A stretch of 64,000 nucleotides of DNA from Botryllus schlosseri. Its lineage: Eukaryota. Position 1 is the stretch's first letter. Every line of letters starts with the position of its first letter. The position numbers were made by a program, and so were the translations under genes. Of the stretch, positions 1 through 64,000 are shown in pieces. The notes under the pieces are model-generated. The model was not told the DNA's origin. It did not search any database and worked only from the letters and a program-made list of their open reading frames with translations. The stretch lies in contig CM119371.1 of the NCBI GenBank assembly GCA_051294905.1, positions 25,546,001-25,610,000 on the forward strand, written 5' to 3'.

Positions 1-599
1 GAACTCGCCAAAATAAGCCTCAAATGTTGCATTGTAAGTGAGTTTGGCATTGTGACGCAACCATGATCAATCGCCTGCGTAACAATGGCCAATACGCTTG
101 CATCTTGCAGTGCTCCTCGCCTGCTCCCAGACGTCATTGCAGCATCACAATACCAAACTCACATACAATGCAACATTCGAGGCTTATTTTGGGGAGTTCC
201 AGGACCACGAACAGAATAAATTGATATTTTCGCAATCAGTACCGCGGTAGCTTTCGATTGATACACGTTTTATAAAATTCAGGCTAATGCAGGACAAGCC
301 GGACAAAAATTACCGTCAAATTACCTTCGACCAAATGTAAAGTGTGACGTACACCAATTTCACTAAGCCGTGAGATTTGCTTGTGTCCACACCATATAGG
401 ACACCATGGTTTGTTGCGTCCGTGGTTGACCAAGTCACGGCATTCCGAATAACAAAAGTCCTTCTCTGATTGTAACGTTTGACGTGACGAGTACGAGTAC
501 AAGTAATTCTACAGAGGGTCGCGCTCAAGTCCAAATCACAATTTTCAGTCACGAATCATCAACGGGTAATGTTTTACCATATTAAACAAGTAATGTCAC

Positions 600-824
600 G
601 TAGTAGTTGATCTTCCACTGAGTGGTAACTGAGTGGAAACTGATGTATTAGGGAAGTTTGAGTAGTTTCAGGCTTCTAGAATAGTTTTAGAGCGAATTTT
701 AAGTTCTCAAAAATTGGTAGTAAAATATTGTCGAATACTTCGAAATCCAAAATGCCGTCGCGGGCCGCACAAAATGGTCTCGCGGGCCGCATGCGGCCCG
801 CGTGCCGCGTGTTTGAGACCTCTG
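600..824. mobile_element. End of a hAT (Buster/Charlie-type) MITE interrupting the Gypsy RT; other end not seen
   Basis: Terminus GTTTGAGACCTCTG at 811-824 with GCGGCCCG subterminal motifs; ~600-824 resembles 32050-32274. Confidence 0.75.
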
Positions 825-832
825 GTCTAACC

Positions 833-2832
833 TGTCTACGCACGGTCAAAGAGTGGTAACCATTCCAGGCATCTGCGACAGACCTGTAAGTGTTAGGAGG
901 TATCGAGCGTGTTTGTTTGAAAGGAGGCACAACATGGTGTGTGTTTCTAGAGTAGAAGTGGTTCAACGATTGGAAGGCAACAAATCTCCTCGGGCTGCCA
1001 TCTGCCTTGCGTACCCACATGGTCCTATGACACTAGTTCGTTTGCGTGTACGACACTTTTTCACTCGCCCCTAATTTTACGTCCGCCTCCAACTGCTTCT
1101 CAATTACGTCTTTCCAATGTAGTGGAATGGGAGCCGGTGTGTGGATTGCAGTCGGTGTTTCCGACGGATCGATATGAATGGAAATAGGCGGCCCAGTCAT
1201 GGTTGGCAACGGTCTGTGTTTGCACTTGTTGAATTTGGATGATACATACCTCTCAAGTAACCATTTCTTCATTTTATCAACATTATCCGCACAAGGCTTG
1301 AATGGTATACGCTGGGGGCGTGGAGGAGGGGTTGACCTCTGTGGGCAGCTACATAATTGATGCGAGTTACCCTCATGGGTTGACTCTCGTGACGCGTGGA
1401 GTGCGGCTTCGCCAATTTGAGGAAAATCAGACCCAATGAGGTTCAACTTATGCATGGAATCTCGACTAAGGTAGAAGAGTGTCGTAGAATCCGTAATGAT
1501 ATCACCAGAACCTGCTCCACCCGAAAGTCTCAGAAACAAAGCGCCCAGGATACACTCATTATTAGCAGCACTCATCATTTGCAGCAAACATGCGTTTCTT
1601 CACCGTGATGCTAGAAACAGTTTCAATCCTATCAAGGATTATTTTGTACCAGTGTCCAACACCGCTTTCACCATCTTGGGCGATATTATGGGACGCTGGA
1701 TATTGAACTGGGCATAATCGGCTTGCCGGGTGGAGACTAAAAGATCAATGGTCGGTTGGGCTTTGCACTCTTTCAACAACCAACCGTATGTTCCATCGAA
1801 TATATAGTGGTCTAAAATGGACTTCCGAAGCACGAGACTCGGGTTGTGGCTGGCGCATTGTACGGTTATTGGATTCGACGGTGTTATTGGTACGGTGTGA
1901 TACTGAGGCAATGTTGCTACCAGAAGTGGAGCCAGTAACTATAGGCGTATCCGATTGTTTGCTTTTCCTTTCAGCAGACTAGACATTGTTTGAACTCGCG
2001 CAACCTCGGCTTACCAAACTTCCCAGGCAAGAATTTATACTTCTTCATGACATTGCCACATCCGATACGTTTCATGACTTGAGAGAGATCGGGCGAAGGC
2101 GTGCCAGTTGAAGTGCTGGCTGCGACGCTAGCGTGATGCTGGTTTCTCATCGTGAAGGAGGTGGCTAAGAGAGCCATTTCCTTGTTTTCAATAATCTGGA
2201 CAGTTTCGTCTAGCGATTTGGTATCGAGATTTGCAACACTGAGGACTTGCTGCTGGACCTCATCATCGGCCAGGCCGGCGATGACAATATGCTTATCAGA
2301 AAAGTCGTTGACTTGGGTGCAGTCATGCTTAGTGCAATTCATTTGGAACGGGCAAATTCTTGCAGACGCTTTCACCTTGGCCAGAAATGCACTGAATGGT
2401 TGTCCTTGATACTGCTGGGTCGAAAATAGAGCAACGGTACGCATGTTTGTGGCGATTTTGACAACTGCTAGTGATTCAATAGCTTTCAGCAAATCACCTT
2501 CACTGACCTGATTGAAGTCACCGCCTATGTTGAAGAGGTCCTTCGATAAAGATATCTGACAGCATTGCCACAAATGGCTCTTGATTAGATTGTCGGCCGT
2601 CTCGGTCCCTTTTCTAAAAATCGTCCCATTTTCTGAGGAATATTTGCCATTCCTCGGCAGTGAATCCACACGAAATGGCAGGTCGTTCCATGGCAGGGGG
2701 TCTCGAACGCGAGACAGAAGGTCCTGTTATGTGACCTGTAGAATGGATTGTGAGCTGCACGGCGGCGCCCGCCGCGTCTTTGGCTTCACTCTCATAATCG
2801 CAGTCTTGTAGTGGGCATGAAAGCTTCGGCAT
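833..2832 (-). pseudogene. Degenerate Ty3/Gypsy LTR-retrotransposon gag-protease-RT (frameshifted, RT interrupted)
   Basis: Successive minus-strand ORFs: gag N-terminus MPKLSCPLQDC..ERPAISCG..EEWQIF, protease LDTG (ORF 1639-1911), RT N-terminus PIPLHW..KLG..VRKADGSPRR..DAWNGYHS. Confidence 0.85.
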
Positions 2833-3021
2833 TGTTATTCCCTATTAAGTTTGATCATTTGCAACTTTGTATTTATTCATAGGGTAATTATCGTGATAAA
2901 TGATCAATCTGAAATACCAAAAAAAAAGTTGCACGGACTAGCCTAATTCCTATCACTCTAACAACTTACAGGACGTGGGCGCTAAAGGCTAATACATACA
3001 TGAACGCACGTCGCACAATTA

Positions 3022-4365
3022 TGGCGTTTCCATGCACGGCCGATGGGCCCATTTCCGAGAGACTCAGCCGACGAACGAGAGAATTTTGTTGCGCAAGCAC
3101 ACCCACGTCGGCCCACTCGTCGGCCATCGAGTGAATACTTCGACTTGGCCGCTCGGCCATGCTTGCGCTGTGTCGTCGATTAGCTAAGTTGCTACTTACA
3201 ATACACTTTTCGTGTCAAATTAACCATGGCTGCACTCCGGATGGATCTTGGACGCATTGAGAAATCAGGAATATAATTATGATTGCGACGGACGTTAGTC
3301 GTGTAGTACGGATATAGCTACGAATTACCCGTAGGCTACCGACAAGACAGCGTAATGGTTAAGCGTCCGGCTTCTTGATCGGTAGGTCGTGGGTTCGATT
3401 CCCGGCCGGGTCAGACCAAAGACCTGATTAGTAAAACTGGTATCCATGGCTTCCCTGCTTGGCGCTCATGCATTACTGGGATAGCATGGAGGGGTGGTGC
3501 ATGAGTCAGAAAGCCGTAAAGGCTATATCTGCACTTCCTTGTCCAGCGGCATATGCACATCATGCACTCATGATATGCATATGCGCAGATCGTGTGTATG
3601 TGTATCATGAGTCGGTGTTATATGCTGCAAAAACATCAAGGACAAAAATAAACTACGTCCTCGTCCGAATATAAAAAAATACCGGCCGATCGGTAGACAT
3701 GACCACCGTCTTACGAGAATGAATCTTCTTCGCGATCTACTTACATACGCTGCTGCCACAATTCGAGGATTTGTGTTCTGGTGCATGGATACAATACAAA
3801 ATACCGTTTGACCACAAACTTGGTGAACTTATTCACATTCCCCTGGTAAGCAAATCATCAACGGGACACTCGAAGTTCATGTCTGAATCACGACGACGAA
3901 ACAGTAGTACCGGTAGACTACTGGATAAGTTACTATTCTGCGCTCGAAATTATCGGACCACGATATCCCATATCTATATCCCCCCATACTAAGATATGCC
4001 TCCTAATTTTCATCTTTTTTCCATCTTATTTTATCTTCTGTTAGTTTTAAGCAAGTGGTTCATCATGACCATTTTACATGTTGGATGGATTTAGGCCTTC
4101 GTGTTCAACGTCAAAGCGGGTTGTTTGATTGAATGACCGCTACAAGTCATCTGGGCTCATTCCTACCGAGTCATTTATCGCAATGTTGTGATTATTATGA
4201 AATTATTACTGAGTAAGTAAGCCAAAAACGTCATCGCGATCGCTTCGCCCACCTAGTTCGGCCAAGTCACGGTCGGATTGCGCCTGGTCATGGAAACACG
4301 GCCGACATGTACAACGCATGCGACATAGCCTTTCGGCCGTCCGTCGGCCGTGCATGGAAACGAAG
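3022..4365. mobile_element. Non-autonomous TIR element (PIF/Harbinger-like)
   Basis: TIR CGTTTCCATGCACGGCCGA at 3025-3043, inverted at 4344-4362; flanked by TTA and TAA. Confidence 0.65.
3340..3500 (+). mobile_element. tRNA-derived SINE (central domain resembles Meta/MESC-type SINEs)
   Basis: A-box-like CAGCGTAATGG, B box GGTTCGATTCC at 3392-3402, followed by GGTCAGACCAAAGAC...CTTCCCTGCTTGGCGCTCA; domain name is from memory and needs a Dfam check. Confidence 0.65.
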
Positions 4366-4556
4366 TAAATGACAACAATTAGACTAGATCGCTTTTGCGT
4401 TAAGGAAACTATTAGAGAGGGAGAGGAGATGTAGTAGTAAGTGATAATCACACAATGAGAGATAGTTGAAGAAAATAATTATTGTTTTCCCCGGTCTCGC
4501 AGATTCAAAATCCGTTCACAAAAAAGGGGCTTTCAGCTTTTTCTTAATGTTTGCAC

Positions 4557-6530
4557 CAGGGCTGTGGAGTCGGAGTCGGGGTAATTTTCGCTTGATGGAG
4601 TCGGAGTCGTGAAAACTATAATAGCTGGAGTCGGAGTCGGTGGGAAAATAATGACTGGAGTCGGAGTTTGTGAGAATGACTATGACTTCGACTCCGACTC
4701 CGACTTCAACTTCTCTATCATGAAAACATTTTCTTACAAAGAATTTTCAATAGAATTTATAAGTACCACCAATCACTGTTATTATTAACCATACAGATCA
4801 GGTGCGGCCAGCCCGTGGCACGCAGGCCAAATTTGGCAGACGAGAAGGTTAGGTGTGGCTTGCGAAGTAATTCTCGAAATTATTTATGACATGCAGGTAC
4901 AATTGCAAGGCCAACCAAAATTTGATTAGCATGACCGCGAAATTTGATGATGACTAAAACAACAGTTCTGACGCATTGACGTATCCAGGGGTCAGCCACA
5001 TTTATCCCAGATCTTCGTATATGACCATGAAGTAGAATATTTCATAGCAGATTTATTTGACTTGAAATTTTTCTCGGTCCTTCGTATGATTCATTGTCAC
5101 TAGATTTCTTGCATTCAGTATTTGAGCCCCCTTCTCAAAATTGTAAATACATATTATTCACAGAATTGAGTTTAACTATATTCGCAATTAGGAGATACGG
5201 CTTCGCTTGTGCACTCGCAGCGAGATCGTCGACAAAACATTTGCACATAATGATAGATGCATGTTCATTGATACCGTCGATTATGCTATGTCTAAACGTC
5301 GAATAATCCTGTCCTTTTCAAATGAGCCTAGTGGTATACAGATGCGACCCCCAATGTATGTTAGCGACATATTTTTTGATATAGCTATAGCCTAATTCAG
5401 TCGTTATTTTGCAAAAAAAAATTCGCGCTTCGCGCGACCAGGGCCTGGTGGAGCGCACTGCACACTTGCATGACATATTGTTATCAATTTTAGAGCGAAT
5501 TAATATAAGTCTTGTTTGTAATGTTACCTAATTCGGTTCGCTTCTATCGACGACTAAAAAAGGTTATCAACATTCTAGTTGCCCGCGCAATGGTTCGTAA
5601 ATCTCTGGTGTCCCTTTCGCCGAAAAAGTTGCCCACCCCTGATATAGATAAAATTAGACATTACTTGCAAATTACAACTCATTTGCACAGGGGAAGAAAA
5701 TCGCAATATGCGTTTTCGCGATGCAGTCAAAATTGATGCAATTTTTGGAATTATACCACGATACTGTGACAGAGAAAATGCATCGGCTGGTTTTGTAAAA
5801 TTGTAAAAATGATGTAAATATGACCAAACGATGCTTCCCACTTGACAAAATTAAAAATATTTGTAGTGTAGCTTAGCTGTTTGGGTCGAACAAATGATTA
5901 AGAAAGACTGCAAGTCCCAATCCTTGAATACTTGATTAAGTACATGTAGACGAGACTTAGGCTATGGTCTTTGACTACTTAACTAAATTCCATTCATGAC
6001 CAATGTCTATTTATTAGTAGTAAGAGTGTTTGTGCTTGTAATCAGGATAGTGTGCAATGACAAAATTAGTAAGTTCAATTTCTTTATTAGTTGCTGAGTC
6101 ATACACAAGAGCTACACTTGGATTTTTTATCTACATTTTTATTTTACAGGATTGGATATCTGCCATATTTGAATGATTCATACATTTCAGGATATTAGAG
6201 AGTCCATGTTATATAAATTTGAATAAGGAAGGATATTTAGCAAATCTTTATTTCATGTTAATTGCATAGTGGAAAATTCGAGCTGTGCCACAATGCCACA
6301 GTTAATCATATGTTTGCATAATGCATATGTTTAATGGTTGTATGATAGTCATTCAACCGACAATGTGGCATATAATTTTCGAAGTAAATTGATAATAATG
6401 CTGGAGTCGGAGTCGGGAGTCGGAGTCGGTACGTTTAAAGACTCAGGAGTCGGAGTCGGTATATTGAAAATGTGTGGAGTCGGAGTCGGAGCTGGAGTCG
6501 GTGGTAAAATTTACCGACTCCACAGCCCTG
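4557..6530. mobile_element. hAT non-autonomous element with (GGAGTC)n subterminal arrays
   Basis: TIR CAGGGCTGTGGAGTCGG; perfect 8-bp TSD GTTTGCAC. Confidence 0.92.
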
Positions 6531-7588
6531 GTTTGCACCCACATGCCGACATTCCCTCTTCATATTATTATGAGTATTAAAATACCAACTTTTACTGATG
6601 GGGAAATTTTGAACATAACTTGGAAGGTTTCTGACGTGACATCGCGTCCAAAGTCTACCTTCTACATATGATAATAAGTACTAATATTTAACGTTTTGTC
6701 ACAATGCTAAAAGTGTTGCACAAAATTATTTAAAATTATGCTAAAAATCTACAGATCTATGATATGTGAAAACTACGCAGAATATGACGAAATCGGTCTG
6801 GAAAATCTGGCGGCATATGACAGTATGATAAATTTAGCTAAAATCGTGTTAGTGTTTTAAACACGCATATCAGTTGTAATATCAGAAAGACAGAGGCAGA
6901 TTTCTCATTAAAAATAATGTAACTTTTCTTCGTTATTGGCGTTATTGCATTCGGGAATAATTTTCAGATTAGCAATTTACCTGTCTCATTTTTTATTTAT
7001 TTTACGTTTTAGTGATACGTATGCTGAAAGATATTCAAAACCACTGCATGTCACAGTATCGCTCTCTCTATCTCACACATCATTTTAAGCCATCGTCTAC
7101 ATCTAATGTGCGGTAATATACAAATAGAAAGAACAGCTTTACTTGAAAAAACTATAACTTCCCATGAGGTCAAAAACGGAACATATTTTACGTTATTTCG
7201 GGTTTTCCATTTTGTGGAAAACGATTTTTTGTATTAATCCTGCACGAACCATATTTGACGAATACGTTATAGTTCATGCTTATCGAAGTGTCCGTATTTA
7301 GAAGAGCTAGCCATATACTAACACTGTATCACCAAAATACCCTATAATCTCAGAATGGTCCTATATATTCACTAGCTATACACTTACTAACACGACCAGT
7401 GACCACTTCGAGTTGCTTGAACGCCATCAGAGAAAAGAACAGATTTAATAACACGTATGTGTGTATGTGTGGTATCAAATATCACTTCTTATAGTCGACT
7501 ATGCAAATTATAATTGAAATCTTTGAAGAGCTTCGTGGAGGTACAGAACTTCAATATACAATTAAATAGTATATTCATATTGAAATGA

Positions 7589-7622
7589 ACCCGAATATTT
7601 TCGGCTGACACTCGTCAGGGGT
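7589..7622 (-). ncRNA. Minimal type I hammerhead ribozyme, inverted copy
   Basis: Exact reverse complement of 8157-8190. Confidence 0.75.
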
Positions 7623-8156
7623 AATCGTCAGCAACTAGTAGAGAATTGGAAAGAACATTGTATATCAACAATCGTATCACAAAATATGACGTCACCAGCA
7701 AGAAATTTCGAATGAGAGAGCGTTCAATGTACTATTTTTAGGTGATACACGAACTCCTTTTGTTGACAGAGTTTTGGTTGGTGTATTTTGATAAAAGTTG
7801 ATTCCAAGGCACACAAATGGAATTGTGAACGGCCTCGACCTACGATTCGAAATCGGTCGTCTCGATAATTATTCGCACAAATCGGATTATCCAACAGATG
7901 TTTGCCGATGGCAGAATTAATTGCCTTTGATCGATCAGCATCAATCTTAAGTGGATGAGTTAAGGGTGAGCTTTTCACATCGCGTGACGCACGTGTTCTG
8001 ATAAATCTGGGGACATGTTGGTTTATGCGGTCCTGCAGACGTCTTGACGTTCTTCCCACGTAGCCACAATCACAGTGGCACCTATATTCGTACACTACAT
8101 TACTTTGTTGAAGTGCAGGAAGCACGTCTTTGCGTGTTGAAGGGAGCAGTTGTGTT

Positions 8157-8190
8157 ACCCCTGACGAGTGTCAGCCGAAAATATTCGGGT
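8157..8190 (+). ncRNA. Minimal type I hammerhead ribozyme (Penelope-associated)
   Basis: ACCC-CUGACGA-G(ugucagc)C-GAAA-AUAU-UC-GGGU: intact core, helix I ACCC/GGGU, palindromic AAUAUU helix III. Confidence 0.75.
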
Positions 8191-8347
8191 TCATTTCAAT
8201 ATGAATATACTATTTAATTGTATAATTGAAATCATGGAGCAAATGTTTTCGTTGGGAAAAAGATTGGTTTTATCGTGACGACCGCAAAAATAGGCATCGG
8301 ATCCATACAGCATGATGGTATATTTCAGTATTCGGGTGTATGTAATC

Positions 8348-8985
8348 CAGGGGTTACAAACTTTTCGGTGCGCGGGCCGGATTCAAACATGTTGATTAAT
8401 CGCGGGTCGGACTAGTCAAAGGATTCCGAAATGTTACCCCAAAATCCATACCCGAAGAGATTTAACTATATAACCCGAACCATTGAATTTAAATATTTTT
8501 TAATCACCATTCGGGATTCTCTTCGCACCGGGGTTCTGGGCTTTGTGTATGTAAGGGCAGCTGCGATCACATTTATTGGAGTTATATTATTCGTCTAACT
8601 ACATTAGTCTCCGTGTACGATGTAGCTAACATGCAACGGTATTGCTTTGGTGTTTTCGCCTCTGTGAATAATCAGTTTGGCCCATTTGTCCGGAAACCAC
8701 TGTACTGAGTGTGCGCTTATATGCTCTATCGAAATATTGTGTCAATTTCAACGACTTGTTCGTATTGGTGACTTGAGTGAAACAAAAAAGTGCCGTGGAA
8801 TGGTTATAATGTGGCTATGACCATGTACGACATCTGCTCTCTTTGTAACGTCAAAATATTTCTTACTCAAAATGTCAACTTTTGTTGGAAGTGCGGGATA
8901 TTACAAGGGTTTTGCCAGTTACTCAGAATTGCTTCGCAGGCCGGATGAAAGCGCCTGGCGGGCCGCAGACCTTCTGATACCCCTG
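8348..8985. mobile_element. hAT (Buster/Charlie-type) MITE
   Basis: CAGGGGT...ACCCCTG termini; TSD ATGTAATC. Confidence 0.88.
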
Positions 8986-8998
8986 ATGTAATCGGTAC

Positions 8999-9092
8999 CT
9001 GCATTCCTTTCTGCCGTTGCAGAACTCTTCAGCACGAATACACCTCCTCGAAGGGTCGCGACATTCGAATTCCGAAGCGGAACAATTAATCT
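8999..9092 (-). CDS. LDLa-repeat gene, A-type exon
   Basis: catttcag|AG ATT AAT TGT... = INCSASEFECRDPSRRCIRAEEFCNGRKEC, ends AG|gtaccg; 94 nt; partner B exon not found in the window. Confidence 0.85.
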
Positions 9093-12000
9093 CTGAAATG
9101 AACCATGTAATTAAACCATTCCGTGTGATTATATAATGTATTGCCTCATCGCCGATCTCGCTGTTAAGGCAGCGACTTAGTTAGCCGAGCTCCAAAGTCG
9201 GCAGCAGAGACCCGAGATCGTATGTAAGAAATCGAGAATGAATGAAAGTGTGGGAGTGCGCGAGCACGACAAGTCGTCTTCAAGAGCAAAAGAGAAGATA
9301 CTCAACTGTACCAAATGCATTGCCATGGCGCACAAGGCATGAACAGGCGATAAGCGCCAATGTTGTTGTGTGTGATAATAACAATAATATATACCAGTTA
9401 TAACTGACCGTGAAATCAGGAGCGACCGCCCAGATATGATAATTAAACTAAAAAATAAAAGAGAAGGCTTATTCATTGAACTGGCCGCCCCAGCTGATCA
9501 TAACATATTACAAAAGGAATCAGAAAACCAATCGAAATACGCAGAGCTCAAAATGGAATGTGAGAAAATGTGGCGATGCAAAATGAACATTAGGGATGGT
9601 GTGAACGTGAGGTTCACGTTCGCGTTCTGTGTGTGAACATCGGAAATTTAGAGGTTCGCGTTCACAACAGAACCTTGGTAGGTTCTACACTGTGAACCTT
9701 TTTCATATATTACAATTTTTACTTCATTACAACATCTTTAGTTCATATTTATTGCATTTCAACTGCGGGCCACTCTATACACGGCGCTGGCAGCATTAAA
9801 AATCAACACTTAACGAGCATGCACCTTGACAATCTCAAATGTTTTACTTGCTTTGTTACAAAAGTTTGCTCGAAGTATCCAGGTTTCCGTTGGTGAATAT
9901 TTAGTGACTCTCTGTTGTGAGTTTGACCCGCATTCAAAAACATCACGAGCAAAATACGTAGTCAGCGAATGATGCTTATTCAACCAATCAATGAAATTGA
10001 TATCGTTTTCTGATGAAAAAGATGTAGCAGGCGTACGGGGTCAATCTTGACTTCATATCTTGACTGCATCAATAAAACCAAATCCATGCGATTGAGGGGT
10101 TGGCCACTGCTGTATAGTGTATAACTTGTTAATGGGGTAATATTTGTAGCGAGTTTAGAAACCTGTTTTACACTCAGCTCAATATCAATGTAGCGATACT
10201 CAGACGCCGAATACATTGTCCGGTCTGGTCTCGACCGTTAGGCCTAAGTTTATCTTCCCTGGTAAGTCCTCGTCGGAATTGTTGGCAAAGCGACGGAAGA
10301 TATTGATTTTATGGGAGTATTATATCCTTTAATTGCCTCAGTTGATACATTTACGGTGAAGATAATAAAGTTGGATTAGCAATAAAGTTGATTAGCGCGT
10401 TCGTCAGGATTTATCAACCCAGGATTAAGGAAACCGGTTGATCGCGGCGCATAAAGTTAGTGTTAATCTCATGATTTAACAAACTGGAACAATGTAGATT
10501 TCTAGTTATCTATAGAAACTGCGTACCATTCCTACGTCCAATTATTCCGGATAATGACCGTGCCGATTGTCTCCTAGGTTATGGTTTCACTATACAATCA
10601 ACGAATTATGTATTCCCACCCGTCATTGCAAAGCGATATCCGTTTCTTAGCGGTACCGTACGAATTGGACATGACTTTCATTTCGCGATGATGATAATTC
10701 TACCTGTTACAATGACAGTATCGTCATTAGCAGGCGGCTGCTTCATTATGGAGATTGCGGAGATTGATTCATTCACCAACTAGCAGCCTATGTATAACGC
10801 ATTTTCGCATTTTGATGCAACAGATACACTTGATTGAAAACTCGGGACACCGCGACTAACCATCGCGCGTAACCTTCTCCAACTTCATGCGTCACGATTA
10901 GCAGTATTTAATCACACGATTAGCATTCTTTCGGATCAGCTAACTTTATTATCTCCACCATCAGCGACGTTTAAAACACCAATATGTACTTCGGAAATGT
11001 GGCATTATGTGGCCCGAGTCGTCGGTAGGTATCGTGTACATTAATATAGGCTATCACATTATTGGAAGATAGGGTTGGAATTAGCAATATGACGTCGACG
11101 TCACGTGACGTCATGAGGTTCACGTTCGTGTTCACACAGAACCTTTCAAAAAGGTTCGGGTTCACACGAACCTGAACCTTTCAGAGGTTCACACCATCCC
11201 TAATGAACATTGTACCAATAGTAATTCTCGCTACAGGGATCATAAGCAAAAAACTCATGAGACAAATCCAACGGATTCCGGGTAACATTCGATCCGACAT
11301 GATCCAAAAGATCAAGTTATTGGGCACTGTGCATATTCTTCGGAAGGCCTTGAATGCACCATTGAACTTGCGCGCATGAATCACAGCATAATTTCTGTAA
11401 CTTTGATTCATCATTTTCCTTCATTTCTACCTCTGCTCTGCAACCCTTGCCAATTCTTTACCTACCGCAATTTTGTAATCCGACCTCTGCATGTATTGCA
11501 TTGGAATAACAATTTGACTGTATTACTGAAATTTTATAAAAATACCTCAATTTCGCTATATTCCTTTGGGGACAGGTTGCTGCCCGGATTATGTGTATAT
11601 TTACCAGTATTACTGTCAATAAAGAATACAATCATAGCATAATGTATTAGTTGAAAATCACTGATGATCGATGCGTCGTCGTGAGATTGGACGGCACTCT
11701 GCAGAATTTTGGAAAACGTGAAATGTAACTCGTTATTTGGGTGTCGGAACTTGGAAACAGAATAAACAGTAATTTAATCGGCGGTGAATTTATCGGAAAT
11801 TGCAATATGAATCTTCGTGACAAGCACAAAACGAATAATTATAATACAAATACAAGTGGTCAAGCTTAGCAAAACCATTCACCTCTAGATATCGATCAAG
11901 GCGAACATCCGTAATATATCTTTCAGCGTTGGACCAAGTCAGTACTTACGAGTCACAAGTTATACAATGGTTTTGTCATCACCCATTAATCTCTACGTCA

Positions 12001-15000
12001 GGGGTTCTCAACCCGCGGGCCGCATGCGGCCCGCGGCCTCTTTCATTACGGACGCAATTACTACTGGCCCAGTATTATTGCATATTAATTTAGCTACTTA
12101 GCTCTCTTATCGCACCGTCGCTGTTTCGTTTGAATCCCATTCTTTGACGTGCTCTGGTCTCTTGATATGTACTCGAGTTTAGATTGTTATTGTTCTGAAT
12201 CAGTATTGGTATGGACCTTTAATTTTTCACTAGTCTGCGTGCACTCACCAACTCACCGCACGCTCCCTTGGACAACAGTGCGTAACGACTGAAAGAAAGG
12301 TCATCACATCGGCTTTTTTGTGCGCCCCGCCGATTTTCTGTGCGTGGCGACTTTGTCAGCAGTGTGCGGCTGCGCACGCGCGCAGCTTGAATTTGATGAA
12401 TTTGCTTTCTCATATATAAATAGAAAACCTATATTCGTCATATTTATCGAAGAACAGTTGTCGTAACGAAGCGTAGAAGCTTAAAACGATACCACTAAAA
12501 TTTATTCTAGGTTACATATTACCTGATCTTAGAAAAAACGCTACCACCTAGGCGTCAAGCACAGTAATCCGTAGTTCGAGGAAAAATATTAAAATTGCCG
12601 ACGACGTTACAGACGCTTTGGAATATCGCTAAACCCAAGAAATCTGCTAGAGAAGGTTGTGATTTCACTAATACTTTAACATACTGTGCGAATATTCTCT
12701 GTTTCCGGGACTTAGCAGCAATGTTTCCTCCAAGCTGGGCACGTGCGCAAATGCGCAGTGCTGACACGATCTGTGCGCGCAGAAAATCTAAGTTGCGCAC
12801 AAAAATCCGAAATAGTGACATCTTTTATAGTCTTTACGCACGATTATCCAAGGGTCTGCGCATTAAGTTGGTGAGTGTGCGCAGACTCGTCAAAAATTAG
12901 AGGGAACTCTGCTTAGCAGCAAGGACAACATTACCTGACAAATTTTGAAGCTAAAGTTGTCCGATTCAACCGTGACCAGAAGAGTAGCACGCCGACATTT
13001 TATCGCATGTTCTGAAACACGTTGCCGTGTATACTACTTTAGCCTAGCATTGGACGAATCCACCGACTTCACAGACATTGCATGGCCAATTTTCTTGGTG
13101 CATTTTATCAGAGTGGACATATTTGCTGAAGGAATGCTGGCATGGCAAACGTGGGGAGGTGGCCAGCGAAAAACATCAACTTGACAAAGTTGACTTCTGT
13201 AACTAGTGGTGGAGGGCTCCAGCTATGGAAGGAAAAGACATGGGTTAATTGGTTTGCTCTGAAATGACCCCGAAACGCCAGACTTCTTCTCATTTCACTG
13301 ATAGCTCAAAGTGATAATGGCCTCCGTTGTAACAAAAAAGTGCGTGTGTTGTGACGCACAATAAGGCCTAAACGGCGATAAGCGTCACAGTAATACCGTG
13401 TGTAATAATAATAATAAGGTACATATACCGACTTGGAAATGAATGCAATGCACTCTAAATGAAATGATTTACTTGCAACGCCAGAAGATGCATATTCTCA
13501 CAGAAAACAGCGATTGAATACATACGAACGCTGTCCAAGTGACTATTAATGCTTTGAAATGCATAAAAATGGACTATAGACGCCCGTATACGACTAATAA
13601 ATAGGCTCCAGTAGCCTACATTTGATAAAAGCTCACAAATGCACGGTAACAATGTTTTGCGGCCCGCAGCGTCTTTTGCGGGCAAAATGCGGCCCGTTGT
13701 ACATGCGAAGTTGAGAACCCCTGCTCTACGTATTAGTTTAGCATTGCGAAGATATCATAATATTTTACAAAATTAAACAATTAGCTTTGCGTTGCTGATC
13801 GAATTAAATTATCTTGCAGAGCATAAGACATTCGTTTTCATATGCCCCTTAATATGATTAATTACACTGGTCAACACAATTTTTGTTGTCTTTGATCAGA
13901 CAATTGATTTTGAATAACTTCTGGACGCAGCATTTATGAATGGCTTCCGTTTTTCGCTATCACGTCAATTTTTTGTGTTAGGCACCCACCACATTGTTTC
14001 GTAGGCCACATAAAAGTACTACATTAATATTTTGGGTTTACTGTATAAAACGCTTTAAAAACCACCAGCAGTCGAAAGTAAATCAATAGACATCAAATAA
14101 ACATTTAAAATGCTTTATTCGGTCGATTCGAATTGATATTGCTTCTGCAGGACAAATAAAGTGCGAGTTTCAAGGTCCCAATTTACCCTAATAACTAGGG
14201 CCATTTAAAGTCATTAAAGTCATATTTTTTTCTCTGCATCAGTAAGTCGTACAATCAATTTTAACGTAAAAACCGCATCCCTATGGGGTATATTAAGAAA
14301 GTTATAAAGTCATATTTTCCTGGTTAGGTCATATTTGAGTTATAAAGTCATATTGTTGTATACTTTAAATAATAAGTGCCAATTGAAGCGGTGAAGCGAT
14401 TAAGCACTAAGTAAGGCAAACTACAAGGTTAGCCTACATAACATTACAGTCACAGACCTATGAGGTCACACATTGCATTATGTGGTCAGATATTGCATCA
14501 TGTTGCTACAAAATTTATTTTACTTCTGTGCACTGAAGTGGGGCGTCATTTGAAGTTCAGTCAGGGGGCAGGCAAGCTAAAAAGCTCAGTCTTGGTCTAC
14601 TTATGTACAAATACATTACAACTAGCAGCGAACTGAAGAAGATAACAGTTGAATATATACAGTTCACTTCAAGTTTATTCATAAGAGACTTAGACACAGA
14701 GAGAATATCTGGTTCAGCATTCCAAAAGTGAGAGAATCTAATGCAGCGAAAGTCAAAGCTATTGTAAATGAATTTAAGGACTTCAAAATCTCCCCTACAG
14801 AGAAAGTGTCCTGTCATATATGCAGTTGCATTGTGAAGCATGAGAAACGTATTTTTGTTGAACAGCATCTTGCAACACTCAAGCATAAGATATGGATTGA
14901 AGCAAGAACGACCCCCTCTTCAGCTCTGCAACAAGCATTCTCTGCAACTGTTATGTTGTGTGTGTTTTACTCGTCAGTTCCATGAGTTGGTTACAGGTAA

Positions 15001-18000
15001 AATACACGATTTTCACATAAAGTCATATTTTCCAAAAAATAAAGTCATATTATTGATTTTTTAAGGTCATATAAAAATGGCCCTGCTAATAACCCATAAT
15101 TTTGTGGGTTGTCTCGTTTGATACTGGAGCAATAGTCATCTAACATATGTAAGCTCCAATCTTCTCTGGTATCTTACCTCGAAGATCTTCAGATATTGTG
15201 GGACACTTTCCCCTTGCCCATCGCTGACTATGCAATGTTTTCCGGGAAATTATTTCGATATTTTAGCTTTTGAACCACTTTAATATCAGTAATTGCTGCA
15301 AACACTTTTATTTGAGAAAAAAAGATGACTTGACCATGGTGTATAAATATATAGCCAAACGCATATAATATAATGCTAACTTACATCAGCCTCATTTTTC
15401 TGCATCGAAATGTAGGTAAAGTTGGTCAAATTGCAGGGCAAATGAGATACCCGACGTTAGAAGCGACATGATGGTAATCTGTAAGCGTCTCTACTTTGAC
15501 GCAAAGTTATTTCCTTTGAACATAACGATATATGTATCCAACGGAAGCCTCATCGTGTAAGAAGTTAGTGGATGCCGTTCGGTCTATGTTTCGTAAATCC
15601 AACCATCAGTTTATGTCACGTGACATTAGTAGTGTTGTTGTTGCACGGCCCAATGCTAGTCTTTTCACGTGGCGAGGGGGCGTTCAGATACCCCTCCAAC
15701 TTGAGTCGGAATTCTTGAGTCGACCCTGGTCGGATTGGAACCCGCAAAACATTGGTGTCGCAGCTGTGGAAAGTACCACAACCGCAACGCTATCTCGCCA
15801 CTATTACTGAGTATCGTAAAACAATTATTGAGTCTGATGTTTCATTGACTGGTAAATTAAAAATAGAAATATTCCCACAAATCGTTAAATATTAAGTTTT
15901 CAAGTGTTCGTATATAATCTGCAGTGCACATAAACGGTTGATACTCCACAGCGGGGGTGTCAAACATACGACCCGCGGGCCGCATCCGGCCCGCCAGACG
16001 ATTTCAGCCGGTCCGCGAAGCGACTCCGAAAAATGGCTGTATTATGCAGCTCATTTCTGAAAAATGTTGAAATTACTTTCACTAAATAATCCCTCAAGAC
16101 AGCCTATGTATGGTATGTTCATATGTTCATAAGCCACATTATAAGCATAAACATCGGACAGAGTGGTGTTGTGGTTTCACTTTAATGCTAATCAGCAACT
16201 AATCGCTGCCATTGCCAGCTAATTCCGAGACGGTAAAATTGCACACTGAGCTCAGCGTTTTGTGGAAAAATCGACCTAAACGTAGTTAGTGACAAAAGTG
16301 AAAATCCAAGTTAGTATATGCAGGCTACATGGAGAACATAATTGTTACAAAAAAAAATATTTAAAATGCCTCTGGTCGCACTTCATTTTCGCTAATGACA
16401 GCTCCTCGGCTTTCAGAAAAAACGAATCGCGATATGATAATAATGAATCAAATTTCATCGTCTGCGTTTTCAATTAAATATCGTGTATTCCTCACAACGC
16501 ATACACACGACTATTGGTAGATTATGACTGAAACAATGCCATTATAGCAATATGCGAACGTATACCGTCGTCATAGTCACTGTTTTAGTAATTTATATAA
16601 ATGTATTCAATCGAACAATTATCGTCGTTTTGCCAATTCCATTAATTACGAAGAAAGTTGAAAGAATAGACTCATAGGCTGTATAATTGAGTATTCAAGT
16701 GGGCAACACGCCTCACAGGCATGGATTTTGAGACAACATTTTGGAATAATGTAACTGGTCCGGCCTTCGATCGATTTGAAGGTCTGAATCCGGCCCGTAA
16801 CGCAACTTGAGTTTGACACCCCTGCTCCACAGTGTAAATTTGATGTACTTAATGCTAAACTCCAATGTATACAATTTTCAGACCTACCTGATCTGCACAG
16901 ATACTTTCGTTTATGTTGGAGTTCAGGTGGAAGAATACATAGTCTGGAATTTCCCCGCCGTCTTCTACACAGTGTGCTGTCATCTTCATTTAACGGATAT
17001 GGCTCGTCAGATCCATCTCTAGCAAGGTTATATAGCAGATTTGGAATGCCGGCACAGGGAAAACTAAATAATAACTGAGATCATGCCTTGCAATGAGTCA
17101 TGAGTCATGAGACATGAGTCACCCAAGATTGGAGATAGACCGATTTAATGAATATAATATTAAATAAATATTCCAAAGCATATTGCACGATCCCAAAATG
17201 GCTTGTAGTTCCATCATTCGATCTTGTAATGTTCACCAAGCTATATTTATGTCATGTGTTTATTCCTATACCAACATGTTTATTATTATCCTGTTCTAAA
17301 CAGTACTGGCTTCTAATTCTCCGATATCAATAAGTGGCATTCTACAACTTTCACATTTTTGCGCAACTCGTTATATTTCAGTAAACTCCGTTTGAAGCCA
17401 CACTGCCTACTTCTTAATATTAGAATGTGTCTAGTAGGAAGTAACAATAAGTTTACCATATTTTGGAATAGGGGCGCTTTTTTGAAATCAAAAAAGTTTA
17501 AAAAGTTCACCGAAATAAAAAAGGCATATTTTCAAATATTTACGCGAAATATTGTTATGTAGACTATTTCAAAAAAAGCTCATCTTTCCGACTCGACTCC
17601 CGATTGACCCACTCGAACTTCCGCATTATAAATATTACGTCTTCTGCGCCAATTTTCAGTTGACCTTATCCCTTAGCCTTGCTGTCAAAGCTGTAAATGG
17701 GAATAATTTCCGAAACGGAGAACATTTAAGTGTCCTTAGACGACATTTTCGATTTCCTGAAAAAGGAGGACATGTTGTAACCGTGTGGATAGTATATAAA
17801 TACGTTTGCCTTCATTCCCCTTGGCATTGCGATGATAGCCAAACAAAGCAAGCATGTACGACGCTAACAATTTAATAACTTCGAAAATTACACCTGATAC
17901 TTGTAATTTTGCGTTATTGCTGAATATGCATGTCGTAATTTTGAACACCAGAAAAAAGCATTGCTAAACAAAAACCAGATTGAGTCTAACTATGTATTCG

Positions 18001-21000
18001 CAATTAATAAAGAAAGTGTCGGCCAACATGCGACCTTTCGTTTGATCTGGCGGAAAGGCCGTCGACGATGAAACCTATAGGCACAAAAAGGATTGACGCA
18101 CGTTGGCCGAATCTTTCGATATCTATATATCCAGGCGCCGAATAGTCCTTTCCTTGTAAACTGAGCTCAGCGATTTACAGCGGACCCGCAATATCCTGCA
18201 CTAACAATTTGATTGACCTATGAAAATTGAAAAATATCGCGCTTTGCGCGGCTGGTGGCCCACGCAATGTTTCGTCAATTGCATGTGGCCCTTTGGGCGA
18301 AAAGGTTGGCCACCCCTGTTTCAACGTGTTCCAGATATCAGTTCTTCTATACTCGTAATTGAGTATAATTTTTCACTTTCACTTGTGTAGCAATATTGAC
18401 TGCTTTGACCCACTCCAACGGGGACTATGATTAGGAAAAGCTCTGTTTAGTCATAAATAAGTAATATAGCAATATAAAAAAGTGCCAAGTTTTTTGTTAT
18501 CTCAATCTCATTTTCACACTGGCCTCGTATCATAAGGAGCACTGTATATTTTCTCTCAATCATACACTGCATCAGTACAGACCCGTGGAATTGTATTGTC
18601 AAGCTACGTGTACCTGCAGTCAATCGATCCATCGCAGAATTGTGCGAAGCGAAGACATTTTGACCCATCCCGGCATTCGAGCTGCTCATCATAACATTTA
18701 ATTCCTTGACAGAAAGAAATTGGGTACACTATTAACATACTGTCGTTATTACTTGACGGTAATGATTCACAAATGTTTAAGGTTCCAATGAAGACACTAT
18801 CCTGAAACGGTTTTGAGATTAATTTGGACTGGTTTATATCCGTATTTAATGCACTTTCAAACCAGTGTTGGGATGACTCGAGTCATGACTTGACTCGAGT
18901 CAGACTCGAGTCACCTTTTTCGCATGAATTGACTTGACTCGAGTCACTTTGCTAAAATGACTTGACTTGACTTGACTCGGCGTATCAGAAATGTGGATTG
19001 ACTCGTGACTCGGAGCAAAATTCACGAGTCAATTTCAAGTCATCAATTAATCGAGGTCGATAAAAATCACTGTATCTTGCATATGTTCTGATTGTTCGCG
19101 AAACAATGGTGTAACCCGTGAGATCGACCAATCATTCATTCAATGATCGTGCGTTTTACTGAGCCTCTATTGTTCTCTCACAAATAAATTTACCACAAAC
19201 GAAGTGATCGAACCTTACAGCTTATTGTTGTTGTAAACTAGTAGTAAAGTAATATAATAGAAAATTATCTACCTTAACCAAACTTCTTGTTTTATTGATT
19301 TTGAATTCGAATATAGCTTATATACTCTTCAACCATTGGCTCAAATTGTATCATATCAATATGTAAATGGGTAAAGGTTAATGTATTGCATCTTATCAAT
19401 TCGTTTCTCTATTCTCTATTTCTGTCGATAACTATAAACTGAGACTACGTATATGTGAGCAATAGAGCGCCTTCTTGGGTGTTTATTCAACTCGATATTC
19501 GTTCATCGGTTCAAAATCAATGACCACTCAATCTGTATTTCAGACAGCTAGCAAAATGTAATGACGTAATCATGCCTAATACTACAAAAAGGCAACTTGA
19601 CTTGAATTTTGACTTGACTCGTGACTTGACTTGACTTGACTCAGCTTGACTCGAGTCACCTCCGAAAATCGAGTGACTTGACTTGACTCGAGTCGCCTTC
19701 GAAAACCGATTGACTTGACTTGACTCGAGTCAAAATGTGCAATGGCTCGAAATGACTCGTGACTCGAAGGTAGTGACTTGATCCTAACACTGTTTCAAAC
19801 TACGCATTCTATAAACTACATTATGATGATGTTGTGTTAGAGATTGAACTGTCTTTGAATTTCTCATTTTACTTATAATACATATTACCTTATTTTAAAG
19901 TGTTGTAAATATCCTTTGTCTACTTATTGTGAACATTAATAAGAGAAGTACTTAGCATGTGATGGTGTGATGTTCAACACACCACAAAACCTTTGAAATG
20001 TGGCCAAGTTTTAATATAGGCTACTTTGCAGTGTTAGGATGACTCGAGTCAGACTCTAGTTCAATTTTTCTTGTGACTTGACTTGACTTGACTCGAGTCA
20101 CTTTGAAAAATTGACTTGACTGGACTTGACACGGCGCTTCAGAAATGTGGACTGACTCGTGACTCGGAGCAAAATTTACGAGTCGATTTCAAGTCATCAA
20201 GTAAACGGTGTCGATTCATGCACTGTATTTTGTGTATGTAGGGAATGTTCGCGATACGCCCGTTTCACTTGTGAGAGCAACCAGTCATTCACTGATTGTA
20301 CATTCCAATGATATTTCATTGTTACATCACAAATAAATTGACCGCAAACGAAATGATCACAGCTTAAGTTGTTGAACTAGTAGTAGTAGTAGTCGATTAT
20401 TCTAATAGCAACATATATCTGTTTATTAGACGACCCTCTGCTTACATTGTACAGCGCTATCACCTTTACCAACCCTCTTGTATGATTTAAATGGAACGAA
20501 TATTGTATATGCGTTTATACCCTCACGATGTGTAAATGGTTAGTGTATTGTACCATACCATTTAGTTTCAACTTCTCGAGGCATCGTATTCGATCCTCCA
20601 TTTCGGCTGATAATAGCAGAATGTAGCATGTAGCTGTATAGCAGGGTTGTAACCAAGTCACAAGGCTCCGAGTCACAAGTCAATCTCACTTTTATATTTT
20701 TGACTCGAGTCAAGTCGAGTCATTTTCCGTTCCCACCGAGTCAAGTCCGAGTCCAAGTCAGCGAACAGCGGATCGAGTCCGAGTCATGGTATTATGACTC
20801 GAGTCCGAGTCCAAGTCATTGTGTTGACTGCTCAGTCTCCAGATAAAGTCTTCCTAAACCCACTTTTTTATCTCTGTTTGGTGATATTGAATGGTTCGCA
20901 TTTATAATATACTGATTTTCCTCACTTTTTGCAGTTTCTGGTCGCATTTTCAAGCATCAGTACCAACAAACGAAATCCCAATAGTGTGTTGGCTTCGAAA

Positions 21001-24000
21001 TTACAATGAAATGTCGGTCTTGGCCGTCTGAATCTCGAGTCAATGACTTGCTACGAGTCATGCGCAATGACTCGAATCCAAGTCGAATCAATACACAGAT
21101 TAACTCGAGTCGATTCGAGTCATTTCCGTATTTTGCGAAAATGAGTCGAGTCGAGTCATCTGAAAATCGTGACTCGAGTCGAGTCATGACTCGAGTCATT
21201 ACAACCCTGCTGTATAGTTACTCACCGTATTTTATTAGCAGTAGGCCTACTGCGTGTGGGTAAGCGATACAACGCATTTTGCATGTATATTAAACATTAT
21301 ATTCGGTATTCGATTCAAAATAAATGACCAATTAATCTGTCTTTAACATAGCTAGCAAAATGTAATGACTTTGAATGATCACTCAAATTTCGGAAATTCA
21401 ATTTGACTTGAATTGTGACTTGATTCATGAATTGACTTGACTTGACTCGAGTCAACTCCAAAAACGACTGACTCGTCTTGACTCGAGTCACCTCCGAAAA
21501 TAGATTGACTTGACTTGACTCGAGTCAAAATGTGCATTGAGTCGAGATGACTCGTGACTCTAAAGTAGTGACTTGATCCCAACATTGATACGTTGTGCCG
21601 TTTGGGTTTCGGTAAAGTTCCCAAAATAAACTGCGAATGACTGCAAATAATACTTAGTCAATGTCTAGCGCAACTGCCAAGTCTTATCAACAGAACTCAC
21701 ACTACACGATGTAATCTAACTCTGAAATGAGACTGCATGGGAAATTGATTTTATATCGAAAAGTGCGCGACGAAAAACTGCAGAGTATACAACATTATCA
21801 GTATCAAACAAATGGGAGAGTCACCAGCACACCAGCAGATAACAATGGTTTTGAATGATTCCCAACAAATAATTGTTACCGTGTATTTTTTCAAGCAACT
21901 TCGTAAGAACAGACAGTTTTATCTAGTGAATGTAAAAAAGTACCCAAAAATATTAACGTTTCGTGCAATATTACGCATTTTATACTGCAATTATTCTTCT
22001 GTCACAAATTTTCCAAACATCCACTTTTATAGTCAGAAAGTTTTCCATCGTAGGTCAGATCCCACGTGTTATAGGCACAAAATAGTCACCAATAAGATTT
22101 TTTGTTTCGATTTCACAGCTAAAATTCGAAGTATGTCCCTATTTTTGAAGCCTTATTGTGATCGCATTTCGTTCACCAACTGTACAATGTCATCCGTATA
22201 TATATAGATAGCGTGCACAATAGAATGAGATTCCAATATAGTTCATCCGTCTCCTGAATGAGTTTCATTACTTTAGTCTACTCAACAATTGCTTGAGCTG
22301 TGGATGCGGAACAGGTTATTTTCGGTTGGAAAGAAAACGAGTTATTGTGATGGGTCGAAGTCTTAAATAATACAAATACATAAAAAGGCGATAATGCTTT
22401 GTTCATATACTTACTATCACTACAAAGATGGTGTCGTATGTGTCGGAGTGAGAGGGGAAGGATACATAGTCCCGGTTCCGAATATTTGATTCTTCTACAT
22501 AAAGTTCCATTATCTCCATACGTCGCATATGGTTCATCGGATCCGTCGCTAGAAAAATATTTATAACGAATGTATTTGTTAATGCCTAGCCTATAAGCAG
22601 AGGATTGTGTGTAAAATTTAGCCAACCGCTGCGGTTTGTCAGGAACATATGCAGTTCTTCCAACTGTCTACTCTAAATCGGGCGTCAGGCGCTTGTACTA
22701 CAATAACTACATCGGTTCCAAAATTCCTGCGAATTTGCTCATCGCTCATTTATTCACTATAATTAGCACACACAACCAACTAAATTTGGCTTGTGAGCGC
22801 GAACCTATAAATTATCAAGGTTTCGCTTTCCGAACACGAATGCGAGCCGGACGTTCGTAACACCCCCAATGCATATTCGCAATCAAATACATGAATATTT
22901 TCAGGAAATGAACTAATATGTTCTCGCTCATCATTCAATCACCAATACCTGCAATGTTTATATCCGTCGCAAAATCCTCTAGGATCAATACACCTCGATC
23001 CGTCACTGCACTGGAATTCCTCCATAGAGCAGTGTATACCTATAGAAATAATTATTACAACAATTCACTCCATTGCACTAAGTTTGCGTGGAATTACCGG
23101 GAATTGAATGATAGCACTACTTGTTGCAATTGCCAACGTTTTTCAATATGATTCAGGTGATCATATATACCAGTTACGCGATTATGACAAGTGGCTTACA
23201 GTTAAAATCGATCAAGCCGCCTCATGCGCATTGCGCACTATCTTTACCTATGATAGTGAAGCACAATGACAAAATAGTTGTATACAAGTCACAAGAAAAG
23301 CTCATATTATAGTTTTGACTCGAGTCAAGCAACCACCGATCCAAGTACGAGTCCTAGTCAGGGTGCAAAGTGTCAAGTCCGCATCATGATATTGGGACTC
23401 GAGTTCTAGTACTGATCGCCGTGTTCACTGTTCGGTCCCTAGTTAAAGTAATGTTCATCTCACGATTTTACAGTTTTGCTTGATGTATGTCGACCCTGAT
23501 GGGTCGCATTCATATTCTCATACTTTTTCTTACTCGCAACATGTTTATATCCGTATTTAATGCACTTTCAAACCAGTGTTGGGATGACTCGAGTCATGAC
23601 TTGACTCGAGTCAGACTCGAGTCACCTTTTTCGCATGAATTGACTTGACTCGAGTCACTTTGCTAAACTGACTTGACTTGACTTGACTCGGCGTATCAGA
23701 AATGTGGATTGACTCGTGACTCGGAGCAAAATTCACGAGTCAATTTCAAGTCATCAATTAATCGAGGTCGATAAAAATCACTGTATCTTGCATATGTTCT
23801 GATTGTTCGCGAAACAATGGTGTAACCCGTGAGAGCGACCAATCATTCATTCAATGATCGTGCGTTTTACTGAGCCTCTATTGTTCTCTCACAAATAAAT
23901 TTACCACAAACGAAGTGATCGAACCTTACAGCTTATTGTTGTTGTAAACTAGTAGTAAAGTAATATAATAGAAAATTATCTACCTTAACCAAACTTCTTG

Positions 24001-27000
24001 TTTTATTGATTTTGAATTCGAATATAGCTTATATACTCCTCAACCATTGGCGCAGGCTCAAATTGTATCATATCAATATGTAAATGGGTAAAGGTTAATG
24101 TATTGCATCTTATCAATTCGTTTCGCTATTCCCTATTTCTGTCGATAACTATAAACTGAGACTACGTATATATGAGCAATAGAGCGCCTTCTTGGGTGTT
24201 TATTCAACTCGATATTCGTTCATCGGTTCAAAATCAATGACCACTCAATCTGTATTTCAGACAGCTAGCAAAATGTAATGACGTAATCATGCCTCATACT
24301 ACAAAAAGGCAACTTGACTTGAATTTTGACTTGACTCGTGACTTGACTTGACTTGACTCAGCTTGACTCGAGTCACCTCCGAAAATCGAGTGACTTGACT
24401 TGACTCGAGTCACCTTCGAAAACCGATTGACTTGACTTGACTCGAGTCAAAATGTGCAATGGCTCGAAATGACTCGTGACTCGAAGGTAGTGACTTGATC
24501 CCAACACTGTTTCAAACTACGCATTCTATAAACTACATTATGATGATGTTGTGTTAGAGATTGAACTGTCTTTGAATTTCTCATTTTACTTATAATACAT
24601 ATTACCTTATTTTAAAGTGTTGTAAATATCCTTTGTCTACTTATTGTGAACATTAATAAGAGAAGTACTTAGCATGTGATGGTGTGATGTTCAACACACC
24701 ACAAAACCTTTGAAATGTGGCCAAGTTTTAATATAGGCTACTTTGCAGTGTTAGGATGACTCGAGTCAGACTCTAGTTCAATTTTTCTTGTGACTTGACT
24801 TGACTTGACTCGAGTCACTTTGAAAAATTGACTTGACTGGACTTGACACGGCGCTTCAGAAATGTGGACTGACTCGTGACTCAGAGCAAAATTTACGAGT
24901 CGATTTCAAGTCATCAAGTAAACGGTGTCGATTCATGCACTGTATTTTGTGTATGTAGGGAATGTTCGCGATACGCCCGTTTCACTTGTGAGAGCAACCA
25001 GTCATTCACTGATTGTACATTCCAATGATATTTCATTGTTACATCACAAATAAATTGACCGCAAACGAAATGATCACAGCTTAAGTTGTTGAACTAGTAG
25101 TAGTAGTAGTCGATTATTCTAATAGCAACATATATCTGTTTATTAGACGACCCTCTGCTTACATTGTACAGCGCTATCACCTTTACCAACCCTCTTGTAT
25201 GATTTAAATGGAACGAATATTGTATATGCGTTTATACCCTCACGATGTGTAAATGGTTAGTGTATTGTACCATACCATTTAGTTTCAACTTCTCGAGGCA
25301 TCGTATTCGATCCTCCATTTCGGCTGATAATAGCAGAATGTAGCATGTAGCTGTATAGCAGGGTTGTAACCAAGTCACAAGGCTCCGAGTCACAAGTCAA
25401 TCTCACTTTTCTATTTTTGACTCGAGTCAAGTTAGGGATTTTCAGTTCCCACAGCGTCAAGTCCGAGTCCAAGTCAGCGAACAGAGGATCGAGTCCGAGT
25501 CATGGTATTATGACTCGAGTCCGAGTCCAAGTCATTGTGTTGACTGCTCAGTCTCCAGATAAAGTCTTCCTAAACCCACTTTTTTTAACTCTGTTTGGTG
25601 ATATTGAATGGTTCGCATTTATAATATACTGATTTTCCTCACTTTTGCAGTTTCTGGTCCAATGTTCAAGCATCAGTACCAACAAACGAAATCCCAATAG
25701 TGTGTTGGCTTCGAAATTACAATGAAATGTCGGTCTTGGCCGTCTGAATCTCGAGTCAATGACTTGCTTCGAGTCATGCGCAATGACTCGAGTCCAAGTC
25801 GAGTCAATACACAGATTAACTCGAGTCGAGTCGAGTCATTTCCGTATTTTGTGAAAATGACTCGAGTCGAGTCGAGTCATCTGAAAATCGTGACTCGAGT
25901 CTGACTCGAGTCGAGTCATGACTCGAGTCATTACAACCCTGCTGTATAGTTACTCACCGTATTTTATTAGCAGTACTGCGTGTGGGTAAGCGATACAACG
26001 CATTTTGCATGTATATTAAACGTTATATTCGGTATTCGATTCAAAATAAATGACCAATTAATCTGTCTTTAACATAGCTAGCAAAATGTAATGACTTTGA
26101 ATGAATACTCAAATTTCGGAAATTCAATTTGACTTGAATTGTGACTTGATTCATGAATTGACTTGACTTGACTCGAGTCAACTCCAAAAACGACTGACTC
26201 GTCTTGACTCGAGTCACCTCCGAAAATAGATTGACTTGACTTGACTCGAGTCGAAATGTGCATTGAGTCGAGATGACTCGTGACTCTAAAGTAGTGACTT
26301 GATCCCAACATTGATACGTTGTGCCGTTTGGGTTTCGGTAAAGTTGCCAAAATAAACTGCGAATGACTGCAAATAATACTTAGTCAATGTCTAGCGCAAC
26401 TGCCAAGTCTTATCAACAGAACTCACACTACACGATGTAATCTAACTCTGAAATGAGACTGCATGGGAAATTGATTTTATATCGAAAAGTGCGCGACGAA
26501 AAACTGCAGAGTATACAACATTATCAGTATCAAACAAATGGGAGAGTCACCAGCACACCAGCAGATAGCAATGGTTTTGAGGGATTCCCAGCAAATAATT
26601 GTTACGTGAATTTTTCCAAGCAACTTCGTAAGAACAGACAGTTTTATCTAGTGAATGTAAAAAAGTACCCAAAAATATTAACGTTTCGTGCAATATTACG
26701 CATTTTATACTGCAATTATTCTTCTGTCACAAATTTTCCAAACATCCACTTTTATAGTCAGAAAGTTTTCCATCGTAGGTCAGATCCCACGTGTTATAGG
26801 CACAAAATAGTCACCAATAAGATTTTTTGTTTCGATTTCACAGCTAAAATTCGAAGTATATCCCTATTTTTGAAGCCTTATTGTGATTGCATTTCGTTCA
26901 CCAACTGTACAATGTCATCCATATATATATAGATAGCGTGCACAATAGAATGAGATTCCAATATAGTTCATCCGTCTCCTGAATGACTTTCATTACTTTA

Positions 27001-30000
27001 GTCTACTCAACAATTGCTTGAGCTGTGGATGCGGAACAGGTTATTTTCGGTTGGAAAGAAAACGAGTTATTGTGATGGGTCGAAGTCTTAAATAATACAA
27101 ATACATAAAAAGGCGATAATGCTTTGTTCATATACTTACTGTCACTACAAAGATCGTGTCGTATGTGTCGAAGTGAGAGGGGAAGAATACAAAGTAGTCC
27201 CGGTTCCAAATATTTGACTCTTCTACATAAAGTTCCATTATCTCCATACGTCGCATATGGTTCATCGGATCCGTCGCTAGAAAAATATTTATAACGAATG
27301 TATTTGTTGATGCCTAGCCTATAAGCAGAGGATTGTGTGTAAAATTTAGCCAACCGCTGCGGTTTGTCAGGAACATATGCAGTTCTTCCAACTGTCTACT
27401 CTAAATCGGGCGTCAGGCGCTTGTACTACAATAACTACATCGGTTCCAAAATTCCTGCGAATTTGCTCATCGCCCATTTATTCACTATAATTAGCCCACA
27501 CAACCAACTAAATTTGGTTTGTGAGCGCGAACCTATAAATTATCAAGGTTTCGCTTTCCGAACACGAATGCGAGCCGGACGTTCGTAACACCCCCAATGC
27601 ACATTCGCAATCAAATACATGAATATTTTCAGGAAATGAACTAATATGTTCTCGCTCATCATTCAATCACCAATACCTGCAATGTTTATATCCGTCGCAA
27701 AATCCTCTAGGATCAATACACCTCGATCCGTCACTGCACTGGAATTCCTCCATAGAGCAGTGTATACCTATAGAAATAATTATTACAACAATTCACTCCA
27801 TTGCACTAAGTTTGCGTGGAATTACCGGGAATTTGATGATAGCACTACTTGTTGCAATTGCCAACGTTTTTCAATATGATTCAGGTGATCATATATACCA
27901 GTTACGCGATTATGACAAGTGGCTTACAGTTAAAATCGATCAAGCCGCCTCATGCGCATTGCGCACTATCTTTACCTATGATAGTGAAACACAATGACAA
28001 AATAGTTGTATACAAGTCACAAGACAAGCTCACATTATAGTTTTGACTCGAGTCAAGCAACCACCGATCCAAGTACGAGTCCTAGTCAGGGTGCAAAGTG
28101 TCAAGTCCGCATCATGATATTGGGACTCGAGTTCTAGTACTGATCGCCGTGTTCACTGTTCGGTCCCTAGTTAAAGTAATGTTCATCTCACAGTTTTGCT
28201 TGAGGTATGTCGACCCTGATGGGTCGCATTCATATTCTCATACTTTTTCTTACTCGCAACATGTTTATTCAAACAGATAAAAGACAGTTTGTTTCCTTAC
28301 CGGCAGTGAAAGACACAATGTCAATATTGCGGTAACTTTACATTTTTTTCGAAGTTGCCTTGCCCGTATGACACATTGTGATGTGCTCAAAGTAGCCAAG
28401 ACTGCTACTCTAGTAAAAGTAGACGTAGCGACCCAGAATTATACTCAACCACCATTAGAACTGGGACATTTCGAAGCAGAAAATACTACATAACCGGGAA
28501 GTAGAATAAGCTGACTTTGAAAATTATTCAATGAGGTAAATAGTGTTTAAAAGCAGTCGCACATACGCTGCCATTATTCGTAGTCCACACTTGAACTGGG
28601 CAAAATCGAGTACCTGAGTGATTCGATTTAGAATCATGTGTTACGATTCGAGTCGAGTATTCGAGTATCACTCATTATGACATCACAACAGAATGGACTA
28701 TGCCAAAGTTCAAATATGTACCTTTTATGCCACCACAAAGAACATAATGCCTGTTATCCGTTACATTAAAGATACTTTGGTATTGTTTCGACCATACCGA
28801 CTTAATGACACTTCTTGACAATGGTGTGGGATGATGATGACTTGAGAAATGTGTTATTTCCACTAACGCTCGTATATTTGCACTATTATTTGTCAAAACT
28901 ACATTTCTCGTTAGTAAATTAGCTTTCGGTAGCGAGGAGCGTATAATTTCAGTACTCGAAAAAATCATCTTTTATTACTCGACTCGAATCAATAAAATTG
29001 ATACTCGATTCAGATTCGAGTACTCGAATCATTGTGCCCAGCCAGACTCCAAACCCGGAAACTGACATATATGGTGATGGTGTCGAGAACTGGTTTGGTT
29101 TGTGTTGCTATTCATCATACGCAGTAGGTATATATTGTCAACTGCATAAGCAATCGACAGTATAATGTGTTACAAAGAATGCTTTTGGTATCGAACAGTG
29201 GAACAGTGGAACTGTTTTCACTCCGGAACCACCTTTAAAAATGTGTCGGTATGATGACCTCATCCGTATTAATACAAGGCCCGCAGTTAATGAGGCTATG
29301 AGCACTACGTATAAGTTTGTATCGGATACTACCGCATTACCGCATTGCGCGATTAAGAAGTCAAGTGAGAATATGGTAGATCGTATAATGATTCCAAACT
29401 TTTTGCTGATATCTATTTACTGTGATGAAACTATCGTATGGGATACCATATATGTGGCAAGACACTGCCCAAAGGAACATCGTAAACACTGGATAAATAA
29501 TATTGACCGATACTTCCGTGGAAAAGATTTTGGTCACTCCATATATATGGCGTGCTAAAGACCGTCTGCGAATACAACCCATGGTATTTTGGTCTCTCTC
29601 TGAACAGAATGAAGCGCTCTGCTTGTCCGATATAATAGTATTTCCCTTTACTATAGCGCAGCTACCAACAAGTAAGCATGTGTTGGATGGTGCGGACCAC
29701 CGGATGAATACCACTGCTCACGAGTACTCGTGTTACAACTATGAACTCAAAATTTCATATTAAGATATGCCATTGCGACAAAACAAAATTTTGGAGTTTA
29801 TTACCCCACTACCCGATCTTGCTATGAGTAGGGCTGGCCACGATGATCGAGCAGCCTACTCGAATCAGAATCGAGTACTAATTCCAATGATTCGAGTCGA
29901 GTAGTAAAATACGATTTTTCCGAGTACTGAAATTATACACTTCTCGCCACTGAAAGTTAATTTACTAACGAGAATTATAGTTTCAATGCTATTTTCCATT

Positions 30001-33000
30001 CTGGAAGCCTTGAAACTTTGATTGGCCGTATCGCAGCATACGGAACATAGTCCAAAACTACTAACATTACTGGAAATGCCATATTCCGAAGCCATGATCA
30101 ACCCACAACATTGTCAGAAAGTATAATGAAAACCCTGTGGTCGAGCAAATACCAAAGTGTCTTCAATGCAATGAATAACTGGTATTATATTATTTGTAGT
30201 AGCATAAAAGGTACATATTTGATATGTGACATATTACATCAGAGGTCTCAAACACGCGGCCCGCGGGCCGCATGTGGCCCGCCAGTGCATTTTGTGCGGC
30301 CCGCGACGACATTTTACATTTTCAATAATTTACAATAAATAAGCGCAAAATATATCTTTTCAAGTTTTAAAGTGAAAATTCCCTTTCAAATTGCTCCTAA
30401 AGCCTGAAACTATTCATCAAACTTCACTATCCGCGACTATGCAGTAGAATGTTCACTATTTCGCCATGTTTACAATTCATGATGGGAAACCCTGACCGTT
30501 AGACGATAGTCGTTTGCAGCATTATGCTTAGACGATCCATGGGAATTATGCTTAGACGATACGTGACTGAAATTTGTGAGTTAGACTTGGACGCGACCTT
30601 TATTAGAATTACTCGGACTCGGGCTGACTCGATGGCTGAATGAAAATGACCCGAGTGAACTCGGAGTGACGCGGAAGGCCGTGAATTGGTTAAAACCATG
30701 GAAAACTGAATGGGATAGAACGGTAACTGCGTGGCCTGTCAATCAGATACGGTTGAATGACAAGTCATCGCTGCCAGAATGTTTCGGTTGTCTGCCGTGA
30801 TGCTCGGGCTAACGTAAACACACATAGCGGGTTAATTAAGTGTTATTATTATCGTAGCTTGTCTAGATTACTTTTCATGTAGTAGACGGTTGTGATTAAG
30901 TTGAACATCGACTGTAGTGCTGTATTATTATTATTTTAATTTCATCAGGTACACGGCTTACTCATTTATACTATATATCTATTGAAATTATGACCTCGCA
31001 AGTTGGTGACGTTGTTAAGGAATGGTACGATATTCCCCCGGAAATTGTCCATGAACTTCTCTTCAACGACTTTGATGAAAGAATGGACACCATATCTGTT
31101 CCAAATATTATTCAGCAACCAGTGGATCTTAAACCATTGCTACGCTCATTGGAGTTCAAAGACCCACCAGAACTAGCTACGGGGTGGATTATCAGTATGA
31201 ATTCCACTAGAAATCCAGATGATATTGTGATGAGTTACAGTAAGGTTTGCAGTGAACCAATATTATACAAAATCAATTGGCAGGCTTTTCTCTGCCAAAT
31301 TTTTACTTGAGCTCATGGAAAAAATAATTGATAATGGAATGAAGCCACCTCAGCCGGAGTAATTGGTCTCTGCCAGTATTTCTGAAAGGAAGGGCAATAT
31401 TTTAGAATACATGGCTGGTTTTACTTTGAGAAAGACAATTCGAAAATTCAATGACCGCAGGTAGACCAGAGGTCTCAAACTCAAATGTGCTTGCGGGCCA
31501 ATTTCCTACTTTTTGATGGCGCCGCGAGCCGCAGCACTAATAATATGGGAATTCAATGTATTTCCGAGTAGGCCTTTTCTGACCTTGCAGGCTGACATTC
31601 CACACGCATCTTGAAAATGTGATTTAGCCTACTATTGTAAATTCACGCTTGGCACGAAAAAAAGTCACATTTAGAAATATTTGAATAACATTGTTGCTGT
31701 ACTTGACATAGTTGCTGTATATTTAGTTGTAGACACCATGCGAGAGTACAAATGCACCAGGACATCCCAAAATGCTGTCGCATTATATAATTTGCAGCCG
31801 GCGGACATTTGATGTGTCACAATTATAGGTAGAATATTTTAGAATTTTACAGAGATTTATCTGATACCAGAGCATTGGAGCAGTACAACCAAATCAGGGG
31901 CCATACTCCTGATAACAAGACTAATGATCATGTCATTACCAAAGTCAAATTAAATCAGTGTTAGAGTTACCTTCGAATATTGGAGCATAGATCTATAACA
32001 ACTTGAATATAATGATTACTGTGTCATAGCAATAGAAATTTCCAATCGCCGAAGTATTCATTGATCTTCCACTGCGTGGTAAATTTTGTAAGTGATGTAA
32101 TGTGAAGTTTGATGAGAAATTTCAGGCTTCTGGAGTAGCTTTGGCGCGAATTTCCAGTTATCAAATTAAAAAAACAAGATATTCCGCAGTTAAATATTGT
32201 AAAATACTTCGAAATCCGAAACACCGCCGCGGGTCGCACAAAATGGTCTCCGGGCCGCGTGTTTGAGACCTCTGAGGTAGATCGATCTTTCCTTGAATAT
32301 CTTTTAAATAACACTGACAGGCCCTTTGGCAAGTTAATCCCCCTGATGGAGCGCAAGGCTGGGGCGCTTGTATATCCAGGCTCAGAGCTGCTCCTTCTTC
32401 TTAGGAGAGTCTACAGAGAGTTTACGAGGGAATGCAGCAAATCCCTAAAGTTAATAAACTTTTCAATTTTGCAGGACAGAGTTGTCAAAAGTTCATACGT
32501 ATTCAACTTCAGAAGCAGCATCAACAGAGCAACGTGTACTAATGTCCATTCCAAACTAGTGATAGACTATGTCATTGGCTTATTTCTTAGAGTGTTGGGT
32601 CACTCCTTCGCAAATAAGCTAGTTAACAAGCTTCGGAAAGAAAGAGAGTCGAATAAAGGAAGCCAGGGTACACGTGGTGACTTGAAGGGAAAATCTTGAT
32701 CCGAAAGTGTTTTACAATGTTTTCAATTTAAAAATTGATGGCATATAACTTACAATATAGATTTTAGCGAATCTGGACGAGACACTGGCCTTGCAGTACA
32801 TTGTGATTTAGTTTAACACACCGCCAGTGTCTTTTTAGTTTATAAATCTGCTTTATTTTTCAGATTGTCATGTTCTACCCGCGCTGCTAAGGATTGACAT
32901 CTCATTGCAACAAGTATGTGATCGCAGGGTCAACAAGAAACGTAATTATTACAAGAATGACAGTTCAATGACGATGCGAATATTAACAAACCTTTACCAC

Positions 33001-36000
33001 ATGAAGGTGTAGGGTACAATACTATATATATATATATATCACCAGGAGCATTGTTGACTTTTAGGCATGCAATCCTTTCATTTCTCATCTGAGCAATAAA
33101 TGAGCATTGCAACAGTCATCATGTGTGGTATTGCATATTGACAAATTATCAAGTATATTGACGATTTATCATGCATTCATTAGATGTTAGCCAGTTATGC
33201 AGAGCTGTCCGGGGCACAACTGGTACGAGCAGATTGGTGCATGAAGGCACCACGGAGACCAAAGTATAAACCCGGTTAAAATGAAAGATCTCCGGGTTGC
33301 CAGGACCCTTTCATATCCAGCAAATGGGTTGGGTGTCAGTGACAGTTTTGGGTTTTTCTTCAGATTTTGTGATTTCCTGGCATGGTTCATATTTTGTAAT
33401 CTCCTTGCATGGTCCGCGGCGTCATGTGGCCGGTCATCTTCATCTGAAAAATAAGATCATACGTCAGCATACGATAGACAAGTCACCGTCAAACACTATC
33501 CCGTAATGATAGGACATGAGTGATCAATGATCATGGTTGGCATAAGCTGGTCGCATTTTCGACAGATATATACAAATTGGTATCGAATCTATGATACGTC
33601 TCAAACATATGTGCAGCATTACAAAAAGAGTGGGCTGTTTTCAATCAATAAACCTGTATTTTAGAGTTAGCTCAGGAATTTCGTAAATTTATTTGTAGAC
33701 GGCTGCAGGCCTTAGGAGGAGCAAATCCGAAACTGACCCGATTTTAGGTTGAATATGCTGATCATCTTCCTCCAAATCAAGATAGAGCTTTCCCTTCCTC
33801 TCATATGCTACCCAGCAACCTATTGAACAGTAAGTAAGTGACAAATTAGCATCCAACTTGGTTCTAAATTTCACCTACCTTGAATAAGGGATGCGTCCTT
33901 TTTCAATCGGGCAACATTTTGATAATATAATTTTTTAGCACAAGCTTTTCTGAGAGCTGGCTCTTTCCTTGGTGGGGAAAAGAACGATGCGGACTTTTTA
34001 GGCAAATTTAGGCAAGGTATGGCTCCCAACTTCAGCCAACGTCTCCAAGAAGCACCTGCCGCTATGATATCTTCTGGCCGGAAATGTAGATCACATATTG
34101 TGTTCTTAAAAACACCATAAATGGTCCATGAAAGAATAATTGCATGATGCCAGTAACAACGTATCAGTCACTGATTTGCGCCTAATACATATAAATATCC
34201 AGTTTGATATCATACCGGCATGCACTAGCCTGTCGGAACACCTCCCATACCATTTACAGATCGTAATCTGTCACAACAGAAAAGGAATTCCGTAACTCAC
34301 GATTCTCTATCAAGCTGACTGATTATATTATCTCTTTTATCCGTAGAATCACGCATGGACAATATAAAACAATGTAGTTGCGATCGGTGCTACCTTTCCT
34401 GTTCGTCCTTTGCGAGATCCACCCTGTGCTGAATTAGCCTACTATTTTTTCGACTTACAGTATTACAACCAGGGACGGCACAATTCTTCGCAGGCATTTC
34501 CAATATGCGATAGCTGTAAATAAGTACCAATATAGTTCTGCAAAACATATATATTTATATATATAGTAGGTCAAATGGTACATCCGATCACAGCTAACAA
34601 ACGAAACTTTGTGTATGCCGAGGTATCGGCGGTCTCACGGCTCTCGCCATAGTGAGCAAAACACGGTTTCGCGCCTCCGCTAATTTGCTCGATGACTTGT
34701 CATTCAACCGTATCTGATTGACACGCCACGCAGTCACCATTCTATCCCATTCAGTTTTCCATGGTTAAAACCATGGACGCAACAAACTATTCGCGTATCA
34801 TGGGAATAGTAATAGGCCTATATGACAAGGTCACAGCTTGGTATTTCTAAGCAAGTAGTTATGGCAACCATTGGCAATCCGTTAGTTAAATCTTGGGTCG
34901 CTAAACCATGCTATTAGGCCACTTAAAGGTACCGAGTACCGTAGTAGTACCCTTCAACGATGTGACAACCATGGGTTGTCCGGCTTTCCGACATTTCTAT
35001 CACTATGACACCTTCATTATAATATCTATACTGTTATTTTTATACTCCAATATTCGAAGGTATTTGACCATGACCACCATGACCATGACCGCCACTTATC
35101 AGGATTATACCCAAATCCTGGATTGGGCTATACAATGCTAAACCCCAAATGCGGTGATCGCAATCTCTGTTATCAATATGGTAAATTTAAAATATTCATA
35201 GTAGCTGCAAAATTATAATGTGATAGCTTTTATGATAACATTATATATATTTGTCCGCTCACATGGCGTCTATATATCTTATAATTAATATATATTAAGT
35301 ACAACAAGACTTGTATTCTATTAGTTATGATTGTGATGTTTTTCTTCATGCCAGGCCTAAATTGATACATCACATTTTTATGATGTGTGTTGCATGTCAG
35401 TTCGGCTCACTTTCAATAGGACAATTTCATCCCGTCGAATAAGGCCTACTTCGAAAGACATGGAATATATACCCCTATTAATGCTGCGGCCCGCGGCATC
35501 GTCAAAACTGGAAAATTGGCCCGCGAGCACATTTGAGTTTAAGACCTCTGTATTACATTATGTTATGACTTCATAATGATTGATACTCGAATACTCGACT
35601 CGACTCGAAGCATAATACGAGATTCAGAATCGAATCACTCAGATACTCGATTTTGCCCAGCCCTAGTTAGGCGACGTCACTGCTGTAAGCTAAATTAATA
35701 TCGATTTAGCGACTTGAGCAAGGTCAGGTAAAAATTGTTGGTACATATAATGTGGTGCTACGTTGCTACAGCAACGTTGAGTACATTATTTTCGAGTAAT
35801 CTAGTATCACGATCTGTATTATTTTCATGAGCTCAACGTACTCGGAAGTGAGGTTGATGGATGTTGCTGAGAGACGGCCAGGTCGTTTTATGAATTTCCT
35901 GATTTCCCCGTTCTCAATGGGAATTGCCGAGTTCTTTGAAACTATTTTGAGCAAAATCTAGCAGGTTCCATTTTAACTTCGCTTTTTCGTCTAACCGCTA

Positions 36001-39000
36001 AAGTCACACACACGATATATGCAGTGATCGCGGACAGTGAAAAGAACCAATTTGGTAGAAGGTTATGTCCTGTCTTTTCAAATGAAACTTTATTATATTT
36101 CATACTTACCGATCCTGCACAATTTCAGCCTTTCATGTTCCAGGTGCAGCGGTAGAATACAAAGGAATGCACCACCCGCAGACTTCCCTCTGCATAGCGT
36201 CTGATTGCTATTGTCAAAAGTGGCATATTGTGTCTCGTCCGACCCATCGCTGTCAAAAGAAATTGTGTTCTGCAAGATTGATTATTCGTCGATTCGTTGG
36301 AGTAATGATACATAGTCATGCCGTGGAATAAGGCTAGATAAGCGACATTGTGCCGCTCTCATCCGACTTCAAACAGGATATGATCATGGACTCTGTGGCA
36401 TTGTTTATAATTAGGAAACGGTAGATGGACTTTTAGTTGAGTGCAATAGATCAGTGGTTCTCAACCTTTTTGTCTTCGCGGACCCCTTTTGGGCCGTCAC
36501 GGGCTCCCGCGGACCCCCGACGTTTTAGATCAATTTTAGCTCAATATTCGCACAATCATCATCTGTATTGTTCAAATGATTACTGTAGGGCTAGTGATTA
36601 GCAGCAACAAAATGACTTCCTATTCATATAGAAATTGGGTTGAATTTCATTATTTCAAAGCGAATTCTGCAACTGCATTTCTTTAAAGACGTGGTCGTGC
36701 CTTGAAAATCCGCACCTTCGATTTGATATCAACGAATGCTGAAAATCCATTTGGACCAGTGGTTCCCATTATTTTTAGACATTCCCCCCCTTTACGATAG
36801 TGAAATATTTCGCGCCCCCTTATTATCATAACACAAAATGAAACCAGAATGCTAGCAAACCCAATGGGTAGTTTGATTGCATGGATGGTTGGTTATGCTT
36901 GATGATGAGAGAATTCTTCAATACGAAATTTGGGCTAAACACATAGTAACAACAACGAACTGCAGGTAAATCGCGCGAAGCGCGAAAATATTTTTCAGTT
37001 GGCCACATCTTTGTTCCCTCCTTCAGATTTTTTCACGCCCCCCAAAAGGGGTGCGTCCCCTAGTTTGAGAACCACAGATTTAGACAAAGAAAGGTGGTGA
37101 CAAATGTAATAATAACGGGTAACGCTTCCGACGACACAATTGGGCATGATCGTACCAATTATGGCACCAAACAATTTTTTTATTGAGCATTCAACGTCAA
37201 GCCTGTTCATTTCTATCTAGCAGACAATCTTGAAGTTATTATGGAAAAGTGGTTATGTATATCACAGGGTAAAATGGATTTTTGCAAACATATTCAAGTG
37301 ACAGTGATTGACCTTACTATTGCAACTGTTTATTTTTTACACAATCCCCAACAAAACAGCAAAATATTTGTATCAGTAGGATATTGGCAATTGGCAGCTA
37401 AAATGAGTCGGCACAGCAGGATATTTCACCTTTGACGGCCATTCTGTTGATTTGAGTTCCACTGCTAATGAACAAAAACTGCCTCGTGATTTTCCTAATT
37501 TTAAAAAAATACAAATTTGGTTAAAAACGATCTTGTAAATTCAGAGGCTTCGCGGACCCCCTGGAAATGCTTCGCGGACCCCCAGGGGTCCGCGGACCCC
37601 CGGTTGAGAACCGCTGCAATAGATACTGTGTACACGAAATTCTAATGCCCGTGTTTTGAAACCAATGTAACACTCGCATTAACGATAATTCGTCGAATTA
37701 TCTCTGTTTCGCATCACAACAACTATTTCATAAGACGGGAATTATTTATGGTCACGCGTCGCTGACTCACGCGTCGCCAACCGTAATTCGAGAATGAAGC
37801 CAGTGGATCCGTGATGGTACCACGGAACGAATTTCTTCGCTCGGTAAGACTCGTTTTCGTGTAAAATGTAAGTCGCCAAAAACGGGGAATTATGTCTCAT
37901 TTGCTGGGTTCGTGGTAGCTGTACTGCGCGACTGCCTATGAAAAGATGGACTTTTTAGAGTTTATGAGGTGGACTGGGGAAGAGTATGATCGGGATTTAG
38001 TTCATGAAAGAATACCGAAACGTCGACTGGCAGATTTGCAAAACCCTATGGAAAATATCTCTGACGACCAATTTAGAGCGCGCTATCGCTTCACAAAACA
38101 AGGCCTTCATGACTTCATTGCGATCATTCAGAATGACTTCAGACATTCTAGTAAAGGCGTTGCTCTACCAGTACTGCATAAAATGTTGATATTCTTACGC
38201 TTCACAAGCAGCGGTTCTTTTCAATTGATTCTTGGTGATTTGGAAGGCATTTCGCAGCCGACAGTATCAAATGTAATAAAGGACGTAAGGAAGTGATGGT
38301 GGTCGATGGCTTGCCCGTTTGCAAATTTAGTTATTTTCATTTACAGGTTTCAAAAGTCATAGTTGCTAATCTTAGGACTTTCGTACGATGGCCTCATTCC
38401 AACCTGCAGAGTGTGAAGGAGGAATATTTTGCTATCGCGTCATTTCCAGATGTGATAGGTGCAATTGATTGCACTCATGTTCGTATTCAGAGTCCAGGTG
38501 GTGAGAATGCAGAACGGTTCAGAAACCGAAAAGGCTACTTCTCCGTAAACTGTCAGGTGAATATCATAACTGTGATTTATAAGCTATAGCCATACAGGCA
38601 AAACCTGCATCAAGCCTCTATAACAATACCTATCAATAAATATATCAAGTATTTTCATATTGCAATATTATATGACAATATCGATATGTTACAGCGTACA
38701 ATTTGTTGCAGGTTTGGAGGATTTCTTGAAACTATATTCAATTTCTAGTAATATATACCTTGTCCACTATGAAACTTGTGCAAGATTTGCATACTATAGT
38801 AATTCACAATACCAATACATGCATTCATGTTTCAGGCTGTATGTGATGCTCGACTTATCTTCACCAACATTTATGCTAAATGGTACGGCTCTGCACATGA
38901 TTCGAGGATATTCCATAATTCTGCATTGTATGGATATCTGGAAAATCAGTCGACCTCAAATGGATTGCTGCTGGGGGACCAAGGATACCCGTTGACTAGT

Positions 39001-42000
39001 TATCTGATGACACCATTACGCAATCCCTTGCGTCAGCCTGAACTGTCGTATAACAAAAGCCACAAAAAGACCAGATTGACAATTGAGCGTGCATTTGGTG
39101 TTTTGAAGAGAATATTTTCCTGCCTAATAACAGGCCTGAGATTTAAAATCAGCACAACTCTACATGTAATTCCAGCTTGTGTCTGTATGTACAACTTCAT
39201 CAGGCAACGTGGCATGATTGAGGCATTATTTGATGAATTAAGGGATGATGAGATGGACGATAGTGATGTTTTGCCACAAGGCCATCGTACAGATTACGCA
39301 CAAGCTTCAGCGACCCGTCAGCAACTGATAAGATTGCACTTTACATCTGTGCAGAGCTAAATCTGACCTGATGCTGTTGCAATTCATATTATTCCAACTT
39401 TCAATACAATTATTTTTCCTGGAAAATGTTGATGTGAAATTAATGGTCACCCTAGAATGGTAATATCAAGACATTCTTGCTGAGGTAGATAGAAAAATGT
39501 TCCTCGAAAAGTGCTCAGGTTCTTCAGAAAAATGTTCCTAGAAAAGTGTTCCGGTTCTTTCAAAAAGTAGGTTTAACAGAGAGATTGCATTCTTATGGCA
39601 GCAAAATGGTGGCTACTGATTCACAAATTACAATGCGGTTTTGCGACTAATGCAAAATGACTTGTGGTGATACTACAAATGGGTATATCTCGAAAAGATA
39701 ATTCCGTCATCCTGATACAGGCACACCAGTTCATGGCAAACCTGTAACAATGTCAGTCAGAAAAGTGATGCAAACTCATGACAAAACTACTTTCAGAATG
39801 GTGTTAAGTAATTAGTAGTGCATCAAGAACCATTCAAGTAACACAGAACCTACTTTTACGGTGTGTAGAGACTCCTCTAACTACCACCTCTGGTGATATG
39901 TTGCTGATAAATATAGCTTGTCAAACTGTAAATATCGTTAGCTAGCTATTACTGATATATATGGCACTTATAGTAAAGTGAACGCTTCGCAATCTGACCA
40001 ATAAAAGACATATACGTCTTGAAGCAGGCATTTATTCAGTGGCAAGGGGCAAGACCAAACTTATAGGCAAGATGAACAACGAACATACAAGAGCAAGCAC
40101 AGCATCAACACAAACACATATAACGGCAAGCACAGCATGAATTGGAATTGAGGCAGTTAGCGGTAACACATGAAGCGAGTACAAAAATACACGAGGCAAT
40201 TGGTAGGCAAAAGTCTGAAGAATACAAACAAATGTACAAAAGGATACCATAATAATCAGGCATCATTACAGATATGTATCTAGCTCATGTGGAGCAGTAA
40301 CATTGACATTGACATTAACATGTGACATTCCTCTCTTTTGTCTGTAGTACATAACCAATTATTGTTATTGAATCTAAATCCATTACGCATGATTGATAAC
40401 CATACATAAAATTGGCAATTACTAGTTTCCGCGTATCTTTTATGTTTGGGACACTGAACCTTTTGACCATTAATGTCTATTGTTTGTTGCAACGCTGCTC
40501 CAGTTCAATATCTGCCAAACGCAGCTTTTTGTTGAGCCGCTCGATCTTTTTCTGCAGCTTGATGGTTTGCAATTTGTAAAGCTCATTTCTTGATTCCGAC
40601 TCTTCATCAACATGGAGTTTTCTCTTTGCAGAACAACCAGGTTTTCCAGGTGCTGTCTTGTGAGAAGCTTGTTTCTCAGGAGTAGTGGCATACATTGTTA
40701 ATGATTTTGAAGAGATGGGATGTCTGCTTGACTCAGCAGATAGTAACGAGTCGTCAGAAGGTGCGGTGCTCGACGGAGATAACACCTCAGCGGTCAATGT
40801 GATCAATTCATCTGAAATCAAACAAGACATACTTGGTGACACATGTACTTTCCATGAGGTGATACTTGTGACTAGAGCCCGACCGATTATCGGCTCGCCG
40901 ATATTATCGAGTCGATATCACGCTTGGAGAGAAATATCGGTATCGGCCGTGGAAGGTAAAAAAATATCGGCCGTTTTCGTGACGTCACAACATGGTGGCA
41001 GGGAGTCAGAGAAGTCGATAGAAGACGTGAGGACGGTAAATTATAAAAAATAAATGGCCATGCTGCACATAGTGCATACTTCATACAGGCAGTAGGCGTG
41101 CCTGTCTGAAAAATATTATGGATTACTAACCACCGTTATGCCCCACTGACTTTGTGGGAATCCCCCTACAGTAATCGATCACCATGAAGACAGAGAGCTG
41201 CTGGGTGGATTGGATAGTTGTCTGCCGAAGATTTCAATCAGTAAGAGAAATGAGAACATCAATCATGCTGGACTGACCCTCGTGATGATAGAGAAAAGCG
41301 TCTCGTCGAAACATTTCTCGGAAGATAGTGCTATTGGTTCGGTACCAACAGAGCTACCAGTAGTGTATGAAGTCGTCTGACTGAGGCCTTCGGGGCCACC
41401 ATGATAGGAAATATGCGAGCATAGAGGGCAAGAAAATCAAGCAAACGTGGAGTAAAGCCAATAATTGATACGAAAATTTTTAATTCCATGATGACATAGG
41501 CCAATTCTGACAAAAGAGCGTAAAATATTGATCAATTGATTGTTTGAATGCTGGTCATGGTCAAAGCCCAAGGGGGATGGGTGGAGCAGTTGCAGACGTG
41601 GACAATTTCAGTTGTTTTGCACATTCTCTTCATCTATTTGTTAACGATGTGCTGAAGGCTCCAGGTGCACTGCCAGAAGAATATCAATAATAATATCAAT
41701 ATTTGGTGAAACCATTGAAGGAAAGATCCCCTGCAAGGGAGCGGTGGAACCGAAATGAAGAAAGATTTCCAATTCTTGCTGTGCCACTAACTATGGTACC
41801 AAGTGAAAGACTGCTCACTATGTTTAGTACTTTATACATCATTTATGGAAGACCACAGAAGTTCATTCCTTGGAGAATGAGCCGAGAAATTGTGCTTCGT
41901 GAACTGTAATCTGCAACTGCTGGATTGGTGCTATTGATATATTTTTATTGCCCCTAGATCATTTATTTCATGTTCAAGCATATCAATGGCTGTAAAGTTG

Positions 42001-45000
42001 TTGAAATAAATGCTCTGAGTTGTTAAAATTGGGCATTGAGCTAGATTCCATATCTTTTGAATATCGGCTGAATATATCGGGGTTATCGGTGGAGGTACTG
42101 GATATCGGTCTTATCGGTATCGGCTCAGAAATCTAATATCGGTCGGGCTCTACTTGTGACACATGTATTTTGCATGAGATGAACAGATAAATGATGGGGT
42201 TAGAGCTGTGCGTTAGGGTGAAAAATGGTAAACTAACACTGAATCAATTACAAAGCCATGAATTTCGACATGTTTACGGGGAGCCGGATTGTTGATGATC
42301 AGGTTGAGTGAATAATAAAGTAGACTATAAACCCCAGTATGCTATATAACAAATTTCTATGCACTGCGCAGACTCACAGAGATGTAAGCGGGCATATATG
42401 TGAGTTCGGACACGTGCAATTGGCATGTGCATGTCATTACTTTATTAACAAGTTCTTGTTAATGTTCTTTCAAGATTACTGCATCACTCCAATCTCTGCA
42501 TGCATAATTGTATATGCTCAAAACTGCTTGCATCTCTGATGTGGTGCATACGAACTATAGCATACGATTGTGATTCTGCTCTAGAATTGTATCTAACATT
42601 CAAATGACTGCTCAGCTGAGCTTCTGATTACCAACCTTTTTCTGTACTTGCAATGAACCCACCAAACTGCGGAAAAGAAACTCTTTCTGTGTCCAACTCA
42701 GAGTCTGGTAATATTGTATTGAATTGAGCGGGCTCCATTGCAAGCAGCTGGAAATGGAATTGCACTATTTAAAATGAGAAACTAGACTAGCAATTTTCAG
42801 AAGGAACCCCCGACACATCGAAGGGAAGTTGGCCTACAAACCATATTTGAAATTGGAGATAAATCGTGATCCTTGAAAGGCCCACCTCCAGTCTTGAAAT
42901 TTTCTTTATTGATATACGTCATTTGTTTGGCTGCCTTTGTCTTCATGTTTTTGTATAGAACTCGGAGCTTCGTCCAATCACTGACATTTCTTGTATTTCT
43001 ATCGATATTGAAGTCCATTTGAATTTTTTTTCCAAGCTGACTCCTTGACATTGCATATGGATCGAGCGGTCGATCTATCCAGTAAAATCGGTGTCTTGGC
43101 CACCAAATTGACCAATAATTCCTTTTCATATTCTGAATAGTTGGTTCTCTTTTCTCCCCTCTTCTCAGAATCCATATTCGATAAGATTGCGTGTATGACT
43201 CTAAACCAGTGGTTCTTAACCTTTTGTCCTTCAGCGCCCCCTTTCAAAAATTATCGTGCTCCAGCGCTCCCCCCCCCCCAACCTCATATTGTAAGGAATG
43301 TAATAAAGATAATGAGAAAGACGGAGGGCCGTAACAGCACTTCGCCAACCCTCTAAAAACGACTGCCTTGCGCACCCATAGCGTGATAAACCAAACTTCT
43401 GAGGGCTTCGCCCACAAGAGCCCCGTAGCGTGATGTCGATGGTCAGCAAAGTTTGTGTGACCTGGTCGCCCTAGGTACCAAAATTTTCTATAATGCATGA
43501 ATGAATAGGTGGTAGTTACATATATAAGCCGCTATAAATTTTTTATCCTCTCAGCCAACGAAATCAGATTTACCAGTAGCGCTGATCGAGCTGTTGTATG
43601 GGAAAATAAAGGGCACGTAATTAATAATTAAACGTATTCGGGCTTGCCCGTAGGTACAATTAGTTCGTTACCAGGGACGTAACAGCACTTCGTCAGCCCC
43701 CCCTCCAAAAAATAAAAATAAACGTTGGTCTTGGGCCCCCATCGGGTGATAAATCAAACTTCCGGGGGGCTTCGCCCCCAGACCCCCATTCTGTTATCCG
43801 CTATTTGCTGATACTAGTCATCTACATTGGGTGTCCACTGTCCATTTACTGAGCCAGCTATGCTCATAGACGCGTGAAGCGCGAAAAGTTTCAATAATTA
43901 ATGATTGAATTGGTCAATATAATCGGGAATTGCATGTATATTGATATCACTTTTTATGCTCTCTCTTCTCACGTAAACAAATTTACCTGTAGAGCTGAGT
44001 GATGTGTGATTGAAAAGGTAGGTCCCCTCAATAATAATTATACATCTCCGGGCGTATACCCGTTGGCAGGACCGAAACGGCATTTCGTCAGGCCCGCCGA
44101 AAAAACTTGGGTCTTAGGCTCCCATAGGGTGATAAACCGACCGCCCCCCATCACGTTGGTCGCTTTTGCCACGAAATCAGCTGTACTGTTTAGCGAGCCA
44201 GTGCGAAGCGCGAAAACTTATGATAATTCATGATAAAATCGGTCAGTAAGATCGTTAATTGCATATATATTGCTATCAATTCCTTGTCCTCTCTGCTCAC
44301 GTTACCAGATTTACCGGGAGAGCAGAGTGAGGTGCAATGTTTGCTCTAAGTTGCGCAGGTGCGCAGTGCTGACACGGTCTCTGCGCACAGAAAATCTACG
44401 TTGCGCACAACAAATCCGATGTTATGAAATTTTTGTAGTCGTTACGCACTGTTGTCCAAGGGTCTACGCAGTGAGTTGAAGAGTGTGCGCAGACTCATCA
44501 AAACGTAGAGCGAACATTGTGAGGTGTCTTCGAAACTGTAGGGCCCGTAACTAATAATTAAACATATTTGGGCGGGCGAACCCGTTGGTATGACTTCATT
44601 GCATGATGTTATTTCGTGACCTCCTGTCTGCTATATATCAAAAAATATAGAATCGCCCATCAGGGTTATCGCCCGACAGGAATATCTAGTTTTAGATATC
44701 CCTGTCGCCCAATCGTAGTAAACTAAAAGACGCACACGATTTCAAATTGGTATTTCTTCACTGGCATACAATTTTTCCCCGCCAGATGGAATTCCTCTTC
44801 TTGGGTTCAGATTGCCAAGACAGGAACATTCGGTGCCAGTCATTTAGGCACCCATGGACAATTAAACCTATATGTATTTTATAGGCTATCAGGGGCGGGC
44901 AACTTCTCCAATCTGCGGGCCGGATATACGAAAATTAGGTACTTGGCGGGCCGGATTGCTGAATCGATACATTATTCGCCATTTATCCACATATACAAGG

Positions 45001-48000
45001 AATACATCGTATTTAATGTGAATGTATTTTAACGACAGCAATGTCACTTCAAAGCCATTTCTCGCCGATAACGACGAAGACAATGTGGATTTGATAACAG
45101 CATTGTCATAGAGGCGCCGCCATGTCTGCTTCTATCTGATCAATCAACACCAATGGATGCGGGTTCGAGTCCGACCGAGGTCGACATCTGAATTCCGATA
45201 TCTAAGTGTTGGAGGTTTACCTAGGTTCCTCCTCGCCACCTCATCCGCGTCAGCGGTGTCTTACAAAAAGCCTAGAGGTGGGCTGTGCTATATGTCGGCA
45301 GCTACGGAAAATAAGAAGATTATCGGCCTGGTGTAAATGACCAGTCGACAAACACCATGAATACCCCAAAACAAACAAACAAACCAGGGATATCTAGAAC
45401 TAGGTTTAGATATCCCTGAGCAACACGCGGTGCAATCCCTAATTAAGATTTCAAGGCGTTCGGAAACCCCGGTACGCCTAATTTACCAAGATATCAATTC
45501 ATTAGGGTTGAGTAGGTGACGAGATAGCGTCGTTGTTCAACTGTGTGTCCTGATTAATCTCGATATTGAATTCATGCGGTCCACGTCCTCTACGAAATTT
45601 GAAAAGTGGCCCGCGATTTCTTTTGAGTTGGCGGTCCCTGGTATAAACGGTGTCTCATTAGGGTTACCATACGACCTCTTTTTTGAGATTTTGTCCACTT
45701 TTTTGAGATATTGGTTAAATATATGGCAAAATCGACTGAGATACAGTAAATTAACACTGAAGTAACGCTCCAGCGGCTATTTCGGGAGATGAGCCGGAAA
45801 ATTTATCTTTTTTTAGTCAACCAACTGATAATGTGAAAGGAAAAACTGTATTTTGGGCGCTGAGCGAGAAAATTGACCTTTCTTATTTTTAGTCAACCGA
45901 CCACGAAGTGGGAAAAATTTAAAAATTTTTCAGAATTTTCCTCCGGTTTTGCAAGTCTGAAAATTTTATAAAATTGTCCTTTTTTATATTTCCAAAATAT
46001 CGTAACCCTACGTCTCACAAAAGCCTAGAAGTGGGCCGTGGTACAAATCGGCGGTTACAGAATGAAAAATACGAAATATCAGCCTGGTGTAAATGACCAT
46101 TGTAGTCGACAAACACCATGATTACCACAGACTACATCAGGGTTGAGTACATCGTAAACGCCGATAATGCAAGTCTTTTCGCTTCGACGAACTTACACGT
46201 TAGCTCCACTCTCGCACGCTGCGCATACACGTGTATCATAACATACAGTCACTTAAATTTGACGTAATAGGCAAGTTGTGGGAAATCTCGGCAGACTGGG
46301 GCCGCGGGCCACATTATCATGTAAGACGGAAAACTCTCTGCGGGCCGGACAAAATCCCTTCGCGGGCCATATGTTGCCCGCCCCTGGGCTATATATAACG
46401 AAGATTTCGGTTTTAATTTGCTCTGAATACTCATTAAGGAAATGTCCTACCACCACATCATCTACTGCGAAGCCATTTTTCTCCAGCGCCCCCGAGCCCA
46501 GCGCCCCCCATTTTCCCTGAGCCTTTCCGCCCCCTTCAAAATCGCCAGCGCCCTAGGGTTGCATCCAGGGTTGAATTTAGAACATATACCAATTTAAAAC
46601 AAAAAAGTTTAAAACAAGGCCATTGTTTGAAACATGTTTTTATTCTTTTTCTGTTGTTGTTGTTGTTGTTTATTTTAGGCCATGACGTCACGAATATTCA
46701 ATTGTGAAGTCATAGTGGATTACCATTGACAATTGAAAGTATAGGGCAGTGGTTCTCAACCTTTTTGGCTTCGCGGACCCCTTTTGACCGTCTCGGACCC
46801 CCGCGGACCCCCTTAAGTTTTAGTTCAATTTTAGCTCTATTATGATGCAACCTTCGTCTGTCTTGTGAGTAGTGTAGTAGATCGGTCGTGGTGTGCGCTT
46901 TTTTGCATGGGGTAGTATAGGCGGGGTCGCGAGCGGGGGTGGCGAGCGGCTCTTATGTCTTATGGCGGGGGTGGCGAGCGGCTATTGCGTCTTATGGCGG
47001 GGGTGGCAAGCGGCTCTTATGTCTTATGGCGGGGGTCGCAAGCGGCTGGGAAACCGGGGGTGGCAAGCGGCTATTATGTCTTATGGCGGGGGTGGCAAGC
47101 GGCTATTGTGTCTTGTGGTCGCACGGTAACCCTATTCAGCATAGGGATCGGTCGCACGCGGCTTCATTGTTGACATGTCGTACTTTCGGGTATAAACATC
47201 TCTCGTGTGGTGGCTTATGGTTGCGTTGGCATGTCGTACTTCGTGTTGAATATGTATCAAGTAAATAGTCATGTGAATGAACCTCTGTCATGTATTCTTA
47301 CGGGATCTCTGGTGACCTGCCATTGTTTCTTATGGGATCTCTGGTGACCCCACCCTTTCAGGTATAGGGCTCGCTCATGACCTGCCGTGAAAACTCGTGT
47401 TGGTGACTCCACCCTTTTCGAGTCCCTATCGCTGATGACCTGCCGTCTCGTCGGTGACCCCACCCTTTCGGTATAGGCTGCGTTGGTGAGTCGTATTTTC
47501 AGGTATAGGCGGCGTTGGTGAGTCGTATTTTCAGGTATAGGCTCCGGTCGCATGATAGCGTTACAGAGATAGGGATCGGTCGTATGCTAACGTTTTCGGG
47601 TGTAGGCTGCGCTGACATGTCGTACTTTCGGGTATAGGTATCTCTCGTGTGGTGTCTTATGGCTGCGGTGACAAGTCGTACTTTCAGGTATTTAGTTTGC
47701 CACAGAGCCGGCGTAGACGGTGATTCAAATACCAACAATAGCCGCGTTCACATACTAACACTTCAAAAAGGTGTGAAATATTTGTAAAATCCTACGATCG
47801 CCCACAAGATAACACCTCAGACATGGTCATCTTTCACGACTTGGTGTCATAACCATACCGATCGCTCACGCGGTGAAATTTTAGTAATCAGTTTGTCACA
47901 GAACTTGATTTCGCTGGTAAGATTTAATAAGTAACGACTAACAGAACCGCCGGTGTCGGTAACTTGAATAGCAACAAATTGTCACTTATTTCAGTCCTAA

Positions 48001-51000
48001 CCCTAATCCTTTGTGCAGTTACCGCATACTCAAATAGGTGTGAAATAATTGTAAAATCATACGTTCACTGACAAGGGTAACGAATAACAGAACCACAACG
48101 GCGGCGACTTGAATACTATCAAATTGTCAATTGCTGGTATAACTCGAATCTTTTTAAGAGTATAATCCTTTTGAAACTGAATATTACTTGACTTGACCAA
48201 CTTTCAACTCCGTTTCCGGATCATTCAAACATTCCACGCCGCTGTTTTAACACTTATAGAATCAATACCAACTATCTCTAACCCGATAATATTCAATCAT
48301 TTTGGTAGTTTGCCAACTTTAAATCCGTTCGTCAGATGTACTACAGGTAACTGAGATAATCAAAAACGAAATATTTTGACTTTGACACAGTATCGAAATG
48401 AAACTCACTACACAAATCAAGTTGATTCGTATCTGAATGTGTTGATTCGGCACAACCATTATCCTCTGAGAAATCTTTTTAACGTAATCTTTTGAATCGA
48501 ACGTAACCTGAATATTACCGACGCCGACTTTCAGCCACATCGAATTATTCACACATTCCACGCCGCTCTTTTCACACCTATATAATCAATACCAACTAGC
48601 TGTATGAGAATCAAGAATCACAAGTATGCGCATATAGTAATTGTATTCATTATTGAGAAATCAAACGCTTAATAAAAACACGCAACTTATCATTTGCCAA
48701 CTCTAACATTACCAAAAAATCAGGTGGGTCTATTATTGATTGAAAATCCTTGAGTCCTTATTATCAAAAATGTTATAGTGCGGCGTCGGAATCCATTCGC
48801 GGGGTGTACTGAAGGTAAATTCAGATAATCCGAAATGAAATATCTCGACTTTGACATAGTCTGAATTGAAATAGATTGACAAACATAACTACCAACTTTC
48901 ACCCAGTCACATTTCGAAATTATACGCATATTGATTTGAAACAAGTAATGACATATTACAACTATATTCGCGATCGAACTTTCCGTTTGGCGAAGATAGT
49001 TTCAGAAATACTATCACTATAATATCTCAACATTTTAACATCTTGCCATACACAAAAGAGTAAAATACAAAAACCTTGTCAAGTCAATCCGTTTGTAACT
49101 TACCCAACCAACTCAACAGTATCCTTATGAAAAGTAGACAAGACTACGCGAGTAATCACCACAATCCAAAATCCATAACAAGTTCGGTTGTATTCATAGT
49201 CCGCCAACTCGTATTTTTTTATTCAACTGTAAAAGTCGTTACTATTCTGTAACCTAAAGTAATTACTACTCGGTGCGCACAACTTGAGATTAACATATGT
49301 TTTGAGTATATGATATTTGAATGTCTGACCGATGTAGTTAAGAATTCATTTCTTACGATCGAACACCGGTGTTACATTGAAAGTTATCATGTTGTAAACA
49401 TTCTTATTAACACGTTGGTTTGACATACGAGATTTTGTAATAGTTGATCACGACTTGATTAATAAATTATGACGTAATTAGACCGGGGTTGTGTTAAAAC
49501 TTATTACGATACCAACAAACTTTTCAGAAACATTGTTATTAACATATTGATTTGTAAAACTACGCGCGCCTGAAATGTTCTTGATTTGAAAGATATTCCG
49601 TGTTGTTACAAATCACTCTGCGTATTACGGATATCAGAAAATATTTTTACAAATGTAGTTGTTGCCAGTAACCAAGAATAAAGATGACACAACAATTTCG
49701 TTATTCAAACATTGAACACCCGATGCAAAATGCTTTATTGGTCAAATTCGCAACGGGTAATTGAAACGACTAAGTGTAGAGTCAGTATATCACAATGGCA
49801 CGTCGTTACTATTGAATCCAGCAATTGATACGATTTATTGTCGGGATTTGTGACAGCGCATTGAAACATACACAACTTACAGAGTGTGAAAATATCACTT
49901 TGGGTATCGAGTACCGTTTGAAGCGTGCGATCAATACATAATTCCGTTCGCACTCTCTAAGACGTTGTGAAGTCTACAGATTTACACTTCAAGACTTTGA
50001 TCAACACAGAAGCAATTTGGAATATCTTTACTGGACGCATCCTATTCTACTAGACTTGAGTAATACACAAAACTCATAGCATTAACAAAATCGCAATAGG
50101 CGCTACACTGAAATCTACAAAATGTGTTTGTATTGTTGTTAGTGATCATAAATTATCATTTGAATAAGTAATTGTAATCATAAAACCAAACTTGCGAAAG
50201 TCATTACCATAACAAAAGAATATTGTAGGTTGCTTGCTAAATGTTTGCCGGAAATATTTGTAGAACGCTCACGACCAAAGAAATCGGAAATCCCCCCCCC
50301 CCATTGTCATTCGTCAAAGTATATGTTGTCACAATACTCATCCCGTAAAAGATCTTACCAACCATCGTCGAGGAGGTGTTTTATTCAGACATTTTGACTC
50401 TGGAAAATCCAAAGCACGAACCCGGACATCACAGAACTATCGAAGCCTATTGTCCAATTTTCCAAAACATGCATTTCGGTGTACAAGAGCATATTGTATG
50501 TGGTTAACCGATGATATTGATGTGATACGACTAGTGGGGGTATACTCTGAAACCGGTAGTCCGTGTATATTTCCGTCACTGTTCGTTGTAATCTATTTCA
50601 AACTATCGTCAATACAACAAATACCAAATTGTCAGGTGTGTTAGTCAGATTTCAAAATGAAAATGGTTTTGTTACTCTAGGAAAAGCTAGATGACCAAGA
50701 GAAAATGTATTGTTACACTGGGTAAACGCCAGATCTCCAAAGGAAAATGATATTTTTACTCAGGTAAACGACGACCCACCAAGTGAAAATGGTTTGTTGC
50801 TCAAGGAAAAAATATATTTCCAAGTGAAAATGGTTTGTTGCTCAGGGAAAAAATATATTTCCAAGTGAAAAAGGTTTGTTACCCAGTGAAAAAATATATT
50901 TCCAAGTGAAAAAGGTTTGTTACCCAGAGAAAAAATAGATTTCCAAGTGAAAACGGTATTGGTATTCAGGTAAATGATAGTTTTCCAAACGAAAAGGGTT

Positions 51001-54000
51001 TGTTACCCAGGGAGAAAATATATTTTCAAAAGAAAATGATTAGTTACTCTAGGTAAAAGTATTTTTCCATGTGCAAATAGTTTTTTGCTGTAGGAAAAAA
51101 ATAGATTTGTAAACGACAAGGGTTTGTTACTCTAGGAAAGGATAGATCGCCAAGTGAAAACGATAATTTTACACAGGTAAACGTCAGTTGTCCAAACCAG
51201 TATGGTATTTTTGACTTGGGTAGGTATCTTGTGTTCAACGCTGGTAGTGTGATTGGTCTTGTTAAACGCAGTTTCCGAGTTGTACAATATACTTTTCGTG
51301 CTTATACAATTACGAAGGGGGCGGAAAATGAAATTGCTATTATGATCGTCAGAAGATTGTTGTATGTTGATTTGATTTGTCGGAGTAGCAAACCTATCAT
51401 TCGCATATGACAAGCAAAATCATTACTGCGAATACATGTAACTAACTTGTTCGGTCTCTATCAACGCAAAAGAGATGATTCGTTTTTGAAACCGTAGCGA
51501 AGACCACATGTAAATCTATGCGATAGACTTCTATTTCCTTACATTCAGTCGTGTCGTGTCCATTTTAATACGGGGGCCCACAGGTATGACATGCACACAC
51601 TAACACCGTGAACAGAAATCGATGATTTTGATTAATAAAAATATTTCTTGACTACATCGGAATGTCTATGTTGTAGAAAGTAAATACTTTTATGGTGTTG
51701 TGTGTTTAATGAAGGCGATTGGTTACAAGTATGTTTTGGGAAAATAAAATTTATTTATCTGTATGTGGCAGTTTGTGAGGAAATGAAAATAGATCCGTGG
51801 TTTTAATTGGTTTGTGACTGTGTTGTTTTAATGTACAGGTAGACTTGACACTGAACAACAATTCGACTCACAAAAAATGTTTGTTGTATGATTTGTCACT
51901 GGTGCGCAAAGCGTTAGGAATATTTTTGTATGATAATATCTTCTAGCTTTTTTGTTGTGAGGGCAATCATACGACGACTCAGAACTTTTCGTTAGCAAAG
52001 TAGATTGATCGATATGAAAGATGTAAGGACCGTGACTAGAAATATGTGTACTTTGTTGTTGGAGTAGCTGATTTACTGCTATGGCATTGACATAACCCGC
52101 TGGAAGTGAGTATGCTTTTCTTTCACGAAAGTTTACGTGGCTCCGTTGTAATAAATTTGTGTTAACTAAACTCGGATGGATACCACAATTGTGCTGGACT
52201 TACACATGGTATTCGTATACTGTACACATACAAACTTTTGTGTAAACAACTCTGGTGTTTCTGTTAATACTAGTTCTGTGTTGAACTACTTGATTATTAA
52301 GATACATGAACAACCATTCAGACAATAAAGTTCTTGAGGTATCGAAACAGTTTGAAAGCACCACCAATCATTGTACAGGTTTGTAGCATGGGAATATCGA
52401 TTATTTTCGTTTACCATGAATATATTTCATATACCTTTGGTAAGAAATGAGTTGCGTGGGGTAATCATAAACAACCTACAAAAGTTAAACTTGTAGCGTT
52501 TGATTGCCTACTTTTTTATCATTGTTTGTTGTTAAAAGACGACTGAGTTTACATTTACACATAGTAAGTGGAGAAACTCAAGTAATAAATTTTACTCGGT
52601 TGAAAATATCGATCAATGGAGTAACAGTATCAATATGAGTGGTATATTATTTTTCGCGATATGCAACAAACCTTCTAAGTAAACTTGTCAAAAATTTATC
52701 ATGTCATAGTCGGTTGTTATGAAATCGAAACAAAAGTACTTTGATTATCACGACAAAGGGAGTTGAGATGAATGCAGTATTTCGGAAGTGAATGTGTATC
52801 GTTTGGTATGTTCAGCAATCACTAAATGACCAAAATATCAAACTGTGCATACAACTCGGTTAGTTAAACGATAGAGTTACAAGTCGGATGTAATCTCGAT
52901 TTACAGATGACAGCTTGATGATGTAAAGCTCAACCACTCAAATGTGTTCATTGCAAAGTATTTGACACAAACAAAATATCGAACGAAGACCCAACACTGG
53001 GTTTCATTACCGGGTGAGTGAAAATTGTTTCCTGTTGGCTAGGTATGATTTGCATTTAGAAAAAACGATCTACGCCGATTAAGCGACACTGTTTAATATC
53101 CGATGAGTGAGTGAAATTTCTTAGGGTTTGATTTAGCGTGTTAATTACCGGCGATTCAATGACATACAAGTAAGATCTTTTACGGGATGAGTATTGTGAC
53201 AACATATACTTTGACGAATGACAATGGGGGGGGGGGGGAATTTCCGATTTCTTTGGTCGTGAGCGTTCTACAAATATTTCCGGCAAACATTTAGCAAGCA
53301 ACCTACAATATTCTTTTGTTATGGTAATGACTTTCGCAAGTTTGGTTTTATGATTACAATTACTTATTCAAATGATAATTTATGATCACTAACAACAATA
53401 CAAACACATTTTGTAGATTTCAGTGTAGCGCCTATTGCGATTTTGTTAATGCTATGAGTTTTGTGTATTACTCAAGTCTAGTAGAATAGGATGCGTCCAG
53501 TAAAGATATTCCAAATTGCTTCTGTGTTGATCAAAGTCTTGAAGTGTAAATCTGTAGACTTCACAACGTCTTAGAGAGTGCGAACGGAATTATGTATTGA
53601 TCGCACGCTTCAAACGGTACTCGATACCCAAAGTGATATTTTCACACTCTGTAAGTTGTGTATGTTTCAATGCGCTGTCACAAATCCCGACAATAAATCG
53701 TATCAATTGCTGGATTCAATAGTAACGACGTGCCATTGTGATATACTGACTCTACACTTAGTCGTTTCAATTACCCGTTGCGAATTTGACCAATAAAGCA
53801 TTTTGCATCGGGTGTTCAATGTTTGAATAACGAAATTGTTGTGTCATCTTTATTCTTGGTTACTGGCAACAACTACATTTGTAAAAATATTTTCTGATAT
53901 CCGTAATACGCAGAGTGATTTGTACCAACACGGAATATCTTTCAAATCAAGAACATTTCAGGCGCGCGTAGTTTTACAAATCAATATGTTAATAACAATG

Positions 54001-57000
54001 TTTCTGAAAAGTTTGTTGGTATCGTAATAAGTTTTAACACAACCCCGGTCTAATTACGTCATAATTTATTAATCAAGTCGTGATCAACTATTACAAAATC
54101 TCGTATGTCAAACCAACGTGTTAATAAGAATGTTTACAACATGATAACTTTCAATGTAACACCGGTGTTCGATCGTAAGAAATGAATTCTTAACTACATC
54201 GGTCAGACATTCAAATATCATATACTCAAAACATATGTTAATCTCAAGTTGTGCGCACCGAGTAATAATTACTTTAGGTTACAGAATAGTAACGACTTTT
54301 ACAGTTGAATAAAAAAATACGAGTTGGCGGACTATGAATACAACCGAACTTGTTATGGATTTTGGATTGTGGTGATTACTCGCGTAGTCTTGTCTACTTT
54401 TCATAAGGATACTGTTGAGTTGGTTGGGTAAGTTACAAACGGATTGACTTGACAAGGTTTTTGTATTTTACTCTTTTGTGTATGGCAAGATGTTAAAATG
54501 TTGAGATATTATAGTGATAGTATTTCTGAAACTATCTTCGCCAAACGGAAAGTTCGATCGCGAATATAGTTGTAATATTTCATTACTTGTTTCAAATCAA
54601 TATGCGTATAATTTCGAAATGTGACTGGGTGAAAGTTGGTAGTTATGTTTGTCAATCTATTTCAATTCAGACTATGTCAAAGTCGAGATATTTCATTTCG
54701 GATTATCTGAATTTACCTTCAGTACACCCCGCGAATGGATTCCGACGACGCACTATAACATTTTTGATAATAAGGACTCAAGGATTTTCAATCAATAATA
54801 GACCCACCTGATTTTTTTGGTAATGCTAGAGTTGGCAAATGATAAGTTGCGTGTTTTTATTAAGCGTTTGATTTCTCAATAATGAATACAATTATTATAT
54901 GCGCATACTTGTGATTCTTGATTCTCATACAGCTAGTTGGTATTGATTATATAGGTGTGAAAAGAGCGGCGTGGAATGTGTGAATAATTCGATGTGGCTG
55001 AAAGTCGGCGTCGGTAATATTCAGGTTACGTTCGATTCAAAAGATTACGTTAGAAAGATTTCTCAGAGGATAATGGTTGTGCCGAATCAACACATTCAGA
55101 TACGAATGAACTTGATTTGTGTAGTGAGTTTCATTTCGATACTGTGTCAAAGTCAAAATATTTCGTTTTTGATTATCTCAGTTACCTGTAGTACATCTGA
55201 CGAACGGATTTAAAGTTGGCAAATTACCAAAATGATTGAATATTATCGGGTTAGAGATAGTTTTTTATTGATTCTATAAGTGTTAAAACAGCGGCGTGGA
55301 ATGTGTGAATGATCCGGAAACGGAGTTGAAAGTTGGTCAAGTCAAGTAATATTCAGTTTCAAAAGGATTATACTCTTAAAAAGATTCGAGTTATACCAGC
55401 AATTGACAATTTGATAGTATTCAAGTCGCCGCCGTTGTGGTTCTGTTATTCGTTACCCTTGTCAGTGAACGTATGATTTTACAATTATTTCACACCTATT
55501 TGAGTATGCGGTAACCGCACAAAGGATTAGGGTTAGGACGGAAATAAGTGACAATTTGTTGCTATTCAAGTTACCGACACTGGCGGTTCTGTTAGTCGTT
55601 ACTTATTAAATCTTACCAGCGAAATCAAGTTCTGTGACAAACTGATTACTAAAATTTCACCGCGTGAGCGATCGGTATGGTTATGACACCAAGTCGTGAA
55701 AGATGACCATGTCTGAGGTGTTATCTTGTGGGCGATCGTAGGATTTTACAAATATTTCACACCTTTTTGAAGTGTTAGTATGTGAACGCGGCTATTGTTG
55801 GTATTTGAATCACCGTCTACGCCGGCTCTGTGGCAAACTAAATTCCTGAAAGTACGACTGGTCACCGCAGCCATAAGACACCACACGAGAGATACCTATA
55901 CCCGAAAGTACGACATGTCAGCGCAGCCTACACCCGAAAACGTTAGCATACGACCGATCCCTATCTCTGTAACGCTATCATGCGACCGGAGCCTATACCT
56001 GAAAATACGACTCACCAACGCCGCCTATACCTGAAAATACGACTCACCAACGCAGCCTATACCGAAAGGGTGGGGTCACCGACGAGACGGCAGGTCATCA
56101 GCGATAGGGACTCGAAAAGGGTGGAGTCACCAACACGAGTTTTCACGGCAGGTCATGAGCGAGCCCTATACCTGAAAGGGTGGGGTCACCAGAGATCCCA
56201 TAAGAAACAATGGCAGGTCACCAGAGATCCCGTAAGAATACATGACAGAGGCTCATTCACATGACTATTTACTTGATACATATTCAACACGAAGTACGAC
56301 ATGCCAACGCAACCATAAGCCACCACACGAGAGATGTCTATACCCGAAAGTACGACATGTCAACAACGAAGCCGCGTGCGACCGATCCCTATGCTGAAAA
56401 GGGTTACCGTGCGACCACAAGACACAATAGCCGCTTGCCACCCCCGCCATAAGAGATAATAGCCGCTTGCCACCCCCGGTTTCCCAGCCGCTTGCGACCC
56501 CCGCCATAAGACATAAGAGCCGCTTGCCACCTCCGCCATAAGACGCAATAGCCGCTCGCCACCCCCGCCATAAGACATAAGAGCCGCTCGCCACCCCCGC
56601 TTTCCCAGCCGCTCGCAACCCCGCCTATACTACCCCAAAAAAGCGCACACCACGACCGATCTACTACACTACTCTTGTGCAAATGAACTGTAGGCTTGTG
56701 ATAAACAGCAAAATCATGTTTTTTTCTCGAAAATAACATCATACTATTTATATAGAAATTTTTACCGCATAACGCTTATGACGATACTTTTGGTGTGATC
56801 GCAACATTTATGGCACCAATATGAAGAAACATATATTTTATGATCATATCACGTCCAGCATCTAGCGCAGGGACGGGCAACATACGGACCGCGAGCCGGA
56901 TTCGCCCCGAGACGGAATTTTGATCGGCATGCAGAGAGTTTCCACCTTCAAATTGAAATACGTATCTAAAAGTACAGACAAATTTTATCTGCCAAAGAAT

Positions 57001-60000
57001 GGATCCAAGTTTTCCAACCCGATAAAGACTATCATGAAACGACTTGTTTTGTTCGGGTCTACGTATATATTTACGAGCAAACATTTTCGACCATGAACAA
57101 TTAAACAACAGCAAGACAAGGCTGCATACCAATACAACTGGTGATATGAATTTTAGGGTTGGAGCGTAATGCTTTGATAGCAACGAAACACTCCTTGCTC
57201 ATCAAAAAACCAGCCTTGTCGACAGGGCATCCGCAATAAGAATGCGCCAAATCAGATAGCCGAGCTTTAAAAGCAGGTATATCATTGTCCGATTTATGAC
57301 CAATGTCAGCCAAAAATATTCGGGTCCATTCCAATATGAATGTACTATTCAATTGTAAATTGAAGTTCTGTACCTACAAGAAGCTGCTCAAATAGTGGTT
57401 ATGTATATCACAGGATAAATGGATTTCGTGGCGAGGTTTCAATCTCTGGATTGGGACAAATCAGGGAAATACTTTGGAAATTTTTGATCCAAACGACTGT
57501 TTACTAATTTGATGAAACTAAGAACTTCAACTTCAAATCGAGAAGGTTTCGCAGACAGAAGTCACCCTGATTGACGTTACTATCTCCATATTTTTATTTT
57601 TTCCACAAACCCCAACAAAACGTCTCTAAACAGCAATATATTTGTATCAGCAGGTTATGGGAAAATTGGCAATGAAAATGAATTTTCACACTACGATAGT
57701 TCATGTCAGACGATTATTATGATGATATGAGGTTTTAGCAGTTGTGGTGCGAAACTGCCTCATGCTTTCTCAAATTAAAAACCGAAGTAAAAATTAGGTT
57801 ATCAACCATTTTAAAAATTTTGAGGTCTCGCGGACCCCCTGAAATTGCTTCGCGGACCCTTAGGGGTCCACGGACCCTTAGGGGTCCACGGACCCCCGGT
57901 TGAGAACCGCTGGTATAGGGTGAATAATATGAATATAGCTCCTCTGACGAAAGATCTGTACTATTGCTGTTGAACCGACTATTTTTAGGGTTCCAACCTT
58001 CTCATATCGATATGCGTCGGCTATATCTGGTAGTAATTGTCCGTAGGCTCATACAACATGTTTTTTGGAAAGTATTTACACAATTATGCCATAATTTTGC
58101 AACTTGAAAAAACACAATTTTTTTTAAAGGAGACTTTGTTTAAAACACCGTTTGTTTTAAATGCAACCCTAGTTGCATCACATGATATCACAGCTTCGTG
58201 TGACGTCTGTGTTTGCAGTTAACTTAAAATTAATTTGGCGCTCAGAAAACCGCAGCCATTAAGATGTCTACGCCAGCCTTGCTAAGCATAATTGCACTCG
58301 ATTGTTTTGGGTGAAAATTTATAGGATGATTGTCTAGTATTTTCAAGTAGCTATGAGTTAAATATATTAAATTCTCACGACAATCACTATTGCATTGGAC
58401 GTACAGAATATTTGTTTCGTCGCCATTTAAAGAATGTAACAATTCAGTCCTTGGTATCGACATTTATACATGATTCAAGATACGTTTCCCACTTGAGAAC
58501 TGAAAATTATTCATGCAAAACGCACAGTCTATTTTCGCGAAGTTCTATTCCCTGATCCTAAATGAACTAGTTAGGAAATATATCTGATTGGAAATTAACC
58601 GCTTGCATGAGTAAACAATATAACTTAGTAGTTCGTCAGGTATGGTTACCTGCAATCTCTACCTCCGTCGCAAAAGTTTGAAGCTGGTATACAGCCTGAT
58701 CCATCGCGGCATTCGAAATCTTCTTCGGCACATTTCGATTCTAGCGAAATATTGAATAGATAAATTGAATCGTTCATTTTGTTTCTACATGTAATGTACG
58801 GCCGGAATCTTATCACTAACGGACTCTTGGGATGTCGTTATAACCATAGGCGCCGAGTTACGGGGTGGCGGGGTGGCGCAGCCACCCCATGACAGATTTA
58901 TGGGGTGGCGGCCACCCCATAAAATAAGATTGAACGCCCGCCGTCTGCGATTTCAAATCACCAGTGCTGTTAATTAGCGAGTCCGTGATAGCGCGTAAAT
59001 GTCAACTATTTATCGTTAACCGATACGCGCGCGAATAATTGAATACGCGGCTTCGTCAGCGACGACTAACTATAGTGCTTAAAACGCCCTAATATCCGTG
59101 AAATCCATGATTAGTAATCAGACAATCGAAGCAACCTCGTTTACGACGTGGATTTCGACAAGCTTGTGCTGAGAAACAGCATCTCCTATCGCGATTTGAC
59201 GACCAAATATACGTCCACCTTCTACAAATGATAGTGCGTTATTTGCATCGATGAGGGCCGCAAGCCGCGTTTAAAATATTTTGTGAACCATTTTTGTGAT
59301 AAATATTCTCGGAGCGCAAAGTTGAACAGTGTTTTATTATATGTGCCTGCTAGTTGGAATGTATTCCAGTGCCCATAATAGTATTCCAATCCAATTACGC
59401 TTTGCGAACGTACATCGGGAAATGCAGCAATGAAGTCAATATCGATGTTTTAGTCAGCAACCAATTGTCGCGATTCTACTAAGTAAAAACTCATTGTGTT
59501 GGCGGTAAGGCAGGGGCGGGCAACTTCTCCAGTCGGCGGGCCGGATATGGGAAAATTAACTACTTGGCGGGCCGGATTGCTGCATTGATACATTATTCGC
59601 TCATTTATCCACGTATACAAGGAATAAATCGTATTTAATGGATGTATTTTGACGACAGCAATGTCACTTCAAAGCCATTTCTCGCCGATAATTACGAAGG
59701 CAATGTGGATTTGAGAATAGCTACTCACACTCGTATCTACTCACAGCTGATCAATGCACACACGGTGCAATCCCGAATTAAGATTTCAAGGCGTTCGATA
59801 AGCCCGGTACCCCAAATTTACCAAGATATCTATTTTATTAAGGTTGAGTAGGTGACGAGATAGCATCGTTGATCAACTGTGTGGCCAAATTATTCTCGAT
59901 ATTGAATTCATGCGGCCCGCGTCCTCCACGAAATTTGAAAATTGGCCCGCTACCCGTCTTGAGTTGGCGACCCCTGGCATAAGCGGTGTTTTACGGAAAG

Positions 60001-61337
60001 CCTAGAAGTGTACCGTGCAACAAGTCGGCGGTTACGGATTCAAAAATAAGACATATCAGCCTGGTGTGAATGATCATTGTAGTCGACAAACACCATGATT
60101 ACCACAAACGACATTAGGGTTGAGTACATCGTGAATGCCGATAATGCAAGTCTTCTCGCTTCGACGAACTTACGCGTAAGTTCCACTCTCGCCCGCTGCG
60201 CAATTCGCATACACGTATATAATAACATACAGTCACTAAAATTTGACGTAGTAAGCAAGTAGTGGGGAGCTGCGGGCCACATTATCATGTAAGACGGAAA
60301 ACTGTCCGCGGGCCGGACAAAATCCTTTCGCGGGCCGGATCCGGCCCGCGGGCCGTATGTTGCCCACCCCTGCGGTAAGGGATAATTACTGATTGGTCGC
60401 GCGCATTTGTAATCATCATTGTTGTCTCTCTTTCGTTTTCCAGAATTGGTGCGCCGTGTTAGAAGTCAAGCGATGAATACCGAGCGCTCGGCAATCAATG
60501 ATCCAATTTAGCAATCGTCTCAGCGGGAGATAGCGTCACGTTGCATTTGTGCGATATGCGTGTACAAACGAATTTTGCTAATTGGCCGCTGCCGCACGTA
60601 ACCCTGATAATACGACTTGTTGAATTGCAACTGAATATTAGCATCAGAATAATCATTTCAAAAGGACGGAGTTTTGTGTTTGAAAAGGAGGGGGTTTCGA
60701 CACCTCCCTGACCACGCGACTGCCGCCACCCCATGCAAAAATAAAAGTCGGCGCCTTATAACTATATGTAAATAGCAACTGTTTGCTTCCATACTAGCGT
60801 ATGTGATTTAAAGGAAAATTAACCGTCTGTTACCAAGCTTGTCATACTGTTCAACGAATAGTTATGGCTAATATGAGGAGTCTAAATATGTGTATTTCAG
60901 TGTATTGTCAGGGTTTAAATCTCTACTATCGCGTTCGATTCCTTCCTGTCGTTCTCCATTAAACTCAGCCACAGCCGAGGGTAATCGGGAGTCGAATGTT
61001 ATTTAAAAATTACTTTAATTTCGTTATTTCCCTTTGGTTTCTGTTAGATACGGGAAATGAAGCCCGAACGAAGGACGTCACCCCGATGGCTGAGATCCAC
61101 ATGTTCGCGGTGGTGATTAGTCATGAAATTAAATTTGCACCATAAACATTTCGTGTGAACCATATCAGATTGAATGGATTAGATGTTTGTTAATAATTAC
61201 CAGCTTTGCATAACGTATTTCGGCGTTTTTGTAGCTCGGGCGGGAAGATACAAAGTCTGTGTGGATATTCCAAACTTCTGCACAACCTGTCATCGTTACA
61301 ATCATGTTTTGACGCATATCGTTCGTCGGATCCGTCT
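8999..61337 (-). CDS. Partial multi-exon gene encoding tandem LDLa-like Cys-rich repeats (secreted or receptor ectodomain). Exons in transcript order: 61201-61337, 58650-58740, 36110-36249, 27677-27767, 27140-27276, 22949-23039, 22415-22548, 18614-18704, 16888-17018, 8999-9092
   Basis: All ten exons have AG/GT boundaries with alternating phases (A: 1 to 2, B: 2 to 1) and join into one open frame of 1137 nt. A exons read Cx6CxDGSxCx6CDGxxxC (the last is a variant); B exons read DGSDE-Y...LCR...LCI(L/F)P..L...R..LC. Additional unrecognised exons are possible. Confidence 0.88.
9591..11202. mobile_element. hAT (Ac-type) non-autonomous element
   Basis: TIR TAGGGATGGTGTGAAC; TSD ATGAACAT; GTTCAC/GAACC subterminal repeats. 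Confidence 0.92.
10355..10959. mobile_element. Nested TIR element, family unassigned
   Basis: GGTG(A/G)AGATAATAAAGTT inverted at both ends; TSD unclear. Confidence 0.5.
11999..13723 (+). mobile_element. hAT Buster/Charlie internal-deletion derivative with transposase remnant
   Basis: TIR CAGGGGTTCTCAAC; TSD CTCTACGT; remnant LSDSTVTRRV..YFSLALDESTD at 12945-13184. Confidence 0.9.
12719..12911. mobile_element. ~190-bp hAT MITE; related copies at ~12219-12390 (inverted, partial) and 44335-44519
   Basis: Termini CAATGTTTCCTC / GAGGGAACTCTG; TSD CTTAGCAG. Confidence 0.8.
14196..15085 (+). mobile_element. hAT derivative carrying a CGGBP1-like zinc-finger transposase N-terminus
   Basis: TIR (T/C)AGGGCCATTT; TSD CTAATAAC; AAAGTCATAT subterminal repeats; PKVRES..VNEF..CHICSCIV..KRIFVEQHLATLKH at ~14719-14890. 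Confidence 0.85.
15660..15799 (-). mobile_element. tRNA-derived SINE 5' part
   Basis: B box GGTTCCAATCC followed by GACCAGGGTCGAC..GAATTCCGA..GTTGGAGG, shared with the copy near 45150. Confidence 0.55.
15952..16824. mobile_element. hAT Buster/Charlie-type MITE
   Basis: TIR C(A/G)GGGGTGTCAAAC; TSD CTCCACAG. Confidence 0.88.
16888..17018 (-). CDS. LDLa-repeat gene, B-type exon
   Basis: ccttgctag|A GAT GGA TCT... = DGSDEPYPLNEDDSTLCRRRRGNSRLCILPPELQHKRKYLCRS, ends G|gtaggt; 131 nt. Confidence 0.9.
18614..18704 (-). CDS. LDLa-repeat gene, A-type exon
   Basis: ttctttctgtcaag|GA ATT AAA TGT... = IKCYDEQLECRDGSKCLRFAQFCDGSIDC, ends AG|gtacac; 91 nt. Confidence 0.9.
18863..19792. mobile_element. 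hAT MITE with GACTT/GACTC subterminal repeats (duplicate at 23574-24509; relative at 62110-63178)
   Basis: TIR CAGTGTT(G/A)GGAT; TSD TTTCAAAC. Confidence 0.9.
20029..21587. mobile_element. Related hAT MITE with GACTT/GACTC repeats (duplicate at ~24746-26313)
   Basis: CAGTGTTAGGAT...ATCCCAACATTG termini; degenerate TSD CTACTTTG/ATACGTTG. Confidence 0.8.
20642..21209. mobile_element. Nested hAT MITE (duplicate at ~25359-25941)
   Basis: TIR CAGGGTTGTAA; TSD CTGTATAG. Confidence 0.9.
22415..22548 (-). CDS. LDLa-repeat gene, B-type exon (duplication copy 1)
   Basis: DGSDEPYATYGDNGTLCRRIKYSEPGLCILPLSLRHIRHHLCSD; 134 nt; A|gtaagt donor. Confidence 0.88.
22949..23039 (-). CDS. LDLa-repeat gene, A-type exon (duplication copy 1)
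   Basis: Identical to 27677-27767; 91 nt. Confidence 0.88.
27140..27276 (-). CDS. LDLa-repeat gene, B-type exon (duplication copy 2)
   Basis: DGSDEPYATYGDNGTLCRRVKYLEPGLLCILPLSLRHIRHDLCSD; tttttctag| acceptor, A|gtaagt donor; 137 nt. Confidence 0.9.
27677..27767 (-). CDS. LDLa-repeat gene, A-type exon (duplication copy 2)
   Basis: ttctatag|GT ATA CAC TGC... = IHCSMEEFQCSDGSRCIDPRGFCDGYKHC, ends AG|gtattg; 91 nt. Confidence 0.9.
28591..29046. mobile_element. Degenerate hAT MITE, same family as 29829-35665 in opposite orientation
   Basis: CTGGGCA..TGCCCAG termini, TCGA-rich subterminal repeats, reverse-complement similarity to 29829-30240. Confidence 0.6.
30990..32699 (+). pseudogene. Disrupted accessory ORF of the P-like element
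   Basis: MTSQVGD.. then frameshift/stop ..NILEYMAGFTLRK.. [MITE] ..GALVYPG..IGLFLRVLGHSFANK..KGSQGTRGDLK*. Confidence 0.6.
31467..32274. mobile_element. hAT Buster/Charlie-type MITE inserted in the accessory ORF
   Basis: TIR CAGAGGTCTCAAAC; TSD AGGTAGA(C/T). Confidence 0.9.
33879..34104 (-). pseudogene. Exon encoding the C-terminal half of a THAP domain
   Basis: tttttaag|NTICDLHFRPEDII..WLKLGAIPCLNLP..G|gtaggt, matching THAP CxxHF and the AVP box. Confidence 0.75.
36110..36249 (-). CDS. LDLa-repeat gene, B-type exon
   Basis: ttttgacag|C GAT GGG... = DGSDETQYATFDNSNQTLCRGKSAGGAFLCILPLHLEHERLKLCRI, ends G|gtaagt; 140 nt. Confidence 0.9.
36452..37616. mobile_element. hAT Buster/Charlie-type MITE with a nested MITE at 36757-37077
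   Basis: TIR CAG(T/C)GGTTCTCAACC; TSD CAATAGAT; nested element TSD ATTT(G/A)GAC. Confidence 0.9.
37946..39360 (+). CDS. PIF/Harbinger (HARBI1-like) DDE transposase, 3 exons: 37946-38284, 38347-38556, 38836-39360 (357 aa)
   Basis: Phase-0 GT-AG introns give one open frame; motifs FRARYRF, GISQPTVS, GAIDCTH, NRKGYFSVNCQ, GSAHDSRIF, GDQGYP, IERAFGVLK. Confidence 0.93.
40477..43175 (-). pseudogene. Harbinger Myb/SANT (trihelix) partner gene with a +1 frameshift
   Basis: MDSEKRGEKRTNYSEYEKELLVNLV..SAWKK/IQMDFN..KLRVLYKNMKTKAAK..KTGGGP; extra base in the T8 run at 43024-43031; last exon 40477-~40810 ends in a coiled coil; middle exons uncertain. Confidence 0.82.
40873..42152 (+). mobile_element. 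hAT (Ac-type) deletion derivative in a Myb-gene intron
   Basis: TIR TAGAGCCCGACCGAT; TSD CTTGTGAC; ATCGG subterminal repeats; dimerisation-domain remnant W..NEERFPILA..VPSERL at ~41740-41830. Confidence 0.88.
43207..46553. mobile_element. hAT Buster/Charlie-type element with truncated right end and three diverged ~350-400-bp internal units
   Basis: Left TIR CAGTGGTTCTTAACC after CTCTAAAC; CAGCGCCCCC subterminal motifs at both ends; right TIR absent. Confidence 0.6.
44890..46386. mobile_element. Composite hAT MITE (same family as 59511-60372) with a nested SINE (~45110-45384) and MITE (45659-46010)
   Basis: TIR CAGGGGCGGGCAAC; partial TSD GGCTAT; SINE B box at 45162-45172 and (AAAC)n tail; nested TIR TAGGGTTAC. 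Confidence 0.8.
46915..47115. repeat. GC-rich ~33-bp subterminal tandem repeats (mirror copy at ~56420-56630)
   Basis: TTATGGCGGGGGTGGC(A/G)AGCGGCT(C/A)TTATGTC repeated. Confidence 0.9.
50655..51230. repeat. 41-42-bp tandem repeat array in the unique core of the Polinton-like element
   Basis: Unit ~CAAGTGAAAA(T/A)GGTTTGTT(G/A)C(T/C)CAGGGAAAAAATATATTTC; cleanest units start at 50780, 50821, 50862, 50903. Confidence 0.85.
57100..57395 (-). mobile_element. Second Penelope-like fragment (pre-RT coding piece plus inverted pseudo-LTR)
   Basis: FKARLSDLAHSYCGCPVD..AIKALRSNPKIHIT; 57304-57392 matches the reverse complement of 7522-7610. Confidence 0.75.
58650..58740 (-). CDS. LDLa-repeat gene, A-type exon
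   Basis: tttcgctag|AA TCG AAA TGT... = SKCAEEDFECRDGSGCIPASNFCDGGRDC, ends AG|gtaacc; 91 nt. Confidence 0.9.
58845..60755. mobile_element. hAT-like MITE with GCCACCCC subterminal repeats
   Basis: CATAGGCGCCGA...TCGGCGCC; TSD GTTATAAC / TTATAAC, right tip eroded. Confidence 0.75.
59511..60372. mobile_element. Composite hAT Buster/Charlie-type MITE
   Basis: TIR CAGGGG(C/T)GGGCAAC; TSD CGGTAAGG. Confidence 0.9.
61201..61337 (-). CDS. LDLa-repeat gene, B-type exon
   Basis: ttttgtcag|A GAC GGA TCC... = DGSDERYASKHDCNDDRLCRSLEYPHRLCIFPPELQKRRNTLCKA, ends G|gtaatt; 137 nt. Confidence 0.9.
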
Positions 61338-61536
61338 CTGACAAAAAAATGCCTTGGATTATATTTCATATTTTGACGCACATGGTTGATCGCATTGGGT
61401 CCTCGGAACGTTACGGACAATTTTTGACTACCCGGCATTAGTGAACGTTATGTCTCGTGTATTAAGTCTCATCTCGCGTTAGCCCTGTCCCAAAGTTACT
61501 GTCAAACTGATCTCTTTTCTTCAGTATCCATTAGGC

Positions 61537-63888
61537 CAGGGGTGGGCAATTATTTTCCTCCGCGGGCCAAATGAGAAAAATAAATACGTTGGCGGGCCGA
61601 ATGAAAAGTTTTAGCTATATTCTATAGCGTTTTTTAATTTTATTTCCGAATTACATTGTTACTAATGAATGCGGCTCAGTAGATGTTTTGATATTAGGTA
61701 ATGAGAAAGTGACGGTTAATTAAAAAATATCTATTTGCTGGAAAGGATTCGAAACAACATTTTAGCTCTCTTCCACGTTCTTCTATTAAGACTCTAAAAC
61801 AGTGGTTCTCAAACATTTTTGGGCACGCCTCCCTTCCGGTTGGTGAAGAATTCCGCGACCCCTTATCAAGATATCACAAAATATTAAAAGGGCAACTAGA
61901 ATGTTGGCAATCCCAACGGATAGTTAGATGGCATGAAAGATTATGGCTGTTAAGGAGAGAACTGTGACGTATCATAGTCGGACAATACACAGAGCAGCAA
62001 CTACAAGCTGAGGGTATATCGCGCGGAGCGCGAAAAAATATTTGTGCAACCCTTCTGATGCTTTCACGTCCCCCAGTTCGAGAACCACTGCACTAAAATG
62101 TATATGCAACAGTGTTGGGACGACTCGAGTCATGACTTGACTCGAGTCAGACTCGAGTCACCTTTTTCGTATGACTTGACTTGACTCGAGTCACTTTGCT
62201 AAAATGACTTGACTTGACTTGACTCGGCGTATAAAAATTGTGGATTGACTCGTGACTCGGAGCAAAATTCACGAGTCAATTTCAAGTCATCAAGTAATCG
62301 GTGTCGATAAAAATCCCTGTATCTTGCATATGGTCGGACTGTTCGCTAAATGCTGGTGTAACCCGTGACAGCGACCAATCTTTCATTGATCGTGCGCTTT
62401 GCTGAACCTCCATTGTTCTCTCACAAATAAATTGACCGCAAACGAAGTGATTGAATTTTACAGATTACGTTGTCGTAAACTAGTACAGTAGAGTAATTTA
62501 ATAACAAAATGTCTATTTCTGTTCTCTGTTCTTTCCCTAACCAAACCTCATGTTTTATTGAAATTGAATTCAACTATAGTTAATACAGTCCTCATCCATT
62601 AACGTAGGCTTGAATAGTATCATATCAATTTGTAAATGATAATGTATTGCATCTTATCAATTCGTTTCTCTATTCTCTATTTTGGCTGGTAGCTATAAAC
62701 TGAGGCTGTGTAATTACTTACGTAGTTTAGCAGTTCTACGTATATGTCAGCGATACAGCACCTTATTGGGTGTATATTTAACTCTATATTCGCTCATTGG
62801 TTCAGAATCAATGACCACCCAATCTGTATTTCAAGCAGATAGCAAAATGCAATGACGTAATCATGCCACATACTTCAAAAAGACAACTTGACTTGAATTG
62901 TGACTTGACTCGTGACTTGACTTGACTTGACTTGACTCGACTTGACTCGACTTGACTCGACTTGACTCGACTTGACTCGACTTGACTCGACTTGACTCGA
63001 CTTGACTCGACTTGACTCGACTTGACTCGACTTGACTCGAGTCACCTCCAAAAATTGAGTGACTTGACTTGACTCGATTCACTTCCGAAAATCGATTGAC
63101 TTGACTTGACTCGAGTCAAAATCTGCAATGACTCGAGATGACTCGTGATTCGAAGGTAGTGACTTGATCCCAACACTGATATGCAATAGTATAAAGCTTA
63201 TTTTCTTGGTCTCTGCCTTCCGAGGAGTGTGCAGCTTAAATATAGCCTTTATATTGAGCGAAGCTTTTAGTTTTTCTGAACTTCGCCCTCCCTTGACCGA
63301 GTGCTTCGTGGTTTTGTCATAATACTGACTCAGGTATGCGACTATTTAGTGCTCTAAATCCTAAACCTAACTGCCGAAGTCTGTAAACCTCGATTGGTCG
63401 TATCGTACCTTCTTTGAGTTTTAGTTTTCGGCTTTCTTTTTTTGGCATGCCCGTTAATCATTTATGCGTGATAGATATGATAGATAGTAATATAGATAGT
63501 AATCGCGAGCACTGATTGACTTGTTTTACGAATTAGGGATTTGTTGACCACATTTGAACCACATACCGTATAATGCGTAATGTGACAATGGCATCAAGGA
63601 AGGTTTGAACTAAACTATATGGAAAAAGTGATTTCTTGTGACTTAAATTGCTGCTCATCCTTTGCCACATTGCCTTTATTTTAAATCTGGATTACGCATG
63701 CCAAGTATGTAGGCAGCGTAATCGTGGCATATTAATGAACAGGCTTCAAAGTAAACGAATTTCCTGTTCATTTGATACAGCCTATGGTTTTAGTCATTCA
63801 AACAGCAAACGTTATGTTTTGAATTCCAAGCAACCTTTCGCGGGCCGCACAGAACATAGCTTCGCGGGCCGCACTTTGCCCAGGTCTG
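61537..63888. mobile_element. hAT Buster/Charlie-type element with nested MITEs at 61800-62090 and 62110-63178
   Basis: Outer TSD CATTAGGC; nested TSDs C(T/A)CTAAAA and ATATGCAA. Confidence 0.9.
62910..63042. repeat. (GACTTGACTC)n expansion within a MITE subterminal region
   Basis: About 11 perfect 10-bp units. Confidence 0.95.
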
Positions 63889-64000
63889 CATTAGGCTCAC
63901 CATCAAATGCAACAGTTTCAACGTATTATACTCAGCTATATGTTCAGAGAAAATGATCATCAGGGGTTGTCATTAATGACTTTTTGAAGTACTCAAGTAG

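Follow-up and report, generated by a model that had tools for sequence, protein, structure and literature searches.

In canonical LDLa modules (PF00057), the disulfides are C1-C3, C2-C5 and C4-C6. Among tunicates, the Ciona LDLRR-GPCR family of 14 members combines N-terminal LDL-A modules with a 7TM region like that of the INSL3/relaxin receptors, lacks LRRs, has undergone lineage-specific expansion and has no known ligand (Kamesh et al. 2008; PMC2396169). The repeats of these receptors are mostly classical six-Cys LDL-A modules, and their ESTs derive mostly from blood cells (PMC2396169). The closest solved 7TM relatives of the gene described here are found among the type C LGRs, which include RXFP1/RXFP2 and the snail GRL101.

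The stretch of DNA analysed (the window) comprises 64,000 nt of the Botryllus schlosseri genome and contains ten exons, all on the minus strand between positions 8999 and 61337, each with AG before it and GT after it. Judged by sequence, these exons very probably encode the N-terminal arm of a tunicate LRR-less class A GPCR with an LDLa array, of the LDLRR-GPCR type, in which the repeat is a fused LDLa pair; this degree of confidence covers the identity of the gene and the origin of the repeat, and leaves ligand and activation aside. The features are as follows.

1..64000, minus strand: whole window, inside one receptor gene model (from about G000:C1:25,614,117 down to 25,449,340) with 21 exons (B6 to the last 7TM exon) to the left of the window and 2 to the right
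68117-68060, minus strand: candidate signal-peptide exon, 285 nt before exon A0; outside the window
61337-61201, minus strand, 137 nt: exon B1, the DGSDE acidic calcium-site tail of unit 1 with the putative decayed second-LDLa half (Ca, Cb, Cc); one extra Cys in this first unit
58740-58650, minus strand, 91 nt: exon A1, LDLa C1-C5; PF00057 at 30.4 bits, above the 24.1 cut-off
36249-36110, minus strand, 140 nt: exon B2, from AG/GT ends and phase; 57 matches in the genome at E<=10
27767-27677, minus strand, 91 nt: exon A2, LDLa C1-C5; PF00057 at 24.0 bits, E 4.4e-05
27276-27140, minus strand, 137 nt: exon B3, from AG/GT ends, phase and B-exon alignment
23039-22949, minus strand, 91 nt: exon A3, coding sequence identical to that of A2
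22548-22415, minus strand, 134 nt: exon B4, from AG/GT ends, phase and B-exon alignment
18704-18614, minus strand, 91 nt: exon A4, LDLa C1-C5; PF00057 E 0.014, below the cut-off
17018-16888, minus strand, 131 nt: exon B5, from AG/GT ends, phase and B-exon alignment
9092-8999, minus strand, 94 nt: exon A5, LDLa C1-C5; PF00057 E 7e-05
18832..28268, no strand: tandem duplication, 2 x 4.72 kb, 97.8% identical, which copied one A+B exon pair

The A exons pass from phase 1 to phase 2 and the B exons from 2 to 1, and the scripted join of all ten gives 1,137 nt and 378 aa, with 0 stops and 41 Cys. The hidden gene of in-frame exons proposed in the sequence-only reading is therefore real. Its A+B pairing holds within the window for four complete pairs only, as the partner of B1, A0, lies at 67775-67685 and that of A5, B6, ~4.3 kb left of window base 1. 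PF00057 matches all four A exons scanned, one of them above the cut-off, and each A exon is without the acidic tail. Five A-type and five B-type motif matches occur in the window and none of either type in 100 mononucleotide shuffles; because the motifs were derived from these same exons, the independent match to Styela clava proteins is the stronger control. Scans for Rfam families and tRNAs were both empty, and LRR, protease, CUB and EGF motifs sought around the window gave none fitting the gene.

The ten exons form the middle of a gene model of 33 exons, ~165 kb and ~1,296 aa, which consists of a candidate signal peptide, seven 8-Cys units, one 10-Cys unit, further LDLa-like modules and a 7TM region. 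Thirty-two exons with AG/GT ends give an open frame of 1,276 aa, without stop or frameshift, in which there are six hydropathy peaks >1.6 and 0 LRR motifs. Extension past both window ends, as had been suggested, reached the candidate signal exon on the right and, on the left, RXFP1/LGR-like 7TM exons in frame 90-97 kb past the window. The signal exon is present in two of three paralog stretches checked; candidates at 98636, which is single-copy, and at 83211 were dropped in its favour. An apparent 200-aa gap before TM1 turned out to be a shorter, diverged array, found in a paralog too. In this model the link between repeats and 7TM is one of homology, not transcript: the model shares 37% identity with S. 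clava XP_039271686 across 1,067 aa, both that protein and a compact paralog at C1:21.85 Mb are collinear with its exons, and its 7TM exons are collinear with S. clava P0003.

It may be asked whether the repeat exons belong to a secreted protein of their own or to a truncated isoform acting as a decoy, with the 7TM exons on another transcript. Four proteins carry the repeat without a 7TM region, two of them S. clava records and two from Logan (P0004, P0012, P0001, P0002), and TM1 is ~69 kb away from the last 8-Cys exon. However, repeats and 7TM are joined in one protein in S. clava P0003 and P0014, exon phases are continuous across every exon between repeats and 7TM in the model, and the proteins without TM helices stop at contig ends or in what we read as intron run-through; a secreted or decoy product is thus most improbable. 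The Logan contigs are hardly longer than their proteins (P0001, 715 aa on 2,316 nt; P0002, 794 aa on 3,100 nt), and their unbroken multi-repeat frames are as expected of spliced transcripts. The genome holds 65 B-exon places, 59 of which are followed on the same strand, within 300 kb, by a TM3 exon, amounting to at least 26 distinct receptors; random placement gave a mean of 3.8 and a maximum of 11 in 2,000 trials, and flipping the strand gave 3. The six places without such an exon would suit a secreted product. Together with the in-frame 7TM exons, these loci bear out the earlier guess of a lineage-expanded tunicate LDLa-containing GPCR.

Like the Ciona LDLRR-GPCRs, the window gene model has N-terminal LDLa modules (eight), no LRRs, a relaxin-receptor-like 7TM and an expanded family. 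It differs in its seven 8-Cys fused units, in that none of the eight N-terminal modules has C6 beside the SDE motif, and in the size of the family, with 79 TM3-exon matches in the genome and 26 loci tied to B exons against 14 members in Ciona. The architecture of the LDLa-GPCR family has been in print since 2008, and the 8-Cys fused variant, for which no description was found in the literature searched, is the new part; the weight of the finding is limited accordingly, the family being known here from sequence, not from ligand, expression or function. With the products of S. clava XP_039271686 and LOC120327042 (37% and 33% identity), the gene has in common the 8-Cys unit, module order and clade, whereas the S. 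clava proteins have fewer 8-Cys units (two to four, against seven) and a longer juxtamembrane LDLa array. RefSeq labels these products 'uncharacterized', 'LRP-like', 'CD320-like' or 'GRL101-like', the unit going unrecognised, and Pfam finds only PF00057 and PF00001 in P0003; databases thus mislabel the family as LRP-like or CD320-like. A B-only profile, searched as had been proposed against 1.84 billion proteins, gave 9 matches, and the three named ones are all from S. clava. Two single exons gave no match in word-indexed protein searches, a weak search type.

The family profile (26 proteins, window gene left out) ranks RXFP1 first among GPCRs (E 6e-56), and the best solved matches of the P0014 structure model are TSHR, FSHR, RXFP1 and LGR4. 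Unlike type C LGRs, the family has no LRR domain between LDLa and 7TM and forms a separate clade. In a 7TM tree built by a quick method only, the window gene and the Styela 8-Cys receptors form a group (SH-aLRT 96) distinct from the LRR-bearing GRL101 types (SH-aLRT 100), and the one Ciona protein included (P0029) falls inside the same LRR-less tunicate branch (SH-aLRT 100).

The Cys spacing of each unit is 6,5-6,6,5,17-19,9-11,13, that is, 8 Cys per 74-77 aa, which agrees with the ~75 aa first estimated. The unit resembles canonical LDLa in C1-C5 spacing, in the aromatic residue before C4 and in the DxSDE calcium tail, and differs in that C6 is absent from all window units and a decayed second module, as we read it, follows and adds three Cys. 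DxSDE is kept in 8/8 modules, Asp follows C4 in 6/8 (Asn in 2/8), and an acidic residue precedes C5 in 5/8, with Asp replaced by His in 3/8 and by Glu in one; we infer that each unit would bind one Ca2+. The Tyr after SDE, held to be invariant on first reading, is present in 5/5 window B exons and in only 18/22 aligned B exons of this genome. Arg or Lys stands four residues before the last Cys in 18/22 B exons here and in 11/23 of other species, and B halves are net basic in 6/7 while A halves are acidic in all. A rather likely disulfide pattern would be C1-C3, C2-C5, C4-Cb and Ca-Cc.

In the AlphaFold2 model of S. clava P0014 (mean pLDDT 72.8), which has seven TM helices, the 8-Cys units are predicted as a beta-hairpin bearing Ca and Cb followed by a 10-residue helix, and the 10-Cys unit as a hairpin without that helix. 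A first model, of P0004, had low confidence (pLDDT 56), and Foldseek matched it to LDLa-containing chains only, with poor TM-scores; a wide VIA structure search returned one match (Z 2.0), and phmmer of P0013 against PDB at 1e-20 returned none. A new fold is not proposed on these grounds.

That the 8-Cys unit is a fused LDLa pair is well supported, and the evidence comes from a 10-Cys fused double LDLa carried by ascidians of three orders. Cb and Cc are 13 residues apart in 31/32 8-Cys units, and the ten-Cys units have Cb-C4'-C5' at 7 and 13 in 14/14; three proteins are intermediates lacking C4' only. It could be argued instead that a mini-domain of independent origin, unrelated to LDLa, was inserted into it as the B half, its first Cys a displaced C6 and the other two bonded to each other, since none of the five B exons has a Pfam match at E<=10, the best PDB sequence match of the B half is meaningless (E 0.085), and the ESM Atlas, which places the whole unit in LDLa clusters at 0.92, gives B alone 0.78 at best. 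In hhalign, the 8-Cys unit likewise matches canonical LDLa directly at 3%, yet it matches the 10-Cys unit at 81%, B aligning to the second half of that unit, which in turn matches canonical LDLa at 97%. Moreover, the last unit of the window gene is itself a 10-Cys one, whose exon agrees with the 8-Cys exons in start and phases, and a 10-Cys protein is sister to the 8-Cys clade in the 7TM tree (SH-aLRT 99). With spacing, intermediates and exon structure all in agreement, an inserted mini-domain is highly unlikely. Of the extended repeat in the sequence-only reading, the LDLa origin stands and the B half as an unrelated extension does not; the alignment of B to a described domain, which that reading had set against itself, exists by way of the 10-Cys unit and is lacking for canonical LDLa and Pfam.

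The fused pair probably represents the stepwise birth of a new module. Module 1 probably lost C6 and module 2 C1, giving by complementary Cys loss a 10-Cys ancestor; in one stolidobranch clade, module 2 probably then dropped the C4'-C6' pair and the calcium loop, leaving 8 Cys and a short basic helix, as modelled, in their place; and the phase 1-2-1 exon pair would have been copied by tandem duplication, so that repeat number differs among paralogs. Tandem duplication is the means of repeat gain in the window, where A2+B3 and A3+B4 are not independent because they stem from one recent event.

The unit would define the ectodomain of a large family of orphan GPCRs in tunicates, the invertebrates most closely related to vertebrates. 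It is a nearly even proposition that the array serves as a stalk whose variable sites bind large protein ligands outside the cell. Somewhat less probably, ligand binding would release a hinge/ECL2 switch akin to that of RXFP1, with the LDLa stalk as restraint in place of LRRs. The hinge (hydrophobic-Ser-x4-two hydrophobics) and ECL2 (YY-x5-C-hydrophobic-P) are like those of RXFP1 (residue numbers from 10.1101/2022.01.22.477343). The published RXFP1 motif in ECL2 is C-hydrophobic-P-hydrophobic; the first three positions are kept, but the fourth is Thr, Arg, Lys or Asn in 20/20 tunicate proteins with the motif, out of 21 inspected, and the residue that follows it is hydrophobic. The polar or basic fourth position speaks against the RXFP1 switch having simply been copied. 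RXFP1 stripped of its LRRs is constitutively active in signalling (10.1101/2022.01.22.477343), so that a relative naturally devoid of LRRs offers a direct test of what keeps these receptors off. A more speculative and unlikely picture, suggested by charge and spacing, is a self-plugged LDLa, whose basic helix would sit in the acidic calcium cage much as the lysines of ligands sit in that of LDL-receptor modules; arrays differing in unit number and sequence across dozens of paralogs would then give stolidobranch blood cells a diversified recognition repertoire with direct coupling to G proteins.

The sequence-only reading had staked the gene on spliced reads across the A-B and B-A junctions. 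In four bulk RNA runs, sampled at 6-13% of each run, no listed joint falls on any predicted junction, and bins over B5, B4 and A3 have a depth of 0-0.14, which points to lack of expression in those samples rather than to wrong junctions; a sequencing-run search listed no RNA run with the sequence. Low read levels are common for cell-type-restricted receptors. The same near-zero depth would fit a real family in which the window copy is a young segmental duplicate, silent or decaying, as would the introns of the model, which reach 38 kb and are full of mobile elements, including large insertions, and the near-identical gene ~259 kb away, against which the repeat exons have a dN/dS of 0.82, not distinguishable from 1 (p 0.61). 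Against this stand the 32 exons free of stops and frameshifts with splice sites all canonical, and a dN/dS of 0.40 (p 0.022) for the 7TM exons versus the same duplicate. At 90% likeness, mapping would have caught reads from the duplicate too, and levels in these samples are accordingly low for the entire sub-cluster. A silent copy is therefore unlikely. Against the 25.36-25.39 Mb paralog, the repeat exons have a dN/dS of 0.42 (p 1.2e-05); the difference in dN/dS between repeat and 7TM exons has p 0.14 and 0.35, and positive selection is not shown in this one-to-one comparison of paralog exons (pairs used 11/11, 8/8, 7/8 and 3/3). The neighbouring paralogs at 25.20-25.41 Mb are seen as exon-sized pieces.

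In six-frame motif scans, the minus strand of the window (C1:25,546,001-25,610,000 in an assembly of 495.5 Mb) shows ten exons, five of type A and five of type B. The A exon encodes the C1-C5 half of an LDLa module and the B exon the SDE tail plus a second half with cysteines Ca, Cb and Cc, the pair forming an eight-cysteine unit.

Exons within the window, in transcript order (all with AG/GT ends)
61337-61201, minus strand: exon B1, phase 2 to 1
58740-58650, minus strand: exon A1, phase 1 to 2
36249-36110, minus strand: exon B2, phase 2 to 1
27767-27677, minus strand: exon A2, phase 1 to 2
27276-27140, minus strand: exon B3, phase 2 to 1
23039-22949, minus strand: exon A3, phase 1 to 2
22548-22415, minus strand: exon B4, phase 2 to 1
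18704-18614, minus strand: exon A4, phase 1 to 2
17018-16888, minus strand: exon B5, phase 2 to 1
9092-8999, minus strand: exon A5, phase 1 to 2

When more than one donor fitted, the best-consensus site 3' of the last cysteine was chosen. Spliced in silico, these exons yield 378 aa with no stops, and with their AG/GT ends and matching phases they confirm the hidden ten-exon in-frame gene proposed in the sequence-only reading; the A and B motifs, matched five times each in the window, had no match in 100 shuffles. All four A exons scanned match positions 1-28 of the 37 in Pfam PF00057, one of them exceeding the cut-off, and none of the five B exons scanned matches a Pfam family at E<=10. A tyrosine previously claimed to be invariant is present in 18 of 22 aligned B exons, and is thus common rather than invariant.

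The repeats form part of a predicted receptor. In 264 kb of flanking sequence, stitched together, exon profiles place A0 at 67775 and B6, A6, B7 and A7 left of the window. Farther out on that side come a B-type exon that runs on into recognisable LDLa sequence, additional LDLa-like exons, and others with TM motifs of the LGR type. The 22-exon B profile matched nine of 1.84 billion proteins searched: three Styela clava records and six Logan/ENA proteins. One of the S. clava records, XP_039271686.2 (P0003; 1,117 aa), comprises a signal peptide, repeats and 7TM, and its parts are collinear with the minus strand at the window locus. With diverged middle exons recovered via a compact paralog at C1:21.85 Mb (C1 being the window's contig), 32 exons from A0 onward, with canonical ends and continuous phases, give a model of 1,276 aa and 100 cysteines, whose junctions are predicted from sequence and homology. 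It contains seven eight-cysteine units, one ten-cysteine unit, which is the last, and six hydropathy peaks >1.6, has no LRR motif in a search for one, and is 37% identical to P0003 over 1,067 aa. A putative signal exon lies 285 nt upstream of A0 and is seen again in two of three paralog stretches checked; these are close copies and lend it modest support. Its inclusion gives 33 exons, ~1,296 aa and ~165 kb. The earlier guess of a tunicate LDLa-containing GPCR therefore holds, as the repeat exons join 7TM exons in frame across predicted junctions.

The origin of the repeat can be read from its cysteines. Among 152 LDLa-type modules from the fetched proteins and the gene model (four near-duplicate proteins omitted), 104 are canonical, 14 ten-cysteine, 32 eight- or nine-cysteine, and 2 other. 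The ten-cysteine unit consists of one module minus C6 followed by a second minus C1 (primed names below); Styela, Clavelina and Phallusia, which represent three ascidian orders, all have it. In all 14 such units the next cysteines stand 7 and 13 residues after Cb, and in 31 of the 32 shorter units the next stands at 13; this common spacing identifies the last B cysteine as C5', the lost ones being C4' and C6'. LDLa disulfides link C1-C3, C2-C5 and C4-C6, so C4' and C6' are a pair. C4' alone is missing from three units, in Styela, Phallusia and Clavelina. Three disulfides and a calcium motif characterize LDLa in the available text of PMC4561518. By this numbering Ca would be C2', pairing with Cc, and Cb would be left for the orphaned C4. 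Profile comparison scored 81% for eight- against ten-cysteine units, 97% for ten-cysteine against canonical, and 3% for eight-cysteine against canonical. On the sequence evidence, the eight-cysteine repeat derives from two LDLa modules that fused. The extended LDLa-based repeat proposed earlier thus stands as an eight-cysteine, LDLa-derived unit; its B half is best read as a decayed second LDLa, and an unrelated new domain is unlikely on the cysteine spacing and the profile chain to the ten-cysteine unit and LDLa.

In an AlphaFold2 model of the S. clava receptor P0014 (mean pLDDT 72.8; 59-83 by block across units 2-3), a beta-hairpin carries Ca and Cb, and a helix of 10 residues then runs as far as Cc; the ten-cysteine unit has no corresponding helix. 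A shorter model had low confidence (pLDDT 56), and searching for similar folds with it was uninformative. The A halves are acidic and the B halves mostly basic, which prompts the idea that the basic helix occupies the acidic calcium cage, the arrays serving as a diversified recognition repertoire in blood cells, a combination we consider improbable.

By structure matches, the nearest solved relatives of the 7TM are TSHR, FSHR, RXFP1 and LGR4, with RXFP1 ranking first by sequence profile. According to the available text of 10.1101/2022.01.22.477343, the orthosteric site of RXFP1 is filled by ECL2, hinge residues Ile396, Ser397, Leu402 and Leu403 tune the switch, and removal of the LRRs leaves 70% basal activity. 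Like RXFP1, the window model has a hinge motif before TM1 with RXFP1's spacing and an ECL2 reading YY-x5-C-L-P, both equated by spacing rather than by alignment to RXFP1; unlike RXFP1, the fourth ECL2-motif position is polar or basic in all 20 tunicate proteins in which the motif was found. The best reading is that the LDLa array would be a calcium-stabilised, copy-variable arm binding large extracellular proteins, and that it would control a hinge/ECL2 switch related to that of RXFP1 but altered. For the Ciona family, lipoproteins or large complexes have been proposed as ligands, and ESTs come mostly from blood cells (Kamesh et al., PMC2396169, available text). That text defines the LDLRR-GPCRs and describes mostly classical repeats, in contrast to the seven eight-cysteine units and one ten-cysteine unit here, although its domain pictures could show atypical ones. 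No published description of either unit was found in the literature searched, whose coverage excludes most subscription journals.

The family is large and has gained copies. With a limit of E<=10, two B exons match the genome 57 and 54 times, together at 65 distinct places, and the TM3 exon does so 79 times at E<=0.001. At 59 of the 65 places (26 loci) a same-strand TM3 exon lies <=300 kb downstream, against a mean of 3.8 and a maximum of 11 in 2,000 random placements, which used an assumed length for contig C9, and 3 with strands flipped. B exons without such a TM3 match, such as those at C1:41,319,173, C1:41,327,678 and C29:158,292, may represent secreted forms, receptors that have diverged, or the ends of assembled sequence. 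Among 20 B places retrieved, 14 could be read as an intact B exon whose splice phases are those expected, the other six falling outside the strict pattern. At least four similar genes form a tandem array at 25.19-25.85 Mb, and one A+B pair was copied by a 4.72-kb tandem duplication within the window. The TM5 exon of a third paralog (C1:25,297,280-25,297,580, L059) is 96% identical to that of the window gene, its other exons being 71-89% identical; gene conversion is possible.

A quick 7TM tree of 39 rows, none omitted, groups the window gene with S. clava eight-cysteine receptors (SH-aLRT 96), including P0015, which is labelled from a partial unit; the sister of this clade is a ten-cysteine protein (SH-aLRT 99). 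All LRR-less tunicate-type rows, the window gene's branch included, separate from the LRR-bearing GRL101 types (SH-aLRT 100). The genome is probably that of a stolidobranch ascidian. Some family relatives carry the 7TM in one long open frame (C3:18,667,620-18,669,758; C12:16,588,226-16,590,112; and on C13, C6 and C16), two of them with most of the ectodomain also in that frame, whereas window-type genes are many-exon; we regard these relatives as an intron-poor or retro-copied branch.

Against the third paralog, dN/dS is 0.42 for repeat exons (p 1.2e-05; seven of eight pairs used) and 0.33 for TM exons; against the nearest duplicate, ~259 kb away, it is 0.82 (p 0.61) and 0.40, respectively. 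Positive selection is not shown by comparisons with these two paralogs. Multi-repeat frames are unbroken on short Logan contigs. Four bulk RNA runs labelled with the assembly's species, each sampled at 6-13%, were mapped to 8900-23500 at 90% likeness and cover intronic repeats only, with depth 0-0.14 over the B5, B4 and A3 bins. Predicted junctions match none of the 15 RNA joints listed (33 more lie beyond these), so the spliced-read check of the earlier gene model found no match in these partly sampled runs. The intact frame, the dN/dS values of 0.42, 0.33 and 0.40 and the unbroken Logan frames count for function; the near-zero RNA depth over the tested exons and the 0.82 for repeat exons count against it.

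The A1-B2 intron holds a 9.8-kb element (46868-56673). Its inverted arms measure 3.5 kb and are 98.7% identical, its ends are AGTAGT-like, and it is flanked by a duplication of 6 bp; it has no ORF >130 aa and resembles a non-autonomous Maverick/Polinton type. Inside it is a 41-bp minisatellite of about nine copies (50650-51210). A related element, whose arms are 5.6 kb long and which has a 6-bp duplication of its own, is found at G000:C1:25,692,117-25,706,071. A Harbinger/PIF-type transposase fragment occupies 38803-39357 (+; Pfam DDE_Tnp_4, E 1.3e-24). ORF fragments at 1036-2726 (-) and within the 3 kb adjoining the window on its left are gag/integrase-like, resembling a decayed LTR retrotransposon; two of the ORFs inside the window had no match when scanned against Pfam. 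A recurrent non-coding element (18860-21530, 23570-26250, 62080-63180), with many tandem units of 5, 10 and 37 bp, has heavy RNA-read coverage by reads from other loci. A C2H2 zinc-finger-like ORF of 164 aa lies within a receptor-gene intron on the same strand (G000:C1:25,503,194, minus strand).

What the first reader, a model, noticed from the sequence alone, without database searches (positions are those of the whole stretch)
46868..56673. Gene-less Polinton/Maverick-like element that is ~71% inverted repeat
Seen: AGTAGT...ACTACT termini, a perfect 6-bp TSD CTTGTG, GC-rich subterminal tandem repeats, and 3491/3504-bp arms differing only by scattered substitutions and small indels around a 2811-bp core. 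No ORF resembles pPolB, integrase, ATPase, protease or capsid. Established: 5'-AG..CT-3' ends with short tandem repeats and 6-bp TSDs are Polinton hallmarks, but their TIRs are usually a few hundred bp to about 1 kb. Inference: a recently integrated non-autonomous or defective-interfering-like satellite mobilised in trans, with arms lengthened by template-switch or panhandle repair during protein-primed replication.
Basis: partly seen in the sequence, partly recalled or inferred. Interest (0 to 1): 0.78.

Follow-up and report, generated by a model that had tools for sequence, protein, structure and literature searches.

The report
Lopsided copy of palindromic Maverick satellite
This 9.8-kb gene-less insertion is real and carries the ends of a virus-like Maverick transposon, but it is most likely a shortened copy of a larger mirror-image element that lost the inner part of one half.

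Summary
The structure is confirmed: arms of 3,491 and 3,504 bp (98.7% alike), AGTAGT…ACTACT ends, an exact 6-bp target duplication and no recognisable gene. The 2.8-kb "core" is probably not a unique middle. Contigs from three public runs carry other letters just before 50356. A reading frame cut at that junction continues 28 residues further in a relative. The core has the right arm's strand bias, and its read depth is no lower than the arm's. Right arm plus core is 6.3 kb. So the left junction is derived: a longer element lost about 2.5-2.8 kb of inner left arm and part of its centre. This happened either by deletion after insertion or by an asymmetric snap-back during copying. Both arms share letters that differ from most of the family, so the arms were homogenised. 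The scan found this kind of element before on other DNA of this genome (13-17-kb palindromes, unchecked notes), but I could not link this copy to those notes by sequence. No helper, junction-spanning read or empty site was shown.

The parts
46862..46867 (+). Left target-site duplication CTTGTG
46868..50358 (+). Left arm, 3,491 bp; starts with the (AGT)2 motif; inferred to be cut short at its inner end
46933..47118 (+). GC-rich subterminal tandem repeat, 32-bp unit, 6 copies (mirror at 56415-56600)
47466..47543 (+). Second 32-bp repeat, 2.5 copies (mirror at 55990-56067)
50356..50358 (.). Derived junction; three bases fit both the left arm and the family sequence that continues into the core (microhomology)
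   Evidence: loose ends before 50356 in X1 (89 contigs), X5 (5) and X15 (1); X15 record 13 leaves the reference at 50358
50358..50507 (+). 3' stub (49 codons plus stop) of a small reading frame of unknown family; its start is missing; probably a remnant of the parent's central segment
   Evidence: 40 of 47 residues identical to residues 29-75 of P0010 (79 aa); GC skew about 0 over 50359-50645
50646..51200 (+). Degenerate tandem array of 41-42-bp units with partial dyad symmetry
   Evidence: fold z-score only -1.57
50646..53169 (-). Unpaired inner part of the right arm (inferred; the inner boundary is uncertain, between about 50507 and 50650)
   Evidence: GC skew +0.16 to +0.21, against right arm +0.12 and left arm -0.11; summed depth 1.4-1.6 times the arm
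53170..56673 (-). Right arm, paired part, 3,504 bp; ends with (ACT)2
56674..56679 (+). Right target-site duplication CTTGTG

Best explanation
This is one copy of an abundant, non-coding satellite family with Maverick/Polinton ends. Its usual form is probably a palindrome of about 13 kb, with arms of about 6-6.3 kb and a short centre holding a small reading frame. The family would be copied from either end by a helper Maverick's protein-primed polymerase and inserted by its integrase (inferred). Copying through a self-annealed strand would keep the two arms alike (inferred mechanism; arm homogenisation shown). In this copy one event joined position 50358 of the left arm to the middle of the central reading frame at a 3-base microhomology. 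That removed about 2.5-2.8 kb of inner left arm and part of the centre (junction shown; sizes inferred) and left the inner right arm unpaired as an apparent core. I favour an asymmetric deletion of the inserted palindrome by host repair (about 0.4) over an asymmetric snap-back during replication followed by insertion (about 0.3). Both give the same sequence.
For: (1) One shared loose sequence precedes 50356 in 3 of 3 contig runs laid (X1 89 contigs, X5 5, X15 1 with 188 loose letters). A 20-letter piece of it has 0 matches in the window at up to 3 mismatches. (2) An X15 contig follows the arm to exactly 50358 and has 45 more letters that were not shown (table 8). (3) The frame starting at the junction matches P0010 from its residue 29 (E 8.8e-20; 40 of 47 identical). 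Read by eye, the loose letters encode P0010 residues 19-27 exactly. (4) GC skew is -0.11 in the left arm, +0.15 in the core, +0.12 in the right arm and about 0 in the flanks; the cumulative minimum is at 50477, not at the midpoint 51770. (5) Median summed depth of core over arm is 1.59, 1.38 and 1.62 in X1, X5 and X15; a single-copy centre would give about 0.5. (6) Right arm plus core is 6,315 bp, the arm size given in earlier notes (6.2-6.3 kb; unchecked). (7) Of the 16 displayed arm sites where the family reads another letter, 12 are identical in both arms and 4 are left-arm-only with the right arm carrying the family letter. (8) Asymmetric central deletions are the usual fate of long palindromes (PMC8701086, PMC8327919, passages).
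Against: No displayed contig spans either junction, and the strand-change joint expected at 53169/50358 is not among the 15 joints shown (385 not shown). Summed contig depth is not a copy number, as the tool warns. The 16 sites come from 40 rows shown out of 548, chosen by the tool. Sequence look-ups of the core, the terminus and the stub found 0 look-alike earlier findings, so membership in the noted 13-kb families rests on size and anatomy alone. The parent's palindromic form and any helper were not seen here (no genome). A 3-base match has about a 2% chance by itself. The outer-to-inner gradient of arm differences is unexplained.
Confidence: 0.7

Rival explanations
1. One reading: the 2.8-kb core is the element's unique interior, and short TIRs were lengthened to 3.5 kb by template switching.
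For: The arms are much longer than normal Maverick TIRs, and their inner parts are the most alike (2 of 24 substitutions in the inner 1.4 kb), as a recently added segment would be.
Against: The family has other letters before 50356, a reading frame is cut there, and the core has the right arm's skew and at least the arm's depth.
Confidence: 0.08
2. The left part is a fresh copy-back from a parent that was not palindromic: a linear element's right end was copied for 6.3 kb and then folded back on itself.
For: It gives the same junction evidence. Asymmetric snap-back genomes with a single-stranded loop are described for AAV (PMC8235507, passages).
Against: Depth shows the inner segment is as abundant as the outer arm, and no Maverick gene remains in 6.3 kb. 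Earlier notes describe hundreds of 13-17-kb palindromes in this genome (unchecked).
Confidence: 0.08
3. The insertion is real but the left junction is an assembly mis-join or a chimeric read inside a difficult palindrome.
For: No junction-spanning contig was displayed, even in X1, the best holder (64% of sampled words).
Against: The arms differ at 29 places and the target duplication is direct, with different flanks, which a fold-back read would not give. Only a small part of the laid records was displayed (24 pieces; 126,365 not shown).
Confidence: 0.07
4. It is a foldback-type non-autonomous element of another DNA-transposon superfamily, and the Maverick-like ends are convergent.
For: Long arms with internal tandem repeats and no genes are typical of foldback elements (recalled). 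No Maverick gene or helper was found here.
Against: (AGT)2//(ACT)2 with a perfect 6-bp duplication is the commonest Maverick signature (PMC8097293). Mutator-type foldbacks make about 9-bp duplications (recalled). Earlier notes report pPolB-bearing elements with matching ends in this genome (unchecked).
Confidence: 0.07

Closest known systems
Maverick/Polinton elements (vertebrate set, PMC8097293; anole element, PMC3014272; passages read)
   Same: (AGT)2//(ACT)2 end motif, perfect 6-bp target duplication, terminal inverted repeats.
   Different: No pPolB, integrase, ATPase, protease or capsid frame. The paired arms are 3.5 kb against 46-1,447 bp, and the total is 9.8 kb against 12.7-24.6 kb.
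Non-autonomous or gene-depleted Polintons (zebrafish Polinton-1N1_DR, name seen in PMC9341505; polB-less and ~2-kb-TIR butterfly polintons, 10.1101/2025.02.07.637071, passages; structure of the zebrafish elements only recalled)
   Same: Ends kept, replication genes lost, apparently still mobile.
   Different: The butterfly 2-kb TIRs carry hexon and protease genes. Here the arms are longer and non-coding, and the parent appears to be almost wholly palindromic.
Asymmetric snap-back genomes of AAV (PMC8235507, passages) and adenovirus panhandle replication (PMC9863843, passages)
   Same: A helper-dependent genome made of one end copied back on itself, with a single-stranded loop; terminal repeats that re-form the origin.
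   Different: Those are transient virion DNAs. This one is a germ-line insertion with an integrase-type footprint, in an abundant family.
Asymmetric central deletions of long chromosomal palindromes (mouse transgenes, primate X palindromes; PMC8701086, PMC8327919, passages)
   Same: Loss of the spacer plus the inner part of one arm, with breakpoints in non-repeated sequence.
   Different: Here the palindrome is itself a mobile element.

Membership tests
Maverick/Polinton (autonomous) | (AGT)2//(ACT)2 or (AG)3//(CT)3 end motif | tested here: met
   definition in PMC8097293
Maverick/Polinton (autonomous) | Perfect 6-bp target-site duplication | tested here: met
   CTTGTG on both sides; chance about 4e-4
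Maverick/Polinton (autonomous) | Terminal inverted repeats in the known range (46-1,447 bp in vertebrates; about 2 kb in butterflies) | tested here: not met
   3,491 and 3,504 bp
Maverick/Polinton (autonomous) | pPolB and retroviral-like integrase genes, plus ATPase, protease and capsids | tested here: not met
   No family at cut-off in 12 of 12 frames in Pfam and 12 of 12 in PHROGs; no protein hit for core frame +3, residues 240-700. Heavily frameshifted relics could be missed.
Non-autonomous Maverick derivative | Termini homologous to an autonomous Maverick of the same genome | not testable with these tools
   No genome held; terminal motifs absent from viral and metagenome contigs; only unchecked notes say so
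Non-autonomous Maverick derivative | Multicopy family | tested here: met
   176,377 contig pieces laid in X1, depth in 30 of 30 bins, hundreds of variant sites; no copy number can be read from this
Non-autonomous Maverick derivative | Empty-site allele with a single target copy | tested here: inconclusive
   No loose end at 46867 among the 24 shown (4,087 not shown); the right flank was not part of the stretch laid
Giant palindromic Maverick-ended satellites (earlier notes of this scan) | Arms of 6-7 kb, over 90% palindrome | tested here: not met
   This copy is 71% palindrome; a 6.0-6.3-kb right arm is inferred
Giant palindromic Maverick-ended satellites (earlier notes of this scan) | Small conserved reading frame in the centre | tested here: inconclusive
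   49-codon stub with one 79-aa relative; identity with the noted 91-aa frame could not be checked (0 look-alikes); selection not tested
Foldback (Mutator-related) elements | Long arms with internal repeats and an about 9-bp duplication (recalled) | tested here: not met
   The duplication is 6 bp; internal repeats are present

The most novel reading that the evidence does not exclude
The junction is the trace of a self-primed, asymmetric snap-back made during helper-driven protein-primed replication, and the 9.8-kb form was integrated, perhaps repeatedly, as a satellite of a satellite. It would be a germ-line record of defective-genome formation in Mavericks, and mapping such junctions across the family would read out how these elements copy their DNA.
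Probability: 0.3. Interest if true: 0.75.

Novelty: new variant of a known kind. Interest (0 to 1): 0.55.

Why it matters
How Mavericks replicate and integrate is inferred from adenovirus and has little direct evidence (own knowledge). An abundant gene-less family with Maverick ends and homogenised multi-kilobase arms defines what is needed in cis and points to self-annealing intermediates. I found no description of such palindromic satellites in searches (listings only; most subscription papers, Repbase and supplements are not covered). This copy matters mainly as a derived state. It shows how such palindromes shorten, and it gives a junction that can be tested: one locus plus a full-length allele means host deletion, while several loci with different target duplications means it was made during replication.

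Tried and rejected
No genome was held, so no copy count or helper search was possible. Terminal motifs: 0 matches in viral contigs and metagenome contigs. Translated searches for related loci: none confirmed. The stop-poor minus frame at 51720-52379 was rejected as a gene: 20 of 100 simulated sequences did as well, and the deep search gave 2 hits, a 36-residue match to a lone 64-aa ENA product (P0001, probably related non-coding DNA) and an unrelated bacterial repeat protein. The stub had no relative of 87-2,000 aa, no Pfam match and no usable Atlas hit (P0010 best score 0.76). The single-sequence fold of P0010 was unusable (pLDDT 39.7), so no fold search was run. Rfam gave 0 matches over 46868-53169. 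The 41-bp array does not fold better than chance (6 of 100 shuffles as good). RNA: no RNA holder was listed. In one RNA run, about 6% read, 1,150 reads were laid, 32 at 99% or more, with depth 0-8 inside the element; I draw nothing from this. No long inverted remnant lies inside the core (longest 29 nt). CpG decay does not explain the gradient of arm differences (4 of 24 are CpG transitions). Sequence look-ups in earlier findings were empty.
Full report
VERDICT. The element is real. It is most likely a one-sidedly shortened copy of a larger, almost wholly palindromic, gene-less satellite with Maverick/Polinton ends.

THE OBSERVATION. The inverted pair 46868-50358 / 53170-56673 is 98.7% identical, with 24 substitutions and 5 indels. 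The 9,806 bp are 71.3% inverted repeat. The ends read AGTAGT and ACTACT between two copies of CTTGTG, and such a 6-mer match arose in 154 of 400,000 random flank pairs. (AGT)2//(ACT)2 with a 6-bp duplication is the commonest signature of vertebrate Mavericks, whose TIRs measure 46-1,447 bp (PMC8097293, passages). No protein family reached its cut-off in any of 12 read-through frames in Pfam or 12 in PHROGs, and Rfam gave nothing. A simple fold-back artefact is unlikely, because the arms differ at 29 places and the flanks are different and joined by a direct duplication. No genome was held.

AN ABUNDANT FAMILY. Twenty of 24 listed public runs hold part of the stretch, from 10 studies; one holds more than half of the words and may be the source. 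I laid three contig runs and one RNA run on 45700-53169 at 88% likeness. All 30 bins were covered in the three contig runs, with hundreds of variant sites. Summed depth is not a copy number, so I give none. Earlier notes of this scan, unchecked, describe several hundred 13-17-kb palindromes with Maverick ends and about 55-60 gene-bearing Mavericks in this genome. These notes prompted the idea that this copy is truncated. Sequence look-ups found no look-alike among them, so the link rests on size and anatomy.

THE CORE IS NOT A UNIQUE MIDDLE. Four lines of evidence point the same way. (a) In 3 of 3 contig runs, one shared foreign sequence precedes position 50356 (89, 5 and 1 contigs). A 20-letter piece of it is absent from the window. 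One X15 contig follows the arm to exactly 50358 and then leaves. (b) A 49-codon frame starts at the junction and matches residues 29-75 of a 79-aa product from a 5.5-kb ENA contig (E 8.8e-20, 40 of 47 identical). Read by eye, the loose letters encode that protein's residues 19-27. The frame is therefore cut at the junction. (c) GC skew is -0.11 in the left arm, +0.15 in the core, +0.12 in the right arm and about 0 in the flanks; it changes sign near 50477, not at the midpoint 51770. The first 290 bases of the core have no skew. (d) Median depth of core over arm is 1.4-1.6 in the three runs, where a single-copy centre would give about 0.5. Right arm plus core is 6,315 bp, the arm length quoted in several notes. 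I infer a parent of about 13 kb that lost 2.5-2.8 kb of inner left arm and part of its centre. Three bases (50356-50358) fit both sides of the join.

LIMITS OF THAT EVIDENCE. The tool displayed only part of its output: 40 of 548 variant rows, 15 of 400 joints, 24 of 4,111 loose ends and 24 of 126,389 pieces. That the right junction is the family's normal path is therefore inferred. The parent's palindromic form was not seen directly.

ARM HOMOGENISATION. Sixteen displayed variant sites fall in the left arm. At 12 of them both arms carry the same letter while most of the family reads another (70-100% of X1 depth at 11; the twelfth in X5 and X15 only). At the other 4 the left arm alone differs and the right arm has the family letter. 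So the arms were made alike after this lineage left the bulk of the family, and have since drifted by about 0.7%. The drift is uneven: 18 of 24 substitutions lie in the outer half (KS p=0.009, noticed after the fact), and CpG decay accounts for only 4. This gradient is unexplained. Re-synthesis of the inner left arm from the right arm when the junction formed would fit it.

MECHANISM. Shown: ends, duplication, multicopy family, derived left junction, homogenised arms. Inferred: both ends act as origins for a helper Maverick's protein-primed polymerase; the displaced strand self-anneals as in adenovirus panhandle replication (PMC9863843, passages); and the helper's integrase makes the 6-bp duplication. 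The junction has two possible origins that give the same sequence. One is asymmetric deletion of the inserted palindrome by host repair, which is common for long palindromes (PMC8701086, PMC8327919, passages); I put it at about 0.4. The other is an asymmetric snap-back during replication, as described for AAV (PMC8235507, passages); I put it at about 0.3. Counting loci that carry the junction would separate them.

COMPARISON AND NOVELTY. It works like a non-autonomous Maverick but is not an autonomous member, since the core genes were tested for and not found. Terminal homology to a helper could not be tested. Non-autonomous and gene-depleted Polintons are in print: the name Polinton-1N1_DR (PMC9341505, one passage), polB-less and 2-kb-TIR butterfly elements (10.1101/2025.02.07.637071, passages), TIR-only insertions in C. 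elegans (10.1101/2024.01.15.575659, passages) and gene-poor fragments with TIRs and duplications in a protist (10.64898/2026.07.28.741278, passages). I also read passages of PMC6431247, PMC3014272 and PMC5499653; those passages did not describe palindromic satellites. Kapitonov and Jurka 2006 is recalled, not read. Searches listed no paper on multi-kilobase palindromic Maverick derivatives; searches were for analogues. I saw no supplements, and those of PMC8097293 may bear on TIR lengths. I rate it a new variant of a known kind, with interest 0.55: the family is surprising, but this copy is probably a derived state of it and the helper link is untested here.

Noticed in passing
window 18832-28268: Head-to-tail duplication of about 4.7 kb at 97.8% identity, built of a repeat with GACTCGAGTC-rich modules that recurs at 62110-63180.
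   Followed up: no
window 38803-39360 (+), with 40477-40917 and 42797-43243 (-): Partial DDE_Tnp_4 transposase (E 1.3e-24), probably a decayed PIF/Harbinger element; the two neighbouring frames had no Pfam hit.
   Followed up: partly
window 7724-8170 (-), inverted pair 7550-7624 / 8155-8230: Frame with a weak GIY-YIG match (E 0.02) that looks like a Penelope-type fragment (recalled), bracketed by a 76-bp inverted repeat at 98.7%.
   Followed up: no
window 1033-2726 (-): Two long frames that look like gag-pol remnants of an LTR retrotransposon by eye; no Pfam hit.
   Followed up: partly
window 52094-52157: Other family copies carry a different segment here (loose ends on both sides in X15, one side in X1), so this copy has a second small rearrangement inside the core.
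   Followed up: no
window 46868-53169, runs X10 and X15: Runs labelled as two other organisms hold 31-33% of the sampled words, and X15 shows the same variant letters. This could be a related species or carried-over DNA.
   Followed up: partly
window 48174-48280 and 48505-48604; 47171-47241 and 47613-47683: Older internal direct duplications inside each arm (78-89% identity), showing a modular build of the arm.
   Followed up: no
window 46741-46866: The element inserted right after a short dispersed repeat (82% alike to 36446-36571).
   Followed up: no
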